Shown here: positions 1 through 64,000 of the stretch, one piece after another | How positions within the stretch are numbered: position 1 is the stretch's first letter | Layout: the number at the start of each line of letters is the position of its first letter | Assembly (NCBI RefSeq): GCF_964213995.1 | Contig: NC_135808.1 | Span: 74,462,001-74,526,000, forward strand | Origin: Mustelus asterias | Lineage: Eukaryota | Reading direction: 5' to 3' | DNA: 64,000 bases | The notes under the pieces: model-generated | What the model was told of the DNA's origin: nothing | The model's database searches: none | The model's input: only the letters and a program-made list of their open reading frames with translations | Program-made: the position numbers and the translations under genes

Positions 1-271
1 TGTCCACAGTGTATGTACTATGTGAGGGGCAGAGTGTGGGGTGGAGGCTCGCAGGAGTGTCAGGTGTGTGAGGGTGAAGCAGTTGGCAGTTAGTGGTAAT
101 TGATGGAGTTTGCTGGTCAATGAGTGATAGGAATGTGTCTGAGGCTGGTTAATGGGATATGGCATTTGAAATTGCATTTACTGACATTGATCACGTGTGT
201 GAGGCCATTGAAATTCTAATGACACTGAATTCAGGTCATCGGAACTTGACTCCTAGCATTGACCTCAGTGT

Positions 272-625
272 CATAGAAATCATATAAATCATAGAAACCC
301 TACAGAACAGAAAGAGGCCATTCGGCCCATCGAGTCTGCACCGACCACAATCCCACCCAGGCCCTACCCCATATCCCTACATATTTACCCACTAATCCCT
401 CTAACCTACACATCTCAGGACACTAAGGGGCAATTTTTAGCATGGCCAATCAACCTAACCCGCACATCTTTGGACTGTGGGAGGAAACCGGAGCACCCGG
501 AGGAAACCCACGCAGACACGAGGAGAATGTGCAAACTCCACACAGACAGTGACCCAAGCCGGGAATCGAACCCAGGTCCCTGGAGCTGTGAAGCAGCAGT
601 GCTAACCACTGTGCTACCATGCCGT
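272..625 (-). mobile_element. HE1-type tRNA-derived V-SINE with CR1-type tail
   Basis: Minus strand: GGTAGCACAGTGGTTAGC (A box), GGTTCGATTCC (B box), TGTGGAGTTTGCACATTCTCC core, (CTATGATT)n tail. Confidence 0.9.
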
Positions 626-742
626 GCACTGTGTCCATGTGCTCTCTCTGCCTTTAAATGTATGTCCCAAGGACTGCCTGGCCTTCAGTGGAGTAAGAAG
701 TCTCACAACACCAGGTTAAAGTCCAACAGGTTTATTTGGCAG

Positions 743-779
743 CACAAGCTTTCAGAGTCTCAGACTCCTTCTTCAGGTG
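743..779 (-). ncRNA. Minimal hammerhead ribozyme motif (PLE type)
   Basis: cac CUGAAGA a ggaguc-uga-gacucu GAAA gcuu gug. Confidence 0.7.
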
Positions 780-1011
780 AGTGAGGAGTTCTGTTCACAA
801 ACAGGCCATATAAAGACACAAACTCAATTTACAAGATAATGGTTGGAATGCGTGTCTTTACAGGTAATCAAGTCTTAAAGGTACAGACAATGTGAGTGGA
901 GAGAGGGCCAAGCACAAGTTAAAGAGGTGTGTATTGTCTCCAGCCAGGCAAGTCGTGGGGGTTACAGATAGTGTGACATGAACCCAAGATCCCGGTTGAG
1001 GCCGAAGTACT

Positions 1012-1048
1012 TACCTGAAGAAGGAGCCTGACACTCCGAAAGCTAGTG
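1012..1048 (+). ncRNA. Minimal hammerhead ribozyme motif (PLE type)
   Basis: uac CUGAAGA a ggag-ccugaca-cucc GAAA gcua gug. Confidence 0.7.
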
Positions 1049-1364
1049 CTGCCAAATAAACCTGTTGGACTTTAACCTGGTGTTGTGAGACTTCTTACTG
1101 TGCTTACCCCAGTCCAACGCCGACATCTCCACATCATGGCTACCATCGACACCGCACCCACGACTTGCCAGGGCTTGCAAAATCTCACTAACTGTCCTGG
1201 TTGGAGACAATACACACCTTTTTAACTTGTGCTTGGCCCTCTCTCCACTCACATTGTCTGTACCTTTAAGACTTGATTACCTATAAAGCCTCACATTCCA
1301 ACCATTATCTTGTAAATTGAGTTTGTGTCTGTATATGCCTTGTTTGTGAACATAACTCCTCACT

Positions 1365-1401
1365 CACCTGGAGAAGGAGCCTGACACTCCGAAAGCTTGT
1401 G
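1365..1401 (+). ncRNA. Hammerhead motif with core substitution (CUGGAGA), probably inactive
   Basis: cac CUGGAGA a ggag-ccugaca-cucc GAAA gcuu gug. Confidence 0.55.
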
Positions 1402-2059
1402 CTGCCAAATAAACCTGTTGGACTTTAACCTGGTATTCTTACTGTGCTTACCCCAGTCCAACGCCGGCATCTCCACTTCAGTGGATACAGGTCATCTCTC
1501 TTGTTTTCCTCCAACAAGGCCTCCAGTGCACCTAAAAACTTGCTGTCCACTCTCTCCTATGTTGTGCTGTTCTTCAATGTTTCCCAGATCAAATTCAGCT
1601 CACAAGGGACTCCCAGCCACTTCCCTACCCTCAGTGTACCGTTCTTTATGAGGCTGGCTTTGACAGGTACGAGCCATGTTGGCCCCAGCTCAAGCAACCA
1701 ACCAAACAACATCACAGTCAGCATTGTCTGGATGTTGAAATCTTTAAAGCAGCAGATAGCACAAAATTCAAGCTTTCCTGGCTGTTACTGGACATGGCTA
1801 ATCACACATTAAGATTCCTGTGCCCAGTTTAAGGGGGCTATCAAATTTAGCCCCCTTTGCCTTTACTGTTTTTCCATAAAGGATCACCAAAAATAACTGT
1901 AGATTAGCTGGTATTTTATATAAATTTATCAGTAATTCTTTATCCTTGCACTTTATAAGATTCAATCTGCCAGCTGTTGGGCATTCAGGGAGTTATTAAT
2001 TTGAACCTCTTGTGATCTCTGTTCCGTGACTGCTTCCATTTCATCATTTCCTAACAAAG

Positions 2060-2550
2060 TGCATTACACCACTGGTTTATCAGCCAGCTGTGTCTACCCA
2101 TTGTGCTAACCTATCAATGTTCTGCTGAAGTCCTTTATAGCCTTCCTCCCTATGTGCCAAACCTCCTTTTTTTTGCCATCAAAAATTTTGGGAATATGCT
2201 TCCTAAGCCTAAGTGCAATATCACTTACATTTAATAAAAACATAAGTCCACCCAGTCCCGACTCCACAGGCAAATCTACTTCCAACCCTTCTCCACTTTC
2301 AGCATCACCTATTTATTCCGATTCTTTGTTTCCTGTCCATCACTGACTTTCTATCCCTTGTACTACATTTCCATTACATCTACCATATTTCTGAATTTTT
2401 CGAACAACCCTCTTTTAAGACACCTTATCAAACATTTCCTGTAAATCCACATATGCACCATCAGCATTCATTTTATCCAACCTGTCACTTCATCAAAATG
2501 TTTTATTAAGTTTGTCAAGCCTTTCCCAAATCGGCTTTGACCAATGTTGA
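2060..2550 (-). mobile_element. Old CR1-like RT fragment; homologous pieces lie in the same intron of repeats 3 (~33361-33492) and 4 (~52100-52430)
   Basis: Plus strand ACACCTTATCAAACATTTCCTGTAAATCCA is the reverse complement of a decayed DF(Q/S)KAFDKV motif; boundaries approximate. Confidence 0.5.
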
Positions 2551-2902
2551 TAGATGCTTCATAAAGACCTTGAATGTCAAGTTAAGAAAGGCCTACTCCC
2601 TGAAATAGGCAGAACAGCATTCAGCAAACAATAGACCCCTGTGAAGGTGACTTTGAACTGAATATACACTGAGCCCAATTTGAAGCTAATACCACCTTTG
2701 AACAAAGATTTCAGCAAATTAAGATCAACCCACAACTTTAATTTTTGACACTTTATGCTTCCTACGTATCGTTCATTTCCATGGTATTTCTATTATACAG
2801 AAATAATTATAGTTAAATTTCATTTTACACATTTAAATGCCAGTTTTGGATTCAAAAAAACTGTCTGTGCCTTTATCTGTCTTATTTCCATGGTTTCTTT
2901 AG

Positions 2903-3163
2903 CCCCTTGCAGTCCCCAGATTGTCAGTGCTTATTTGGAGTGTGCAACACACACAGCGTCAGTATTGTGGGAGCAGAGTGACGGTGCAGTGAACTACATC
3001 GCAATTGCAGAAGGAATGGAAGGAGACAAGTATTCATGCAATACAACAGAGGAAAGCTGCGAGATCATAGACCTTCCGTGTGGTCAGATGTACAGCATAA
3101 TAATATTAGCAATGGACGAGAGTTGTACCAGTTTACCAAGTCCAGCTTTTGAAATTCAAACAG
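2903..3163 (+). CDS. FN3 exon A, repeat 1 (APCSPQIVSAYLEC...FEIQT)
   Basis: tttcttt-ag|CCCCTTGC ... CAAACAG|gtaaaa; 261 nt, open, 6 Cys. Confidence 0.93.
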
Positions 3164-3460
3164 GTAAAACCTTTGACTTTGTTTTTATGAAGTCCCTGGG
3201 GGTCAGGAAAATTCAGAATTGATGTAACGTTATCAAACTGTATAGTAATAAACACCTCCTCACATTTCGTACATTGCTTAGTTACAAGTGTAACCATTTA
3301 GCAATTCCTATCAGATACCAATCAAACTTTTTTGCTGTTTGTGTTGCAGAGCCCATTCTGATGTACGAATGTTAGATCCATGAACTTTTACACATGCACA
3401 ATACAGGTTTAAATCTACTTTGGGTTATGAATTCTATTCTGTGTTTTCTTCTTTCCACAG

Positions 3461-3721
3461 TGCCTTGTATCCCACAGAATGTGGTCGCTCACATCAACTG
3501 TGAAAGTAATAATGTGTCAGTGTTTTGGGATCCCAGTAATGGTACAGAGTCATACCTTGTAACAGCCCAAGGAAACAATGATCATTGGACCTCATGCAAT
3601 ACAACAGACACTGAATGTGTGATCTCAGATGTGTACTGTGGACTGAGCTACTATATAACTGTACAGGCAATCTGCATGCAATGTAACAGCTCACAAAGCT
3701 CTGCTGTTACAGTTAAAACAG
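3461..3721 (+). CDS. FN3 exon B, repeat 1 (VPCIPQNVVAHINC...VTVKT)
   Basis: ctttccacag|TGCCTTGT ... AAAACAG|gtcatt; 261 nt; donor is gtaatt in the other B copies; extra Cys (AICMQC). Confidence 0.88.
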
Positions 3722-3846
3722 GTCATTCTAAACAATAATTTAAAACAAGAAATTCTCAAATATGTATACATTAGTTGGATAATTGTCACTTTTCATATAG
3801 AAAGTGTTTTTTCAGTAGGTAACATTTGTGAATTCTCTTTTTGCAG

Positions 3847-4101
3847 TACCATGTGTTCCACAGAATGTTGATGCTTACATGAACTGTGATGCTGGATATA
3901 TGTCAGTCTCATGGGAGTTAAGTCAAGGTGCAATATCATACATTGCAACTGCTGAAGGAAGCAATGTACAACAATGCAGCGCTAATGAAACATTGTGTGA
4001 CATCACTGAGCTGGACTGTGGAGAAACCTACACCATCACAGTTCGTGCACACGATGATTCATGTGACACTGCTGAAAGTCCGTCCATCACAAGGAATACA
4101 G
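3847..4101 (+). CDS. FN3 exon C, repeat 1 (VPCVPQNVDAYMNC...ITRNT)
   Basis: tttttgcag|TACCATGT ... AATACAG|gtaact; 255 nt. Confidence 0.93.
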
Positions 4102-4129
4102 GTAACTAAAGAGACATTTCTAATGGATA

Positions 4130-4270
4130 TAGTCACTGGAAACCTCCGATCTCGTCCATGGCTAGGATTGTCTGTTGCGGCTGCAGTGAATGGAGTTTTA
4201 GCTGAACATCAGATTCTCCATCCTCACTGGCATCAGGGTAGGAATGAACGAGATCGGAGAATCCTGCCCA
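4130..4270. mobile_element. Degenerate ~140-bp MITE
   Basis: CTCCGATCTCGT ... ACGAGATCGGAG inverted arms; right end GAATCCTGCCCA like the other MITEs here. Confidence 0.45.
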
Positions 4271-4377
4271 GTGTGTGCAAAGCCTTAGGATGATCCTAAT
4301 GCTGTGTATGTATTTTCCTCACCAATGTGTTCATCCTTTGAAAATCAGTCATCTCTTCACCTCTGAACCAGCCTAAA

Positions 4378-4658
4378 ATAAAGTTTACTTATTAGTCACA
4401 AGTAAGGCTTACATTAACACTGCAATGAAGTTACTGTGAAATTCCCCTAGTCGCCACACACCGGCGTCTGTTTGGGTCAATGCACCTAACCAGCACGTCT
4501 TTCAGACTGTGGGAGGAAACCAGAGCACCCGGAAGAAACCCACGCAGACATGGAGAGAATGTGCAAACGCCACACAGACAGTGACCCAAGCCGGGAATTG
4601 AACCCAGGTCCCTGGCACTGTAAGGCAGCAGTGCTCACCACTGTGCCACTCTGCCGCC
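4378..4658 (-). mobile_element. V-SINE with alternative 3' tail (...CTTGTGACTAATAAGTAAACTTT)
   Basis: Same tRNA head and core as the HE1-type copies, different 3' ~120 nt. Confidence 0.85.
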
Positions 4659-4726
4659 TACCAAGTACCATCCAGAAAAATCAGGCCTCAAGCCAAGATC
4701 AGAGGAGAGGCAATATTGACAACGAT

Positions 4727-4862
4727 GGGCGCGATCTTACGGCCGTTCACGCCCTGCTGCTTCAGCAAGCGAGGATGGAGAATTTGGCACCCGGCCAACT
4801 CTACATTTACTGGAGCAGGACCAGAAAATCCCAGCAGCATGAACGGCCATAAGATTCCGCCC
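4727..4862. mobile_element. MITE with ~27-bp TIRs (GGGC...GCCC ends, Harbinger-like)
   Basis: GGGCGCGATCTTACGGCCGTTCACGC ... GCATGAACGGCCATAAGATTCCGCCC. Confidence 0.75.
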
Positions 4863-5079
4863 AATATATTTTTCAACAGGACTTAGGAACAGAAAGACTT
4901 GGTGGCAAGAAAAGTGGAGAATGCTGTTTTGAATAAAAACATCTGTGATCCTTCGTTTTATTAATATCTAGAGTGCCAAACAAGGACATGGGCCAGAATG
5001 TTACCACTGTTCATGCCGACGGGATTTTCCCATCCCGCTGCAGTGAACAGAGGCTGGGCGCCAAATTCTCCAACCCTGG

Positions 5080-5215
5080 TCTGTGTCTTTATAAGCTCTG
5101 TTTGTGAACAGAATTCCCACTCACCTGAAGAAGGGGCTTAGAGCTCCGAAAGCTTGTGTGGCTTTTGCTACCAAATAAACCTGTTGGACTTTAACCTGGT
5201 GTTGTTAAACTTCTT
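5080..5215 (+). mobile_element. Penelope-like pseudo-LTR fragment
   Basis: Matches 1325-1440; contains a hammerhead motif and CCAAATAAACCTGTTGGACTTTAACCTGGTGTTGT. Confidence 0.8.
5122..5158 (+). ncRNA. Minimal hammerhead ribozyme motif, best-formed copy
   Basis: cac CUGAAGA a ggggc-uuaga-gcucc GAAA gcuu gug; stem I extends with cca/ugg. Confidence 0.72.
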
Positions 5216-5258
5216 GCAGCGGGAGCGTGGCATGAACGGCTGCTAAGATTGCGCCCCC

Positions 5259-5596
5259 CGGGTAGCACAGTGGTTAGCACTGCTGCTTTACAGCTCCAGG
5301 GTCCCGGGTTCGATTCCTGGCTCGGGTCACTGTCTGTGTGGAGTTTGCACATTCTCCTCGTGTCTGCGTGGGTTTCCCCCGGGTGCTCCGGTTTCCTCCC
5401 ACAGTCCAAAGATGTGCGGTTTAGGTTGATTGGCCAGGTTAAAAAAAAATTGCCCCTTAGAGTCCTGGGATGCGTAGGTTAGAGGGATTAGCGGGTAAAA
5501 TATGTGGGGGTAGGGCATGGGTGGGATTGTGGTCGGTGCAGACTCGATGGGCCGAATGGCCTCCTTCTGCACTGTAGGGTTTCTATGATTCTATGA
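5259..5596 (+). mobile_element. HE1-type V-SINE with CR1-type tail
   Basis: A and B boxes, V core, TTCTATGATTCTATGA tail. Confidence 0.9.
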
Positions 5597-5963
5597 AAGC
5601 ACTGATTCTGGGCACCACACTTTAGGAAGCATTTCGGGAGCTTAGAGATGGGTCCAGAAGAGATTTAATGGAATGCTGCCCAAGGAGAGGGACTTCAGTT
5701 ATCTGGAGAGACTGAGAGAAGCTGGTGTTGATCTCTTTAGAGCAATTAAGATTAAGAGGAGAATTATCAGAGGTATTCATGAGCATTTGTGGTTTTGTCA
5801 GAGAGTAAAAAGAAACTGTTTGATGATGGGTTAGAAACCAGAGGACACTGAAAAATACCTGAAGACTTGAGTGGGCTGTGGGGAAAGAGCAGGGATGTGG
5901 GATTTATGGGATATCTCTATCATACAGCTGGCATATACATGATGAGCCAAATGGCTTCCTACT
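5597..5963 (+). mobile_element. Decayed CR1 3' fragment
   Basis: Decayed FW(A/S)PH..K...LE.VQ.RF..M.P coding remnant followed by a CR1-type 3' UTR. Confidence 0.6.
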
Positions 5964-5967
5964 TTCT

Positions 5968-6266
5968 TAAAGTTTATTTAATAATGTCACAAGTAGGCTT
6001 ACGTTAACGCTGCAATGAAGTTACTGTAAAAATCCCCTACCTACCACAGTCCGCCGCCTGTTCGGGGTACACTGAGGGAGAATTTAGCATGGCCAATGCA
6101 TCTAACCAGCACGTCTTTTGGACTGTGGGAGGAAACCGGAGCAGCCGGAGGAAACCCACACAGACACGGGGAGAATGTGCAAACTCCACACAGACAGTGA
6201 CCCAAGCCAGGAATCGAACCCGGGTCCCTGGCACTGTAAGGCATAAGTGCTAACCACCGTGCCACC
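5968..6266 (-). mobile_element. V-SINE with alternative 3' tail
   Basis: As 4378-4658. Confidence 0.85.
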
Positions 6267-6633
6267 CCTCTAAGATTCCATGATCAAAAACACTTTTTCT
6301 AACTACATTTATCACCCTCATGTAGTTGAGAAACCCACAGCTCATGCAAATGTTTTTCCTGTTTTGTTTACATAATAGTATTTTGCATTTATGTCCTCAG
6401 AACAGAGCCCTGTTTTTTCATTTATTCATGTGAGCTTTGCTGGCTAGGCCAGCATTTATTGTCCTCCTCTAATTGCCCTTGAGAAGGTGGTGGTGAGCTG
6501 CCTTCTTGAACTGCTGCAATCTATGTGGCGCAGGTGCACCCACTGTGCTGTTGGGGAGTGAATTCTAGGATTTTGACCCAGGGACAGTGAAAGAACAGTG
6601 ATATATTTCCAAGTCAGGATGGTGAGTGACTTG

Positions 6634-7156
6634 AACAAAAGAACAAAGAGCAGTACAGCATAGGAACAGGCCCTTTGGCCCACCAAGTCAGTGCCAACAC
6701 AGACGCTTCTCTAATCTAATATTTTCTTGCCTCTACCTGGTCCACATCCCTCTATTCTCTGTCCATTCATGCATCTATCCAGATGCCTCCCGAAAGTTGT
6801 TATAGAATCTGCTTTCACCATCTCCTCTGGCAGCGCATTCGAGGCATTCACCACCCTCTGTATGAAAAACTTGCCCCTTACATCTCTTTTAAACTTTCCC
6901 CCTCTCACTTTCAACCTATACCCCCGAGTAATTGATCCTTCAACCCTTGGGAGAAAGACTCTGACTATCCACTCTATCCAAGTCTGTCATAATCTTGTAA
7001 ACCTCTATCAGGGCCCTCCTCATCCTCTGACGCTCCAATGAAAACAATCCAAGCTTGTTCAACCTTTCTGCATAGCCCGTATCCTCCAAACCAGGCAACA
7101 TCCTGATAAATCGCTTCTGCACCCTTTCCAATGCATCAACATCTTTCCAGTAGTGT

Positions 7157-7188
<32 letters not shown>

Positions 7189-8912
7189 AGGCTTAACCAA
7201 GGTCTTATACAACTGCAACAGGATTTTCCAATTCCTTTACTCAATGCCCTGGCCGATGAAGGCCAGCATGCCATACGCCTTCATGATCACCTTGTCCACC
7301 TGAGTTACCACCTTCAGAGAACCAGGAATCTGCACGCTTAGATCCCTCTGTATGCTAATATTTCTAAGGGCGCTATCATTTACTGCATACTTTCCTTCTG
7401 TAGTAGACTTTTCAAATCGGATCACCACACATTTGTCTGGGTTAAATTTGATCTGCCATCTTTCGGCCCAGGTATCCAGCTGATTTATATCCTGCTGTAT
7501 CGTCTGACAATCTGCCCTCACTATCCGCTACTCCCCCAATTTTTGCATTATCTGCAAATTTGCTAATCAGACCACCTACATTTTCCTCCAAATCATTTAT
7601 ATATATTACAAACGACAGAGGTCCCAGCACTGATCCTTGTGGAACACTGCTTGTCACAGACCTCCAGTTAGAAAAGTACCCTTCCACTGCTACTCTCTGC
7701 TTTCTATGCCCAAGTGTGGAGATGCCGGCGTTGGACTGGGGTAAACACAGTAAGAAGTCTCACAACACCAGGTTAAAGTCCAACAGGTTTATTTGGCTAC
7801 CAAATAAACCTGTTGGACTTTAACCTGGTGTTGTGAGACTTCTTACTGTCCTATGCCCAAGCCAGTTTTGTATCCATCTTACCAGCTCACCTCAGATCCC
7901 ATATGACTTCACCTTCTGTATCAGCCTGCCACGAGGAACCTTATCGAAGGCTTTACTGAAGTCCATGTATACAACATCCACTGCCCTGCCCAGGTCAATT
8001 TTTCTTGTCACTTCCTCAAAGGACTCAATCAAGTTTGTGAGACAGAAGAACAATGTTAGCCACTCTCCAATCCTCTGGTACCTCGCCTGTGGCTAAAGAG
8101 GATACAAAGATTTTAGCCAAGGCCTCAGCAATTTCTTCCTTCGCCTCTCTCAATATTCTGGGATAGATCCTATCTGACTCTGGGGACTTGTCCACCTTAA
8201 TGTTTTTCTAAACCTCCAATACCTCGTCCCTTTTTATCTTGTGTGCTAGAATGTCAACATCTTCCTTTCTACTCTCATCATCCACCAATCCTTCTCCTTT
8301 GTGAATACTGATGCAAAGTACTCATTAAGGATCTCACCCACCTCATCTGGCTCCACACAACTTCCCTCCACTGTCCTTGTGTGGACCTACCTTTTCCTCA
8401 GCTTCCCTTTTCCTCCTTATATACGCATAAAAAGTCTTTGGATTCTCCTTAATCCTGCCTGCCAAGGGCATTTCATGGCTCTTTTTGCCCTCCGGAGTCT
8501 CTATTTAAACTCTTTCCTGCTTTCTTTGTACTCCTCAAGAGCCTTATCTGTTTTCAATTTCCTGAAATTTATGTATGCCTCTTTCTTCTTTTTCACTAAG
8601 CTCACAATCTCTCTTGTCATCCAGGGTTCCCGAACCTTGGCATCATTATTCTTCATTTTTACAGGGACATACTTGTCCTGAATTGTTAACAAATGACTTT
8701 TAAAAGACTCCCACATACCGGATGTGGATTTACCATCAAACAGCCACCCTCACTCTACATTCCCTAGCTCCTGCCTAATATTGTCGTAATTAGCCTTCCC
8801 CCAGTTTAGTACTTTCACTCTGGGACTACTTTTATCCTTTTCTACAAGTATCTTGAAACTTATAGAATTGTGATCACTGTTCCCAAATGGTCCCCAACAG
8901 TACCACCTGGAA
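6634..8912 (-). mobile_element. 5'-truncated CR1 (HER1-like) LINE with a broken ORF2
   Basis: ORF pieces VPQGSVLGP, SKFADN, YCVQFWSPHY, FFIQRVVN; (TGTTCTTT)n tail. Confidence 0.9.
7715..7850. mobile_element. Penelope-derived fold-back mini-insertion, 11-bp TSD
   Basis: CTATGCCCAAG at 7704-7714 and 7851-7861; perfect 50-bp arms 7747-7796 / 7800-7849 with a 3-nt loop. Confidence 0.85.
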
Positions 8913-10539
8913 GCGGAACTTCCAGGTGGTACTGTTCACATGTGTCCATTACCCACGTCCTTCTCAATGTAAGATCTTGGGTTTGGAAGGTGCTGTCTTA
9001 AGGAGCCTTGGTGAATTCCTGCAGTGCATCTTGTAGATGGTACACGCTGCTGCTGCTGTGCAAATGTGGTGGAGGGAATTATTGTTTAAAATGCTGCATG
9101 TGGTGCCAATCAAGTAGGCTGCTTTGCCCTGGATGGTGTCAAGCTTCTTAAGTGCTGGTTAGGGCTGCACTCGTCCAGGCAAGTGGAGAGTATTTCATCA
9201 TACACCTGATTTCTGCCTTGTAGATGGTAGACAGGCTTTGGGGAATGAGAAGGTGAGTTACTCGCCATAGAATTCCCTGCCTTTGACCTGCTCTTGTAGC
9301 TACAGTATTTATATGACTAATCCAGTTCAAATTCTGGTCAATGATAACCTCCAGGATGTTGATAGTGGGGAATTCAGTGATAGCAATGCCATTGAATGTC
9401 AAGGGGTGATGGTTAGATCCTCTCTTGTTGGAAATGGTCAATGCCCAGCACTTGTGTGGCATGAATATTACTTGCCACTTGTCAGCCTAAGCCTGGATAT
9501 TGTCCAGGTCTTGCTGCATTTGGCCATGGAATGATTCAGTATCTGTGCTTGCAGGCTTGACACAACACATGCTGGGGAAAACCCCATTGCTAATGTGAAC
9601 AGCTGAACTCCGTGATTTAAAATTAGCAGCATTTTATGTACATTTTTCAGTACATTGTACCACAGATTCTTGCAGCACAGAAGGAGGTCATTTGGTCCAT
9701 TGTATCCGTGCTGGCTCATTGAAAGAGTTATCCAATTTGTCCCATTCACCCTCCTCTTTCTTACAGCCCAATAATTGTCTCCCCCTCTTTACCCAATTCC
9801 CTTCTGCAAGTTACTATTGAATATGCTTCACCACTCTTTCTTACTGTAGCATTGAAGTGACTGCTGGCTAGTTACTGCTATTTGTTGCTTTTCTTCTTTG
9901 CATATGTCCCATTGTTTCAATCCACCTCTTTCAGTTGTGCAATGGATGTTTTTGATAAAGGTGCCCCATGGAAATGTCTTCACTTCTCTCCCTGAGGAGC
10001 AACTCTGAAGCTACAGATTACCATTGCAGTTCCTCCAAAAGCAGCAAACATCTTTATTCAACCACAAAATTGGGTCACACAGTGGGTAAAAACAGAACCT
10101 TAGAAACTGACAAAATCTAAAGAATCATAATTTTGCAGACTTTAAATAGATTTGTGCATTTTAAAAAAGCTAAATAATCAATAAATCAAAGACATGCCAT
10201 CTCCCACATCATTAATTTCTGTATCTGTAAATTGGCAAAGCAAACCCATACGGATCTAACAGCAGTGGCAGTTTTACAATGTACCAATCTCAGAATGGAA
10301 CCTCACTCGTCAAAAGCGTGAACTGTGAAATTAGTTAAGAAGGTTTGTGTGCTTGCAGGCTGGTTTAACTGCATACTTAGCAATTGACATTTCTTTAAAA
10401 GCCAATCTAAGACTGTCCTGCCATGTTCTTCCTGGCTCAACATCACTTAATTGCTTTTTCTCATATCTACATCAAGCTGCGCAACTCCTCATGCCCTTTA
10501 ACTGCATCTTCTAGGATGCTTCTAGCTGCGTTGGTGCTT

Positions 10540-11240
10540 GCAGAGTTTAGTTAGAGGGATCCATATCCACAGATCTCTAAAGGTTGCCACTCAAGTGGAT
10601 AGAGCTGTGAAGAAGGCATATAGTGTGTTAGCTTTTATTAACAGGGGGTTGGAGTTTAAGAGCCGTGGGGTTATGCTGCAACTGTACAGGACCTTGGTGA
10701 GACCGCATTTGGAATATTGCGTGCAGTTCTGGTCACCTCACTATAAGAAGGATGTGGAAGCGCTGGAGAGAGTGCAGAGGAGATTTACCAGGATGCTGCC
10801 TGGTTTGGAGTGTCGGTCTTATGAGGAAAGGTTGAGGGAGCTGGGGCTGTTCTCTCTGGAGCGGAGGAGATTGAGGGGAGACTTAATAGAGGTTTATAAA
10901 ATGATGAAGGGGATAGATCGAGTGAACGTTCAAAGACTATTTCCTCGGGTGGATGGAGCTATTACAAGGGGGCATAACTATAGGGTTCATGGTGGGAGAT
11001 ATAGGAAGGATATCAGAGGTAGGTTCTTCACGCAGAGAGTGGTTGGGGTGTGGAATGGACTGCCTGCAGTGATAGTGGAGTCAGACACTTTAGGAACATT
11101 TAAGCGGTTATTGGATAGGCACATGGAGCACACCAGGATGGTAGGGAGTGGGATAGCTTGATCTTGGTTTCAGATGAAGGTCGGCACAACATCGTGGGCC
11201 GAAGGGCCTGTTCTGTGCTGTACTGTTCTATGTTCTATGA
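10540..11240 (+). mobile_element. Young 5'-truncated CR1 (3' ~700 bp), same subfamily as 28880-29643
   Basis: Open ORF2 C-terminus (LVRPHLEYCVQFWSPHY...FFTQRVVGVWNGLP); (TTCTATG)n tail. Confidence 0.92.
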
Positions 11241-12544
11241 TGCAGGATGGTGTGCAGTTCTGCCTTGTCCCGGGCCCCTGGTCAAAACCTGCTGGTCACT
11301 GCCTCCTGTCACCCTCTGGGAATGGGAACTGGGGAGGTGCAACAAGTAGTGCTCCCATTACTTTGAAAGCCATGAAGTGGGGGAATATGGGCAATGCCAC
11401 ACTGCCGCTTGTCTTCAGATTCCATTTCCTGTCTCCCAACTGGGCTTTCCAACTGTCTCTTTTCAGCTCTTTCCTTTCTCCAAAATGGCTTTTGCAAAAA
11501 CCTTGTTAAAAGAATCTTTAGCGTTTAAAAAGTTTCAATCATTTTTTCCCATCATATGAAGCTACTTATGTTTGAAGCTATGCAACACCCTTCATTTTGA
11601 GGAGCAGGGTGTTAGCTTGACTTTTCTCCTGCAGCACAGTTGAAGGACTGGTGGGTCAGGGAGCTGGTGTAAGTGGGCTCACTTTATCTGATGACTGGCT
11701 GCCAATCATGATTTCACCTAGAGCAACCTGCACAACCTAGTTCCAGCAGTTCTTCCCCCAGGGCAGGATGGAACAATCCATTGTCTAATGTGCAGATCTG
11801 GAAGAACTTGGGTCCATTGAGATTGAAAAGAGATAAATGAGAATGGCCATGTGTTAGACACAAAATGGCATTTGAAAGGTAAATGGTGCATTACTTTCAA
11901 TTATATCGTGATAAAGAAATGTTGTCATGAAAAAATGAAAGGCAAGCTAAGAACCACATCCGGAACCACTTGAGCAGCGGTTAATATCTGCAGTGACCCT
12001 CTAGGAAGGATCAGCAAGACATTCAGGAGACTCTGGAATAATTCACAAGACAGCTAAATACTCTGGCAAGAGGAATCATAGGTGCTGGACACGACCCCCT
12101 CTCTCCTATGTTTTGTGATATGTCATAAATACTTTATCAGTTTAAAATAATACATTTACAAAATGAACACCTAACCAGTGTCAAATGCAATCAAAATAAA
12201 TGAAACCCATCTTCCGAGTGTTAAGCGTTCACTAAAGTTCAGCAATTCAGTTGATTTGTTTTACTCTACCAAGGAAGGGTAGCAACATCAGAATGCTTTT
12301 TCTGGCACACTCCCTCCATAAACTGCTGATTTCCACAGCAAATTGAAACAATCCACCTATGGAGTAGGGGTTCAAACAGAATAGAGTTCAGTGTTCTTAA
12401 TGGAAATCCACCGACTGCATGGTTATTGTCAATCTCTTCAGTAAATGTTTTATTTTCAGAGTTTGGCATCAAAGGAAACGGCTGAAATTTTGTACTGAAA
12501 TCATTAATTCATGAATTCTCATTTCTCTTTCCTCCTCCCAAAAG

Positions 12545-12799
12545 TTCCATGTGCCCCTCAGAATGTACAAGCTGATGTTGACACTGCCACAGCTTTTGTA
12601 ACGTGGCAGCCGAGTAATCTCACAGTGTCGTACGCTGCAACAGCAGAGGGGAGTAATGGACACATCACCACCTGTACCACATCGGAAACACACTGTCAAA
12701 TCCCAGATCTTCAATGCAGCCAAATATACAGCATCTCTGTACTGGCATTTGATGAAAACTGCAGCAGCATCCAAAGCTCCAGTTACGATATTCAGACAA
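12545..12799 (+). CDS. FN3 exon F, repeat 1 (VPCAPQNVQADVDTAT...YDIQT)
   Basis: cctcccaaag|TTCCATGT ... CAGACAA|gtaaga; 255 nt; 5 Cys (lacks second Cys). Confidence 0.88.
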
Positions 12800-12824
12800 G
12801 TAAGACAGAAAGAAAGAAAAAAGC

Positions 12825-13160
12825 TTGACTTTATAAAACACCTTTCATTTTTTGAGGACATCTTGAAACACTTCACAGTCAAGAGGTTACTTTTGAAGTG
12901 CTGTCTGTGTAAGCAAACCGAGTAATCAATTCACTCACTTCAAGCTCTTGAAACAGAGGTTGAAATGAATAATAAGTGAATCTGTTTTGACTTCCTTTAT
13001 TGGGCGATGAATACTGGCTAGGATATCTTCCTGCTCCCCTTAAGGAAAAGCAGATTAGGTGTGAGTCTCATTGGGAAGGCAGCAGGTGGGAAACCAGCAT
13101 TGCCTCACTGCAACCACACCAGATAATTGTCTAACTGAGGTGGATCCCAAAGGTGACCTC
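12825..13160 (-). mobile_element. Old DeuSINE-like remnant; homologous remnant after exon F of repeat 3 (~44620-44735)
   Basis: Similar to the better preserved copy at 39775-40487 (ACATCTTGAAACACTTCACAG versus ACATCCCAAAGTACTTTACAA). Confidence 0.4.
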
Positions 13161-13674
13161 CCACCTTTGTGGGGTCAGTTGGAGCACAAATGGCCCGTCA
13201 GACTCCACAGATCCAGTGCGAGCCTTTAGTACTTTGATTTACACCACATAATAAAAGGGTCACTCATGGGTTGCATTACATGGGTTCTCTTACAGGACCT
13301 GTCACCCTGGTGATGCCATCCTGCAGTTGGGTTCCAGGATGCTCCTGTACACAGTGGCAGGAGTGCAGCTCCATGCCCATTGATTTCATCCCTGTTCAGC
13401 CTACATTTCAGCAACTTTTACTCACTGTGAATATCAGCAATAAGCTAGAGATTTGGGATCTGCATCCTTGTCAGTCCATCTGGCATCATTAAAACAAAGA
13501 TTTGAGCTGAAATTTGGTGGTCCTAAAACACATTTTTTGTACTGACTCACCACAATTATAAGTATGAATCCTTTGTTAAATTTATTTAAGTTTCATGAGC
13601 TGCTAACAAGGACCACTTGACCAAAGCATTGTTTGACATGAACCTAGTGCACATTAATATTTATATTTCCACAG

Positions 13675-13935
13675 CACCATGTTCCCCAGATGAAATCATT
13701 GTGAATGTGAACTGTAATTCTAATAGCGTCATAATACTATGGAGTCAGGCTAATGGAGCTGTGTCATACGATATAACTGCAGAAGGCAGTGATGGACATT
13801 CGCACTCATACAACACAGCCAAGGCACACTATGAAGTTCTGGATTTACACTGTGGACAGTCGTATAATATAACTGTAACAACACTCAGTTACCATCAGAA
13901 TGGCATTTCAAGTACATCTGTCCAAACCCGAACAG
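13675..13935 (+). CDS. FN3 exon G, repeat 1 (APCSPDEIIVNVNC...VQTRT)
   Basis: ttccacag|CACCATGT ... CGAACAG|gtaaag; 261 nt; 3 Cys. Confidence 0.9.
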
Positions 13936-14047
13936 GTAAAGCTATTAATCCTTAAATAATACATAGCATGGAAATACTTTTACCTTTGTTTTTTCTGCAT
14001 GTTTACAGGACAGAGAGACTTGATATTCATGTGTATTTTCTAAATAG

Positions 14048-14308
14048 CACCGTGTGTCCCTGAGAATCTAAAAACTGAGCTGGATTGTGATTCGAACACA
14101 GTCTCCTTCTCGTGGGATGTCACGGATGGAGCAAAGTTATACACTGTGACCGCCCACGATAGTCAAGGAGTCGCAGCTTTATTCAACACCAGAGATACAA
14201 AGGCTCAAATCCCACACCTACAGTGTGGTGAATATTATACAATCTTTGTTCTAGCAACGGATAACATCTGCAAAAGTCCTCAGAGTGCAGTGGTGAATGT
14301 ACATGCAG
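14048..14308 (+). CDS. FN3 exon H, repeat 1 (APCVPENLKTELDC...VNVHA)
   Basis: ctaaatag|CACCGTGT ... CATGCAG|gtaacg; 261 nt; 4 Cys. Confidence 0.92.
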
Positions 14309-15232
14309 GTAACGCCTCATTTCCATAATGCATTTTGTGACAAATGCTTAACAAATGCAATCTTGTGTTTTACGGACAGCATTTAAATGCTTAAATTTTT
14401 AAGCAGTTAATTTTGCTCTGGTGCGGGTTTGTGCATGGTGCAGGTTAAGTTGCTGGAAGGTGCACGGCTGGAATTACTCTGTACGTTGCTGACAATGTAG
14501 ACTGGCAAAGCTGTAGGAATACATTAGGTGCAGTGCTTAAATAGCAGAGGGGAAACAGTGGTCAAGGTGAAATGTTCAGCATTTTATAGCAGAAACCAGT
14601 CCCATCTGGTCTGTCCTTATTTAAGATCTGCTGAATCTTACGGTTGGGTCTCAGGTGGGTATTTGTACTGCCTGAAGCGGGTAGGCGTTTTATTACCGTC
14701 GACATAAGGGTTGGGAATGGTTCATGATTATTTCCAATCACATGAACTGTGCAGCAAGTCTCCAGTGCATCCTACAAAAGCTGACAACAAGGCCTAGCTA
14801 CTCTTGCAGGTGAGAGGGCTTTAAAATGGCTCATACATGTTGAAGGTAAGTGCATTCAATCTTTTAGATGACTCTTTTGTAGTTTTCTTTTTAATCAGTT
14901 CTGGGTTTTCATGATCTTTTGTGTTAGGTGCAATTATTTACTGATTTTGCCCAGGATTTCCTTCATTGGCAACAGAGGATTTGGCACCAGGAAATGTTTG
15001 CTGAGATGCTTGGAGGGAAAAGGAAACATGTGAAAGATGGCTAGTCAGATCAGACTGTACAAGAGTGGCTCTGTGCTTTTCCACACCACTTATACACCCC
15101 AGCATCTGTGGAGAGAAGTAGCCAAATTCACCTTGGCAATGTTTTACAGTTTGGAACCATCAGGCAAATGGTATACTTGAGATGCTTTGAAGAACATTTT
15201 AGTTTCTGCATGTGAACATGACTCAATAGTCA

Positions 15233-16386
15233 TGTAGAAGCATCGGGTTCCAATAACTGGCAACTAGAGGCTAAAAACAGTCGATGTTTATTAACAGTAA
15301 CTGAGCAGCTCTTGCATGCTGTCCGCCTGCACTCCGGGAAAACCCCCAAGCTGCTGTCATGTGATCCCAGTCTGTATCTGCGCCATTCCAACATCCACAT
15401 GACCACCCAGTCTACATCTTCTTCATTTAAGTTGGGAGAGCCTGTAGTACTGAGGTGTAACAATATAGTAGAATAGTCACAAGTATGAACTATTTACGAC
15501 ATATAAAATTAAACTGGGCTAACAACACCTGACTACTTATAACGTGCAGAATACCGATTAGGCTACAGCAACTGGTGCATTGCCCATCGCCTCTCCTTTC
15601 CCCTCCTTTTAGAACACAGTCCATTCATAGATGAGTTCATCACATAGTCCTTGAACATTGTATTTGGTTTATTCGTGTGCCCTGAGTAAGTGATTAGACC
15701 AGTTGGGCGTGCTTGACATGCCCTCGGGTTGATATTTTCAGTGTAAATGGCATCAGGTGTTGTGGCATACCCTGAGGCTGCAGGGCTTGCTGCAGTGGCC
15801 CCTGAAGGGGCCTTCATTTCAGCAGTATTTCAGGATCCTCCTCCTCCATTTGGAAACAAAGGACTTGTATTCCTCAACCGCCTCAGGACCCACTAAATAT
15901 AGGAGTCTGTACACTTGTACCTCTTTGATTTGTCCAAAAGGCTGGCACCACAGTAGATATGACGCTCTTTTTCAAATTTTGTCCAGTTGTCTGAGATGAT
16001 TTTGTCACAGTAAGGAGTCTAACAACACCAGGTTAAAATCCAACAGGTTTATTTGGTAGCAAACACCATGGTGTTTACCCCAGTCCAACGTCGGCATCTC
16101 CACATCATGATTTTGTCAAACACGAGCGGCTCAATGCAGCAAGTGGCCATTCTGTCAATTCCTGAAACCATGCAGAGGTACTGGGTTCCAATACCTGGCG
16201 CCCGGGGACTAACAACAACTGATGTTTATTAACAGTAACTGTGCAGCTCTTAAAGCCTGTGCTCTGGGAGAAATCCTGCACAACTGACATGTGACCCCTT
16301 TTGTATCCACGTCATCGCAGCATTCACATGACCACCTAGTCTACAAGTCACTTCGATAATACTAGTCACTTGTTAGTGCTGTCGCA
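15233..16386 (-). mobile_element. Internally deleted, decayed Gypsy (Mag-like) LTR element
   Basis: Diverged direct repeats starting at 15233 and 16171; minus strand ...TGCA|TGGTTTCAG (PBS), gag start MATCCIEPLVFDKIISDNWTKFEKE...QVYRLLYLVGPEAVEEY, integrase-tail-like KDYVM, purine tract AAAAGGAGGGGAAAGGAGAGG before the 3' LTR. Confidence 0.6.
16008..16106. mobile_element. Penelope-derived mini-insertion with inverted 5' part, 12-bp TSD
   Basis: ATGATTTTGTCA at 15996-16007 and 16107-16118; 16008-16068 inverted, 16071-16106 direct. Confidence 0.85.
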
Positions 16387-16612
16387 ATACAGAATTAATG
16401 CAGGTTTACATTTATGGTGTTAATTTGGATGAAGTATGGACACACTCCATACTTTCATTTTCTATTCAAATTCCTGCGCTTCTAGAATGAAAAGTTTGAA
16501 TACAATTATTGATTGTTTAGTAAACACGTCCATCCAATTATTTATTTGAACTTACATTAATGATTTGATTCTATCAACTGACATCCATTCTCACTTTCAA
16601 TCTTATTTTCAG

Positions 16613-16873
16613 TCCCTTGTGATCCACAGAATGTAGAAGTGAGACTGGATTGTAACCTAAATACAGCTTTGGTGTCGTGGGATGACAGTAGAGGGGCGCT
16701 GTTGTACACTGCCTTTGCTGAAGGACCCGGTGGGAGCATCACATCGTGCAGCACATCAGAAACATCATGTAGAACTCCCAAGTTACTCTGTGGCCAGTTA
16801 TATTCTGTATATGTCATCGCGTCTGACAGCACATGTAACCAATCTCAGAGTTCAATGGTTGAGCTTCAAACAG
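16613..16873 (+). CDS. FN3 exon I, repeat 1 (VPCDPQNVEVRLDC...VELQT)
   Basis: ttattttcag|TCCCTTGT ... CAAACAG|gtaact; 261 nt. Confidence 0.93.
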
Positions 16874-16997
16874 GTAACTTTTGTTAACTCGTGTTAACTT
16901 ATAAACTTATAATAACATGCAACAAGTATCAGTAACCTCAAGGTCTCTCAGTTGGTTCACACCACCTAATTTCTTCCATTAAATGTATACTTTCCCT

Positions 16998-17231
16998 TGG
17001 TTTCGGTTAGCTCAGTTGCCTGGACAACTGGTCTGTGATGCAAAGTGACGCCAACAGCGCGGATTCAATTCCTGTACTGGCTGAGGTCGTTCATGAAGGC
17101 CCTGTCTTCTCAGCTTTGCCCATTGCCTGAGGTGTGGTGATCCACGGTTTAACTCACCACTAGTCAGCTCTCCCTCTCAAAGGAGTGGGCAGCCTGTGGT
17201 CATCTGGGACTATGGCAACCTTACCTTTTAC
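16998..17231 (+). mobile_element. tRNA-derived SINE (second family)
   Basis: GGTTAGCTCAGTTG A box, GGATTCAATTCC B box, tail GGGACTATGGCAACCTTACCTTT; second copy at 39868-40088. Confidence 0.75.
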
Positions 17232-17372
17232 TCTCAACCCTGCACATCTTCCCGTAATAACAGGAAGAATTATGTTGAAACTTTTTGAAATGCTGTTTGT
17301 ATATTCACATTGTTGAATCTAAGTAAAGCACTGTCTGTGCCTTCATCCATCTTGTTTCTCTGGTACCTTTAG

Positions 17373-17633
17373 CCCCTTGCAGTCCCCAGATTGTCAGTGC
17401 TTATTTGGAGTGTGCAACACACACAGCGTCAGTATTGTGGGAGCAGAGTGACGGTGCAGTGAACTACATCGCGATTGCAGAAGGAATGGAAGGAGACAAG
17501 TATTCATGCAATACAACAGAGGAAAGCTGCGAGATCGTAGACCTCCCGTGTGGTCAGATATACAGCATCACGATATTAGCAATGGATGAGAATTGTGCTA
17601 GTTTACCAAGTCCAGCTTTGGAAATTCAAGCAG
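17373..17633 (+). CDS. FN3 exon A, repeat 2
   Basis: cctttag|CCCCTTGC ... CAAGCAG|gtaaaa; 261 nt. Confidence 0.93.
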
Positions 17634-17869
17634 GTAAAAGCTTTGGTTCTCTTTTTATGAAGATAAACAAATAAAGGTCCTGAAAGACGGAAAAAAATAG
17701 AAGTAACATTATCAAGCAGTGTATTAATAAACACCACCTCACATATTGTAAATTGCTAATTGCAAAATTACTCTGAGTTAAAGACTCATATATCCAGGTG
17801 TTAATTCGATCAGATGTTGGTCAAATTGCATCTTCTTCATGCTGTATAGCTCATAATTGCACAGGGATT

Positions 17870-20800
17870 GATGTTTTTTAAACCATTGCAGGGCACTCAC
17901 ACCAATGCTAGTGAAAGTGGGAGCTGTACCCTTGGGACTAGTATTCTGGCAAGTCATATAACAAGGGCAGTAGAGAGGGCTTTAAATTAAATAGTGAGCG
18001 AGGGATCAAGTTTTTACACGAATTCGGCACTTTAAAATTTTTTTGGAAGAATCCCACCCAACTAATTTCTCCTCTCACCACCTGCCCATAAACAGGAAGG
18101 TGTTTCGATTTGTTTTCCTCTTTCTAAGCGATAGTATATTTCCCCAACCCCTCGGTTTTTGTGCTATCCAAATTTCCATTAATAACCCCACAGCAAACTC
18201 AAGACAGGATGGACTCAAAGGGTTACTTAATTTGCACATACTCAAAACGTCACACGTAGACAGTAAAGAGAGGGTGAGAGAAAACAGGGTTTTACAGTAT
18301 AGTTACCACAGAAAAAATGAATATTGGTTCACCTGAGTTCCAGAGTCCAGAATCAAAGTCCCATGAAATATTCCTTCACAGAGGCTGGCAGGCTAAAAGC
18401 TGATGTTGTAGAATCGATTTTTCCAGTGTTTTTGGACAGTTTCCTAGGGTATTGAGTTCTAAAGCCGACCAGAGAGAATAGCTGTACTCGATCAGATAAT
18501 GTGCAATGAGACATGATAAATCAGTAACCCTAAGTATCAGTGACATGATATGATTGAATTTCACATTCAGTTTGGAGGAGAGAGGAATGGATCAAAGACA
18601 AGTGTTTTAAACTTAAATAAGGGCAATTGTGAGGGCATAAAGATCTAAATAAAATGTACTTAGAAATTAGGTTTAGGGACACATTAGCAGAAATATAGTG
18701 ATTTCACAAACTGAGATAGGCACAGAGAGAGGAATCTGTCTTATAGGCGATGGCACAGAGTTTCCAACAGAGGCAGTGCACATGGGGCCAGGTATTCAAC
18801 CTGGGCAGAGTTCTTTCTGTGTGGCTGCTAGTCAGATGTTGAAAAGCAGACTGGGCTATGCAGTTCAGCAAGGCTATCACCGTTACCAAAATAGTAAAAA
18901 GTGTTACAGCCACCTGAGGAAAGGTTAAAAATGACTCCCCTATTCTACCAAGCCAGGTCTGACTATAACAAAGTTTTTTTTTTGTGAATTTAGAGGGGAT
19001 GCACTTTACCAATAATGTTGGAATTCCATTGCGTATGCTTTCAGATTGTAAAGAATTAGTCACATAGGTTGTCTGAGTTTAAACAAAGAACAAGATAAGC
19101 TTATTGAAGCTACTTCACAAATTATTTTTAAAAGTATGTAAATCGCAACCACAGTCATATGTCTCTTGCATTCCTTAGGTGTGCACACAGACACACACAC
19201 ACACACAGTAGTACAGATGGTGGAATAATAAGATAGACTTAAAGACCTTTTTACAGTTTGTGAACAAGCTAAAACAATGGAGTATATGGTTATCTGTCCT
19301 TTGACTCGTCTCGATGTGGCGATTCCACACTATGGCCATTTTGTTCAGTTGTCTTGCCAGGTGTAGTTGTATGGAGCAAATTTTCACATTTTATTCCTTT
19401 GTGAGAAAGATATGGAGATAATCATGGGTGGTTTCAATCTACACATAGTAGATTCAATGATATCTATGAATCAGATTGGCAAAGGTAGTTTGGATGATGA
19501 GTTCATAGTGTTTTTGGACAGTTTCCTAGGGTATTGAGTTCTAAACCCAACCAAAGAGCAAGCCGTACTCAATCTGATAATGTGCAATGAGACAGGATAA
19601 ATCAATAACCTCATAGTAAAGTACCTCTAAGTATCAGTGACACACGATTGAATTTCACATTCAGTTTGAAGGAGGGACGAATGGATCAAAGACAAGTGTT
19701 TTAAACTTAAATAAGGGCAATTATGAGGGCATAAGAGTTCTAAATAAGGTGAATTCAGAAATTAGGATTAGGGATAAATTAATAGAAATACAGTGACAGA
19801 CATTTAAGGAGATTTTTCAGAGTAATCATAAAAGATTCCAATGAGGAAGAAAGACTATGGGGGAAGATCACACCATCCGTGGCTAACTAAGGAAGTTAAA
19901 GATAGTATCAAATTGAAATAAAAAGTATATAATTCTGCAAAGGTGAGTCGTAGGCACAGAATATAAAGAGCAGCAAAACATGACTAAAATATTAATAAGG
20001 AAAAAGAAATTAGAGCATGAGAGAAAACTGGTTAAAAGTATAAAAACAGATAGTATACATTTCTACAGGTGTTTAAAAAGGAAAGAGTAACTAAAGTGAG
20101 TGTGGGGAATGAATAATGGAAAGTAAGACAATGGTGGATGAACTAAACAAATATTTATGGTTGTCTTCACTGTAGAGGATACAAATAACACCCCAGAAAT
20201 AAGTGTGAATAAGGAGGTGAAAGGCAGGGAGGAACTTAAAACAATTACCATCACCAGAGTAAAGGCACTGAGAAAATTAATAGAACTAAAAACTGACAAG
20301 TCTCCATCCTAGTGTCTTAAAAGAAATGGCCGCTGAATTGTAGATGCACTGGTTTTAATTTTCCAAGATTCCCTATGTTCTGGAATGGCCCCATCAAATT
20401 GTAAAATAGCAAATGTGAATCCATTATTCAAGAAAGGAGCGAGACAGAAAGCAGAAAACTACAGGCTAGTTAGCTTATCATCTGTCATAGGGAAATTGCT
20501 GGAATCTGTGGTTAACAAGGTTTAGTGGGGCACTCAGAAAATCTCAGTGCAATCGGGCAAAGTCAACATGGTTTTGTGAAAGGGAAATCAGGTTTGATTA
20601 ATTTATTGGAGTTATTTGAGCAAGTAACAAACAATGTGGATTAAGGAGAACCTGTGGATGTGCTGTACTTAGATTTTCAGACGGTACTTGACAAGGTGCT
20701 GCATCAAAGATTGCTATAGAAGATAAGAGGTCATGGTGTAGTGGGTAACATACATTAGCATGGGTAGAGGATTGTTTAGCTAACAAGAAATAGAGAGTAG

Positions 20801-22375
20801 GCGTAAGTGGGTCATTTTCAGGTTGGCAAGATGGGACGAGTAGTGTGCCACAAGGGTCAGTGCTAGGCCCGCAACAATTTACAAATTACTTGGATGAAAG
20901 GACCATATATGGTTGCTAATTTTGGTAATGATAGATAGGAAAGTAAGTTGTGAAGAGGACACAGGGAGTCTGCAAAGGGATATAGATAGGTTAAGTGAGT
21001 GGACAAAAATTTGGCAGATGGAGTGAGTGCAATGTGGGAAAATGTCCACTTTGGCAGGAAGAATAATAAAGCAGCTTATTATTTAAAAGGAGAGTGACAG
21101 TAGAATTTTGAGGTACAGAGGGATCTGGATGTCCTGGTACATGAATCAGGACAAGCTAGTATGGAGATGCAGACGGCAAATGGAATGTTGTCATTTATTG
21201 CAAGGGGAATGGGATATAAAAATAGGAAGTTTTGTTGCAGTTGGATGGGGCGTTGGTGAGATGATATCTGGAGTACTGTGTGCAGTTTTAGTCTCCTTAT
21301 TTAAGAAAAGGTATAAATATGTTAGAAACAATTCAGAGAAGATCCACTTGACTGGTAGCACCTGGGAAACACATCCCTGCTGACTCCAAATACCCCACAT
21401 TTCACACTCGAATGAGCGTTAATTGACATCAAGAGGACCTCTGCCCCTCACTCAGGAGGAAGTCAGCCATTGTGAGCTGCTGGCCAATCAGACTGGGCCG
21501 TAGCTTTCCAATCCCTGCAACAACAAAAGCTGAAGCAGACTGAAGAGGAACTTTAAGAAGATGCCGGAGCCTAAATCCTGGGACCAGAAGACAAGAGAAG
21601 TTTAAGGGGTCTCAGGGTGGGAGGGTAGGGAAGGCAAAGGGGATGATCGGGGTGTCAGTTCGGGCATCCACCAAGCCAGGTAAATCCTCCAGTTAACCTA
21701 TAAATGGAAGCTGGGCAGGAAATGGCCCTTAAGTAGCTAATAATTTGCCACTTATTAGCCTCAGCTGGGGCAAGGGGAGACGTCACAGCTGAGGTCTTGC
21801 CGAGTAATTGTAAAATCACTGCAAGGTTGGTGCAGGAAATTTAGGATGGCCAATCCACCTAACCCACACACCTTTGGAGTGTGGGAGGAAACCAGAACAC
21901 CCGGAGGAAACCCAGGCAGAATGTGCAAACAGCGACACAGACAGTGACCTAAGCCGGGAATCGAACTCAGATCTCTGGCGCTTTGAGGCAGCAGTGCTAA
22001 CCACTGTGCCACCGTGCCGCCCATTCAGACCATAAGATCCTGAGGGAACTTGACGGGGTGGATGCTGAAAGGATGTTTCCCCTTCTGGGAGAGACCAGAA
22101 CCAGCAGATACAGTTTAAGATTAAAGGGTTTTCCATTTAAGATGAGGATAAGAAGAATTGTTTTCTCTCGTTGGGTCACGAGTATTTGGAATTCACTGCC
22201 TGAGGGGAAGGCTTATTGAACACTTTTAATGTGGAGGTAGAGAGATTGTTGACTCACAAGCTTACCTGTGGTGGGCAGGCATGTGTTGAGGCCACAATCC
22301 GGTCATCAATTATCTTACTGAATTACTCAAGGGGCCAAGTTGCCTTACTCCTGCTTTTAATTCATTTGATCACAT
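17870..22375 (+). mobile_element. Old fragmented CR1 (ORF1 end ~17870-18000; ORF2 ~19405-21355; 3' end ~22023-22375) with nested insertions
   Basis: Decayed IIMGGFN, PSPWL, KAENYRLVSL, QHGFVKGKS, VPQGSVLGP, EYCVQF motifs with many stops and frameshifts. Confidence 0.8.
21846..22022 (-). mobile_element. V-SINE 5' half
   Basis: GGGCGGCACGGTGGCACAGTGGTTAGC head on the minus strand. Confidence 0.85.
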
Positions 22376-23137
22376 GTTTGTATTACAGAGAATGTTTTAT
22401 GGGGGCTCCCAGAACTCATACAATGAAGGGGAGCCAGTGACACTGATCAGGTATCCCACTGGATGCCAAGCTAGAACTGAGATCAGGAGCCTGAATCTCC
22501 TTTCAGCAGGATTGCCTGGAGCAATGCACCTTCTGACGTGGAAATCGTATCTCTAATACCAAATCGAAAGACCGGCAATTGAGAGTTGATTGACTAGAAA
22601 TCGTAGCAGTTTATTATTAGATTACTGTACCAATAATAGAGAGTGTAACAACTATTCATCCATCCATTGCCAGGCACCTGGAATGTGGGTGAAGGAACTC
22701 ATTATAAAACCAGAGCGTACCTCTTCTCATTCTTACCTTGTTTGTATAATCCAAATTTGCTATGTATCCATTTGCACATATATTTTGGTTTCTTAACCAG
22801 ACCTGAGCCCATTATTTCTATTTCACATTTCTTTTACATCTTGGACCATTTTCTCCTCTCACATCCTGTGTACTCATTCAGTTCTCCTTCAGGACCCTTG
22901 ATAAAACTCACTTCTTAGATCAAGCTTTTATCATTACTAATAGCTCCACCTTTGCTCAGCATTCATTTTCTCTTTTACACTTCATTAACCAGCGTGCTAT
23001 GTTTTTGCATGTTAATTGAATTATAAATATGCAAATAGTTATTGTTCTGTCAGTAAGTCAATGTTTAGTCATGTATATGTGGTATTTAAATGTACAATGG
23101 TTTAAGAATACTTTCCTGTGTTTTCTTCTTTTCGCAG

Positions 23138-23398
23138 TGCCTTGTATCCCACAGAATGTGGTCGCTCACATCAACTGTGAAAGTAATAATGTGTCAGTGT
23201 TTTGGGATCCCAGTAATGGTACAGAGTCATACCTTGTAACAGCCCAAGGAAACAATTATCATTGGACCTCATGCAATGCAACAGACACTGAATGTGTGAT
23301 CTCGGATGTGTACTGTGGACTGAGCTACTATATAACTGTACAGGCAATCCGCATGCAATGTAACAGCTCACAAAGCTCTGCTGTTACAGTTAAAACAG
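23138..23398 (+). CDS. FN3 exon B, repeat 2
   Basis: ttttcgcag|TGCCTTGT ... AAAACAG|gtaatt; 261 nt. Confidence 0.93.
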
Positions 23399-23425
23399 GT
23401 AATTCTAGACAAGGAATTGGGCAGT

Positions 23426-23498
23426 GGTCAGTTAGCTCAGATGGTTAGACGTGGTGCTAATAACACCAAGGTTGCGGTTTCAATCCCCATACTGACCA
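23426..23498 (+). pseudogene. tRNA-Ile(AAT)-like pseudogene
   Basis: Acceptor GGTCAGT/ACTGACC-A, anticodon arm TGGTG-CT-AAT-AA-CACCA; D stem lacks a G (GAC for GAGC) and the T stem is mismatched. Confidence 0.75.
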
Positions 23499-23510
23499 GT
23501 AAACTTTCTT

Positions 23511-23804
23511 AGGGTGGCACTGCTGCCTCACAGCGCCAGGGACTCAGGTTCGATTCCCGGCTTTGGTCACTGTCTGTGTGGAGTCTGCATGTTCTCCCTG
23601 TGTCTGCGTGGGTTTCCTCCGGGTGCTCTGGTTTCCTCTCACAGTCCGAAAGACATGCTGGTTAGGTGCATTGGCCATGCTAAATTCTCCCTCAGTGTAC
23701 TTGAACAGGCGCTGGAATGTGGCGACTAGGGGAATTTCCCAGTATCTTCTTTGCAGTGTTAATGTAAGCCTACTTGTGACATTAATAAATTAACTTTAAA
23801 CTTT
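23511..23804 (+). mobile_element. V-SINE with alternative 3' tail
   Basis: B box, V core, tail CTTGTGACATTAATAAATTAACTTTAAACTTT. Confidence 0.85.
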
Positions 23805-24801
23805 GAGTAAAAATTCTAAAATATACGCTGGTTACACATTACGAGGGGTGGAGAGGGCAGGCGGCTCGCTGCTCTGGAAGCAAAGTCAGCAGGAAGCCGA
23901 CTCACTCCATAGCCACAAGGTACTGTGAGCCGTCTAAATTGCCTGACAGACTTTTAATTCCACCCTTCACTGGGGGGGAGTCCCACCTGCAGGAACTGTC
24001 GGCCAATCCGATTGGCCAGAGCAAGATAAGTTCGGTATGTCCAGCTACAAAGGTTTGGATAATTCAGGGAGGTGGAATGGGTGGGGTAGTTTGGGGGTGC
24101 GGGAGGTGCGTTTTGGTGATCAGGATGTTAGGGGGCTACTATCTTTCGTGACTGACCACAAGGAGCAAAGAACTCCCGAAGATAGTAATCCCCACCTCCT
24201 TGCAGCCATTTTAAAAAGCTTCTGGATTGCTCACTTCCACACAACTGTCCACTCCAACTGTATTATGGTGTGGGCAACATGGTATCAGGGTCAACTGACT
24301 TGTTAACAAGCTCAATTGACCCTAGATTATTTATTCAAACATGGCGGGTGGGCTACCAATTTTATCTCCTGCCCACAGACTGTGCCATGGGGATGAGCTA
24401 AGCAGCGGGAAGGAAGGCACCTGCCCTATTTTATGCCAAAAACCCACCTGTGTGGTAGTTAAAACCCAACCTGTACAAAATTGATGGCACATTGTCATTT
24501 CTGTTCCTTATAGAGAGTCACTACATAAAATACAAAGCACAGAAACAGGCTATTCAGTCCATGCCAGCGTTAAATTCCATTCAAGCCCTTTCTTCATCCA
24601 AGTCTACAGGCACAACGCTCTATTCCTTCTCCATCATATGCTTTTCTAGTCTCAATAGTATTATCAATATTGCATCGATATTATTCCCTTCAGCAACACT
24701 CTGTGATAGCGGGTACCACATCCCAACCACTCTCTCTCTTACTAAATCACGTGGTTCTGCACTTCTTCAGTTGGTAACATTTATGAATTCTCTTTTTGCA
24801 G

Positions 24802-25056
24802 TACCATGTACCCCACAGAATGTTGATGCTTACATGAACTGTGATGCTGGATATATGTCAGTCTCATGGGAGTTAAGTCAAGGTGCAATATCATACATTG
24901 CAACTGCTGAAGGAAGCAATGTACAACAATGCAGCGCTAATGAAACATTGTGTGACATCACTGAGCTGGACTGTGGAGAAACCTACACCATCACAGTTCG
25001 TGCACACGATGATTCATGTGACACTGCTGAAAGTCCGTCCATCACAAAGAAAACAG
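24802..25056 (+). CDS. FN3 exon C, repeat 2
   Basis: tttttgcag|TACCATGT ... AAAACAG|gtaact; 255 nt. Confidence 0.93.
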
Positions 25057-25257
25057 GTAACTAAAGAGACGAGGATTTTTCCATATCACGGATTGCTGCA
25101 TCAATCTCACTAACCCTGATTTCTACACTGTCCAAATACTGTTCTCTAGAAAAACTCACAAATACATTTGCACAAAGATGTCAGTTAGATTTTAATTCCA
25201 CAAAGATAAGCAGCTGCTGGTCAGGTGCTCTTCATCTGCTCTTTTCATTCTTTTCAG

Positions 25258-25518
25258 CATCGTGCATCCCACAGAATCTCGATGTCCAGCTGGATTGTAA
25301 CACAAACGATGCTTCTGTGTCCTGGGGCCACACTAAAGGTGCAGTGTCGTACTCTGCAACAGCAGAGGGAGGTGATGGGCACACAGTATCATGTGATACA
25401 GCCAACAGACAGTGTCAAATAGCCAATCTACACTGTGGACAGATGTACAATTTAACTCTGACAGCACTGGATGGTGTATGTGACACTTCACAAAGCTCTC
25501 ATTTTGAATTCAGCACTG
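25258..25518 (+). CDS. FN3 exon D, repeat 2 (ASCIPQNLDVQLDC...FEFST)
   Basis: cttttcag|CATCGTGC ... AGCACTG|gtaagt; 261 nt. Confidence 0.93.
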
Positions 25519-25729
25519 GTAAGTCTTTTGTGCGGAATCGGATGGTTCAAAACCGGTACAACTGATTCCAATAACAGCTTGATTTATATCGGACATTCCA
25601 CATAATAAAACATCCCAAACACTTCTTTAGGGTAGGGAATACAGATATTGAACAGGAAGTGCACTTGAAGTTGTGACTGCAACCAAGTTCTAAGAGCTAG
25701 ATTTCAAGGATCCTTTGGATGATAGGTTA

Positions 25730-25905
25730 AGGAAGTCTTAACAATCCACAGTATGAACATGTCAACATGGTTTTATGAAAAGGAAATCTTGTTTGAGAAA
25801 TTTATTAGAATTTTTTGAGGATGTAACTTGAGTAGATATAGTGTACCAACATTTGCAAAAGGCATTCAATAAGGTGCCACACAACATAAGTGCTCATGGA
25901 GTTGG
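25730..25905 (+). mobile_element. Short CR1 RT fragment at the D-to-G junction of repeat 2
   Basis: Encodes QHGFMKRKSCLRNLLEFFEDVT ... KAFNKVPH. Confidence 0.75.
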
Positions 25906-26026
25906 TGACTGCTTTATCCAAGTTATTTAAGTTCTCTGAGATAGATGCTTGCAAGGTACATTTGTTCAAAACAATTTCTCACATCAAACTCAGTGGATAT
26001 TAATGTTTAAATTGCCTTTCCCACAG

Positions 26027-26287
26027 CACCGTGTGCTCCAGATGAAATCATTGTGAATGTGGACTGTAATTCAAATAGAGTAGTAGCATCGTGGGGATGG
26101 TCTGATGGAGCGATATTATACGATGTAACTGCAGAAGGCAGTGATGGACATACACACTCTCACAACACAACAGAGACAAGCTATGAGATGTTGGATTTAC
26201 ACTGTGGACAGACCTATAACATAACAGTGACAACACTCCGATATAGCCGGAGTGGCTTCTCAAGCACTTCTGTCCAAATACAATCTG
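26027..26287 (+). pseudogene. FN3 exon G, repeat 2: open frame but 5' splice donor lost (probable pseudo-exon, skipped exon or read-through terminal exon)
   Basis: Acceptor cccacag|CACCGTGT intact; the donor position reads CAATCTG|acatct versus CAAACTG|gtacta in repeat 3; read-through gives DIYY-TAA ending at 26301. Confidence 0.75.
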
Positions 26288-26399
26288 ACATCTACTATTA
26301 ATCCTTTAATAATATCATCCATATAAATCATTTTACATTTATTATTAATAATATTAACAGGACGGAGAAGATTAATATTCATTTGTATTTTCTAAATAG

Positions 26400-26660
26400 C
26401 ACCGTGTGTTCCTGAGAATCTAAAAGCTGAGCTGGATTGTGATTCGAACAGAGTCTCATTCTCATGGGATGTCACGGATGGAGCAAAGTTATACACTGTG
26501 ACCGCTCAAGATAGCCAAAGAGTCGCAGCTTTATTCAACACCAGCGATACAAAGGCTCAGATCCCACACCTGCAGTGTGGTGAATATTATACAATCTCTG
26601 TTCTAGCAACAGACAACATCTGCAAAAATCCTCAGAGTGCAGTGGTGAATGTACATGCAG
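26400..26660 (+). CDS. FN3 exon H, repeat 2
   Basis: ctaaatag|CACCGTGT ... CATGCAG|gtaacg; 261 nt. Confidence 0.92.
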
Positions 26661-28146
26661 GTAACGCTCATTTCCATTAAACATCTTAAAAAAATAAATT
26701 TTGTCATCCTCAAGCGGTATTTAAATATGTAAACTTTTATATTTCAATTATACATTGACTAAATGGATCTCTATGCATGGTGCAGATTAACTTGCATTCT
26801 TCCTAGAATAGAATGTGCAGGTAGGGTTGCTCATTATGTCTTTGATATCTTCGGTCCAAAAACTTAGCAATATGTTTCAATTTTGCATCCTCTTTAACCT
26901 AACTGTTCCAGTGAAAGTTGTTCCAAAGGAATTTGGATAAAGGAGCATTTTCCTAAATTGCCTACTGAGCAAGCAACATTTACCCATATTCCAAATCTGC
27001 ATCGTCCTCCTCCCCCCAAAACCACCCCTTCCTGCATAAGAAATGAGAAATAATATTGTATGAGTTATACATGGGCAAACATTACATGTGAGCGAAATAT
27101 GAGCCAAAACTATTTACTGCAGAGCCGGAAACTTAAGGAAGTAAATATTGAATTTACTCACGTACGAATGGACATCTTTAGGGATTCATGGAAAGGAGAA
27201 AGTAAATTTCTGATGGAAACAGATTAAACTGTGTCTAAAAATGACTCAGCTGATGGACTAAGTCAGTGTGATATCTTTCCCAGTAGCTCTGTCTTGCAGA
27301 ATGGAAGAGTACGACTTTAAGAAGAGACAGGAGACTCAGAGAAGCAAAAGCAGCCCATGTATTCTTATACTATACTCACATCATTAACCCTACAAGTAGC
27401 ACTACACTGCACTTGTTTTGCACTGTTTTTTATGTTATGTCATGTGGAAGTCAGCCCTGCAGGAAAATTGGGGGTAAATTCCCATTGACCAGCATGTCAT
27501 AGAGACTGACATAGATTTCAGCATAAGTTCAGCGTTAAAAGGTTTGAGGAGAAATGAATAGGAGCAGTTAATATCCCTAAGTCAGTGGCTTGGATTTTCA
27601 CCAAGTTGGGAAGATCCGGGAGCCCTGTAAAAATGGTGGGCATGTCCCCATTCCGAGATTCTGACGCCATTCCCGGGCTGCCTGAGTTTCAGGAGTAAAG
27701 AATACGGGCTGGTTCCTGATACTCCCACCCTGGCCAGCTCCTTTGCAGAGATAGTCCACAGTAATTTTAATTGGGTCAGGCCAGGTTTTTAAGAATTCAT
27801 AGTTCATGGCTCGTCAGAGGAGTCGTGAACCCTAGTCTGAATGAGAGGACCTTTCGAAAGGTCAGCTCAAAGCGTTCCCCACATGACCCCCTAAAACCTC
27901 TCATGCTCCCAATGCCAACTCTGCTCTTCCATCCACTTCCTATCACCCCTCCTGTTCACTATGCCAAGCTATGACATTTCATACTTCATGCCCACATGAA
28001 CTAGAACCTATTTTTCCTGTAGTGTATAGGGATATGTATAAGAAAAACTTTGAAAAAAATAATTCATTCAAACATTTCTCCTATATTGAAAAACATAATT
28101 CCACTACAAGTTAATAAAAGTGCCAACCATTCGGACCCTTTAAAGT

Positions 28147-28490
28147 GGGCAGCACAGTGGCACAGTGGTTAGCACTGCTGTCTCACAGCGCCAGGGACCC
28201 GGGTTCAATTCTAGCCTTGGGTAACTGTCTGTGTGGAGTTTGCACATTCTCCCCATGTCTGCGTGGGTTTCTTCTGGGTGCTGTGATTTCCTTCTACAGT
28301 CCAAAGATTGGCGGGTTATGTTAATTGGCCATGTTAAATTGCCCCTAGTGTCCCATGATGTGTAGGTTAAGAGGATTAGCAGGATAAATATGTGGGGTTA
28401 CGGGGATAGGGTCTGGGTGGGATTGTTGTCGGTGCAGGCTCGATGTGTCAAATGGCCTCCTTCTGCACTGTAGGGATTCTATGATTCTAT
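28147..28490 (+). mobile_element. HE1-type V-SINE, full length
   Basis: A and B boxes, V core, ATTCTATGATTCTAT tail. Confidence 0.9.
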
Positions 28491-28879
28491 CAGTAACAAT
28501 AACTGCAAACACTTAAAATCACTGAACATGTGTAAACAATATTGTGAAATTGACAGCAGAGATCAGGGAGCCTGAGCTGTCAAACAATGTTTTCTCTGGG
28601 AGTGCACTCTTATAGTTGCCTGGGCTCTCAGCCCAGCCTCATCATGCATGCAAGGTTAAGACCCCAATCAATTAAGAGAATACTAAAACCTCTACGCCCC
28701 AGAGAAAACATTATTTGATTATAGTTCAGGTTTTCTGATCTCTGCTGTCAATTTCACAGTGATTGTATAAAGTTAAATGGTTTCAAGGGATTATCGTTTC
28801 TTGTTATTGATATTTTAAAGGGTCTGGATGATTGACAATTTCATTAGTTTGCCATGAAATGACATTTTTCAACATATGA

Positions 28880-29643
28880 TTTTGGTAGGACTAATTTAAA
28901 TGTGGATTACAGGGTCAAAGGTAGGGTTCTGAAGACTGTGGAGGAACAGAGAGATCTTGGGGTCCATATCCACAGATCTCTAAAGGTTGCCACTCAAGTG
29001 GATAGAGCTGTGAAGAAGGCCTATAGTGTGTTAGCTTTTATTAACAGGGGGTTGGAGTTTAAGAGCCGTGGGGTTATGCTGCAACTGTACAGGACCTCGG
29101 TGAGACCACATTTGGAATATTGTGTGCAGTTCTGGTCACCTCACTATAAGAAGGATGTGGAAGCGCTGGAAAGAGTGCAGAGGAGATTTACCAGGATGCT
29201 GCCTGGTTTGGAGGGTAGGTCTTATGAGGAAAGGTTGAGGGAGCTAGGGCTGTTCTCTCTGGAGCGGAGGAGGCTGAGGGGAGACTTAATAGAGGTTTAT
29301 AAAATGATGAAGGGGATAGATAGAGTGAACGTTCAAAGACTATTTCCTCGGGTGAATGGAGCTATTACAAGGGGGCATAACTATAGGGTTCATGGTGGGA
29401 AATATAGGAAGGATATCAGAGGTAGGTTCTTTACGCAGAGAGTGGTTGGGGTGTGGAATGGACTGCCTGCAGTGATAGTGGAGTCAGACACTTTAGGAAC
29501 ATTGAAGCGGTTATTGGATAGGCACATGGAGCACACCAGGATGATAGGGAGTGGAGTTGCTTGATCTTGGTTTCAGATAAAGCTCGGCACAACATCGTGG
29601 GCCGAAGGGCCTGTTCTGTGCTGTACTGTTCTATGTTCTATGA
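28880..29643 (+). mobile_element. Young 5'-truncated CR1
   Basis: Open 220-aa ORF2 C-terminus; near-identical to 10540-11240. Confidence 0.92.
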
Positions 29644-30472
29644 TAAAGTTATGAATTAATTACTTTTTCTCCAAAGTTTTCTTTACACACTCCACTATAC
29701 CCTATTGAGTTCATTGATTCTAGGCAGTGCATAGTGGGTCAATGGTGATGGAAGTACAATAGCTTGGCATGAATAGATGAGGGGTCATGGGATGGGGGGT
29801 GTGGGTGGAAGGACAGAGCTTGACATGGGGGCATGAGGGACTCATGAAAGGGCAGATATTGGCATAGGAGAAATAGGGGCCAGATGAGGGAGTAGATGGG
29901 GTTCACAATGGGACATTGACGGGCATAAGGAGCGTTTGGAGGATTAGGAAGTGTAAGGGGTGAGGGCTGGAGAATATATGTATTTTTATATTAACTGGCA
30001 CAAAGTCCACAGCATACAGGCAGGCCTTTTAAACAGCCTGTCTCTGCATCCATCAGACCCTATGTCTGCCTTTGAACGTCTTCCCAGGTTGTCTAACCAG
30101 ACACCAGCCCTCACCTGGCACTTAACCGTAAAGATCTCGCCTTAGTGGGCACTTTCTCCCAAGACAGGCAGTTCAAGGCAAGAATTTTCACAACAACCCC
30201 AAACCACCTCAAGGATGAAAATCCAGGTCAGTGTCACAAACAATCACTAAACCGCTATCATTGTTTTGGTCAGTTCCAATAATTGGTGACTGATCCACTG
30301 AATAGACTATATGATTAATTTTCCATTCACTTTGCTGTCTTTACAGAATGACATGTTCCAATGTAATTATTAGCTATTCAGTAAATCCGTCCATCCCTTT
30401 TTTACTTGAGATTACACTGATGGTTTTATTCTGTCATTTTCCATCCATTTTAACTTTCAATCTTATTTTCAG

Positions 30473-30733
30473 TCCCTTGCAATCCACAGAATGTAGAAGT
30501 GAGACTGGATTGTAACCTAAATACAGCTTTGGTGTCATGGGATGACAGTAGAGGGGCGCTGTTGTACACTGCCTTTGCTGAAGGACCCAATGGGAGCATC
30601 ACATCGTGCAGCACATCAGAAACATCATGTAGAACTCCCAAGTTACTCTGTGGCCAGTTATATTCTGTATATGTCATCGCGTCTGACAGCACATGTAACC
30701 AATCTCAGAGTTCAGTGGTTGAGCTTCAAACAG
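30473..30733 (+). CDS. FN3 exon I, repeat 2
   Basis: ttattttcag|TCCCTTGC ... CAAACAG|gtaact; 261 nt. Confidence 0.93.
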
Positions 30734-30845
30734 GTAACTGCTTGATTTACTGACAGGTATTGCCCTAACAAGAGCAAAATGGAAGAAACGTCCAGCATGC
30801 TTTGTTAACTAATGTACACTGCACTATATTGGCTTAAAATACTAA

Positions 30846-30990
30846 TGATGTGGAGATGCTGACGTTGGACTGGGGTGAACACAGTAAGAGTTTTAACAAC
30901 ACCAGGTTAAAGTCCAACAGGTTTGTTTGGTAGCAAATTTGCTATCAAATAAACCTGTTGGACTTTAACCTGGTGTTGTTAAAACTCTTA
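30846..30990. mobile_element. Penelope-derived fold-back mini-insertion
   Basis: CTTAAAATACTAA at 30833-30845 and 30987-30999; 53-bp arms 30885-30937 / 30938-30990, no loop, 2 mismatches. Confidence 0.85.
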
Positions 30991-31018
30991 AAATACTAAA
31001 CCAAAGCATCAGTGATTC

Positions 31019-31337
31019 CAATCATAGAATCCCCACAGTGCAGAAGGAGGCCATTCAGCCCAAAGAACCTGCACTGACAACAACCCCACCCTGACCCTAT
31101 CCCCGTAACCCCACATATTTAACCTACTAAACCCCTGACACAAAGGGGAAATTTAACATGCCCAATCAACTTAACCCACACATCTTTGGACTGTGGGAGG
31201 AAACTGGAGCACACGGAGGAAACCCAGACAGACACGGGGAGAATGTGCAAATTCCACACAAACAGTAACCCACGGCTGGAATTGAACCTGAGTCCCTGGC
31301 ACTGTGAGGCAGCAGTCTAACCACTTTGCCGGCATGC
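31019..31337 (-). mobile_element. HE1-type V-SINE
   Basis: Head, core and CR1-type tail on the minus strand. Confidence 0.88.
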
Positions 31338-31795
31338 CAAAGGTCCAATGTTCTGAGTTCATCTGTTCTTCCATTAGATGTGCATTCACAATCATAGATT
31401 TAACATTATATATATAATAGGGAGAGAACAAACATAAACCCAGCATTGACCTCTCCCAAATCCTCTCCAATGTTGGGGAATCGCTTAGCTCTGCCAATCA
31501 CTTGCTGCTCATGCTGTTTGACAGTAGTCCTGTGTTGTAGCTTCGCCAGGTTGGCACCTGATTTTTAGATATACCTAGTCCTGCTCCATGCATACCCTCC
31601 TATATTCTGCTAATCGTCAGGAATTTTCTTTGTACCAGGTGCCATGAGATTTCATGGCTTCCGGAATCGATTTTGAGGACTCCCAGTGCAACTTCCTCCC
31701 AACTGTATACCACTCTGCCACCACCCCTGCTGTATTTGACCTGCCAGTGGGACAGGACATACCCAGGAATGGTGATGGTGGTGTCTGAGACATTC

Positions 31796-31921
31796 GCCAG
31801 AATTCTACCGCCCCGCCTGCCACAGAATCGGAGTGGGCGAGGAGCGGACAATGGAAATATCCATTGTCCTCATGTAGGATTCTCCGGTCTCGCTCAAGCG
31901 AGGCCATAAAATCCCACCCAT
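31796..31921. mobile_element. Degenerate MITE
   Basis: GCCAGAATTCTACCGCC ... GGCCATAAAATCCCACCCA, same type of ends as 4727-4862. Confidence 0.5.
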
Positions 31922-32520
31922 TGTTTGTAAGGCATGACAGTATAACTGCCAGCTATTGCTTGACTAGTCTCAGAGACAACTCTCCCACATCTGGCACAAG
32001 TCTCCAGATGTTAATAAGGACGACTTTGCAGAGTCAATAGGGCTGGGTTTTTTGTTGTATTTTCTGGTGCCTAGGTCAATACCAGGTGGTCTGTCCAGTT
32101 TCATTCATTTTTGGTACTGGTTGGATACAATTGAATGGCTTACTAGACCATTCCAGAGAGGAATTAAAAGTCAAGGACATTCCTGTGGGTCTGGAGTCAC
32201 ATGTAGGCCAGATTGGGTGAGAGCAGCAGGTTTCCTTCATGAAGGACATGAGTGAACCAGATGGGTTTTATGAAATTGATACAGAATTCACCACTATCCG
32301 ACGAATGCATTCCTTGCACCCTCAACAGACCAGACAAGGCTTTCAGAGTTTTAAATTGGCCTGTATTCATGCTATAATGAGGAAGTTTATCTTCCATAAA
32401 GTGATGTATAGACTTGCTGAGTGATACATGGCATGAACAATTATAACTTTGCTTATCTTGCACATAATTTGCATATGCCAATCACAAGTATTCATTTGTT
32501 CTGAAGTCATTGATGTCATT

Positions 32521-32872
32521 GGGCGGCACGGTGGCACAATGGTTAGCACTGCTGCTTCACAGCACCAGGGACATGGGTTCAATTCTGGCTTCGGGTGACT
32601 GTGTGGCATTTGCAAATTCTCCCCAAGTTTGTGTAGGTTTCCTCTAGGTGCTCTGGTTTCCTCCCACAGTCCAAAGATTTTCAGGTTAGGTGGATTGGCC
32701 ACGCTAAATTGCCACTTAGTGTCCCAGGATATGTAGGTTAGGGGGATTAATGGGTAAATGCATGGGATTAGGGGATGGGTGGGGTGTGGGCTTGGATAGG
32801 ATGCTCTGTCAGAGAGTTGATGCAGACTCGATGGGCCGAATAGCTTTTTCCGGCACTGTAGGGATTCTATGA
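32521..32872 (+). mobile_element. HE1-type V-SINE
   Basis: GGGCGGCACGGTGGCACAATGGTTAGC head; GGGATTCTATGA tail. Confidence 0.88.
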
Positions 32873-33857
32873 TATCCAAATACAATGAAAAGTTCTGATT
32901 ATCTCATTTATGTCAGGTGAATATAGTTAACCAATTATAACCTCTATACGCTTGTCTAATTATAATAATTTATTACTATCAGGATATGCTACATGGTTAC
33001 ACCATCCAAACATCCATACCTGCTGTTATGGCTACTACCTTGTGGTTATCAGAGTCCTCACCCTCTTGTCCCTTTGTCAGTTAGTTTGTGCAGCCCATCA
33101 GCAAGTGTGGGAACTGCACTGAAACATCTTCATAGCAACTTCCCAGGGAACTGTGCCGTACTCAATTCACAGGGGAACTCTAAGACATTCAATGATTTTA
33201 ACCCCTTCAACAATCAACAGTGGTTTCATGGTCATCATTAGACTTTTAATTCCCATTATTTTATGGAATTCAAATTCAATATTCTAACCCAGGTCCCCAG
33301 ACTGCTACCCTGGGTCTCTAGATTACTAGTCCAGCAACAATACCACTACGCCAGCAACTCCCCTTTGTTTCATATCATGTCCTGTCAGTTAACCGACTTA
33401 CTATCCATGTTGCTACATTTTCACTTCAACCATATGCCTCCTTTTTTTTTTGTAAGGAGACATTGAAACCTTGTAAAAATCCACATTGACTACAATAGGA
33501 ACATAGAAAGTAATGGCAGGAAAAGACATAAGTTATGGCTGCAGCAAAATGACTGAACAATTTCAATGTGCAAGTTATGCAACAATTAAGATTAGATTTG
33601 CTTAATATAATTATTGTGCTAATGAAGGAGATAATTTTAAAAGCAGCAGATGATTTACAGCATAACCAAATAAGGTTGTTTAATTTTTGATGTTCATTAT
33701 TCCTGTGAGTAGTTCATTTCCATGGTAGCAGAAATGATTACGTTTAGATTTCATTTCACACATTTACAGATGCGCAGTGTTACAATGCACAATGTTAAAT
33801 TTAAGTCAAGCAAAACTATCTGTGCCTTTATCCGTCTTGTTTCTCTGGTATCTTTAG

Positions 33858-34118
33858 CCCCTTGCAGTCCCCAGATTGTCAGTGCTTCTTTAGAGTGTGC
33901 AACACACACAGCGTCAGTATTGTGGGAGCAGAGTGACGGTGCAGTGAACTACATCGCAATTGCAGAAGGAATGGAAGGAGACAAGTATTCATGCAATACA
34001 ACAGAGGAAAGCTGCGAGATCATAGACCTCCCGTGTGGTCAGATGTACAGTATAATAATATTAGCAATGGACGAGAGTTGTGCTAGTTTACCAAGTCCAG
34101 CTTCGGAAATTCAAACAG
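33858..34118 (+). CDS. FN3 exon A, repeat 3
   Basis: tctttag|CCCCTTGC ... CAAACAG|gtaaaa; 261 nt. Confidence 0.93.
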
Positions 34119-34568
34119 GTAAAACCTTGGTAATGCCTTAATGAAAATAAAAAGAATAGTCACAAAAGGGCAGAAAAAACTAGGATTGATATTGCATTGC
34201 AACATTGTATGTTAATAAACACCACCTCACATTTTGTGTACTGCTAATTGCTGCAGTTAATTTTAGTTACAAACTCATCCATCGAGCTTTTGATCAAGGC
34301 ATAGTTTGAGTCATCCTATTGCAGAACACATTTTAAGGCGATAATGGATTCGTGGAATTCTGGAATTGTAGAATTGTTACAGCACCAAAAGAGTTCTTAG
34401 CCTTTGAGATGATGCTGCATCTCTGTAAGAGCAATTCAGATCATCCCATTCTCCTGCCCCTTTCCTATGCCTGCAATTTTTTGATATCATGCAGCTTTAG
34501 AAGTATATGTGCAGTATTAAATTTATCACGGACTAAGAATTCTATTCTGTGTTTTCTTCTTTCCGCAG

Positions 34569-34829
34569 TGCCTTGTATCCCACAGAATGTGGTCGCTCAC
34601 ATCAACTGTGAAAGTAATAATGTGTCAGTGTTTTGGGATCCCAGTAATGGTACAGACTCGTACCTTGTAACAGCCCAAGGAAACAATGATCATTGGACCT
34701 CATGCAATGCAACAGACACTGAATGTGTGATCTCAGATGTGTACTGTGGACTGAGCTACTATGTAACTGTACAGGCAATCCGCATGCAATGTAACAGCTC
34801 ACAAAGCTCTGCTGTTACGGTTAAAACAG
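34569..34829 (+). CDS. FN3 exon B, repeat 3
   Basis: ttccgcag|TGCCTTGT ... AAAACAG|gtaatt; 261 nt. Confidence 0.93.
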
Positions 34830-34973
34830 GTAATTCTAGACTAGAATTTAAAACAAGAAATTCTAAAATATATACATTTTAGTTGGATAATTGTCATTTT
34901 TCTATCTTATGGGAAGTTTTGCAACTCAGTGTTTTTATTCAGGAGGTAACATTTATGAATTCTCTTTTTGCAG

Positions 34974-35228
34974 TGCCATGTATCCCACAGAATGTTGATG
35001 CTTACATGAACTGTGATGCTGGATATATGTCAGTCTCATGGGAGTTAAGTCAAGGTGCAATATCATACATTGCGACTGCTGAAGGAAGCAATGTACAACA
35101 ATGCAGCGCTAATGAAACCTTGTGTGACATCACTGAGCTGGACTGTGGAGAAACCTACACCATCACAGTTCGTGCACACGATGATTCATGTGACACTGCT
35201 GAAAGTCCGTCCATCACAAAGAAAACAG
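34974..35228 (+). CDS. FN3 exon C, repeat 3
   Basis: tttttgcag|TGCCATGT ... AAAACAG|gtaact; 255 nt. Confidence 0.93.
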
Positions 35229-35429
35229 GTAACTAAAGAGAAGAGGATTTTTCCATATCACGGATTGCTGCATCAATCTCACTAACCCTGATTTCTACAC
35301 TGTCCAAATACTGTTCTCTAGAAAAACTCACAAATACATTTGCACAAAGATTTCAATTAGATTTTAATTTCACAAAGATAACCAACTTCTGGTCAAGTGC
35401 TCGTCATCTGCTCTTTTCATTCTTTTCAG

Positions 35430-35690
35430 CATCATGCATCCCACAGAATCTCGATGTCCAGCTGGATTGTAACACAAACGATGCTTCTGTGTCCTGGGGC
35501 CACACTAAAGGTGCAGTGTCGTACTCTGCAACAGCAGAGGGAGGTGATGGGCACACAGTATCATGTGATACAGCCAACAGACAGTGTCAAATAGCCAATC
35601 TACACTGTGGACAGATGTACAATTTAACTCTGACAGCACTGGATGGTGTATGTGACACTTCACAAAGCTCTCATTTTGAGTTCAGCACTG
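35430..35690 (+). CDS. FN3 exon D, repeat 3
   Basis: cttttcag|CATCATGC ... AGCACTG|gtaagt; 261 nt. Confidence 0.93.
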
Positions 35691-36420
35691 GTAAGTCTTT
35701 TGCATGGAATCGGGTGGTTCAAAACTGGTAGATCTGATTCCCACACAGCTTGATTTATATCGAGTATTCCACATAATAAAACATCCCAAAGAAGAATATG
35801 GATATTGAAAAGGACTTGGGAGTAGTTGAATGAAGATAAGGCCCCCAAACTGAATTTTAAGGAATGTTTTTGACAGGCAGAGAGGTAATAACTCAAAATT
35901 AATTCCTCACAGCATGTCCCTGATGGTTGAAGACTCAGTCCTCAGTGGGGCTATGGAAAATGAGGGTGACCAGGGGGCTGAGATAGGAACAAGCAAAATG
36001 ATCCAGAATTAGAAGGACCTGTGCTGAAAATTGAGATGAAGGGTTAGAAATGTTTGCTGAAAAAGGATAATCCCAGTGGAAGGATTTTAACTCAAAAGAA
36101 AGTCTGTCAGTTATATAATGTCCTCCAAACCCTCAATGTATCAAAGCACTTTACAACCAATGAAGTGTGTTTGCATTATTGTCACTGATGTACTATAGGA
36201 ATTGCTTTTGGGATTGGAGGATTGGGATGACAGGAGTTCTGTGTGAGATGTTGTCTCATAAGATGGGACACAGGATGGCCTTGCGGAGAGTGGTGTCAAA
36301 GTCAATTATATGCTTCTTAGAAGGTTGCTACTTAAGTAAAATTGTTTGGATACAACATTGGGCTCCACAGCACCCCTACCTTTGATGATGTTGGTACCAT
36401 TTTTAGCCCCAAAATGCTAT

Positions 36421-36588
36421 TCATAGAATCATAGAATCCTACAGTGCAGAAGGAGGCCATTCGGCCGATCGAGTCTACACCAACCACAATCCCGCCCAGT
36501 CCCTATCCCCATAGCCCCTTGCACTAACTGATCCCTCTGACACTAAGGGCCAATTTAGCAAGGCCAATCTACCTAACCCACACATCTT
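36421..36588 (-). mobile_element. 5'-truncated V-SINE
   Basis: CATAGAATCATAGAATCCTACAGTGCAGAAGGAGGCC tail on the plus strand. Confidence 0.85.
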
Positions 36589-36908
36589 TATTCATGCCAT
36601 GCACACAGATATCCCCACCAAACATGCTCTTTGAGAGGGCATTAGTACAGATATTTGGAGCATGTGCCAAGCACATAGAGTAGGCAGCACATGATGTCAG
36701 TCAGTGTGTAACAGTGATTTAAAGCTAGTGCTGCCATTCCAGCTAATAACAAATCTTCAACTCATTCAGCACTCAGCCAGAGGAATGACCATCCCCTTCC
36801 CCACCAGTACTCCTTAACATCATCATCAACAACCCTTTGACTAGTTGCTGATTAATTTATACTGGCAATGTTTTAGTTTGTCAAAAAGCTTCATGGATTC
36901 CAGACTTA

Positions 36909-37265
36909 GAACCATAGAAAATTACAGCTCAGAAACAGGCCTTTTGGCCCTTCTTGTCTGTGCCGAACCATTTTATGCCTAGTCCCACTGACCTGCACTT
37001 GGACCATATCCCTCCACACCCCTCTCATCCATGAACCCGTCCAAGTTTTTCTTAAATGTTAAAAGTGACCCCGCATTTACCACTTTATCCGGCAGCTCAT
37101 TCCACACTCCCACCACTCTCTGCGTGAAGAAGCCCCCCTTAATATTCCCTTTAAACTTTTCTCCTTTCACCCTTAACCTATGCCCTCTGGTTTTTTTCTC
37201 CCCTAGCCTCAGCGGAAAAAGCCTGCTTGCATTCACTCTATCTATACCCATCAAAATCTTATACT
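36909..37265 (-). mobile_element. CR1 3' end
   Basis: MGIDRVNASRLFP...FFTQRVVGVWNELP ORF2 C-terminus plus 3' UTR. Confidence 0.9.
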
Positions 37266-38079
37266 TGTTTAAAGTTTTGGCATCGACAGCAAGTGATGCA
37301 ATGTGGTTTTGATTTAAAGAGTTCGGTCAGACCATTTTCTCCCAGTCAAGGGTGCTGTTGTTACCTTTAGTCCACACAATGTAAGGGAGATAGAGCAAAA
37401 TCAGCTCAGAAAAGGAAAGATGCTCATCAAGGGAAGAGGAGGAAGGATAGAAGTGCACTCGGCAGGAGACCAACTACACTTAGAGTCTTCGGCGAGCATT
37501 TCTTTTAACTCAAGCTCAACCAGGAGCAGTGTGTCTGCATTATAAGAAGGAGACATTCACGGAACTCTACCAGCGCTGGTAACCAGAGCTGCAGTGTCAG
37601 ATCCAGACAGAGTGGCACTGTCAGTGACTGTGAATTTGAATGTGTCCAGATCCACCAGGCTGGAGCAGGGGACATCTGTAACATGTCTCAGTTCACCATC
37701 TACTGCAGGATAAGAGAGGTGATTAACACTCTTTATGCAAGGGGAGGGAGTTCACTGTGTCCTCTCTGACCAGAGAAAAGCAGATGATGCATGTACACGG
37801 CTTTGCCAGGACAGTGGGTTTTTCCCCGTGCTGTAGGGTACCAAGTGTGAGATGTGGGTGTGAGGCGTGCAGCAGTGTGAGGGTGAGGTGAGGCTATGAA
37901 TGTGAGGTCTGCACTGTGTTTGATAATGATTGTTGGCACCTGTTGAACGGGGGTGTGCTGAATAGAGTGATGTGTGAGGCTCATGGTTCATTTCTAAGCG
38001 TTATAGCTTGCCAAATATTAGTTCATCCAATCTTGGCATGTGCAAGTTACATACCAAGAAAATAAATAAGACTCAAGTA

Positions 38080-38420
38080 ATCTGAAGATGGGCCACACAA
38101 TTCTGCACGAATCAGTATGGGAAATACACCAGCGTCACATCCTTGATTAAAGATTTGGAATGGGAATCACTACACAAAGGAGGAAGCAAATTCCATGATC
38201 TATAAAATGTGCAATGGACTGGTGGGAATTGATAGAAACAAGTAGTCGGAGCCCTCTGGCAACAACAAAGCATGAGGTAGCCTTCCAACAAACCACAAAG
38301 ACCATTGTTTCCAAGACAGTGCATCAGCAATCCTTCTTCCCAAGAACAATCCGACACTGGAATAAGATGCCAAAGGAAATATCACTGGAAATCTCCAAGA
38401 CCCATCTTTAGATTATTTCC
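38080..38420 (+). mobile_element. Decayed LINE RT C-terminal fragment (related inverted piece at ~38870-38990)
   Basis: YGKYTSVTSLIKDLEWESL ... IYKMCNGLVGID ... QQSFFPRTIRHWNKMP. Confidence 0.6.
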
Positions 38421-39189
38421 ATTTTAAAGATTTTATTGTCAGGCCTACCATCTCAGCAGGTCACACCTGATTTAACTCGTGCTGCCCACAGAAATGTTAG
38501 CAAAACGCAGATATTAATCTGTGACAGCGACATTGGAAAAGCAGAAGAAGGATAAGATATATGAGAATGTATTCGCTGACCTTGACTGCTCATAAAGGGA
38601 AGAGGAGGAAGGATAGAAGTGCTCCTGGCACTGTTTCTACTTCATTGGACCTAGACTGCTGGCATTGACTCTCATGGTTACCGGCTCCCACTGCTTTCCA
38701 GTCTGGACTGCCACATGGCTCAATGGAATAGGATCTTTCTGTCCACTTGTTGCACCAAAGACTATCGTGCTGCATCATAGCACACAGGAGCATACTGTCT
38801 TGGAAACAAGTGGTCTTTGTAGTTTGGATGTAGTGTGAATGACTACATGTTCTGACATTGCTGGAGCACATTCAGTCTATTTTTTCTCCCTGTGCTGTGG
38901 TGATTTCCATTCCAAAGTCTTTGGTAAAGGATGTGACATTAGTATATTTCCCATACTATTTTATGCAGAATCACGCAGCATGTCTTTGGATCGCTTCATC
39001 ATTATGTATGTCTCTTGGCATTTGAAGATCGCATGTACAACTTGCACACTCTTGTGCCTCCTGAACATTTCCACTCCTCCAGCTCTGAGATGGTCTGTAA
39101 CCACTTCCTGCACATGTTGGAAACAACTATGGAAATAGGCACCAGAATTGAATGTCATTCTAATTGCTAAAGGTCTAATTTCCAGCCTG

Positions 39190-39480
39190 TGGAGATCTTG
39201 TGGTGCCGTGAGTAACCTCCCTGCCTCTGGGGCAGAAGCTTTGGGTTCAAGTCCCACTCAGGGTTTGAAGATCAAGGAAGGTGTATTGATAATACTGCCA
39301 AACAGGTTGAATATCACCTTATAAACCCTTCCAACATGCACCAATGGTAGGTGATAAGAATTGGAAAGATTCCTGGTCAGCCACGTGATAGAAAGAAATT
39401 GGAATCTCTACCATCACTATTCATAGCTCCAGGTTACAATATGTATGTCAAAGTTTATGTTGCCACAGCAACTCAGGCTC
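39190..39480 (+). mobile_element. tRNA-derived SINE (third family)
   Basis: TGGTGCCGTGAG A-box-like and GGGTTCAAGTCC B box; 3' boundary uncertain. Confidence 0.45.
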
Positions 39481-39867
39481 CTTGGAGGTGTGGGCTGGGG
39501 AGGGTGGTTGGTGTTGGCGATGGTTCCATTGGCTGGATAGCCATTGTGAATCAGATAGGTGCCAACAGCATGGGATTTAATCCCCCTTTCTGGCTGGGTG
39601 GATTTGAGACCTGCCTCTGGGGTGGAGGTTGAGGCACTTTGGGTTGAATCTGCCTTTGGGCCGGGAACTCAAGAAGATGAATATCTTCCCAGTTGAATTC
39701 ACTCACCAAGGTAAGAGTTGAAAATCTACTCCTGTTCTCCCTAGAGACCAGTGTAACTTTGAAAAAAAAGAATGGTATGCACTTGTATAGTGCCATTCAC
39801 GACCACTGGACATCCCAAAGTACTTTACAATCAATGAAGTACCTTTGAGGTGTGATCACTGTAGTAA

Positions 39868-40088
39868 TGAAAGTCGCCAAAGTCCCAGAGGACATAAGGC
39901 TGCTCTGCCCCCTTTTTGGGGGGGGAGAGCTGACTGGTGGTGATTTAACCTGAGGGTCACCATGCCTTAGATGAGGAGCAAGGTTGAGAAGGTGGACCTT
40001 CATGAATATCCTCAGCCAGTATGGGAATTGAACCTGTGCTGTTGGCCCCACTCACATCACGAGTCAACTGAGCTAAACCGATCCCCAC
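39868..40088 (-). mobile_element. tRNA-derived SINE (second family), 12-bp TSD
   Basis: TCACTGTAGTAA at 39856-39867 and 40089-40100; homologous to 16998-17231. Confidence 0.8.
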
Positions 40089-40240
40089 TCACTGTAGTAA
40101 CATAGGAAACATGACGGTTAATTTGTGCACTACAAGCTCCCACAAACAGCAATGGCCACATCATCTGTTTTTGTGATAAATATTGGCCGGGGATAATTCC
40201 GCCAGTCTTCAAAATCATACCATGGCATATTTTACATCCA

Positions 40241-40334
40241 GTAAGAAGTCTAACACCAGGTTAAAGTCCAACAGATTTATTTGGTAGCAAAAGCCACTAG
40301 CTTTCGGAGCAGGCTGTCCCTTCGTCAGGTGGGT
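40241..40334 (-). mobile_element. Penelope-derived mini-insertion, 14-bp TSD
   Basis: ATATTTTACATCCA at 40227-40240 and 40335-40348. Confidence 0.82.
40294..40332 (-). ncRNA. Minimal hammerhead ribozyme motif
   Basis: ccac CUGACGA a gggacagccugcucc GAAA gcua gugg; stem II has one mismatch. Confidence 0.6.
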
Positions 40335-40750
40335 ATATTTTACATCCACCAGGGAGTGCAGACAGGGTCTTGGTTTAATATCACCCAAAAGACAGAACCT
40401 CTGACAGTACTACACTCCCACAGTACAACCCAGATTGTTGACTTAACTCATGGAGTAGATCTTGAAGCCACAGCCTTCTGACTCAGAATTCTCAATAAAA
40501 TCAACACAATCTTTGAGTGAAATAAAGCCATTTATTCTCAAAGGAGAAACCGTCTGTTTTAAAAAGAGCCAGGATTTTCCCTTGTAATTATACCAACAGG
40601 TACATTCAAATATGTTAGAGGGCTTTACTTATTCAAAGGAAATAACTGAGCAAATGAAACCGTGTTCAGAAGCACCAGTGTAATTACAGTGACAGTCTTG
40701 TAAATATTCCTTGCCCTCTCACAGCCAGTTTGTGTTTGTGTATTTCGCAG

Positions 40751-41011
40751 CCCCGTGTGCACCCCAATATATTGACACCAGCCTAAACTGTGTCACCAAG
40801 ACTACGACAGTGACATGGGAGGAGAGTGATGGTGCGCTGTGGTACATCACAACAGCAGAAGGACAAGATGGACATGTAACACTGTGCAATACAACAGAGA
40901 CAAGCTGTACGTTCATGGACCTGCACTGCAGTCAGACATATTTAATCACTGTCAAAGCACTGGATGGTTATTGTCAGAGCGTAAACACTTCTACTTTTGA
41001 AATTGAACCAG
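40751..41011 (+). CDS. FN3 exon E, repeat 3 (APCAPQYIDTSLNC...FEIEP)
   Basis: tatttcgcag|CCCCGTGT ... GAACCAG|gtaaag; 261 nt. Confidence 0.93.
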
Positions 41012-41359
41012 GTAAAGTTGCTAAAGAGGTTTTTGATGGCAGGAAAATGTTACACTGGCACAATTGCAAGGACTGTCGTGAGGTCTGAACTCTCAGAAGC
41101 TCATAGTGATAATTTGGGCAGTCATGTTACACTTGTTTTGCTCAGTCTGGTGACCCAATTCAACAGAGTTTGAATGATTTGATCCCCAGGTTTCCATCCA
41201 GTTAATAACCTGAATGTAATGACCACTGTGCTCTCTTTGTAGAATCTCCTTCCACTATGAGGCAGCCTCTCTAGAAATTTGTAAACTAAAGCCCAACTCA
41301 GAAATGACAGTCCATGTTGAATTCTGAATAGTTCCTGCACAGTTATTGAGGATCCTGTT

Positions 41360-41572
41360 CTAGAATCCCTACAATGCAGAAGGGGGCCATTCGGCCCATT
41401 GAGTCTGCACCAACCACAATCCCACCTAGTCCCTATTCCCGTAGCCCCATGTATTTACGTTGCTAGTCTCCCTGACACTAAGGGACAATTTAGCATGGCC
41501 AATCAGCCTAACCCGCACATCTTTGGACTGTGGGAAGAAACCGGAGCACCCGGAGGAAACCCACGCAGGCAC
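41360..41572 (-). mobile_element. 5'-truncated V-SINE; the same insertion is present at the paralogous site 63910-64000
   Basis: Same junction TGTTCTAGAATC(C/T)CTACA in both E-F introns. Confidence 0.85.
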
Positions 41573-41639
41573 AAACAGGTTTCTAAACAGTTTTGTGATG
41601 CTGTGAAATATTAAACTGGCCTAATAGCAAGTCCTGTAA

Positions 41640-44300
41640 GGAAATCTGAAGTCCAGGAAGGTCAGAGTGGTAATTTGGGAGATTATGATGACATTTGTTC
41701 TCACCGCTGTGGTAACCTTATTCATGATGTGGAGATGCCGGCGTTGGGTGGGTTTCTTACTTCTCACTGTCACCTTATTCAGCAGAGAGACTTTGAATAC
41801 TCAGATCACTGGGATTTCTACCCAGTTACTAAAATTATTTCCATCTTATCAATGAGACCCACTCCTGTTTGCTTCAATTTTTTTTCTGCTAAACTGCTGA
41901 TTGCCCAACTTTCCCTCCTGGTCCCGATGTTACCCAATATTGAATGCAGTTCCTTCTTTTGAGGTGTCATTCCTCTCTCTTGAAAATCTGCCGTCACCAC
42001 CCCACTCCTCGAAAAACCAACCCTAACCCCATTGTCCATGCAAATCGCTGTCCCATTGCCAGCCTGTCTTTCTTTCCAAGGCCTGTGAATGTGTTGTCAC
42101 CTCCCAAATCTGTTCCCCTCTTTCTTCGAGCTCGATATTTGAATCCTTCCAGTCAGGCCCCCTCCCATGTCAGTACTGAAACAACTCAAAAAGTCACAAA
42201 AGGAATCCTATGTGACTGTGACAAAGGTAAACTTGCCCTCTTTATCCTTCTCAACCTGTGTGCGGCCTTTGAACTGGTTGACCGCACTATCCTCCACCAA
42301 AGCCTCTCCACTGTTGACCAGCTGGCTGCAACTGCCCTCTCCTGGTTCCATTCTTATCTATCTAATTATAGCCAAGGGTCACTTGAAGTGGCTTCCCTTC
42401 CTACTCATGCATTGTTACCTCGAGTGTTCCCCAAGGATCCATCCCTGGCCCCCTCCTATTTCTCATGCACATGCTTCCCCTCACCAATATCATCTGAAAT
42501 TGCAGAGCTGGTTCTCACAAAAAGCTGATGGCATTCAATACTACCTCAACACCGCCTCAACACCGCCTCAACACCACCTCAACACCGCCTCAACACCACC
42601 TCAACACCACCTCAACACCACCTCAACACCACCTCAACATCGCCTCAACACCACCTCAACATCACCTCAACATCACCTCAACATCACCTCAACATCACCT
42701 CAACACTGCCTCAACACCACCTCAACACCACCTCAACACCACCTCAACACCACCTCAACATCGCCTCAACACCACCTCAACACGACCTCAACATCACCTC
42801 AACATCACCGCAACACCGCCTCAACACCGCCTCAACACTACCTCAACACCACCTCAACACCACCTCAACACCGCCTCAACATCGCCTCAACACCACCTCA
42901 ACATCACCTCAACATCACCTCAACACCACCTCAACACCGCCTCAACACCGCCTCAACACCGCCTCAACACCACCTCAACACTGCCTCAACACTGCCTCAA
43001 CACCACCTCAACATCGCCTCAACACCACCTCAACACCACCTCAACACCACCTCAACACCACCTCAACACTACCTCAACATCACCTCAACACCGCCTCAAT
43101 ACCGCCTCAACACCGCCTCAACACCACCTCAACACCACCTCAACACCACCCCAACACCACCTCAACACCACCTCAACACCACCTCAACATCACCTCAACA
43201 CCACCCCAACACCACCCCAACATCACCTCAACAGCACCCCAACACCGCCTCAACATCACCTCAACACCCCCCCAACACCACCTCAACACCGCTTCAACAC
43301 CGCCTCAACACCACCTCAACACCGCCTCAATACCACCTCAACACCACCTCAGCATCACCTCAGCACCGCCTCAACACCGCCTCAATACCACCTCAACACC
43401 ACCTCAGCACCGCCTCAACACCGCCTCAACACCACCTCAACGCCACCTCAACGCCACCTCAGCACCACCTCAGCACCACCATTCCTGACTCCTCCATCTT
43501 TTTAAAATTATCAAACTAATTATCCATCATCCCATACTGGATGAGCAAAAATGTCTTCCAATTAAATATTGGGAACAGCGAAGCCATTGTTTTCAGTCTC
43601 TGCTTCAAACTGTCTCTTAGAGACCAACTTTATCTTTTACTCGGCAAAAATCTGGGATTAATCCAGTCTGTTCACAGCCTGGGTGTAACATTTGACCCTG
43701 CGATAAGCTTCCAACCTCATATTTATGCCAGCACTAAGATTTGGAACATCCCCCTGTCCTCAGTTGATATGCTCCTGGAACCCTCATTCATGCTTCCATT
43801 ACCTCTTGACATGCATGCCCACCATAAACGTGAAATTATCCAAACTCTGCTGCTGTGTCTTAGCTGCTGCTCTATCACTCCTGTGCTCACTAACCTCCAC
43901 TGGCACTCATCAAGCAACATCTTGATTTTTAAATTCTCATTTTCAAAGTGCTGTATGATCTTGTCCCTTGCTATCTCTATATAATTTCTTCTAGCCCTAC
44001 AACCCTTCAAGATATCTGCGCGCCTCTAATTCTGGCCCCTTTTGCATACCCAATTTTAATCACTCCACCATTGACGGCTGTGCCTTCAGTTGCCTCGGCC
44101 CTTGGCTCCATAATATCCTCCTTAAATCTCTCTGCCTGTCTATTTCACATTCTTCCTTTAAGACGGTCTCCTTGTCCAAGCATTGGGTCATCCTTAGATT
44201 GCTCAGTGTCATGCTTAAATTTATAATGCTCCTGAGAAGTGTCTTAAAAGATGATATTTTGCCAAAAGTGCTATTTACATATAAGTCATTGTTATTGTAA
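41640..44300 (+). mobile_element. Decayed L2-like LINE containing a minisatellite
   Basis: ILLNLCAAFELVDRTIL, ALSWFHSYLSN, VPQGSI.GP, WMSKNVFQLNIGNSE, ITPVLTNLHW; tail GTGCTATTTACATATAAGTCATTGTTATTGT. Confidence 0.8.
42536..43480. repeat. 11-bp minisatellite (CAACACCACCT)n, about 85 units
   Basis: Directly visible; variants CAACACCGCCT, CAACATCACCT, CAGCACCACCT. Confidence 0.97.
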
Positions 44301-44344
44301 TATCGCTAATTCATGAATTCTCTTTTTTTTTCTCCTCACTGAAG

Positions 44345-44599
44345 TACCCTGTCCTCCTCAGAATGTACAAGCTGATATTGACACTCTCACTGCCTTTGTA
44401 ACGTGGGAGCCGAGTAATCTCACAGTGTCGTACGCTGTAACAGCAGAGGGGTGTGATGGACACATCGCCACCTGCGCCACATCGGAAACACACTGTGTAA
44501 TCCCAGATCTTCACTGCAGCCAAATATACAGCATCTCTGTACTGGCATTTGGTGAAAACTGTAGCAGCATCCAAAGCTCTAGTTATGACATTTGGACAG
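44345..44599 (+). CDS. FN3 exon F, repeat 3 (VPCPPQNVQADIDTLT...YDIWT)
   Basis: cactgaag|TACCCTGT ... TGGACAG|gtaata; 255 nt; lacks second Cys, gains a Cys in EGCDG. Confidence 0.85.
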
Positions 44600-45340
44600 G
44601 TAATATAGAAGGGCAAGATTTGGCTTTGTATTCAACCTTTCATCTCCTCAGAACATCTTAAAACACTTCACTATGAAAGATTTATTTCTGGAGTGTAGTC
44701 GATGTAGTATTGTTGGCAATCTGAGCAGCAAGGTCATAGCCATTGAATGTTAGCAAGCAATAATTCCCTCCTGAAGCAGTCCTCTGATCACCTTCAAAAA
44801 TATGCCGCGTCTGACCTGTTGGTTTAAGACTGTTCAGCTGTCTAGTTTCCCACAGGTGGGTGGGGTTAAAATTGACTATCAGTATTTAGAGTCCGTTACA
44901 GACACCCATTGAACTCACTCAATTGGCCAAAGTTTAGAAGTATCTACGATACAAATATCCTGAGTCCATACGCACGGATGCCACCCCCATTCAGTCTGTC
45001 CCACAAGAAGTTCCCCTAGACACTGTTTGCACTAGAAACAGCTAAAGCATCCTTCTATAAGTTTCTGGGATCATTGATGCAAAAGTTTAATATTCAGAGA
45101 AAACCTTTCTAGATTCTGTGATCAGACTGGGTAAAGGTTATAGTAACCCAAAGTCCTGAGCTGAAATTTGTTGGTCCCAATAAACAATATCTGGGTTGAA
45201 TCATCGCAATGTGGAATATAATGATGACTGTATTATCCAACTGGTTTAAGCTTAATGAGATGTTGCAAGCATCATCAGGCCAAGACAATTTCTCATATCA
45301 AACTCAGTGGATATTAATGTTTAAATTGCCTTTTACACAG

Positions 45341-45601
45341 CACCGTGTGCTCCAGATGAAATCATTGTGAATGTGGACTGTAATTCGAATAGAGTAGTAG
45401 CATCGTGGGGACGGACTGATGGAGCGATATTATACAATGTAACTGCAGAAGGCAGTGATGGACATACGCACTCTCACAACACAACAGAGACAAGCTATGA
45501 AATGCTGGATTTGCACTGTGGACAGACCTATAACGTAACAGTGACAACACTCCATTATAGCCGGAGTGGCTTCTCAAGCACTTCTGCCCAAATCCAAACT
45601 G
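45341..45601 (+). CDS. FN3 exon G, repeat 3
   Basis: ttttacacag|CACCGTGT ... CAAACTG|gtacta; 261 nt; 3 Cys. Confidence 0.88.
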
Positions 45602-45714
45602 GTACTACTATTATTCCTTAATTAATATCTAGAATGGAAATAAATTTAGATTTTTTTCTGTATGTTTACAAGACAGTGAAACTTGATTAATATTCATGTG
45701 TATTTTCTAAATAG

Positions 45715-45975
45715 CACCGTGTGTTCCTGAGAATCTAAAGGCTCAGCTGGATTGTCATTCGAACACAGTCTCCTTCTCGTGGGATGACACTGATGGAGCA
45801 AAGTTATACACTGTGATCGCCCAAGATAGTCAAAGAGTCGCAGCTTTATTCAACACCAGCGATACAAAGGCTCATATCCCACACCTGCAGTGTGGTGAAT
45901 ATTATACAATCTCTGTTCTAGCTACAGACAACATCTGCAAAAATCCTCAGGGTGCAATGGTGAATGTAGATTCAG
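45715..45975 (+). CDS. FN3 exon H, repeat 3
   Basis: ctaaatag|CACCGTGT ... GATTCAG|gtaatg; 261 nt. Confidence 0.92.
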
Positions 45976-46429
45976 GTAATGCCTCATTTCCATAAAGCAT
46001 TTTGTGACTTCGTAACAAGTAAAATCTTCTATTCCACAGGCAGTATTTTAAATGTGAACTTTTATGTTGCTATTTATATTCTTGTTTAATTGATCCCTCT
46101 ACATTGCGCTGGTTAAAATGTAGACTTACTATTATAGCATCCACAGCTTGAATTTCTGTCTTTGATGTCCTTGGTCTGACAAATCAGCAATAACATGCAG
46201 TTTGATTTTGTGTCCTCTTTAATCTAAAATGTTTTCACTGGTCAAATAAGCACACAGGTTGTTCTAGGTATTTCTGGATAATAGAGCCTTTTCCAAAGTT
46301 GCTTTCCTGGACCAGCAATATTTCCCCAAATTCTAAAGTTGCATCTTCTACCTCCATCTAATCTCACTGCCTCAATAAGAGAAATGAATATTATTAGTAG
46401 ATATACATATCTGGGCGAACATTATATTC

Positions 46430-49400
46430 AACATAAGAACATAAGAAATAGGAGCAGGAGTAGGCCATCTAGCCCCTCGAGCCTGCCCCGCCATTCAATA
46501 AGATCATGGCTGATCTGACGTGGATCAGTACCACTTACCCGCCTGATCCCCATAACCCTTAATTCCCTTACCGATCAGGAATCCATCCATCCGCGCTTTA
46601 AACATATTCAGCGAGGTAGCCTCCACCACCTCAGTGGGCAGAGAATTCCAGAGATTCACCACCCTCTGGGAGAAGAAGTTCCTCCTCAACTCTGTCTTAA
46701 ACCGACCCCCCTTTATTTTGAGGCTGTGTCCTCTAGTTTTAACTTCCTTACTAAGTGGAAAGAATCTCTCCGCCTCCACCCTATCCAGCCCCCGCATTAT
46801 CTTATAAGTCTCCATAAGATCCCCCCTCATCCTTCTAAACTCCAACGAGTACAAACCCAATCTCCTCAGCCTCTCCTCATAATCCAAACCCCTCATCTCC
46901 GGTATCAACCTGGTGAACCTTCTCTGCACTCCCTCCAATGCCAATATATCCTTCCTCATATAAGGGGACCAATACTGCACACAGTATTCCAGCTGCGGCC
47001 TCACCAATGCCCTGTACAGGTGCATCAAGACATCCCTGCTTTTATATTCTATCCCCTTCGCAATATAGGCCAACATCCCATTTGCCTTCTTGATCACCTG
47101 TTGTACCTGCAGACTGGGCTTTTGCGTCTCATGCACAAGGACCCCCAGGTCCCTTTGCACGGTAGCATGTTTTAATTTGTTTCCATTGAGATAGTAATCC
47201 CATTTGTTATTATTTCCTCCAAAGTGTATAACCTCGCATTTCTCAACGTTATACTCCATTTGCCATATCCTCGCCCACTCACTCAGCCTGTCCAAATCTC
47301 TCTGCAGATCTTCTCCGTCCTCCACACGATTCACTTTTCCACTTATCTTTGTGTCGTCTGCAAACTTCGTTACCCTACACTCCGTCCCCTCCTCCAGATC
47401 ATCTATATAAATGGTAAATAGTTGCGGCCCGAGTACCGATCCCTCCGGCACGCCACTAGTTACCTTCCTCCAACCGGAAAAACACCCATTTATTCCGACT
47501 CTTTGCTTCCTGTCGGATAGCCAGTCCCCAATCCACTTTAACACACTACCCCCAACTCCGTGTGCCCTAATCTTCTTCAGTAGCCTTTTATGGGGCACCT
47601 TATCAAACGCCTTTTGGAAATCCAAAAACACCGCATCCACCGGTTCTCCTCCATCAACCGCCCTAGTCACATCTTCATAAAAATCCAACATGTTCGTCAA
47701 GCACGACTTTCCCCTCATGAATCCATGCTGCGTCTGATTGATCGAACCATTTCTATCCAGATGCCCTGCTATCTCCTCTTTAATAATGGATTCCAGCATT
47801 TTCCCTACTACAGACGTTAAGCTGACCGGCCTATAGTTACCCGCCTTTTGTCTCCTTCCTTTTTTAAACAGCGGCGTAACATTAGCCGTTTTCCAATCAA
47901 CCGGCACTACCCCAGAATGCAACGAGTTTTGATAAATAATCACTAACGCATCCACTATTACCTCTGACATTTCTTTCAATACCCTGGGATGCATTCCATC
48001 CGGACCCGGGGACTTATCCACCTTCAGTCCCATTAGTCTACCCAGCACTGCCTCTCTGGTAACATTAATGGTATTAAGTATTTCTCCTGCTGCCAACCCT
48101 CTATCGTTAATATTTGGCAAACTATTTGTGTCCTCCACCGTGAAGACCGACACAAAAAACTTATTTAAAGACTCAGCCATATCCTCATTTCCCACTATTA
48201 ACTCCCCCCTCTCGTCCTCCAAGGGTCCAACATTCACTCTAGCCACTCTATTCCTTTTTATATATTTATAAAAACTTTTACTATCATTTTTTATATTAAT
48301 TGCTAGCCGAGCTTCATAGTCTATCCTTCCTTTCTTTATCGCTTTCTTAGTCTCTCTTTGTTGTTTCTTAAATTTTTCCCAATCACTTGTTTCTCCACTA
48401 TTTTTGGCCACTCTGTACGCAGCTGTTTTTATTTTAATACTCTCCTTTATTTCCTTCGTTATCCACGGCTGGTTCTCCCTTTTCTTACAATCCTTGTTTT
48501 TTGCTGGAATATATTTTTGCTGAGAACTGAAAAGGATCTCCTTAAAAATCCTCCACTGTTCCTCAGCTATCCTACCTGCCAGCCTGCTCTCCCAGTCTAC
48601 CTTAGCCAATTCATCCCTCATCCTATCATATTTCCCTCTGTTCAAACAGAGGACACTGGTTTGGGACCAAACTTTCTCCTCTTCCATCTGAATCAGAAAT
48701 TCGACCATATTGTGGTCACTAGACCCAAGAGGGTCCTTCACAATAAGATCCTTAATTCTACCTACCTCGTTACACAATACCAGATCCAAAATAGCTCGTT
48801 CCCTCGTCGGTTCCGTAACATGCTGTTCAAGGAAACTATCCCGACAGCATTCTAAGAACTCTTCCTCCATTCCACCCTTACCGACTTGAGTCTGCCAGTC
48901 AATGTGCATGTTGAAGTCCCCCATGATTATTGCCGTTCCGTTTTTACACGCATCCCTTATCTGCTTGTTTATAGCCCTCCCTACCTCAACATTATTATTT
49001 GGGGGCCTATATACCACACCTACTAGTGTCTTTCTCCCTCTACTATTCCTCATCTCTACCCATAATGATTCCACGTTTTGTTCCTCAGAGCCTATGTCAT
49101 CCCTCAGTACTACCCTGATATTATCTCTTATTAATAGCGCGACCCCACCACCTTTTCCTTCCTGTCTATTCTTCCTAAACGCCTGATACCCCTGGATATT
49201 CATCTCCCAGTCCTGGTCACCTTTCAGCCACGTTTCTGTAATGGCCACTAGATCGTACCCACTTGTGCTGATTTGCACCATCAACTCATTTACCTTGTTC
49301 CGAATGCTTCGTGCATTCAGGCAAAGTGTCCTTATTCCAGCTTTTATCTGGACCCGCTTTGATGAGTCGCGAACACCCTCTCCCTCTACTCCCTTATCTA

Positions 49401-49740
49401 AATTACCGCCTTCATTCACTTGCACTCTCTCCTCTACCATTAATTTTGTAATTCCCCTTACCCCTGCATCCTCCACCCCATCAATTAGTTCCTTGATCCT
49501 AGTCAACTCTTCTAGCTCCCCTCCCCCCAACCTATCTAGTTTAAATTCTCCCCAGTAACCTTAGCCAACCTACCGGCCAGGATATTGGTCCCCGTGTGAT
49601 TCAAGTTCCACCCGTTTTTTGTATACAGATCACCCCTGCCCCTAAAGAGGTCCCAATGGTCCAGGAACCTGAATCCCTGCCCCCTGCACCAGTCCCTCAG
49701 CCACACATTCATCTTCCACCTCACTCCATTCCTGCCCTCA
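46430..49740 (-). mobile_element. Young CR1 LINE, truncated within ORF1, ORF2 open
   Basis: (TTCTTATG)n tail; ORF1 esterase-like C-terminus 49536-~49735; flanks join to match the empty site in the H-I intron of repeat 2 (~27085); many CpGs retained. Confidence 0.95.
46525..49530 (-). CDS. CR1 ORF2: AP endonuclease plus reverse transcriptase, 1001 codons (the listed start is TTG; first ATG at MVEERV)
   Basis: LNARSI, ITETW, GDFN, SDH (APE); KSPGPDG, NYRPVSL, DFQKAFD, VPEGSVLGP, FADD (RT). Confidence 0.92.
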   Translation of the reverse strand: MGGGELEELTRIKELIDGVEDAGVRGITKLMVEERVQVNEGGNLDKGVEGEGVRDSSKRVQIKAGIRTLCLNARSIRNKVNELMVQISTSGYDLVAITETWLKGDQDWEMNIQGYQAFRKNRQEGKGGGVALLIRDNIRVVLRDDIGSEEQNVESLWVEMRNSRGRKTLVGVVYRPPNNNVEVGRAINKQIRDACKNGTAIIMGDFNMHIDWQTQVGKGGMEEEFLECCRDSFLEQHVTEPTRERAILDLVLCNEVGRIKDLIVKDPLGSSDHNMVEFLIQMEEEKVWSQTSVLCLNRGKYDRMRDELAKVDWESRLAGRIAEEQWRIFKEILFSSQQKYIPAKNKDCKKRENQPWITKEIKESIKIKTAAYRVAKNSGETSDWEKFKKQQRETKKAIKKGRIDYEARLAINIKNDSKSFYKYIKRNRVARVNVGPLEDERGELIVGNEDMAESLNKFFVSVFTVEDTNSLPNINDRGLAAGEILNTINVTREAVLGRLMGLKVDKSPGPDGMHPRVLKEMSEVIVDALVIIYQNSLHSGVVPVDWKTANVTPLFKKGRRQKAGNYRPVSLTSVVGKMLESIIKEEIAGHLDRNGSINQTQHGFMRGKSCLTNMLDFYEDVTRAVDGGEPVDAVFLDFQKAFDKVPHKRLLKKIRAHGVGGSVLKWIGDWLSDRKQRVGINGCFSGWRKVTSGVPEGSVLGPQLFTIYIDDLEEGTECRVTKFADDTKISGKVNRVEDGEDLQRDLDRLSEWARIWQMEYNVEKCEVIHFGGNNNKWDYYLNGNKLKHATVQRDLGVLVHETQKPSLQVQQVIKKANGMLAYIAKGIEYKSRDVLMHLYRALVRPQLEYCVQYWSPYMRKDILALEGVQRRFTRLIPEMRGLDYEERLRRLGLYSLEFRRMRGDLMETYKIMRGLDRVEAERFFPLSKEVKTRGHSLKIKGGRFKTELRRNFFSQRVVNLWNSLPTEVVEATSLNMFKARMDGFLIGKGIKGYGDQAGKWY

Positions 49741-50029
49741 CCTGAGTTAAAACATGAGTTAAACATTTTGGACACATAATGTACTGCAGAGCCGGGTATG
49801 TAAGGAATTGAATGCTGAACTTATTCACATCCAAGTGAACATCTAGAGAAGAAAGAAGAAAATGAACATCTGATGAAAATGTCTCATCTGATGGCCTGAG
49901 TTTGTGGCATGACATTCCCCAATGGCCATGGCACTGTTCTGCAGAATGCAAGCAGATGATTTACAGCACACACAAGAATCTCAGATGTGAGAAACCATGG
50001 AAAAAGACAGCTCATTTTTCTATATTCAC

Positions 50030-50590
50030 AAAATTACCCTTACTAGCAGATCTACACTTGTTTTACGCATCATCTGGAATACTGCATCCAGTTCTGAGAC
50101 AGATCCATACTTGAGGAAGGAAGTGAAGGCATTGCCTGGCCTATAGAGGACATTCACAGAAATGATTGCAGGGATAAGGAACTGTTGCTTTGAGGATAAA
50201 TTAGAGAGGCTAGGATAGTTTTCCTTGAAGAAAAGAAGGCTGAGAGGAGTCTTCATAGAAGTAATCAAGATCCTGAGGGGTATGGACAGGGTAAACAGTG
50301 AGAAACCATCCCCACTGAGGAGGGCATCAAGAACTAGAGGGCACAGATTCAAAATAATTGGCAAAAGGAGTAGAAGTGATGTGCGGAGAACATTTTTCAC
50401 CCAGAGGGTGGTTGGAGTCTGGAACAAACTTTCTGAGAGGTATTCAAAAGAGAATTAGATTGCTATCTGAAAAAAAAGAATGTGCAAGGTTACGGGGACA
50501 AGGTAGGGGAGTGGGACTAGGTAGAATGCTCTTTCAGAGAGCCAGTGCTGATTTAATGGACCAAATGGTTACCTCCTACACTGTAAAGTT
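50030..50590 (+). mobile_element. Decayed CR1 3' fragment
   Basis: LEYCIQF, KRRLRG, TRGHRFK, FFTQRVVGVWN. Confidence 0.8.
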
Positions 50591-50825
50591 TCAATTATTT
50601 TTACAACTTGTCTCGGGGAAATCAGCGTTACAGGACGTTTGGATGCAAATTCCCAATGTCCAGCATGTTATAGAAGCTAACATCAATTTCATAATGTCAG
50701 CATTAACAGGTTTGAGCAGAAATGAATGGGAACCGTGAAAGTACTTGACCAATGATTATGATGAAACTGCTGTTCTCATTTTAGTCAGTGCCAATAACTG
50801 ATGAGTGATGCACAGAATATACATT

Positions 50826-51530
50826 GGGCCCAGCTGCAGTGAGATGGGGCGCCTTTTTTAAAGGCTGCTCTGATCAGAGGAAAAAATAACCTCTTCTTAC
50901 CCCACCACGGAGGTCTCATGAGCTCCCCCCACCCTCACGGTCAGAGCCGGCACCTCCCCCACAAAGAATCAATGCTCGGACTCCTCCCCTTACCCCAGAA
51001 CATCACTGCCATTGGATCGCTTCCCCAAACCCCCCACCCAAACAGCCATTGCCTGCATCCCCAGTTCCCATGTCTGCTCCCACCACAAATAAATGAATCC
51101 CTCCCTCCCCCATGAGGCTCCTATGGGTGTCTGCCCTTGGCACAGGTTGGCACTGCCAGGTTGGCACTTTGAGGTTAGTACTGCCAGGTTGGCAAAGTGC
51201 CAATGGGCAGTACCAAGGGGCAGTGCCAGGTCATGTCCCTCTCCCCAGGGGTTATACTCACATTTATGCCCCAGGGGGACCCCTACGATGAGATTCACAT
51301 CTGGGTGACGTCACGCTGGCACAGTATCAATATATGGTGGGGTGTCAATATCTGCTGAGAGGGCGGATTAATAATATTTAAATATATTCAAATTCATGTA
51401 AAGCAGGCTCACGCCATTACTGGCGAGGAAGATCCGAAATTGCATTGTCATTGCCAAAAACTGCGACTTCCAGATCTTGAGCCCCTGCCGACATTCGCAC
51501 AGATGGCGAGAGCAGGCTCAAGATCGCCCC
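50826..51530. mobile_element. GC-rich non-autonomous DNA-transposon-like remnant
   Basis: Right end AAGATCGCCCC like the MITE termini above; internal GGCACTGCCAGGTT repeats and palindromes; left end uncertain. Confidence 0.4.
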
Positions 51531-51667
51531 CTTCATGATTACTTTTCCTTTCACTTTGCTGTATTAAGTTCCAATATAAGTTAGTAAATTCATCCAACCC
51601 TTTATTTATTACCGATGGTTTTATTCTGTCATTTTCCATCCATTTTAACTTCCAATTTTATTTTCAG

Positions 51668-51928
51668 TGCCTTGTGATCCACAGAATGTAGAAGTGAGAC
51701 TGGATTGTAACCTAAATACAGCTTTGGTCTTGTGGGATGACAGTAGAGGGGCGCTGTTGTACACTGCCTTTGCTGAAGGACCCGATGGGAGCATCACATC
51801 GTGCAGCACATCAGAAACATCATGTAGAACTCCCAAGTTACTCTGTGGCCAGTTATATTCTGTATATGTCATCGCGTCTGACAGCACATGTAACCAATCT
51901 CAGAGTTCAATGGTTGAACTTCAAACAG
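51668..51928 (+). CDS. FN3 exon I, repeat 3
   Basis: ttattttcag|TGCCTTGT ... CAAACAG|gtaact; 261 nt. Confidence 0.93.
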
Positions 51929-52569
51929 GTAACTCCCTATTTGACTGGCAAATACTGTATGGACGATGTAAACCAAAATGAAGGAAATCTCCAGCACGTT
52001 TTGTTAACTCGGATAGTACTGTGTTTATTGACTTACAACACTAGGCAAAAATAAAATCGACTCCATGACTCACTGTTCTTCTACTCAATGTGTATTCATG
52101 AAGCTTTACCACAAATGTATTGCTTCACATTTATCCATGTTATATTGGCTCCATTCTCTCACGATCTTCAGGGCGGTCTTTACAATTCTCATCACTGTTT
52201 GCCAAACATTTGCTTTTGTGTTGTTAACACAGTTGCTAAAGTACACGCACACACACACACGCTCCTCACCATCGCAGCCAATGCTGTGTTCACTAGCTCT
52301 TGTCTTTTGTCAGTCAACCAACTTTCTATCCACATTGCTATATTTCCTATATGCCTGAATCTTTTAAAATGAAGCCTTTGTGAAATACTTTATCAAACAC
52401 CTTATGCAAATCTCCATCCAATACATCCTCTACTATAGAAATATGGAAGAATGATGGCAGGAGTAGACTAGTGGTCCCATATTGGTTTTAGACATGGTAA
52501 TTTTGCAATTCAATGAGATCAATTAAGGATCTCACACTGAAGGATCTTCTAGGCAAAATTGGTCATAGA

Positions 52570-53960
52570 ATGATAGAGATTCACATTCAGTTTGAGGGTG
52601 AGAAACATAGGTTTGAAACTAATGTCCTAAATTTAAATAAAGGCAATAACAAATGTTGAAGACCGAATAGGCTACAGTGGACCAGGTAAATAGGTTAAAA
52701 GGTAAGACTATAGGGAATCAGTGGTACACATTTAGAGAGCTATTACATAACTCTGAACAAAGATATATTCCATCAAGAAAGAAAGACTGTAGGAGAAAGA
52801 TGCACCATCTGTTAAGAATGGTTTCAAATTGAAAGGTGTAGAATGCTACAAAGTTCAGTTGTAGACCAAAGAGATTGGGAACATCTTAGAAACCAGCAAA
52901 TTATGAGTAAAAAAAACAATAAAAAGGGAGAATTTAAAACATGTGAATAAACTAACAAAAACAGATAGTAAAAGCTTCTGCAATAATGTACAAAGGAAGG
53001 AAGCAGCTAACGTGAGCATTGGTCCTTTAGAGGGTGAGACTGGGGAATTGATAGTAGGAAACGGGGAAATTGCAGAGACTTTGAACAAGGTTTTTGGACA
53101 TTTCTTTATGGTAGATGACACAAAAATCATCCCAATAAAAATAGAAGATAGTAGATGCATTGAGTGTAATTCTGGAACGGTCCCAGTAGATTGGAAAACC
53201 ACCAATGTAACAGCTCTATTCAAGAATGGAGGGAAACAGAAAGCAGGGAACTATAAGCCAGATGGCCTAACATCTGTCATTGGAAAAATGCTGGAATCCT
53301 TGTTTAATTAAATGCCATCATGACATTTGGAAAATGTGTTCGAAAAGTTTATTAGAGTTCTTTGAAGAGATGAAGGGGAACCAGTAGATGCAGTGTGTTT
53401 GGATTTCCAAAAGGCATAGGTTTCACATTAGGTGTGGATAGATATCACACAAAATGATACTAAACAAGATACAAATTCCAGCTGTTAAGGCTGATACTTT
53501 AGAGTAGATAGATTATTGGCTAACAAACATGAAACAGAAAGTAAAGATAAATGGATCATTTTCAGGTTTACAAACTGTAACTAGTGGAATGCCACAGGGA
53601 TCAGTGCAGGGGTCTGAACAATTTCCGATCCATATTAATGACTTGGATAAAAGAACGGAGTGTAATTTAACCGAATTTGGTGATGATACAAAGGTAGGTA
53701 GGAATGAAAGTTGTGGGGAGGACACACAGAATTTTCCAGAGATATATATAGCATACCAGTGGGCACAACTTTGCAGATGGAGGATAATGTGGGGAGATGT
53801 GAGGTTGTCCATTTTGATGGGAAGAATAGAAAATCAGAATATTGTGGGGGACAGAAAAGAAAGTTGAGTTAAGGCTACAATCGGAACAACCATGATCTTA
53901 TTGAATGGTAGAGCAGACTCTAGGGGCCAAATGGCTACTCTTGCTCCTATTTTATGTTTT
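52570..53960 (+). mobile_element. Decayed CR1 ORF2 with internal deletions
   Basis: VSIGPLEGETGELIVGN, VPVDWKTTNVT, KAGNYKP, GMPQGSV, FGDDTK. Confidence 0.85.
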
Positions 53961-54283
53961 TAAATTATTTTTTAACAGCTGCAGCCATATGATCAAACAA
54001 TTTGAATGTATGAGGCGTGCAATAATTATGATTAGACCCACTTAATAGAATTGTGATAGTAAAAGTACATGGTCGTGCAGGTGATTTATATAGCAACCAG
54101 ATAACATCCTTTATTTTTGATGTCTCACTGTCCCTGCACACAGACCTTTTTGATGTTAACAGAAAGAATTCCTTGTAGACTACATTGTAAACATTCACAA
54201 ATGTAATTTCTATAAGCACAAGGGTGAATTTAAGTATAATGCTGTCTGTGCCTTTATTCATCGCGTTTCCCTGGCATCTTTAG

Positions 54284-54544
54284 CCCCTTGCAATCCCCAG
54301 ATTGTCAGTGCTTATTTGGAGTGTGAAACACACACAGCGTCAGTATTGTGGGAGCAGAGTGACGGTGCAGTGAACTACATCGCAATTGCAGAAGGAACGG
54401 AAGGAGACAAGTATTCATGCAATACAACAGAGGAAGGCTGTGATATCGTAGACCTCCCGTGTGGCCAGATGTACAATATAACAATATTAGCAATGGATAA
54501 AAGTTGTGCCAGTTTACCAAGTCCAGCTTTTGAAATTCAAACAG
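54284..54544 (+). CDS. FN3 exon A, repeat 4
   Basis: tctttag|CCCCTTGC ... CAAACAG|gtaaaa; 261 nt. Confidence 0.93.
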
Positions 54545-54728
54545 GTAAAACTTTTGGTTGTGTTTTTAAGGTTCCTAAGGAAAACCTATAATTAATATAA
54601 CATTGCAGAACAATAATGTGACATAGTGGTGTTACTATTTCCTGCAAATTTCTGTTATCACACAGCTTTACAAGTATATGTGCAGTATTAGATCTACTTG
54701 AATGAAGAATTCTTTCTTCTTTTCGCAG

Positions 54729-54989
54729 TGCCTTGTATCCCACAGAATGTGGTCGCTCACATCAACTGTGAAAGTAATAATGTGTCAGTGTTTTGGGATC
54801 CCAGTAATGGTACAGAATCATACCTTGTAACAGCCCAAGGAAACAATGATCATTGGACCTCATGCAATGCAACAGACACTGAATGTGTGATCTCAGATGT
54901 GTACTGTGGACTGAGCTACTATATAACTGTACAGGCAATCCGCATGCAATGTAACAGCTCACAAAGCTCTGCTGTTACAGTTAAAACAG
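54729..54989 (+). CDS. FN3 exon B, repeat 4
   Basis: tttcgcag|TGCCTTGT ... AAAACAG|gtaatt; 261 nt. Confidence 0.93.
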
Positions 54990-55128
54990 GTAATTCTAGA
55001 CTAGAATTTAAAACAAATTCTAAAACATATACACTTTAGTTAAATAATTGCAATTTTTCTATCTTAAAGGATGTTATGCAACTCAGTGTTTTTTCAGTAG
55101 GTAACATTTGTGAATTCTCTTTTTGCAG

Positions 55129-55383
55129 TACCATGTGTTCCACAGAATGTTGATGCTTACATGAACTGTGATGCTGGATATATGTCAGTCTCATGGGAGT
55201 TAAGTCAAGGTGCAATATCATACATTGCGACTGCTGAAGGAAGCAATGTACAACAATGCAGTGCTAATGAAACATTGTGTGACATCACTGAGCTGGACTG
55301 TGGAGAAACCTACACCATCACAGTTCGTGCACACGATGATTCATGTGACACTGCTGAAAGTCCGTCCATCACAAAGAAAACAG
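55129..55383 (+). CDS. FN3 exon C, repeat 4
   Basis: ttttgcag|TACCATGT ... AAAACAG|gtaact; 255 nt. Confidence 0.93.
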
Positions 55384-55432
55384 GTAACTAAAGAGAAGAG
55401 GATTTTTCCATATCAGGGATTGCTGCATCAAT

Positions 55433-56851
55433 GTTGTGCCTTTGTTTAAAAAGGGCTGCGGGGAAAAGCCTGGGAACTACAGGCCAGTGAGCCTCACATC
55501 TGTGGTGGGTAAGTTGTTGGAGGGTAATTTGAGAGACAGGTTCTACAGACATTTAGAGATGCAAGGACTGATTAGGGACAGTCAGCATGGCTTTGTGAGT
55601 GGAAAATCATGTCTCACAAATTTGATTGAGTTTTTTGAAGGGGTAACCAAGAAGGTAGATGAGGACAGTGTAGTTGATGTTGTCTACATGGACTTTAGCA
55701 AGGTCTTTGACAAGGTACCGCATGGTTGGTTGTTGCATAAGGTTAAATCACACGGGACCCAGGGTGAGGTATCTAAATGGATACAAAATTGGCTTCTTGA
55801 CAGAAGATAGAGGGTGGTTGTAGAAGCCTGGAGGCCTGTGACCAGAGGTGTGCCTCATGGATCAGTGCTGGGTCCACTGTTATTTGTAATCTATATTAAC
55901 AATTTGGATGAGAATATAGGAGGCATGGTTAGTAAGTTTGCAGATGACACCAAGATTGGTGGCATAGTGGACAGTGAAGAAAGTTATCTGCGATTGCAAC
56001 GGGATCTTAATCAATTGGGCCAGTGGGCTGACGAATGGCAGATGGAGTTTAATTTAGATAAATGTGAGGTGATACATTTTGGTAGATTGAACCAGGGCAG
56101 GACTTACTCAGTTAATGGTAGGGCGTTGGGGAGAGTTACAGAACAAAGAGATCTAGGGGTACCTGTTCATAGTTCTTTGAAAGTGGAGTTACAGATGGAC
56201 AGAGTGGTGAAGAAGGCATTCAGCTTGCTTGGTTTCATTGGTCAGAACATTGAATACAGGAGTTGGGACGTCTTGTTGAAGTTGTACAAGACATTGGTAA
56301 GCTCACACATGGAATACTGTGTACAGTTCTGGTCACCCTACTATAGGAAGGATATTATTAAACTAGAAAGAGTGCAGAAAAGATTTACTAGGATGCTGCC
56401 GGGATTTGATGGTTTGAGTTATAAGGAGAGGCTGGATAGACTGGGACTTTTTTCACTGGAACGTTGAAGGCTGAGGGGTGATCTTATAGAGGTCTATAAA
56501 ATAATGAGGGGCACCAATCAGCTAGATAGTCAATATCTTTTCCCAAAGGTAGGGGAGTCTAAAACTAGAGGGTATAGGTTTAAGGTGAGAGGGGAGAGAT
56601 ACAAAAGTGTCCAGAGGGGCAATTTTTTCACAGAGGGTGGTGAATGTCTGGAACAAGCTGCCAGAGGTAGTAGTAGAGGCGGGTACAATTTTGTCTTTTA
56701 AAAAGCATTTAGACAGTTACATAGGTAAGATGGGTATAGAGGGATATGGCCAAATGCAGGCATAAGCTTAGGGGTTTTAAAAAAAAGGCGGAATGGACAA
56801 GTTGGGCTGAAGGGCCTGTTTCTATGCTGGAAACCTGTATGACTCTATGAC
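55433..56851 (+). mobile_element. 5'-truncated CR1 inserted in the C-D intron of repeat 4, TCAAT duplication
   Basis: TCAAT at 55428-55432 and 56852-56856; empty site GCTGCATCAATCTCACTAACC in repeats 2 and 3; RT motifs NYRPVSL, DFSKVFD, FADD. Confidence 0.93.
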
Positions 56852-57008
56852 TCAATCTCACTAACCCTGATTTCTACACTGCCCAAATACTGTTCTCTAG
56901 AAAAACTCACAAATACATTTGCACAAAGATTTCAGTTAGATTTTAATTCCACAAAGATAAGCAGCTGCTGGTCAAGTTCTCTTCATCTGCTCTTTTCATT
57001 CTTTTCAG

Positions 57009-57269
57009 CATCGTGCATCCCACAGAATCTCGATGCCCAGCTGGATTGTAACACAAACGATGCTTCTGTGTCCTGGGGCCACACTAAAGGTGCAGTGTCG
57101 TACTCTGCAACAGCAGAGGGAAGTGATGGGCACACAGTATCATGTGATACAGCCAACAGACAGTGTCAAATAGCCAATCTACACTGTGGACAGATGTACA
57201 ATTTAACTCTGACAGCACTGGATGGTGTATGTGACACTTCACAAAGCTCTCATTTTGAATTCAGCACTG
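57009..57269 (+). CDS. FN3 exon D, repeat 4
   Basis: cttttcag|CATCGTGC ... AGCACTG|gtaagt; 261 nt. Confidence 0.93.
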
Positions 57270-57399
57270 GTAAGTCTTTTGTGTGGAATCGGGTGGTTCA
57301 AAACCGGTACAACTGATTCCCACAACAGCTTGATTTATTTAAAAGTAAAATACTGCGGATGCTGGAAATCTGAAATAACCTTTTTCAGAGTAAATGAGA

Positions 57400-57745
57400 G
57401 AGGATAGCCTAGTGGTATTGTTGCCAGACTATTAATCCAGAAACTCAGCTAATGTTCTGGAGACCTGGGTTTGAATCCCACCACAGCAGATGGTTGAATT
57501 TGAAATCAATAAATTATCTGGAATTAAAAATCTATTGATGACCGTGAAACCATTGTCAATTGTCAGAAAAACCCATCTGGTTCACTGATGTTCTTGAGGG
57601 AAGGAAATCTGCCGTCCTTACCTGGTCTGGCCTACATGTTACTCCAGAACCACAGCAATGACTCTTAACTGCCCTCGAGCAACTGGGGATGGGTAATAAA
57701 TGCTGGCCGGCCAGGGACGCCCATGTCCCACGAATGAATTCAAAG
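57400..57745 (+). mobile_element. tRNA-derived SINE (fourth family) whose tail matches the LINE 3' end at 6418-6480
   Basis: TAGCCTAGTGG A box, GGTTTGAATCC B box, tail AATAAATGCTGGCCGGCCAGGGACGCCCATGTCCCACGAATGAAT. Confidence 0.75.
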
Positions 57746-58963
57746 AAAACAATTATCCCAAAGCACTTCGTTGAGACAGGGAATATGGATATCAAGCAGG
57801 AATTGGGAGATGCTGTGATTGAAGGCAAGGTCTGAAGCGCTAAGTTTTATGCAGCATTTTGACGATAGGTAGGGAGATAGTAAATCAAATTAAATTCCAC
57901 CCAAAAATTTCATGATGGCTGAAAGCTCCGTCTCTAACACTGGAGTGGAACATGTGAGTGGCAGGAAAAAGCTGGGTGGGGGGAAAGAACAAAATATTCC
58001 AGAATCCGAAGATGAGGGGCTAAAAACCGGGATAAAGAGCTCAAGTTGTTTTCTGAAGCAGAGTGGAGTGAGGCAATGGTGAGACTTGAAGTCATACTAA
58101 AGAAAGATTGTTATTTATCTAGCATCCTTTACAACTTTAAAAGCACATAACAACCAATGAAGTATTTTTTTAATGTAGTCACTGATGTATTGTAGGAAAT
58201 GCTTTAGAGATGGTGATTGGAGAAGAGGTGTGACAGATGTTCTGTGCACGATGGAGTTTTGTAGGATGCCCCTGTGAAGAATTGCAGTGAAGTTGACAAT
58301 ATGCTGCCTATATAAACCTATTTCACTGGAATACATTTCCATTCTATGATTCTATGAAGTGGTCATGTATTGTGTTTTTTGCTACAGTTGATTCTGTGAT
58401 ATCGTGTACTTGGAAACAAATGTGAAAATGTGGATCAAACATACACATTATTCCCCTTTATGAACTATAGGCTTAATTTTCTCCCTGTTATCCTGGTCCT
58501 TGGGGAATAGTTAACCTTTTCTATCAGTTAAATGCCAAATGACCTCCAGTATAAGAGTTAAGAAGGACTATAAATACAACAGCTAAAAATGTAACTACAA
58601 CAACACATGTCCAAATAATAAAGTTTAAGTACTGAATTGTGAAAAAATGCCTTAATCTTAATACACCAGAATGGCTAAAGGTTTATTTAATTCTCAGTGA
58701 AACCAGTGCCATCTATGAGTGAAACAAAGACATTTACCTTTGAAAGAGAGATGCATCGTATTTTTAAAAATAATCTATATTTTCGCTAGTAACCATTCCA
58801 ACAGATGCAATCAAATGTGTTATTTCCCAAAAGAAAATGTTAATTAATGTAAATTTTGTTCAGGAGCACCAATATAATTACAGTGGCATTCTTGTTTTGA
58901 ATGTTTTAGATTGTCGATATTTCTTGTCCTCTCACAGCCAGTTTGTGTTTGTGTATTTCGCAG

Positions 58964-59224
58964 CCCCGTGTGCACCCCAATATATTGACACAAGCCTAAA
59001 CTGTGTCACCAAGACTACGACAGTGACATGGGAGGAGAGTGATGGTGCGCTGTGGTACATCACAACAGCAGAAGGACAAGATGGACATGTAACACTGTGC
59101 AATACAACAGAGACAAGCTGTACGTTCATGGACCTGCACTGCAGTCAGACATATTTAATCACTGTCAAAGCACTGGATGATTATTGTCAGAGCGTAAACA
59201 CTTCTACTTTTGAAACTGAACCAG
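58964..59224 (+). CDS. FN3 exon E, repeat 4
   Basis: tatttcgcag|CCCCGTGT ... GAACCAG|gtaaag; 261 nt. Confidence 0.93.
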
Positions 59225-59431
59225 GTAAAGTTGCTAAAAAGGTTTTTGATGGCAGGAAAATGTTACACTGGCACAATTGCGAGTGCTGTCATGAGGTTTG
59301 AACTCTCAGAATCGCAGAGTGGTAATTTGAGCAGTCATGTTACACTTGTTTTGCTCACTCTGGTGACCCGATTCAACAAAGTTTGAATGATTTGATCCCC
59401 AGGTTTCCATCCAGTTAATAACCTGAACGTA

Positions 59432-59672
59432 TGATGCCCTATCAATCAAGCAAAGACTAGTTTGTATGCAAAAACAAATAGGCTTTTATTTGCAAAAGAC
59501 TTGGAGCACACCCTTGCTGATGAACTGGTCCGGCGACTGAGGCAGAGGGGTTGGGAGCAGTGACCTTTATACCTGGACCGGGGGGGGAGGAGTCTCAGGC
59601 AGGGCCGGCAGGGGCATGCCCAGGCATGTCACACACACACACAGACAATAAGCTTAACAGTGGTTTACCACA
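59432..59672 (-). repeat. 3' LTR (241 bp, TG...CA)
   Basis: Direct repeat of 63516-63756, about ten substitutions and two 1-nt indels by eye; TATAAA at 59566-59571 on the minus strand. Confidence 0.95.
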
Positions 59673-59744
59673 TTCACCCCCTGCTTTTAAAAAAGAGTCC
59701 GGCGGGGGTGAGGTGGGTGGAACGATATTTACAGAATTACAAAT

Positions 59745-62700
59745 TTACAAATTCAATCTCTCTGGGGGCTTGATCTGCCGCTGCGACCGCTGTAGTGCCG
59801 GTTGTGGTGTCGGTTCCGGTGGCCGCAGTGTTGGTTCAGGCGCCAGGCTGGAGTCGCTCGAGTCGTCTGTAGTCCCTTCCGATTGTCGGGTGCGTGGTGG
59901 CGGCTCCTGGGGCTCAGGCGTGCTGTATACGGGGGTTGGGGGTGTGGGGTTGCAGGTCATCGCGGTCCCTGGGGCACCTGCGGGTGCCAGGTTTCGAATG
60001 GAGACCATGTCCTCCCTCCCGTTGGGGTACGCCACGTAGGCGTATTGGGGGTTGGCGTGGAGGAGCTGGACCCTTTCGACCAGTGCGTCCGACTTATGGG
60101 TCCTCACGTGCTTCCAGAGCAGCACAGGGCCTGGGGACGTCAGCCACAACGGTAGTGAGGTCCCCGAGGAGGACTTCCTGGGGAAAACAAACATCCTTTC
60201 ATGAGGGGTAGCATTGGTAGCTGTGCAAAGGAGTGATCTAATCGAGTGTAGTGCATCAGGGAGGACCTCTTGCCAGCGGGTGACTGGAAGACCTTTAGAC
60301 CTCAGAGCTAGTAAAACGGCCTTCCAGACTGTCGCGTTCTCCCTCTCTACCTGTCCATTCCCCCTGGGTTGTAACTGGTGGTCCTACTCGAGGCTATACC
60401 TTTGGAGAGCAGGTACTGTCGCAGCTCATCACTCATAAAGGAGGATCCCCGGTCGCTATGGATATAGCTAGGGAAACCGAACAGGGTGAAGAGGCTGTGC
60501 AGGGCCCTGACGACCGTGGCCGAGGTCATATCCGGGCAGGGAATAGCGAAGGGGAAACGTGAATATTCGTCAATGACGTTGAAGAAGTATATGTTGCGGT
60601 CAGAAGAGGGGAGGAGGCCTTTGAAGTCGACGCTTAGGCGTTCGAAAGGGCGGGTGGCCTTTATGAGGTGTGCTGTGTCTGGCCGATAGAAGTGCAGCTT
60701 GCACTCTGCGCAGACCTGGCAGTGTCTGGTTATAGACCTGACTTCCTCAATGGAGTAGGGCAGGTTACGGGCTTTAATGAAGTGAAAAAACCTGGTGCCC
60801 CCCGGGTGGCAGAGGTCGTTGTGGAGAGTCTGCAATTGGTCTATTTGTGCACTGACACATATTCCCCGGGACAGGGCGTCTGGGGGCTCATTGAGCTTCC
60901 CGGGCCGGTATAAGATGTCATAATTGTAGGTGGAAAGCTCGATTCTCCACCTCAATATTTTATCATTTTTGATCTTGCCCCGCTGCGTGTTGTTAAACAT
61001 GAATGCAACTAACCGTTGGTCCGTGAGTAGGGTGAATCGTTTACCAGCTAAGTAGTGGCGCCAGTGCCGTACAGCTTCCACTATGGCTTGGGCCTCCTTC
61101 TTGACAGAGGAGTGTCGAATTTCAGGGCCTTGGAGGGTTCGTGAGAAGAAGGCCACGGGTCTGCCCACCTGGTTAAGGGTGGCGGCTAGGGCGAAGTCAG
61201 ATGCATCACTCTCCACCTGGAACGGGATGGAGTCGTCTTCAGCATACATCGTGGTCTTTGCGATGTCTGCTTTGAGGCGGTCGAAGGCCAGGCGGGCCTC
61301 TGCCGCCAGGGGAAAAGAGGTGGATTTGATGAGCGGACGGGCTTTATCCGCATAATTGGGGATCCACTGGGCGTAATACAAGAAGAAGCCCAGGCATCTC
61401 CTCAGTGCTTTGAGGCTGGTGGGGAGGGGAAGTTCCAGGAGGGGACGCATGCAGTCGGGATCGGGACCGATGAACCCGTTTTCCACAACACAACCAAGGA
61501 TGGCGAGGCGGCGTGGGCGGAATACACACTTCTGCTTATTATAGGTCAGATTTAGGAGTGTGGCGGTGTGGAGGAATTTGTGGAGGTTGGCGTCGTGGTC
61601 CTGCTGATCATGGCCGCAGATGGTGACATTATCCAGGTACGGGAAGGTGGCCCACAGCCCATTCTGGTCTACCATTCGGTCCATCTCACGCTGGAAAACT
61701 GAGACCCCGTTGGTGACGCCGGAGGGGACCCAAAGGAAGTGATAGAGGCGGCCATCCGCCTCGAAGGCAGTATATTGGCGGTCTTCCGGGCGGATAGGGA
61801 GCTGGTGGTATGCAGATTTTAAGTCGATGGTGGAGAACACCCAATATTGCGCAATCTGATTAACCATGTCAGATATGCGGGGAAGGGGGTACGCGTCCAG
61901 CTGCGTGTAGCGGTTAATGGTCTGACTGTAGTCAATGACCATGCGATGTTTCTCCCCAGTCTTAACAACTACTACTTGGGCTCTCCAGGGCTGGTACTGG
62001 CCTCGATAATCCCCTCCCCAAGGAGCCGTTGTACTTCGGACCTGATAAAAGCCCTGTCTCCAGCACTGTACCGTCTGCTCTTGGTGGCGATGGGCTTGCA
62101 GTCGGGGGTGAGATTTTCAAACAGTGAGGGAGGGGCGACTTTAAGGGTCGAGAGGCTGCAGGTGGTGCGCGGTGGGCGATCTAAGAACTGGTGATTGCAA
62201 ACAGAGAGTGGGGGAAAAGGCCCATTATACTCCATGGTGACGCTCTCAAGGTGACACAGGAAATCTAGCTCCAGGAGTACGGCAGCGCAGAGTTGTGGCA
62301 GCACGAGGAGCCTGAAGCTTTTGTACACTGTGCCCCGTACAGTCAGGGTCGCCACGCAGTACCCGAGGACATCCACCGAGTGGGACTTTGAAGCCATGGA
62401 GATCGTTTGCTTCACTGGCAGTACTGAAAGGGCATAGCGACTCACTGTGTTAGGGTGAATAAAGCTCTCCGTACTCCCACAATCAAATAAACAGTTTGTA
62501 GTGCGACCGTTTACCTCGATGTCCATCATGGACCTGGCGAGTTGGTGAGGCCTGGATTGGTCCAGCATAACCAAAGCCACCGTTGGATTTTGCGACGCGG
62601 CTGACGGCCTCCAAGATGGCGGCCCGCACGGCTCACACGCGGCTACCGGCGCCCCAGATGGCGGCCCCCGCGGGTCGCACGCGGCGCGACTGGGCTTGGA

Positions 62701-63491
62701 GGTCGACTTCGCCCTGCATACCTTCGCGTAATGGCCCTTCTTTCCACACCCGGAGCAGATCGCATCCTTCGCCGGGCAGCGTTGTCGGGGGTGCTTCCCC
62801 AGGCTGCAGAAGTAGCACTTCGGACTTCCAGAGACTGCCGCAGCGGTTGGGTCATTGGTGGGACGTGACGTGGCGTGGCGTAGGCCTGCGGCCCTCCTGA
62901 GTACAGAGGTGGTGGCGGCGACTGCGGCGTCCACGATGCGCCCCCGTGGTCGGGGGTGTAGGCCTCGAGATTACGGAAGGCCACCTCTAACGAGTCGGCA
63001 AAAGCTACAGTCTTTTGTAGATCCAGCCCACCCTGTTCCAGCAGTCGTTGCCGGATGTAGTTTGACCTGATAATCAGAGATGCCTATGTCATGACTAAGT
63101 CCTCAGTGTTTTGGGCGGCTGTTACGGCCTTGCAGTTGCAGGCCCTGCCAAGTGCTCGCAACGCACGCAGGAATTGGTCGCCCGATTCTCCTGGCTGTTG
63201 TCTGCAAGTAGCCAGAAGATGTCTGGCGTAGATTACATTAGTCTGTTTGTTGTACTGGCCTTTTAAAAGTTCGATCGCATCCTCGTAAGTTTCAGCGTCT
63301 CTAATCATCGAGAATACTTGATCGCTTAGCCGGGCGTGGAGCACGTGTAGCTTGTCGGTTTCGGTCCAGACGACGGAGGCGGAGGCAGTGAGGAAAGTTT
63401 CGAAACATCGCAGCCAGTGATCGAAGCTGTTAGAGGCTCCTACGGCTTGAGGATCCAATTCTAATCTATCGGGTTTTAGTATCTGCTCCAT
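59745..63491 (-). pseudogene. gag-pol of the Gypsy element, disrupted by a micro-inversion stop and frameshifts
   Basis: ORF pieces 63084-63491, 61972-62934, 60347-61942, 59745-60194. Confidence 0.9.
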
Positions 63492-63515
63492 CCCAAAACT
63501 TTTTGCGAATAAAAT

Positions 63516-63756
63516 TGATGCACTATCAATCAAGCAAAGACTAGTTTGTATGCAAGAACAAATAGGCTTTTATTCGCAAAAGAATTGGAGCACACCCATG
63601 CTGATGAACTGGTCCCGGCGACTGAGGCAGGGGGGTTGGGAGCAGTCACTTTCATACCTGGACCGGGGGGGAGGAGTCTCAGGCAGGGCCGGCAGGGGCA
63701 TGCCCAGGCATGTCACACACACACACAGACAATAAGCTTACCAGTGGTTTACCACA
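63516..63756 (-). repeat. 5' LTR (241 bp)
   Basis: TGTGGTAAACC...GATAGTGCATCA on the minus strand; TATGAA 63651-63656, TCAGT 63621-63625, AATAAA 63569-63574. Confidence 0.95.
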
Positions 63757-63909
63757 ACGTAATGACCACTGTGCTCTCTTTGTAGAATCTCCTTCCACTA
63801 TGAGGCAGCTTCTCTAGAAATTTGTAAACTAAAGCCCAACTCAGAAATGACAGTCCATGTTGAATTCTGAATGGAAATCTAGTTCCTGCACAGTTATTGA
63901 GGATCTTGT

Positions 63910-64000
63910 TCTAGAATCTCTACAGTGCAGAAGGAGGCCATTCGGCCCAGTGAGTCTGCACCAACTACAATCCCACCCAGCCCCTATTTCCGTAACCCCA
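63910..64000 (-). mobile_element. V-SINE 3' end (runs off the window), paralogous to 41360-41572
   Basis: CTAGAATCTCTACAGTGCAGAAGGAGGCCATTCGGCCC. Confidence 0.85.

Follow-up and report, generated by a model that had tools for sequence, protein, structure and literature searches.

A predicted giant FNDC7-related gene of repeated FN3 exons in the shark Mustelus asterias

Exon array in the window

A 64,000-nucleotide stretch of the Mustelus asterias genome (the window; contig NC_135808.1, positions 74,462,001 to 74,526,000, forward strand) contains 28 exons between positions 2903 and 59224 that each encode one FN3 domain. These fall into nine types in the order ABC--FGHI, ABCD--GHI, ABCDEFGHI, ABCDE, which raises the question of whether the array is real, what protein it belongs to and whether its nine-domain order has a meaning of its own. 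The exons are as follows.

2903..3163, + strand: exon A, unit 1 (gene start ~60 kb upstream of the window, gene end ~44 kb downstream)
3461..3721, + strand: exon B, unit 1
3847..4101, + strand: exon C, unit 1 (unit 1 is without D and E, likewise in two catshark models)
12545..12799, + strand: exon F, unit 1
13675..13935, + strand: exon G, unit 1 (a divergent copy, clustering with catshark G1 according to position)
14048..14308, + strand: exon H, unit 1
16613..16873, + strand: exon I, unit 1
17373..17633, + strand: exon A, unit 2
23138..23398, + strand: exon B, unit 2
24802..25056, + strand: exon C, unit 2
25258..25518, + strand: exon D, unit 2 (the next two exons, E and F, deleted; 508-nt intron to G)
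26027..26287, + strand: exon G, unit 2 (frame open, acceptor intact, donor GT lost; likely skipped)
26400..26660, + strand: exon H, unit 2
30473..30733, + strand: exon I, unit 2
33858..34118, + strand: exon A, unit 3
34569..34829, + strand: exon B, unit 3
34974..35228, + strand: exon C, unit 3
35430..35690, + strand: exon D, unit 3
40751..41011, + strand: exon E, unit 3
44345..44599, + strand: exon F, unit 3 (AB-turn Cys missing; additional Cys36)
45341..45601, + strand: exon G, unit 3 (Cys 2, 13 and 59 only)
45715..45975, + strand: exon H, unit 3
51668..51928, + strand: exon I, unit 3
54284..54544, + strand: exon A, unit 4
54729..54989, + strand: exon B, unit 4
55129..55383, + strand: exon C, unit 4
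57009..57269, + strand: exon D, unit 4
58964..59224, + strand: exon E, unit 4 (unit 4 F-I, unit 5 and the terminal exons lie past the window)

An AG acceptor stands two bases upstream of the first full codon in all 28 exons, every exon is 255 or 261 nt long, and copies of the same type share 90-99.6% DNA identity, the divergent G copies excepted (lowest 76.7%). The exon set and A-I order of the original prediction are thereby borne out, as is, on recount, its total of 2,424 codons in exons that are multiples of three (7,272 nt). Its claim that all exons are phase 1 at both ends holds for 27 of 28, which carry a phase 1 GT donor; the exception, exon G of unit 2, has AC where the other five G copies have GT, and had been missed. 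All nine exon types matched Pfam fn3 (PF00041), six of them at or above the curated cut-off. Variants among the copies (102 synonymous and 146 non-synonymous) give a dN/dS of 0.39-0.40 (p 1e-11), and the array is under purifying selection rather than being made up of chance reading frames.

The possibility of an assembly artefact, raised with the original prediction, was also checked. Only two stretches of at least 150 nt with 98% identity were found between units, each exon-sized, and exon flanks and intron stretches are covered by contigs from two samples of the best-matching organism, which come from the same study and are not fully independent. Thirteen of the 16 contig pieces listed differ from the window by 0-8 positions. 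The repeats are real and are not an assembly duplication.

The whole gene, its protein and its probable setting

A signal-like first exon and terminal exons, which the original prediction had expected in flanking sequence, were located at the two ends. From the sequence, the array appears to form the central part of a single 168-kb gene of the fndc7b/fndc7rs kind, which is a tandem paralogue of FNDC7. A signal-like start, 59-60 FN3 exons and a stop lie on a single strand, with the frame open from start to stop after broken exons are left out and a predicted product of about 5,170 residues; all 57 genome matches of exon C fall inside this locus. An RNA-type contig from another species contains B, then exactly 1,032 nt (equal to C+D+E+F), then G and H, and in RNA-type contigs from a second other species H-I and A-B are joined, with no I-A joint among the spliced-contig matches listed. 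The exons are thus spliced in array order in two other species. No RNA data set was listed as matching the window itself, which counts neither way.

The coding exons found encode only FN3 domains, the signal or a short tail, with no ZP domain and no membrane anchor, and an RRKR basic cleavage motif, followed by no hydrophobic tail, lies after the last cysteine-containing FN3 domain (Cys-FN3). Of the secreted or cell-surface location predicted, secretion is favoured by the signal-like start and basic site, whereas the lack of a hydrophobic tail speaks against surface anchoring. The gene has the Cys-poor head and long array with Cys 2, 13, 45, 52, 59 and 74 that mark the giant family, in support of the predicted FNDC7-related giant, rich in cysteines and glycosylation sites, with a nine-domain super-repeat. 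Identification as FNDC7 proper, the short form of about nine FN3 domains, fails, as that gene is the neighbour ~40 kb upstream, which has nine domains and is 32-69% identical to short FNDC7 proteins.

The 100 named giants all come from fish, lungfish or frogs, and none was found in amniotes by word-based searches with length limits. A search with the t3 exon returned 7 elasmobranch proteins only and is too insensitive for amniotes; in atlas look-ups, the only clusters matched were those of FN3 and FNDC7. Of 101 giants, 87 carry a basic cleavage motif within their final 220 residues, versus 10 of 1,561 control windows, and 3 have a weakly hydrophobic window. In most bony-fish models an FN3-sized piece follows the motif; sharks, lungfish and some carp models lack this piece. 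Furin would remove the C-terminal piece during secretion, and the head, being basic, would attach to acidic rod or to sulfated sugar.

Across 2,873 junctions in 101 giants, Cys13 of one domain and Cys74 of the next are both present in 2,760, both absent in 99 and discordant in 14 (phi 0.93 across the junction versus 0.15 in the same domain). With shorter models and a wider window the counts are 3,323/34/3/110 in 3,470 junctions (phi 0.86), and the both-absent state is found in 24 of 367 junction clusters. Cys45 and Cys52 also covary (phi 0.84), Cys2 and Cys59 are near invariant, and the final domain keeps Cys2 and is without Cys13 and Cys59. In the structure model, read with the standard FN3 topology, Cys13 and Cys59 share one end of the domain and Cys2 and Cys74 the opposite end; the horn-shark fold model, with about seven strands per domain, is of modest quality (pLDDT 68, pTM 0.28). 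We infer from the covariation that Cys13 bridges to Cys74 of the next domain, and Cys45-Cys52 would be a bridge within the domain. Cys59 probably pairs with Cys2 of the next domain, a bridge beyond the reach of covariation because neither residue varies. The F-G junction is a standing exception to this rule, as in 14 of the 21 shark and ray junctions listed F has an AB-turn Cys and G is without Cys74. D2-G2 is the sole cysteine mismatch among the repeat junctions; a rescue of cysteine pairing through the lost G2 donor was considered but discounted because rays and basal sharks leave similar F-G cysteines unpaired.

Because each domain would be disulfide-bonded to the next, a stiff rod is predicted. 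FN3 repeats are 3.5 nm long, and the rod would measure about 200 nm. Packing or ions are the usual source of stiffness in FN3 arrays; the design predicted here, with a covalent bridge at each joint as stiffening, is testable. The original prediction also allowed in-frame skipping of any exon subset, which the reading frame permits but the cysteine partners shared by neighbouring domains oppose.

On balance, we consider it probable that the product is a secreted, unanchored protein of ~5,170 residues and 59-60 FN3 domains, a disulfide-stapled stiff rod in the gel of lateral-line or electrosensory support cells. The rod would be laid down in gel from the support cells of these organs. The tissue data come from paralogues in other species. 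Zebrafish fndc7rs4 and fndc7a are found in neuromast support cells (PMC6363392), mouse Fndc7 is 138-fold enriched in cochlear support cells (PMC5137903) and paddlefish FNDC7, a locus that may be the short FNDC7, is 33-fold enriched in a lateral-line set (PMC5429088). The same rod might serve another matrix, such as skin or gill mucus, egg jelly or basement membrane, rather than a sense-organ gel. This is rather unlikely: the absence from amniotes would fit any aquatic surface, and extracts of gut, gonad and jaw transcriptome papers contain matching names that may be other 'protein 7-like' genes, but data from the three species above favour the support cells of hair-cell organs, or lateral-line tissue. 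Furthermore, in extracts of two papers, fndc7a marks a neuromast-like cluster in the fin (PMC11789645), and fndc7a, rs1, rs2 and rs4 share one gene module in the zebrafish ear (PMC9851615).

FNDC or fibronectin is not mentioned in the accessible main text of a catshark sensory-organ paper, and nothing relevant to ampullary jelly proteomes is among the literature matches listed. In the literature searched, which mostly excludes subscription journals and was available partly as extracts, no account of the giant protein, of its repeat or of its disulfides was found, the genes being only list entries or expression markers. To our knowledge, the composition of cupula and ampullary gel is incompletely known, and the sense-organ reading offers a candidate filament for both.

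A broader proposal is doubtful as a whole. Jawed vertebrates that have a lateral line would possess a class of 200-nm furin-released extracellular FN3 filaments with two disulfides per joint, forming the fibrous framework of the neuromast cupula and also, in sharks and rays, of the ampullary gel, cross-linked there through a spare cysteine every nine domains. In amniotes the giant would have disappeared together with the lateral line, leaving only short FNDC7, in the ear.

Damage, repeat evolution and the nine-domain period

Here, every exon of an upstream nine-exon block is either broken or missing. Exon u6 has an intact acceptor and then a LINE, u7 has a frameshift and an insertion, u8 has intact splice sites and a TAG, and six further upstream exons are gone. 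HMM, blastn and tblastn searches found no remnants of these six domains, nor of D and E of unit 1 or E and F of unit 2. Because the u6 acceptor and u8 splice sites are intact, plain splicing would run into a stop, so the gene must skip the block or is failing. That it is truncated or dying, with splicing into u6 or u8 ending translation after about eight domains and with conversion rather than selection tidying the repeats, would fit these lesions together with the lost G2 donor and deleted E2 and F2. This is nevertheless improbable, as the lesions cluster (9 of 9 block exons versus 0 of 19 unique exons elsewhere; p 1e-7, overstated because a single deletion removes several exons) and the 43 repeat exons contain no stops or frameshifts. 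In addition, unique downstream exons, beyond repair by conversion, are intact and 77-87% identical to catshark, and unique upstream exons are 76-91% identical. For the secreted rod that we favour, the transcript would leave out all nine exons of the dead block as well as G2.

Five units are found in all three species with a full repeat model (M. asterias and two catsharks), which also share the shortened first unit. Most exon copies group by species in a quick tree, and long introns are barely alignable. Flank identity is mostly 0.5-0.7 beyond 100-200 nt (background 0.58), with fading that starts within 50-200 nt; exceptions are the short C-D and G-H introns, and patches of 70-85% persist. The five shared units, the grouping by species and the unalignable introns together point to gene conversion acting on exons while copy number stayed fixed, rather than to recent unequal crossover. 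Length change through unequal crossover, as originally predicted, also fits poorly with losses of two exons rather than nine. The nine-domain period would be left over from old internal duplications whose copies exon conversion has kept similar. The array is a clear example of exon-centred concerted evolution at a fixed copy number; copy G1 escaped it and dates the layout.

The original prediction likened the super-repeat to a periodic ruler, as in titin. A-I order is kept across sharks and rays. Among 19 proteins profiled, clear periods (9, 3, 5 and 6) were seen in four and none in most; three frogs show a weak rise at lag 9 (35% versus mostly 29-33%), and no A-I register clearly above 40 shuffles was found in any of 12 non-elasmobranch proteins from bony fish, lungfish and frogs. 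Bony fish and frogs have a period of 3, 5 or 6 or none at all, so the data do not support a ruler of the titin type. A version in which the unpaired F cysteine cross-links chains once per unit, giving a lattice of about 30 nm, is a little less probable still than a dying gene. The constant order in sharks and rays, the lost upstream block, likewise of nine domains, and an odd F cysteine (rays, sevengill, horn shark and sawshark have it at position 11; three of the four copies here, and two of the five in catshark, have it at position 36) are in its favour, but units two or three domains shorter are tolerated, ray models show one-domain gaps, bony-fish giants mostly have no period and basking-shark F is without the odd Cys. 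A fold search gave generic FN3/Ig arrays overall (query TM at most 0.22), its top matches being chains of thick-filament structures, presumably titin, by domain content only (TM 0.17).

Least probable by far is a cluster of several shorter genes: shark and ray databases list pieces of 350-1,960 residues as separate genes and the catshark locus is split into models of 1,959 and 4,001 residues, but most database pieces start and stop mid-domain, 464 kb of sequence yielded only one head and one tail apart from the short FNDC7 gene, and bony-fish relatives are single models of 3,460-4,960 residues. Shark and ray annotation fragments the gene, which is assembled here into a vertebrate protein of some 5,000 residues.

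Comparison with known systems

Titin A-band super-repeats and nebulin have domain types in fixed order repeated along the chain, as does the shark gene. The shark protein, in contrast, would be extracellular, disulfide-rich and homogenised, with a period that is not family-wide and no periodic partner known. Duplicated multi-exon units more than 90% identical within one gene are likewise found in the CR1 long homologous repeats, LPA kringles and the nebulin triplicate; there, the duplication extends to introns and copy number is variable, whereas here flank identity fades and three species share five units.

Closer relatives are fndc7b, fndc7rs1-4 and LOC giants (automatic annotation only), which share the signal-like start, Cys-poor head and cysteine pattern. 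Giants of fishes, lungfish and frogs also share the long Cys-FN3 array, basic motif and lack of an anchor, at 32-40% identity to the catshark query. The A-I repeat is restricted to sharks and rays, the shark head has a charge of +21 or +22 versus -1 to +5 in other giants, and about 23 residues follow the basic site versus about 100 in most bony-fish models. Short FNDC7 (~820 residues; bichir, axolotl) likewise has three Cys-free FN3 domains, then Cys-FN3 domains and a basic C-terminal motif, and its second head domain is 30-33% identical to that of the giant; it has nine domains as against 60. The shark locus lies between PRP38-family and Sec1-family genes, in keeping with the human order, PRPF38B-FNDC7-STXBP3.

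In the accessible part of its description, ZPLD1/cupulin is secreted, N-glycosylated and released into sense-organ gel by C-terminal furin cleavage (PMC4219815); 'fibronectin' is absent from that text. Secretion, N-glycosylation and a C-terminal furin-type site are points of likeness between the predicted shark protein and both cupulin and the tectorins. Those proteins have a ZP fold and membrane anchor, whereas the shark protein would be an FN3 rod without an anchor.

Exon array and extent of the gene

As the original prediction had it, a motif scan of the window placed 28 FN3-like exons on the forward strand in the order ABC--FGHI, ABCD--GHI, ABCDEFGHI and ABCDE; two further forward-strand matches, at 31586 and 60005, were discarded as chance. 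The exons are 255 or 261 nt long and sum to 2,424 codons, and all nine types matched Pfam fn3, with the other types 31–48% identical to type A. The claim that every exon is phase 1-1 held for the AG acceptors (28 of 28) and for 27 of the GT donors, the exception being exon G at 26027–26287, in which GT is replaced by AC and read-through reaches a stop.

Further parts of the gene were sought in 464 kb around the window by profile searches and catshark-guided tblastn, and the flanks yielded both the signal-like and the terminal exon that had been expected there. All 57 exon C matches in the genome fall on contig C8 (NC_135808.1), at 74.42–74.56 Mb.

Parts of the gene (coordinates outside 1–64000 continue the window numbering; contig position = 74462000 + coordinate)
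-59865: ATG and signal-like exon (signal judged by eye)
-59663: 19-nt exon
-50819, -48372, -41600: three basic head FN3 exons
-39038 to -27419: unique FN3 exons u1–u5
-27418 to -13228: dead block (broken or missing exons)
-13227 to -479: unique exons u9–u12 and f0, then G, H, I
2903 to 89604: five A–I units of 7, 7, 9, 9 and 8 exons
91031 to 99808: unique exons t1–t4
104368–104421: exon with RRKR
from 108001: last exon

Without the dead block and the donorless G, the open frame encodes 5,172 residues and 59 FN3 domains, with a basic head and an almost wholly acidic remainder; the product is rich in cysteine (~5.9%) and sequons (110), as anticipated. Of the two locations proposed, secretion agrees with the signal-like start, and the cell surface is disfavored by the absence of a transmembrane tail from the predicted product.

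Upstream, and in the same orientation, is a distinct FNDC7 gene of nine domains (nine FN3 exons, contig C8 74342000–74362300; loci L039, L040 and L001). The pair is flanked by Sec1-family and PRP38-family genes, which we take to be the neighbors of human FNDC7. Both FNDC7 genes are on the strand opposite to these neighbors; the human genes presumably share one strand.

Elements in and around the introns
7732–7864: member of a family of short palindromic repeats (65-nt arms); u7 (L041) contains a similar copy with target-site repeat
42535–43480: tandem array in the E3–F3 intron (11-nt unit, 86 copies, 89% matches)
46528–49560, minus strand: LINE in the H3–I3 intron, with an uninterrupted 1,011-codon frame bearing endonuclease and reverse transcriptase domains; it looks young
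55388–56840: C–D intron of unit 4, otherwise 200 nt, widened by a LINE fragment flanked by conserved intron parts
59748–63569, minus strand: LTR-retrotransposon-like element in the E4–F4 intron, in several frames, with aspartyl protease, reverse transcriptase, RNase H and integrase, an order that we take to suggest Ty3/Gypsy

Family membership and evolution of the repeat

Profile searches with A–I against protein models of up to 2,000 residues matched 112 proteins, ~90 of them from the giant FNDC7-related family. A catshark query (lengths limited to 5,000 residues; three weak unrelated matches dropped) returned 101 giants of 3,460–4,960 residues from sturgeons, gar, teleosts, lungfish, frogs and catshark; 100 are named (fndc7b, fndc7rs1 and others), and none of these 100 is from an amniote. 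Because two cyprinid fndc7rs4 models match the A–I profile, rs4 belongs to the giant kind. The A–I order, complete or partial and with occasional one-domain gaps, recurs in models from sevengill, horn, zebra, basking and saw sharks and six ray genera, and each exon type forms a single clade across sharks and rays (SH-aLRT 96–100, quick tree). Ray models P0023, P0038, P0044 and P0054 have two additional t1-like domains ahead of the tail, absent from shark models. The proposed giant FNDC7-related gene is supported; it belongs to an annotated, uncharacterised family, as the form seen in sharks and rays, whose nine-domain repeat is homogenised.

A five-unit layout is common to Scyliorhinus canicula, S. 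torazame and Mustelus asterias: in all three, the first unit lacks D and E and the last lacks I. Copies of A+B+C+H cluster by lineage (100/100), and between-unit identity is mostly gone within 50–200 nt of the exon, the long introns sharing common patches only. The shared layout, lineage grouping and fading flanks together indicate that the units are old, that their number is stable in these species and that the exons have been homogenised, most simply, we infer from sequence, by gene conversion. The G1 copies of the three species cluster by position instead (100/100), that of M. asterias being 79% identical to catshark G1 vs 62–67% to the remaining catshark G copies. In catshark, the G copy of unit 2 (P0114, P0217) likewise escaped homogenisation; the same unit here is that of the lost E, F and G donor. 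The exons now missing were deleted two at a time, a pattern that crossover between units would not produce, so the proposed length change by unequal crossover was not supported.

State of the gene

Repeat copies show a dN/dS of 0.39 (102 distinct synonymous variants over 509 sites vs 146 non-synonymous over 1,801). All 19 unique exons outside the dead block are intact, the 16 compared being 76–91% identical to catshark. Intron-free contigs were among the matches listed for 13600–23500 in two presumed RNA runs, each from a separate study and a separate organism other than M. asterias: B, 1,032 nt, G and H in sequence in the first organism, and H–I and A–B joined in the second. No I–A joint was found among the matches listed for this interval in contigs of four of the 24 listed runs.

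The stretch from u5 to u9 contains nine intervening domains in the catshark model, of which seven are present in the basking-shark model. Here six are missing, a LINE interrupts u6, u7 carries both a frameshift and an insertion flanked by a target-site repeat, and u8 contains TAG between intact splice sites. The block would now be skipped in the transcript; alternatively u8, 85% identical to catshark and on a short branch, may still be live, its stop being recent or a consensus error. That the locus is one live gene is considered highly probable.

Predicted disulfides, processing and site

Across 4,572 domains, six cysteine columns are 88–96% filled. Covariation links Cys45 with Cys52 inside one domain (phi 0.84) and Cys13 with Cys74 of the following domain (2,760/12/2/99, the outer counts being both present and both absent; phi 0.93), the value for Cys13 and Cys74 of a single domain being 0.15. 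Adding 87 shorter models with a wider window gave 3,323/34/3/110 (phi 0.86), and junction clusters in the wider set numbered 24 with both absent, 12 Cys13-only and 3 Cys74-only. Cys2 and Cys59 scarcely vary; the last domain has Cys2 and lacks Cys59 and Cys13, and the first array domain lacks Cys2. An AlphaFold model of a horn-shark fragment (pLDDT 68, pTM 0.28) places Cys13 in the A–B turn, Cys59 in the E–F loop and Cys74 in the F–G loop; in FN3 topology, as we understand it, the first two lie at the domain end opposite to the third. Disulfide stapling of neighboring domains is thus very likely, and two bridges at every joint would give a stiff rod. At the F–G joint the A–B-turn cysteine lacks a partner in 14 of 21 junctions among the matches listed, and three F copies of the M. 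asterias gene carry Cys36; a putative spare thiol at F could possibly cross-link chains.

A basic cleavage motif falls within the last 220 residues of 87 of 101 giants, mostly 97–120 residues from the end, vs 10 of 1,561 control windows. Expression evidence comes from relatives in other species, in excerpts of the cited sources. Paddlefish FNDC7 belongs to a set enriched in the lateral line, with a log2 value of 5.05 (PMC5429088, one supplement row). In zebrafish, fndc7rs4 is assigned to mantle and polar support cells, and fndc7a to support cells (PMC6363392); fndc7a is also reported from a neuromast-like cluster (PMC11789645). An inner-ear table (PMC9851615, 12 of 16 supplement files covered) contains six of six zebrafish paralogues, and mouse Fndc7 ranks eighth among the genes of cochlear support cells (PMC5137903). 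The probable site of the product is therefore a hair-cell or electrosensory organ. The reading as a whole, in which a secreted FN3 rod is stapled by disulfides, trimmed by furin and destined for the gel of a sense organ, is somewhat favored.

The suggested titin-like periodic ruler was not supported: the giant family outside sharks and rays has periods of 3 (Pseudorasbora), 5 (Brienomyrus rs1) or 6 (Pelobates), or none, as in most of 19 proteins profiled. On present evidence the gene behaves neither as a titin-type ruler nor as a copy-number repeat. A cleavage site like that of the giants is described for ZPLD1/cupulin (PMC4219815).

Follow-up and report, generated by a model that had tools for sequence, protein, structure and literature searches.

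The question raised by this locus is whether three short insertions in the genome of Mustelus asterias mark the place where a ribozyme cut the RNA from which they were copied. They lie in the window, i.e. the whole stretch of 64,000 nucleotides that was analysed (NC_135808.1, positions 74,462,001 to 74,526,000 of the forward strand), by which all coordinates below are numbered. A preliminary description had placed TSD-flanked inserts at 7715-7850, 16008-16106 and 30846-30990, and these are real, with TSDs of 11, 12 and 13 bp; on sequence inspection, the hammerhead is absent from all three. Their proposed single 3' end, a fixed priming site by the start codon, survives in part: there is a fixed end beside the ATG (site A), but a second one (site B) lies 33-40 nt upstream, and these two ends, ~36 nt apart, hold 102 and 88 of 232 arms.

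Insert 1 begins with an 11-bp left TSD (7704..7714, + strand) and consists of an arm to site A with a ~36-nt tail (7715..7796, - strand) and a tail-less arm to site B (7796..7850, + strand), followed by the right TSD (7851..7861, + strand). Counted from the predicted cut, the site-A arm has its 5' limit at ~+14, provided that this is a copy of the 13-nt type (see below), and the site-B arm at ~+10. In insert 2, the left TSD of 12 bp (15996..16007, + strand) is followed by an inverted arm to site B that forms the 5' part (16008..16069, - strand; 5' limit +1 or +2), a tail-only arm to site A (16071..16106, + strand) and the right TSD (16107..16118, + strand), whose first bases, ATG, are common to the element; a 16-nt palindrome (16061..16076) is found where the two arms join. 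Insert 3 has a 13-bp left TSD (30833..30845, + strand), an arm to site A with a tail (30846..30938, - strand), an arm to site B (30937..30990, + strand) and a right TSD (30987..30999, + strand) that has 4 nt in common with the B end; both arms have their 5' limit at +6 and share AT at the tip. The upstream limits, earlier put at 12, 1 and 8 nt from the cut, are thus slightly shifted once subfamily is taken into account. The 50- and 53-bp hairpins of inserts 1 and 3 were confirmed and their stems mapped (7747-7796/7800-7849, 50 pairs, no mismatches and a loop of 3 nt; 30885-30937/30938-30990, 53 pairs with two mismatches). A mir-3015 microRNA precursor was rejected as a generic long-stem match (Rfam 37-38 bits versus a gathering score of 59), and so was a non-LTR retrozyme, which is defined by tandem repeat units with a complete hammerhead in each (bioRxiv 10.64898/2026.07.22.740005), whereas the inserts are single TSD-flanked units, not tandem, without hammerhead.

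The family has more than 170,000 matches in this genome, and the inserts are, as judged from its coding copies, dead stubs of a Penelope-like element (PLE) of the EN+ type, with RT and GIY-YIG domains. The locus L076 (1706-4450) has 915 codons without a stop and matches RVT_1 (E=4e-10); GIY-YIG was found at 23.4 bits (cut-off 22.6) when the C-terminal part was searched alone, while the whole protein gave no report. The L076 frame lacks its first codons and overlaps the ATG-initiated frame of L274. Tandem or partial-tandem pLTRs are present, with core and ATG found twice at a 2,971-bp spacing in L269 and two cores 3,001 bp apart in L274, as are an inverted 5'-truncated copy and a one-sided 30-40-bp tail, 145/232 arms having a divergent partner within 1.2 kb. 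In L076, L274, L067 and L005, a C-x4-C-x2-C lies ahead of the GIY-YIG motif; the CX2-5CxxC motif in the RT-EN linker is given as a Neptune/Nematis clade feature in the accessible part of PMC8557442, and the match fits Neptune or Nematis alike. In the window, a larger insertion of the same family (692..1478), with three arms (one inverted) and a 10-bp TSD, has hammerhead motifs inside, including a type I minimal one at 1012..1048 (+ strand; predicted cut 1045/1046). Both counter-examples raised in the preliminary description are also real: a subfamily-A arm runs across the hammerhead to site B at 5080..5215 (+ strand; predicted cut 5155/5156), where a TSD was looked for and none was found, and a single arm with a 14-bp TSD runs from site B to -34 at 40241..40334 (- strand).

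In 48 natural copies, the features of a type I minimal hammerhead are all found (CUGANGA, an extra base, stem II, GAAA, a palindromic loop III, UH and stem I). These copies were chosen by their core motif, the extra base, H and stem I pairing lying outside the selection; the extra base before stem II is A in 48/48, H is never G and the stem I pairs are kept in 46, 47 and 46 copies with C-G/T-A exchange, the first being C-G in 28 and T-A in 16 (paired in 46). Stem I is only 3-4 bp long, and Rfam returned no hammerhead match. Depending on the subfamily, the cut is predicted 15, 13 or 6 nt before a core 29-mer.

Genome-wide, arms pile up at this very bond. In subfamily A, 1,410 of 49,966 arms reaching +1 end at the predicted cut, counted as arms whose start at +1 follows three bases that do not match the template, versus 211 (ends -8 to -11) and 199 (-4/-5) in upstream controls. 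After correction for filter pass, which presumes random flanks, this amounts to ~3,180 arms (6.4%) versus 169 and 250 per nt, i.e. a 13-19-fold enrichment, or 6-9-fold if the peak is shared over two positions. The template base is found at -1 in 25/100 listed subfamily-A arms (by eye), which is chance level and places the end at +1; the peak is one base wide. With like filters, subfamily B gave 747 arms at the cut versus 146 in the control, and 25/49 listed subfamily-B hairpins with both arms reaching +3 have both ends within +3 to -2 (by eye). The position of the peak moves with the cut (15 nt ahead of the core in A, 13 in B) and is not set by the distance to the 3' end. The pile-up within ~15 nt downstream of the cut foreseen in the preliminary description therefore exists as a sharp +1 peak with a shoulder at +2 in two subfamilies, but not as a 15-nt zone, since +3 to +15 holds 17/230 sampled arms, near the background of ~0.6% per nt (the end points of arms within 12 nt being set by a strict walk, to avoid over-extension by chance matches). 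Inserts 1 and 3 alone consequently prove nothing, and insert 2 is the only one of the three to fall on the peak. The three inserts were picked from a minority class of the family: arms that stop at or below the cut are 28/230 in the sample, and 202/230 run past it.

A stop at this bond could also arise if RT stalled at a folded, uncut hammerhead and left at the scissile bond, cleavage being unneeded. The peak does coincide with the helical junction of the ribozyme, minimal hammerheads are described as cleaving poorly in vitro in the accessible part of PMC4209133, and in that of PMC11167929 cleavage is dispensable in vitro for an Anolis element. A stalled RT would nevertheless be expected to stop where it first meets stem I on its outer side, at +4 or further downstream, and ends in that region hardly exceed background; stem I offers few pairs to stall on, ends inside stem II are rare and the stop in subfamily A is a single base wide, which makes this explanation improbable.

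Less probable again is that self-complementary motifs near the cut steer fold-back or later tip deletion, the match to the cut being a coincidence. In its favour, 42/50 junctions at +1 are element-derived, so that a test free of fold-back depends on six loci, the bases AT at +1/+2 of subfamily B are palindromic and recurrent junctions have 1-2 bases in common with the partner arm. However, subfamily A, without a palindrome at +1, has the larger peak, a longer palindrome, spanning -6 to -1, bears the tip in only 0-1 of 49 listed subfamily-B hairpins (by eye), and junctions without fold-back remain enriched (6/50 at +1 versus 12/42 in controls; ~8-fold per nt, at least 1.9-fold at confidence limits). 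Some of these fold-back-free arms have clean TSDs (L212, L294 and L185). Two of 30 subfamily-B loci at +1 are ribozyme-spanning copies with small indels (L181 and L198).

A larger and broader pile-up is found ~35 nt upstream of the cut, with 33/172 arms within 5 nt versus ~0.6% per nt, and the single arm at 40241..40334 belongs to it. An extra G precedes the initiator-like A in 19/27 informative cases (by eye), 33 G cases (GTG, ATG) having been excluded as possibly partner-templated, and in 12/20 when GAG junctions are excluded too; this peak is likely to be the transcription start. A spliced leader seems an unlikely source, as there is an AG near -45 yet few ends there. Pyrimidine-purine steps are common at polymerase II starts, and most copies have one at -1/+1 (T at -1 in 29/48), which might suggest that +1 is itself a second start site, or else a host-nuclease cut. 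This is the least probable of the alternatives, since the +1 ends show no extra G (2/100 in subfamily B, 26/100 in A), unlike those at ~-35, and since the position is that of the catalytic bond in both subfamilies, whose downstream sequences differ, and stem I shows a compensatory change. We favour, with a probability of roughly 0.78, the reading that copies have two 5' limits, the cut and ~35 nt upstream, which would mark the 5' ends of self-cleaved and uncut (capped) template RNA, respectively. Self-cleavage at the UH bond, as judged from the +1 peak, is likely, and the ends at the cut would likely be a fossil record of weak ribozyme cutting in living cells, though most copies pass the cut.

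In 68/74 divergent pairs one arm ends at A, with the tail, and the other at B, without it (one is A+A and two are B+B), which speaks against two independent RNAs freely choosing A or B. Their TSDs are not due to chance, as the mode of the longest shared flank is 12-13 bp over 62 tail-plus-inverted-arm insertions, versus 4-5 bp for mismatched flank pairs. Single arms with TSDs are known for A and for B, and in L167 the arms of one pair differ in subfamily signature. Pure snap-back as a general mechanism does not agree with the arm lengths, 22 of 64 short pairs having the longer arm on the tail-less side (18 on the tail side, with 24 equal), nor with the single tail-less arms that have TSDs; the arm-length comparison could be blurred if palindrome tips eroded later. 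The proposal of a fold-back at the ribozyme-made end was borne out for the tail-bearing strand, which prevails at the cut (31:7 versus 11:13 in controls; Fisher p=0.005), whereas hairpins are the normal layout of the family and most tips lie upstream of the cut. If a second primer blocked the tail strand at B, arms consisting of the tail alone should accumulate there, but the 27 short ones among 115 tail arms show no clear pile-up, so that the two arms of a pair may come from one RNA or from two.

These observations would fit a model in which the element protein nicks both target strands and reverse transcription is primed at internal sites of the RNA, with A serving one strand and B the other. 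Priming in the 5'-most repeat of the transcript would leave only ~100-135 nt ahead, so that the cDNA would run off its template at +1 if the RNA was cleaved and at ~-35 if it was uncut. The free end of the cDNA would then fold back, or anneal to the other cDNA via 1-2 bases, with repair closing the hairpin, and the A-primed strand would usually be the one that reaches the end at the cut. The idea that a short self-cleaved RNA was the template is not supported: the 3' cleavage product would contain the 2.7-kb ORF, and the template was likely this long product, primed internally, which would account for the shortness of the inserts. Insert 2 fits this model to the base, whereas the fit of inserts 1 and 3 is loose (their ends were trimmed or they are ordinary truncations). 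A further-reaching reading, to which we give slightly less than even odds, is that the genome preserves, at base resolution, a fossil map of PLE RNA 5' ends, in which cleaved RNA is diverted into stubs and the ribozyme acts as a built-in brake. If so, germ-line RNA would have a 5'-OH end produced by a minimal hammerhead in addition to a capped start ~35 nt upstream of the cut; the cleaved RNA would still be a substrate for the protein, primed beside the start codon and lost to dead hairpin stubs of 100 nt. The ribozyme would thus decap the message and waste insertions, and its in vivo efficiency could be read from copy counts for each subfamily.

In L1 twin priming, a second primer on the opposite target strand yields a 5' inversion, as in insert 2; here, in contrast, the second priming site is fixed, and palindromes result because the two arms usually span the same sequence. 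An inverted arm plus tail was already known, since the accessible parts of PMC3846280 and PMC8557442 describe EN+ PLEs with an inverted 5'-truncated pLTR and a one-sided 30-40-bp tail; these share with our family head-to-head arms, a tail at one end, TSDs, palindromes at the join for which self-priming was proposed and an initiator-like TCACT in the pLTR, but the 5' limits there, as far as those parts go, are unmapped to the hammerhead cut, whereas here joins were mapped genome-wide and form two peaks. A literature search that covered open-access papers returned no report of a cut-site pile-up. Known PLE minimal type I hammerheads have the same core motif, extra base before stem II, short stem I and tiny palindromic stem III suited to dimers (PMC4209133; PMC6765202, both in part). 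In the accessible text of PMC4209133, a lack of in vivo evidence is noted and circles and tandem templates are proposed, while our data point to linear cleaved RNA used directly; the one-base peak among ~50,000 subfamily-A arms, repeated in B, is likely in vivo evidence of cleavage, and the approach is applicable to any genome rich in hammerhead-bearing PLEs. In R2, according to the accessible portions of PMC3774820 and PMC11371274, a self-cleaved 5' end likewise sets the genomic 5' junctions and the cDNA end snaps back after full-length synthesis, but the ribozyme is HDV-like, priming is at the RNA 3' end and copies are full-length and active, in contrast to the dead 100-nt minority stubs seen here. 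A further parallel is the Anolis Poseidon element PAc, which in the accessible part of PMC11167929 has two internal start sites bounding the tail in vitro, primes both target strands, and has an AC-rich start site and a hammerhead upstream of the two start sites. Its ORF, however, begins inside the hammerhead and priming occurs ~110 nt into the ORF, whereas in our family it occurs at the ATG, 90-99 nt downstream of the cut; in PAc, RNA-seq gave no reads that begin at the cleavage site, and cleavage left no trace in the products, where here it likely left a genomic peak. The two-start-site model is thereby extended to a second clade, in which each use of one site is matched by the other site on the opposite strand.

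The core 29-mer with which this family was searched occurs 10 times in the window and has 171,007 exact matches in the 3.68 Gb genome. It belongs to a Penelope-like element (PLE). At one locus, a frame of 915 codons encodes both a reverse transcriptase and a GIY-YIG domain, and the linker has a cysteine motif, which the accessible part of PMC8557442 gives as characteristic of Neptune and Nematis elements. Units repeat at ~3 kb and the repeat contains a type I minimal hammerhead, whose predicted cut precedes the core by 15, 13 or 6 nt, depending on the subfamily, and the ATG by 90-99 nt. The first pair of its stem I is kept in 46/48 natural copies (C-G in 28, T-A in 16) that represent few independent events. 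Element type and arm layout (an arm being one copied segment of the element) are already known. On the opposite strand, the hammerhead 5' edge (e.g. window 5120-5127), comprising stem I and the start of the core, reads as a 5' splice-site consensus; copies lying antisense within introns could serve as cryptic donors.

The three short inserts singled out in a preliminary description (1, 2 and 3, at 7715-7850, 16008-16106 and 30846-30990) all match that description and have 11-, 12- and 13-bp target duplications; one hairpin stem has 50 perfect pairs, another 53 pairs with two mismatches. Since a plus-strand gene has fibronectin type III (FN3) exons on either side of them (tblastn exon map; Pfam fn3), we infer that they are intronic. 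This gene, with at least 28 FN3-like exons in near-identical repeating groups across 2890-59298, is an FN3-repeat gene multiplied internally. In the stretch 30460-30846, insert 3 starts ~100 nt past an FN3 exon, and its hairpin could be near enough to affect splicing. Elsewhere in the window, motifs recognized by eye mark a minus-strand 1,011-codon open frame (46525-49560; endonuclease- and RT-like), which we take to be a young CR1-type LINE, and broken minus-strand gag-pol-like frames (59745-63569; protease, RT, RNase H and integrase-like), presumably an LTR retroelement. There are also shorter pieces, presumably of a CR1-type LINE (10526-11161, 28863-29564 and 55388-56467), a short unit repeated in a long tandem array in which three frames stay open (42143-43519), and a plus-strand tRNA-like match of 37.3 bits (23426-23498) that is probably a SINE head.

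Arms came from 30 loci centred on the core, from 40 windows on contig 1 placed at additional listed matches, and from 80 windows spaced at fixed steps along contigs 1-16; hairpin-selected loci and the window itself were left out of the counts. Among the 232 arms obtained, 3' ends are bimodal: 102 lie between -2 and +3 relative to the ATG (site A, arms with a tail) and 88 between -40 and -33 (site B, arms without), the remainder being mostly just past site B. A head-to-head partner is present for 145 arms, 68/74 pairs joining one A to one B, and unpaired arms bearing a target duplication of their own exist for both sites. The fixed site proposed beside the ATG is therefore one of a pair. Some insertions (loci L120 and L261-L268) end 20-90 nt into the ORF instead, hinting at a minor further priming region. 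In the hairpin at L167 (G000:C1:1272472-1272536 of this genome), and in similar cases elsewhere, the arms differ in subfamily signature beside the tip, which suggests that two different RNA templates may have contributed to at least some events.

The 5' limits, callable in 230 arms and numbered from +1, the first base after the predicted cut, show a background end rate of ~0.6% per nt. Only 28 stop at the cut or downstream of it, with 11 at positions -1 to +2. The largest pile-up is further upstream, where 33/172 arms end between -33 and -37, ahead of the catalytic core by 4-9 nt, and hairpins with a gap of 0-30 nt (4,780) are as frequent as those with one of 31-60 nt (4,994). All three inserts thus belong to a minority, and the 5' limits of inserts 1 and 3 fall in a zone with the background rate. 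The pile-up anticipated near the cut was found genome-wide, using patterns that require three non-template bases just upstream and so count true ends while skipping single substitutions. In subfamily A, 1,410 of the 49,966 arms reaching the cut end there, against 211 ends over the four control positions -8 to -11 and 199 at -4/-5. After correction for filter pass rates, which assumes random flanks, ends at the cut make up 6.4% of arms, a per-base excess over the controls of 13-19-fold (6-9-fold if shared between two bases). Several tallies were made by eye from the first 100 matches, all from the first contigs; in one of these the template base at -1 was present in 25/100 subfamily A matches listed, the chance level, which places the end at +1. 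The peak is repeated in subfamily B (747 ends vs 146 in the control; 2/30 inspected loci were false calls), where 747 understates the total, as the filter misses the most frequent fold-back junction. Of the -4/-5 control ends listed, roughly one in three resembles a restart from +1: the nine bases that follow the cut are duplicated ahead of the arm, as if synthesis had jumped from the cut end of one template to that of a second.

We consider that the +1 peak records ribozyme self-cleavage, with a probability of roughly 0.78. A stall at the uncut ribozyme, producing the same ends, is unlikely, and a second start site or a nuclease cut at +1 is very improbable. That sequence symmetry near the cut, rather than cleavage, lies behind the peak is also quite improbable, even though 42/50 +1 junctions are element-derived. 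In a test for which 20 additional +1 loci and 40 control loci were fetched, 6/50 junctions at +1 were free of fold-back vs 12/42 in controls (13 seen, one internal deletion being dropped), which scales to a ~8-fold excess per base, and at least 1.9-fold at the confidence limits. Moreover, subfamily A has no palindrome at +1. By eye, both arms lie within +3 to -2 in 25 of the 49 listed subfamily B hairpins (554 in all), while a longer palindrome just upstream carries at most one of these 49.

Fold-back on reaching the ribozyme-made 5' end, as initially proposed, would account for part of the data. The tail arm reaches the cut in 31/38 subfamily A A+B pairs at +1 vs 11/24 controls (p=0.005), and in 15/17 subfamily B pairs, but the tail-less arm is the longer in 22/64 short pairs, which rules out snap-back as the whole mechanism. 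The partner arm at +1 junctions frequently begins 5-7 nt deeper inside the element; the arms share 1-2 bases, and short templated pieces are repeated. The palindrome of insert 2 can be read as two cDNAs, both ending at +1 and annealed by AT, whose tail strand would have jumped through six shared bases.

The upstream peak coincides with an initiator-like A that precedes the core motif by six bases; 7,328 arms begin at this A or one base before it. Of 100 listed ends, scored by eye, 52 follow a G, 40 the template C, 5 an A and 3 a T; G still accounts for 19/27 after dropping 33 G cases that the partner could template, and for 12/20 on a stricter cut, compared with 2/100 (subfamily B) and 26/100 (subfamily A) of the +1 ends listed. 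The sequence thus points to a likely capped transcription start at about -35, because a copied cap yields an extra G of this kind in other retroelements. A Penelope pLTR promoter with an initiator is known (PMC2377424).

Sites A and B, their pairing, the target duplications and the two 5' peaks are the observed basis of a model in which transcription would start at about -35 and the hammerhead would cleave a fraction of the RNAs. Priming would be internal to the RNA and on both target strands, cDNA would run off at the RNA end, and arms would be joined by fold-back or micro-annealing; long copies would arise when priming takes place in the downstream repeat and synthesis passes an uncut ribozyme. 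The earlier notion that the template is a short self-cleaved RNA is likely wrong because the 3' cleavage product would carry the entire ORF. In the available text on the Anolis element, its protein requires ORF sequence downstream of the start sites and cleavage is unnecessary in vitro (PMC11167929).

No report of 5' limits piling up at the hammerhead cut was found in the literature searched, subscription papers and supplements aside. As far as the accessible parts of these sources go, the closest precedent is R2, in which the types of 5' junction correspond to the ribozyme cut site (PMC3774820) and whose snap-back after full-length synthesis resembles the fold-back seen here (PMC11371274). 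The A/B offset corresponds to the known PLE tail, and A and B themselves match the pair of internal start sites described for the Anolis element (PMC11167929, in part).

What the first reader, a model, noticed from the sequence alone, without database searches (positions are those of the whole stretch)
12545..45601. Domains F and G look like an obligate disulfide-linked pair, and the one G without an F has lost its splice donor
Seen: A, B, C, D, E and I have six Cys (C1-C6). H lacks C3 and C4 together. F lacks only C2 (QADVDTATAF). G lacks C3, C4 and C6. Inference from FN3 topology: the pairs are C1-C6, C2-C5 and C3-C4, which leaves F with a free C5 (EF loop, C-terminal pole) and G with a free C1 (N-terminal pole); these face each other at the F-G junction and could form an inter-domain bond. 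Seen: repeat 2 has no F exon, and its G exon is the only one of 28 lacking a GT donor. This fits selection to remove a domain left with an unpaired thiol. Alternatively the free Cys cross-link chains once per super-repeat. Caveats: one event only, and F in repeat 3 has gained an extra Cys (EGCDG).
Basis: partly seen in the sequence, partly recalled or inferred. Interest (0 to 1): 0.72.

Follow-up and report, generated by a model that had tools for sequence, protein, structure and literature searches.

The report
Disulfide-stapled junctions in giant FN3 protein
In this cartilaginous-fish gene for a predicted giant chain of fibronectin-type domains, and across its relatives, cysteines are lost in pairs that span neighbouring domains, so nearly every joint is likely stapled by two disulfide bonds (only one at F-G); the splice-dead G exon is real, but its removal by selection is unproven.

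Summary
The observations hold: 28 one-domain FN3 exons of an FNDC7-like gene, F without C2, G without C3/C4/C6, and G2 alone without a GT donor. The explanation needs changing. In 1361 domain junctions from 130 relatives, C2 of one domain is lost together with C6 of the NEXT domain (phi 0.77; about 17 of 21 tree-independent pairs, none opposite), and C5 with C1 of the next (3 of 4 lineages). The assumed intra-domain pairs C1-C6 and C2-C5 do not co-vary at all. So the F(C5)-G(C1) bond is probably real but is the ordinary junction bond of the whole family; F-G is the junction that has lost the second bond (C2-C6'). The pair is not strictly obligate: 16 of 20 other shark and ray F domains keep an unpartnered C2-like Cys, and four intact exons here carry an extra Cys. 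G2 sits at the only mismatched junction among 44 repeat exons, which fits selection, but it also abuts an E+F deletion, and exons with six-Cys orthologues died upstream. No 3D distance or RNA evidence was obtained.

The parts
12545..12799 (+). Exon F1: FN3 domain, Cys pattern C.CCCC, 2-residue deletion in strand A/AB loop, AAG acceptor; C5 codon 12715-12717
13675..13935 (+). Exon G1: FN3 domain, CC..C.; C1 codon 13680-13682, the likely partner of F1 C5
   Evidence: pairing inferred
14048..14308 (+). Exon H1: CC..CC; its C1 and C6 are the predicted partners of G1 C5 and C2
   Evidence: pairing inferred
25258..25518 (+). Exon D2: six Cys; its C2 would have no partner if spliced to G2, and both partners if spliced to H2
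   Evidence: inference
25620..25902 (.). Junction of the E+F deletion in repeat 2: D-intron homology ends at 25619, F-G-intron homology resumes at 25903; a repeat fragment lies between (25761-25827 matches other LINE-like copies)
   Evidence: X1 contigs tile 25503-26012 with 0 differences
26027..26287 (+). Exon G2: open frame, intact CAG acceptor, no donor; likely skipped or dead
26284..26291 (+). Destroyed donor of G2: three substitutions (including GT to AC at 26288-26289) and one inserted base
26400..26660 (+). Exon H2: intact, CC..CC
40751..41011 (+). Exon E3: six Cys, the normal upstream neighbour of F
44345..44599 (+). Exon F3: C.CCCC plus an extra Cys (EGCDG, codon 44452-44454, profile position 39), shared with F4 and F5 outside the window
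45341..45601 (+). Exon G3: CC..C., intact donor CTG|GTACTA
3461..3721 (+). Exon B1: seven Cys (extra at profile position 72) with intact splice sites
2903..59224 (+). The 28 in-window exons (A1 to E4) of an FNDC7-like gene with 60 cysteine-type FN3 exon units over G000:C8 74.42-74.56 Mb and at least 3 further FN3 exons upstream

Best explanation
The exons belong to an FNDC7-like array of FN3 domains in which each junction is likely stapled by two inter-domain disulfides, C5(n)-C1(n+1) and C2(n)-C6(n+1), with C3-C4 likely the only bond inside a domain; F-G would keep the first staple and has lost both cysteines of the second. SHOWN: exon structure, Cys patterns, co-loss statistics, the E+F deletion and the dead donor of G2. 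INFERRED: that co-lost Cys are bonded. C5 aligns with the Pro of the LxPG (EF-loop) motif of fibronectin FN7/FN10 and C2 ends strand A, both at the C-terminal pole; C1 (third residue) and C6 (FG loop) are at the N-terminal pole; the linker has no spare residues, so four Cys meet at each joint (pole assignment from general FN3 topology, recalled). C5-C1' is the core bond, present alone in FNDC7 proper; C2-C6' is accessory and has been dropped many times. A 2-residue deletion in F strand A probably moved C2 out of reach, G lost C6, and the orphan C2 was later lost in some lineages. The chain would be a stiff, hard-to-extend extracellular rod (inferred). After the E+F deletion, G2 faced D2, leaving D2's C2 unpartnered; skipping G2 gives a fully matched, in-frame D2-H2 joint. 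Whether the donor was lost through selection (about 0.35) or decayed neutrally (about 0.55) is open.
For: (1361 abutting, fully aligned junctions from 130 of 169 proteins; 39 non-family proteins and truncated domains dropped): C2(n)/C6(n+1) lost together 75, C2 only 5, C6' only 39, neither 1242 (phi 0.77; 0.84-0.86 after de-duplication at 70, 50 and 40%); C5(n)/C1(n+1) 5, 1, 4, 1351 (phi 0.68); C3/C4 phi 0.89; intra C1-C6 phi -0.01; intra C2-C5 phi 0.03. (FastTree, 878 junctions, Cys columns removed): of 21 independent pairs differing in C2, C6' goes the same way in 16.8, the other way in 0 (p 1.5e-5); C5 of the same domain in 1 of 21; C1 with C6 of the same domain in 0 of 20. C5(n) and C1(n+1) co-lost in 3 of 4 lineages; in two of them C2 and C6' are kept. 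FNDC7 proper (frog P0143, catfish P0156) has runs of C.CCC., where C1 and C5 lie at opposite poles. The last domain is C.CC.. in 27 proteins and in this locus, without the two Cys that would need a next domain. Of 36 junctions with C2 but no C6', 14 have a Cys in the BC loop of the next domain and 2 one at its first residue. G keeps C1 in 20 of 20 relatives and 6 of 6 copies here, while the C2-like Cys of F is missing in 4 of 20 and 5 of 5. C5 aligns to LxPG; the fold is tandem FN3.
Against: No S-S distance was measured: the AlphaFold2 job returned no coordinates and had pTM 0.41, and no solved relative exists (0 hits). Co-loss cannot formally exclude intra-domain bonds that re-pair when two Cys go. 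The C5-C1' result rests on 4 events and cannot reach significance in the sign test (p 0.25). 29 of 1361 junctions stay mismatched after tolerance, 16 of them shark and ray F-G joints, so the rule is strong, not absolute. The relatives are gene-model predictions, the best 150 of 10,717 hits plus 22 others, and the tree is a FastTree on short rows. An upstream exon carries an in-frame TAG between intact splice sites, and no transcript was seen.
Confidence: 0.75

Rival explanations
1. One reading: C1-C6, C2-C5 and C3-C4 are intra-domain by default, and a C5-C1' bond forms only where C2 and the next C6 are both missing, making F-G a special obligate pair.
For: Each proposed pair lies at one pole of the domain (FN3 topology, recalled). 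F-like and G-like domains are adjacent in 20 of 20 relatives. It also predicts the C2/C6' co-loss in principle, through re-pairing.
Against: The simple losses it predicts (C1+C6 or C2+C5 in one domain) are at chance level and 0 of 20 and 1 of 21 independent pairs, while the roundabout loss occurs about 17 times. Junctions that lost C5 and C1' but keep C2 and C6' (newt P0024, Denticeps P0047) need a second kind of switch. In 16 of 20 relatives F has a C2-like Cys, yet G's C1, which would then be free, is never lost.
Confidence: 0.13
2. G2's donor decayed neutrally: the E+F deletion next to its acceptor, or earlier skipping of an E-F-G block, had already taken it out of the mRNA, and cysteine parity played no part.
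For: The deletion junction ends about 125 nt before the G2 acceptor. The donor carries four changes, more than needed to kill it. Upstream, 3 exons are broken and 4 are absent although their orthologues in P0066 have six Cys; D and E are gone from repeat 1 without any mismatch. B1, F3, F4 and F5 carry an extra Cys with intact donors; counting these, 1 of 5 against 0 of 39 gives p 0.11.
Against: G2 is the only broken exon among 44 from F0 to H5 and sits at the only mismatched junction there (1 in 44, p 0.023; a post-hoc figure). Its frame and acceptor are intact. A contig of organism B (run X5) is closer to G2's 3' end (8 differences, 1 gap) than any paralogue is (27-36 mismatches) and lacks the inserted base and the 26284 change, so the lesion looks recent.
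Confidence: 0.55
3. The F-G region carries one free thiol per super-repeat (QADC in most sharks and rays, EGCDG in F3-F5 here) that cross-links chains into a mesh.
For: F+G has an odd Cys number in 15 of 20 relatives (one more has an extra Cys) and 3 of 5 F-G pairs here; the EGCDG Cys is at a position used by no other upstream domain among 1361 junctions, in a loop at the same pole as C2 (recalled topology).
Against: Absent in Stegostoma, Cetorhinus, Leucoraja and Heptranchias F0, and in F0 and F1 here. The EGCDG gain is probably one event spread by duplication. No biochemical evidence.
Confidence: 0.15
4. The four junction cysteines pair crosswise (C2-C1', C5-C6') or in mixed forms.
For: All four lie at the same joint (inferred), and sequence alone does not fix geometry.
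Against: Co-loss follows C2-C6' and C5-C1', and C.CCC. arrays have only C5 and C1' at the joint.
Confidence: 0.05

Closest known systems
FNDC7-like / fndc7rs proteins of fishes and amphibians (NCBI and UniRef names)
   Same: Same family: 63-76% identity of G1 to shark and ray 'FNDC7-like' proteins, same domain order A-I, same C...C./C.CC.. tail; relatives of up to 5143 aa and 57 domains in lungfish, newt, caecilian, bichir and teleosts. Zebrafish fndc7a and fndc7rs4 are expressed in lateral-line support cells (PMC6363392, passages read).
   Different: No disulfide map or structure found in the searches; this locus has lineage-specific deletions (D+E, E+F), a dead G2 and an EGCDG cysteine.
FNDC7 proper (frog P0143, catfish P0156)
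   Same: FN3 domains with C1, C3, C4 and C5; the C5-C1' junction bond is predicted there too.
   Different: About 820 aa, no C2 or C6 in most domains, so one staple per joint; human FNDC7 was not examined.
Fibronectin FN7-10 (PDB 1FNF, 3T1W) and other tandem FN3 rods
   Same: Top Foldseek matches (E 1e-17) and top profile match; one exon per domain, phase 1-1, head-to-tail beta sandwiches.
   Different: 14-19% identity; fibronectin FN3 repeats have no disulfides and can unfold under force (recalled), whereas these joints are predicted to be covalently locked.
Single disulfides between FN3 domains, e.g. the alpha-beta bond joining FnIII-2 and FnIII-3 of the insulin receptor, and engineered FIII9-FIII10 bonds (both recalled, not read)
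   Same: A bond across an FN3-FN3 joint is geometrically possible.
   Different: One bond at one joint, not two bonds repeated along tens of domains.

Membership tests
Fibronectin type III domain (Pfam PF00041) | Profile match | tested here: met
   9 of 9 domain types hit fn3 at E 5e-7 to 2e-3; 6 of 9 reach the 25-bit cut-off
Fibronectin type III domain (Pfam PF00041) | All-beta sandwich fold | tested here: met
   AlphaFold2 model of the Leucoraja E-F-G-H protein is all-strand, pLDDT 71; best matches fibronectin FN7-10
FNDC7-like (fndc7rs) giant arrays | Six-Cys FN3 repeats, FNDC7-type N-terminal exons and C...C./C.CC.. tail | tested here: met
FNDC7-like (fndc7rs) giant arrays | Secretion (signal peptide, oxidising compartment) | not tested
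   First coding exon not located; N-glycan sequons are frequent, which only fits secretion
FNDC7 proper | Short protein of C.CCC. domains | tested here: not met
   60 units, mostly six-Cys, against about 820 aa for P0143 and P0156
   20 of 20 in relatives (these were found with G or F as query and are gene models); 5 of 6 here, the sixth being G2
   16 of 20 F domains have a Cys there
   no co-loss
   structure tool gives no coordinates
   no RNA holder listed

The most novel reading that the evidence does not exclude
Giant FNDC7-like proteins are covalent zippers: tens of FN3 domains, each joint double-stapled by disulfides, form a rigid extracellular rod, and the staples impose a cysteine 'handshake' on exon shuffling so that phase-compatible exons survive only next to a matching neighbour. 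G2 is a mismatched exon caught in the act of being purged, and the lone thiol on F cross-links rods once per super-repeat.
Probability: 0.2. Interest if true: 0.75.

Novelty: new variant of a known kind. Interest (0 to 1): 0.55.

Why it matters
FNDC7 and its giant fish and amphibian relatives have almost no mechanistic description in the papers found. A disulfide staple at every FN3 joint would make them stiff rods, unlike extensible fibronectin, which is testable and relevant to their expression in lateral-line support cells. It offers a natural recipe for rigid FN3 tandems, predicts which cysteine variants of FNDC7 should be damaging in pairs, and gives a protein-level rule that limits exon shuffling beyond intron phase. 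The F-G/G2 case alone is a modest single event.

Tried and rejected
Assembly error at the G2 donor or the deletion: unlikely. Hidden or degenerate E/F exons in repeat 2: none by blastn, tblastn or a six-frame profile search. Cryptic donor for G2: the best GT sites score 1.5 (out of frame) and -7.1 (in frame) on a matrix from this locus's own donors, against 8.1 for G3-G5 (a rough score). Relaxed selection on G2's coding sequence: three private non-synonymous and three synonymous changes, uninformative. AlphaFold2 gave the fold but no distances. The G+H complex job gave no verdict (0.16, mark 0.34; alignment not used) and is not evidence either way. Sequence search of solved structures with P0019: 0 hits. 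RNA: no RNA holder listed. Whether organism B has the deletion or a GT at the G2 donor was not seen: the relevant rows were not displayed, and its lack of cover at 25623-25693 is no evidence. Coupling of non-cysteine columns across the junction was not computed, so contact evidence beyond the cysteines is open. ESM Atlas returned FN3/FNDC7 clusters only. Literature: search listings only for (54 papers; 0; 4); passages read in PMC6363392, PMC9750624 and PMC7335280 (the last two say nothing on structure in those passages); no supplements read, and expression tables there may bear on function. AlphaFold DB and UniProt annotations, where these bonds might already be visible, were not available. 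Earlier scan notes: none near; two bacterial Cys-rich FN3 notes did not bear on this.
Full report
What the region is. The window holds 28 exons, each one FN3 domain, in the order A B C - - F G H I / A B C D - - G H I / A B C D E F G H I / A B C D E. All nine types hit Pfam fn3. Relatives are shark and ray proteins named 'FNDC7-like'. With 70 kb upstream and 80 kb downstream the locus has 60 cysteine-type exon units, six G and five F exons among them, and at least three more FN3 exons further upstream. An AlphaFold2 model of a skate E-F-G-H protein is all-beta (pLDDT 71, pTM 0.41) and matches fibronectin FN7-10 best.

Observation. The cysteine patterns and the missing donor are as reported. G2 reads CTG|ACATCT where G3-G5 read CTG|GTACTA; three substitutions and one inserted base lie within 26284-26291, and no good cryptic donor exists. 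A short-read contig of run X1 covers 26250-26413 with no difference, and two others tile the D2-G2 junction. The D2-G2 intron is D-intron to 25619, a repeat fragment, then F-G intron from 25903: one deletion removed E and F.

Testing the pairing. The structure tool returns no coordinates, so I tested pairing by co-loss. A profile of the window's domains gave 10,717 hits, of which the best 150 were returned; with 22 earlier proteins that made 169. I dropped 39 non-family proteins and truncated domains, leaving 1361 abutting junctions from 130 proteins; 10 were looked up and span lungfish, newt, caecilian, frog, bichir and teleosts. C3 and C4 are lost together within a domain (phi 0.89). C2 is lost with C6 of the next domain (75 both, 5 and 39 alone, 1242 neither; phi 0.77, 0.84-0.86 after de-duplication). 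C5 is lost with C1 of the next domain (5, 1, 4, 1351; phi 0.68). On a tree of 878 junctions built without the Cys columns, C6' follows C2 in about 17 of 21 independent pairs and never goes the other way (p 1.5e-5); the intra-domain controls give 1 of 21 and 0 of 20. C5 and C1' go together in 3 of 4 lineages, too few for the sign test (p 0.25). FNDC7 proper has runs of C.CCC. domains, and the last domain of the array is C.CC... Where C2 is kept without C6', a substitute Cys often appears at the N-terminal pole of the next domain: BC loop in 14 of 36 cases, first residue in 2. The locus's own tail joint is of this kind.

Mechanism. C5 aligns with the Pro of the LxPG motif of fibronectin FN7 and FN10. 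By general FN3 topology (recalled), C2 and C5 lie at a domain's C-terminal pole and C1 and C6 at the N-terminal pole, so four Cys meet at every joint. The simplest reading is two inter-domain bonds per joint, C5-C1' (core, almost never lost) and C2-C6' (accessory, often lost), plus C3-C4 inside. This is inference from co-loss, not a measurement. So F(C5)-G(C1) is probably a real bond, but the ordinary one; what marks F-G is the missing second bond.

How obligate is F-G? All 20 G-like domains in other species follow an F-like domain and the reverse, with the caveat that they are gene models found with F or G. But 16 of these 20 F domains have a Cys at QADC although G lacks C6 in 20 of 20. That Cys is missing in Stegostoma, Cetorhinus, Leucoraja, Heptranchias F0 and all five F exons here, while G's C1 is never lost. 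This fits QADC being the orphan and C5-C1' the bond in all species. It also shows that an unpartnered Cys at this joint is tolerated, as do B1, F3, F4 and F5 here.

G2. Of 59 consecutive joints in the locus four are mismatched: two at broken upstream exons, the tail joint with its substitute Cys, and D2-G2. Skipping G2 gives an in-frame, fully matched D2-H2 joint. Among the 44 exons from F0 to H5, G2 is the only broken one (1 in 44, p 0.023, post hoc; p 0.11 if the four exons with an extra Cys are counted as mismatched). Against selection: G2 abuts the deletion, and upstream three exons are broken and four absent although their orthologues in P0066 have six Cys. A contig of organism B is closer to G2's 3' end than any paralogue and lacks two of the four lesions, so the damage looks recent; its GT state was not displayed. 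I put selection at about 0.35 and neutral decay at about 0.55.

Comparison and novelty. It is a member of the FNDC7-like family and works, on this model, like a fibronectin-type rod with locked joints. Single bonds between FN3 domains are known (recalled). I found no description of FNDC7-family disulfides in the searches, but AlphaFold DB and UniProt were not available and subscription papers are not covered. Zebrafish fndc7a and fndc7rs4 mark lateral-line support cells (PMC6363392, passages). Verdict: observation confirmed, interpretation partly supported and replaced by a family-wide junction rule; new variant of a known kind; interest 0.55.

Noticed in passing
L005:8095 onward, L006:990-1440, L006:2811-3071 (upstream of the window): Three broken exons of the same gene: one cut by a LINE-like insertion, one with a frameshift and an insertion flanked by a short duplication, one with an in-frame TAG between intact AG and GT sites; four neighbouring exons present in P0066 are absent. 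The TAG exon must be skipped or the gene is split.
   Followed up: partly
window 4102-12544: Repeat 1 lacks D and E; the C1-F1 joint stays cysteine-matched and both exons are intact.
   Followed up: partly
window 46528-49560, minus strand: Uninterrupted stop-to-stop frame of about 1010 aa that looks like a LINE endonuclease/reverse transcriptase (label recalled from motifs, not scanned), inside the H3-I3 intron.
   Followed up: no
window 59748-63569, minus strand: Overlapping long frames that look like gag, protease, RT/RNase H and integrase of an LTR retrotransposon (labels recalled, not scanned).
   Followed up: no
window 10556-11241 and 28959-29644, and L005 near 6430-7105: Three LINE-like 3' fragments 96-97% identical, suggesting recent activity.
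   Followed up: no
window 42001-44000: Strong GC skew of -0.61 in the E3-F3 intron, not examined.
   Followed up: no
all five F exons (window 12545 and 44345; three outside): AAG acceptors on every F exon against CAG or TAG on 54 of the other 55 units; may favour skipping of F.
   Followed up: partly
P0028 domain 19-20 (caecilian): A domain with the same 2-residue deletion and QADC motif precedes a C6-less domain, hinting that the F-G joint predates the split of sharks and bony vertebrates, or arose twice.
   Followed up: no
L009 (exon A5, window-relative 79943): A5 is 258 nt, one codon shorter than the other A exons.
   Followed up: no

Follow-up and report, generated by a model that had tools for sequence, protein, structure and literature searches.

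Next to the 5′ LTR of a Ty3/Gypsy retrotransposon of the shark Mustelus asterias, at the primer-binding site (PBS) position, lies a 14-nt sequence without TGG that is perfectly complementary to a segment of the LTR itself. That segment includes the AATAAA poly(A) signal. The LTR-PBS pairing is confirmed as a real feature: an alignment of the two 14-mers, proposed as a check by an earlier reading of this DNA from its letters alone (the sequence-only reading), gave compensatory changes across families, within one family and in distant relatives. What the covariation demonstrates is pairing rather than priming, and it does not tell which copy is the source of the primer. We regard self-priming of some form as very likely. 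A fuller model, in which the 5′ copy provides a primer that is internal to the RNA and cut behind the hexamer while the 5′ poly(A) signal is masked, appears reasonably probable.

Structure of the element and of its priming region

The window, that is, the whole stretch of M. asterias DNA analysed, is 64,000 nt long. On its minus strand, a 4.3-kb Ty3/Gypsy element spans positions 63756-59432, with 241-nt LTRs and a 5-bp target-site duplication (TACGT) whose left and right copies lie at 63757..63761 and 59427..59431. Alignment of the 5′ LTR (63516..63756, TG...CA) with the 3′ LTR (59432..59672) gave 230 identities, 10 mismatches and 2 gaps, and this alignment, together with the TACGT duplication flanking the element, fixes the LTR end independently at 63516. 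The terminal CA at 63516 is followed by a single A (63515), a spacer that is unpaired with the base following the primer, and then by the PBS (63501..63514). Read on the minus strand, 63514-63501 is TTTTATTCGCAAAA, the exact reverse complement of TTTTGCGAATAAAA at 63581-63568. The latter segment (63568..63581) is the putative self-primer; its 14 nt end 3′ in AATAAAA. The gag ATG begins at 63491, 24 nt past the LTR. The sequence-only reading had described a PBS without TGG that perfectly complements 14 nt of the element's own LTR including AATAAA, a 1-nt spacer and a gag ATG at this distance; the exact match was verified by coordinates, and the spacer and the ATG are as it claimed. In the 3′ LTR, the primer segment (59497-59484) differs by one base from that of the 5′ LTR and has no PBS partner downstream.

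Such a match is rarely reached by chance. When the LTR was shuffled (mononucleotide shuffling), a 14-nt complement was seen in 0 of 20,000 trials, the maximum being 13 nt, obtained once. Random 24-mers of the window reached 14 nt in 3 of 20,000 cases, and AT-rich 24-mers in 0 of 20,000.

A single gag-pol region (59745..63491) covers gag, protease, reverse transcriptase (RT, with a YLDN motif), RNase H and integrase, without a chromodomain, and a polypurine tract (PPT; 59673..59688) adjoins the 3′ LTR. The order protease, RT, RNase H, integrase is that of Gypsy, all features of Ty3/Gypsy membership are present, and the best match of the element protein to a solved structure is Ty3 Gag-Pol. By protein comparison, the nearest named proteins are from sharks and rays; an atlas search with the element protein returned retrotransposon gag and nothing further. 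Two tandem CCHC knuckles are present in gag in four proteins (P0002-P0005) and at locus L407. In the search for a chromodomain, no Pfam family was found in the C-terminal frame of the window element, and the chromo family was absent from all seven proteins scanned, among which L155 reaches its stop codon and some others may be incomplete. The coding region of the window copy is disrupted by a stop near 63085 and by several frame changes.

The element lies antisense among many exon-sized frames on the plus strand of the window (12500-59300). All four frames tested gave weak fibronectin type III matches, under the curated cut-off, and the frames recur as 88-98% identical blocks every 10-30 kb. 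We read this region as a host gene that has undergone recent internal duplications. A tandem array with an 11-nt period extends over several hundred bases from about 42400. At about 15200-16350, on the minus strand, a pair of LTR-like segments with roughly 80% similarity is separated by about 930 nt. TGGTTTCAG follows the first of them, and the pair is perhaps a small non-autonomous or deleted element. For the decayed element that the sequence-only reading had placed at 16170 and called Mag-like, TGGTTTCAG does follow an LTR-like segment with an approximately 80% similar twin, but no coding match bears out the label.

Covariation of LTR and PBS across the genome

A DNA query of the M. asterias genome returned 1,841 candidates for the LTR/PBS junction, and a degenerate LTR-end/PBS pattern had 2,442 exact matches, against 0 for the reversed control. 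The copy set comprised 312 loci, 298 with a gag start and five without a PBS call; exclusion of non-shark loci and merging of duplicates left 276 copies from about ten families, which form nine multi-copy groups and eleven singletons. The PBS pairs with the copy's own LTR at 12 or more of 13 positions in 249 of the 276 copies, as opposed to 6.4% when LTR and PBS were taken from different families; the other 27 copies mismatch at two or more of the 13 nt. The way in which copies were found biases positions 1-7, because the PBS caller sought TTTTATT/TTTTAAT and 90 loci came from a pattern containing the first PBS bases. The fair test is therefore given by the unselected positions 8-13, at which 5.64 of 6 bases match the own LTR, compared with 3.08 across families.

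Both strands have changed together. The variable part reads, in LTR and PBS respectively, GCG/CGC, GCT/AGC, GTG/CAC, ATG/CAT or CAC/GTG, and in one family the hexamer itself is changed to ATTAAA and the PBS changes accordingly. The spacer A faces a G after the primer, a non-pairing combination, in 267 of 276 copies. Among 21 hand-picked representatives, 98.2% of cells pair and changes on both sides are seen in 11 of 14 pairs, a result that none of 500 shuffles matched, slid controls giving 39-51%. One row of this alignment is misaligned and two are offset by one base, so that covariation in the hexamer columns is overstated. RNAalifold returned the central LTR-PBS helix as the sole helix for these representatives. 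A 5-bp target duplication was called in 70 of 92 two-LTR copies, and none was called at 4 or 6 bp. At one locus (L144), a self-pairing family is inserted beside or within another of the same clade, giving two LTR-PBS junctions in 3 kb.

The tRNA question

No TGG site was found near the LTR end in any of the 276 copies. In the control, made up of other Gypsy lineages of the same genome, TGG sites were present in 15 of 18 LTR pairs and the self-complement was at most 8 nt (20 loci, two of them without an LTR pair; three boundary calls missed the LTR end). Comparison of the PBS with 38 tRNA-like sequences from the fetched loci, mostly Thr, gave a best real match of 5 nt, in keeping, within this small sample, with the absence of a tRNA primer site that the sequence-only reading had proposed. 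One longer tRNA match proved to be a false ARAGORN call, with a 605-nt intron placed across an element's own PBS. More telling than this comparison, the PBS changes with each LTR, including three alleles in one family, and no single tRNA could do the same. Covariation, the 0/276 count for TGG and a chromodomain that was not found together support self-priming in a non-chromovirus lineage, as had been suggested; priming itself is what we infer from them.

A young and larger Gypsy family of the genome (L393-L405, L408, L411), with ORFs of up to about 2,000 aa, has its TGG preceded by four or five T past the LTR end, which is a long spacer for a tRNA PBS.

Alleles within one family and discordant LTRs

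In a sister family of 87 copies, one middle base of the primer is G, C or T, and PBS and 5′ LTR agree in 81 of the 87. A variant found in both LTRs will have been inherited by way of reverse transcription; of 22 such cases, 20 show the compensating change in the PBS, representing about six independent events, a pattern that fits copying of the primer into the next PBS. The alleles mostly track gag lineages, and for this reason primer copying is not separated from selection acting on a few double changes. In 28 copies the two LTRs are discordant in the primer segment; here the PBS is closer to the 3′ LTR in 16, closer to the 5′ LTR in 11 and tied in 1, so the adjacent (5′) copy is not favoured as the source of the primer. 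In L198/L203 (probably one duplicated copy), L204, L294 and L299, the 5-bp duplication is intact and the two LTRs carry different bases at several lineage-marking sites, the primer allele among them. These mixed-LTR copies fit two different RNAs per particle with intermolecular transfer, or gene conversion.

Distant relatives and clade position

Three non-shark relatives (L154, L155 and L157) share 53-66% pol identity with the shark element, and each has, one base past the CA of the LTR, a 13-14-nt self-complement ending on AATAAA(A) or ATTAAA. Both LTRs are present in L157. The assemblies of L154 and L155 are circular, with the LTRs collapsed into one, and for these two the LTR ends were taken from the PPT and the CA. 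In L157 (3384-3576), the LTR contains two AATAAA hexamers and the PBS pairs with the upstream one; the downstream hexamer may be the working poly(A) signal. These three loci, like the others in the L156-L162 range, are Gypsy elements on contigs filed as bacterial genome bins, and the contigs are probably animal DNA, present as host contamination. The nine genome-contig loci comprise three usable clade members, two clade-like loci without a 5′ end, one of 270 nt and three of another lineage. Viral contigs contained no relatives with DNA context, and metagenome contigs gave three copies of one decayed locus lacking LTRs.

In a quick RT-RNase H tree of 46 rows, the element belongs to a single long-branch clade (SH-aLRT 100), distinct from three other lineages. 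The clade contains shark, ray, coral, Trichinella, leafhopper, tapeworm and fluke proteins as well as L154, L155 and L157; the PBS was observed in the M. asterias genome and the three loci, the named non-shark hosts being represented by proteins alone. In this tree the clade is separate (SH-aLRT 100) from the TGG-primed group of L409/L410 and kin, a group that may be Mag-like by its motifs. Mag-type gag carries a double CCHC. As a refinement of the sequence-only reading, the likeness to Mag appears confined to gag, with its two CCHC knuckles; the polymerase stands in a separate long-branch clade, away from the genome's TGG-primed lineages.

Promoter motifs and predicted position of the primer in the RNA

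A TATAAA/G motif occurs in every one of the nine multi-copy groups, 31-34 nt upstream of an initiator-like A, and the distance from the initiator to the primer end is 50-55 nt in eight groups and 64 nt in the ninth. In the window copy, the TATA box position is at 63650..63656 and the initiator-like TCAGT at 63621..63625, with a predicted RNA start, from motif spacing, at A63623, 33 nt past the T of the TATA motif. The sequence-only reading had placed a TATA at 63656 and TCAGT at 63623. The position of the former stands, with the sequence being TATGAAA in the 5′ LTR and TATAAAG solely in the 3′ LTR; the latter is present, its coordinates being 63625-63621 with its A at 63623. The prediction is accordingly that about 40 nt of RNA precede the primer, which would occupy +43 to +56 in the window copy. 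Its location internal to R, also part of the earlier reading, is backed by the conserved TATA/initiator spacing and keeps the status of a prediction. In L155 the LTR is short, only about 59 nt of it lying upstream of the primer, so in that locus transcription may begin close to the primer. Poly(A)-tailed retrocopies ending after the hexamer were not found, nor, in the window's family, was any copy beginning at the predicted cut; both results are uninformative either way.

Predicted folding of the leader

In folding predictions for the 92 two-LTR copies, the unpaired fraction of the hexamer was 0.06 in its 5′ context against 0.55 in the 3′ one, and the hexamer was less unpaired at the 5′ than at the 3′ end in 90 of the 92. 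The 5′ signal would be hidden and the 3′ signal left accessible because the partner strand, the PBS, exists at the 5′ end alone. Folding thus backs the suggestion of the sequence-only reading that the hairpin could hide the 5′ poly(A) signal, again at the level of a prediction. Strand transfer would allow any primer end within R that spares enough bases for it, so the constant end on the hexamer calls for a further explanation, the simplest of which would be masking of the 5′ poly(A) site.

A second helix is predicted between the LTR and the start of gag. Its LTR strand in the window is TGCTCCA (63586..63592) and its gag strand TGGAGCA (63484..63490), which overlaps part of the ATG. The underlying motif, G(C/T)TCC, lies immediately upstream of the primer, and its pairing with the start of gag is predicted in 233 of the 255 copies having both motifs. 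Covariation in this helix is scant: 5 copies, from two lineages, combine a GAA second codon with T in the LTR motif, and in 4 scattered copies the pair is broken; the gag strand of this helix is also constrained by protein coding. The entire leader is modestly more stable than its shuffles (z -1.74). Single-sequence folds gave a variable inner helix together with an outer helix that uses upstream LTR sequence.

Proposed mechanism and alternatives

We propose that the primer would be the element's own LTR stretch ending in the poly(A) signal, released by a predicted cut just behind AAUAAA(A), probably by the element's own RNase H. If the RNA starts about 40 nt upstream, the primer would form the 3′ terminus of a capped leader about 55 nt long, as opposed to the first 11 nt in Tf1. 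The 5′ copy would fold on the PBS, and a cut past the A run would leave a paired 3′-OH one base from the LTR end. RT would then copy U5 and the short rest of R before jumping to the 3′ end, and for this strand transfer it would use just the stretch that separates the hexamer from the poly(A) site. By hiding the 5′ poly(A) signal and leaving the 3′ one accessible, the same duplex would account for the primer's constant end on the hexamer; the second helix, lying across the gag AUG, may distinguish a form of the RNA for translation from one for packaging. Finally, plus-strand synthesis would copy the primer into the new PBS and in this way keep both sites in step.

Where the primer comes from can be seen differently within self-priming. 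It could be supplied by the 3′ copy of R through circularisation, by a partner RNA, or by a short capped R-only RNA, arising from early polyadenylation or from solo LTRs and trimmed to the duplex. We think such another source unlikely, while noting that it predicts the same covariation. Among the discordant copies, the 16 of 28 in which the PBS is closer to the 3′ LTR speak for it, as do the at least four copies in which an intact 5-bp duplication encloses LTRs of two lineages, and the fixed end on the poly(A) signal could reflect 3′-end processing. However, the split of 16 to 11 is nearly even and mostly a matter of later mutation, and the 5′ copy is about 52 nt from the PBS, with near-full pairing predicted in cis. 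Poly(A) cleavage normally occurs 10-30 nt past AAUAAA. Given that distance, a primer made by 3′-end processing would require extra trimming. Less probable still, and in our view improbable, is a plain Tf1-type arrangement, in which transcription would begin at or just before the primer and the primer would be the first 13-16 nt of the RNA. It would be compatible with the short LTR of L155, and all experimentally studied self-primers in the available text of bioRxiv 10.1101/2022.12.06.519325 are at the RNA 5′ end; yet in shark LTRs that have otherwise diverged, a TATA motif and an initiator, at a textbook distance from each other, are retained 50-55 nt ahead of the primer end, and the predicted helix with the gag start, which involves a conserved motif upstream of the primer, needs upstream RNA.

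A purely regulatory hairpin, which would mask the 5′ poly(A) site while a protein or an unrelated RNA primed, seems to us slightly more improbable again. The hexamer always lies inside the paired segment, masking specific to the 5′ end is predicted in 90 of 92 copies, and HIV-1 provides a precedent in the available text of PMC2645353. On the other hand, the duplex ends one base from the LTR end in the shark copies and the three distant relatives, exactly where a primer must end, no alternative primer site is present, and 6-9 variable bases outside the hexamer stay paired. In LTR elements, the priming site sets the end of the LTR, and it is for this reason that the duplex stops where the end of the primer must sit. 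Priming by a host tRNA fragment, or a match that is a functionless by-product at the DNA level (inverted-repeat correction), is in our judgement very improbable. The by-product reading has to contend with pairing kept among elements with 53-66% pol identity, and the tRNA reading with a PBS that changes family by family with the LTR and whose best real match among 38 tRNA-like sequences is 5 nt, even though that sample was small and half-tRNA primers are known in Copia elements, as the available part of PMC6317226 describes. We therefore retain self-priming from the 5′ copy as the working model.

Comparison with known elements

In the accounts of Tf1 available to us, the RNA's initial 11 bases anneal to the PBS and RNase H cleaves between bases 11 and 12 (PMC7175516), Tf1/sushi elements have a chromodomain, a primer at the RNA 5′ end and a pretzel fold (bioRxiv 10.1101/2022.12.06.519325; PMC4600332), and about half of the Tf1 cDNA carries a PBS copy at its 3′ end (PMC11042837). 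As far as these texts describe them, Tf1/Tf2 of Schizosaccharomyces pombe, Tj1 and the Tf1/sushi chromoviruses are like the shark element in domain order, in having no tRNA site and in a PBS complementary to their own LTR RNA, and the shark element probably shares the Tf1 chemistry, that is, a cut by RNase H at the end of an RNA duplex. By the same accounts, its primer is different: 13-16 nt long, predicted to be internal and ending on the poly(A) hexamer, in contrast to the first 11 nt in Tf1. So would be the outer helix, which in the shark element is predicted to join the LTR upstream of the primer to the gag start, whereas both flanking helices of the three-duplex Tf1 pretzel, as described there, use the LTR downstream of the primer. 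The shark element also lacks the chromodomain of Tf1/sushi and has a gag with two CCHC knuckles. Because no chromodomain was found, we do not file it in Tf1/sushi.

Self-priming has also been predicted, in the available part of PMC6317226, for plant Tcn1 and for Copia TAR elements. The plant Ty1/Copia elements TAR, Houba and Osr-1 resemble the shark element in that this prediction falls outside the chromoviruses, and hence self-priming outside Tf1/sushi is not new as such; they belong to another superfamily and kingdom, and in that part of the text the primer is not tied to the poly(A) signal. Skipper is described as having a non-tRNA site without an LTR complement (PMC5006619, as available). 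In HIV-1, pairing over AAUAAA in the polyA hairpin represses 5′ polyadenylation, according to the available text of PMC2645353; the HIV hairpin is contained within R and so occurs at both ends, whereas the partner strand in the shark element is the PBS, is present at the 5′ end alone and probably makes the hairpin double as the priming duplex.

Mag and the Cigr-1/Tor2/MolGy clades are similar to the shark element in being compact single-ORF elements with short LTRs, and the size and LTR length of the shark element presumably resemble those of Cigr-1 of Ciona. Unlike the Mag lineage, the shark element has no tRNA-type TGG PBS (0/276), and with its RT motifs SPWRAQV and YLDN it stands in a clade apart from the TGG-primed lineages of the genome. 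The main text of two surveys of these clades (PMC6238403, PMC8556966), as available, does not mention the PBS. The flatworm elements Saci2 and lennie, likewise Gag-Pol fusion Gypsy elements with a variable PBS, were considered as possible relatives, flatworm proteins lying inside the shark-element clade. The descriptions of Saci2/lennie available in PMC12471100 and PMC4558846 give 4-bp target duplications and a tRNA-matching PBS, which set the shark element apart with its 5-bp duplications (70/92) and no TGG; membership was rejected, and Saci2/lennie are probably a different clade. In the literature covered, which mostly did not extend to subscription journals and Repbase reports, we found no publication on self-priming in a non-chromovirus animal Gypsy clade, and none on a primer ending on the poly(A) signal.

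Significance

What the window adds is the depth of covariation within one genome, the coupling of three alleles, a conserved promoter spacing and a predicted helix over the AUG. A broader proposal, which we hold tentatively and rate a little below even, is that a widespread non-chromovirus clade of animal Gypsy elements has independently evolved tRNA-free priming, with an internal capped primer cut behind the poly(A) signal, a triple RNA switch and a PBS rewritten in each cycle. If this is true, the clade would span sharks and rays and, by protein, coral, a nematode, an insect and flatworms; one RNA switch would serve three ends, releasing the primer, shutting off the 5′ poly(A) site and covering the gag start codon; and the LTR would rewrite the PBS every cycle. 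Self-priming has so far been studied in one chromovirus lineage, with a primer at the RNA 5′ end. A second Gypsy lineage, abundant in a vertebrate genome and with an internal primer coupled to the poly(A) signal, would bear on whether tRNA-free priming is ancestral or arose repeatedly, as well as on the way in which LTR elements avoid using their 5′ poly(A) site. Annotation tools that demand a tRNA PBS would miss or mis-annotate self-primed elements, and such elements would presumably escape silencing by tRNA fragments.
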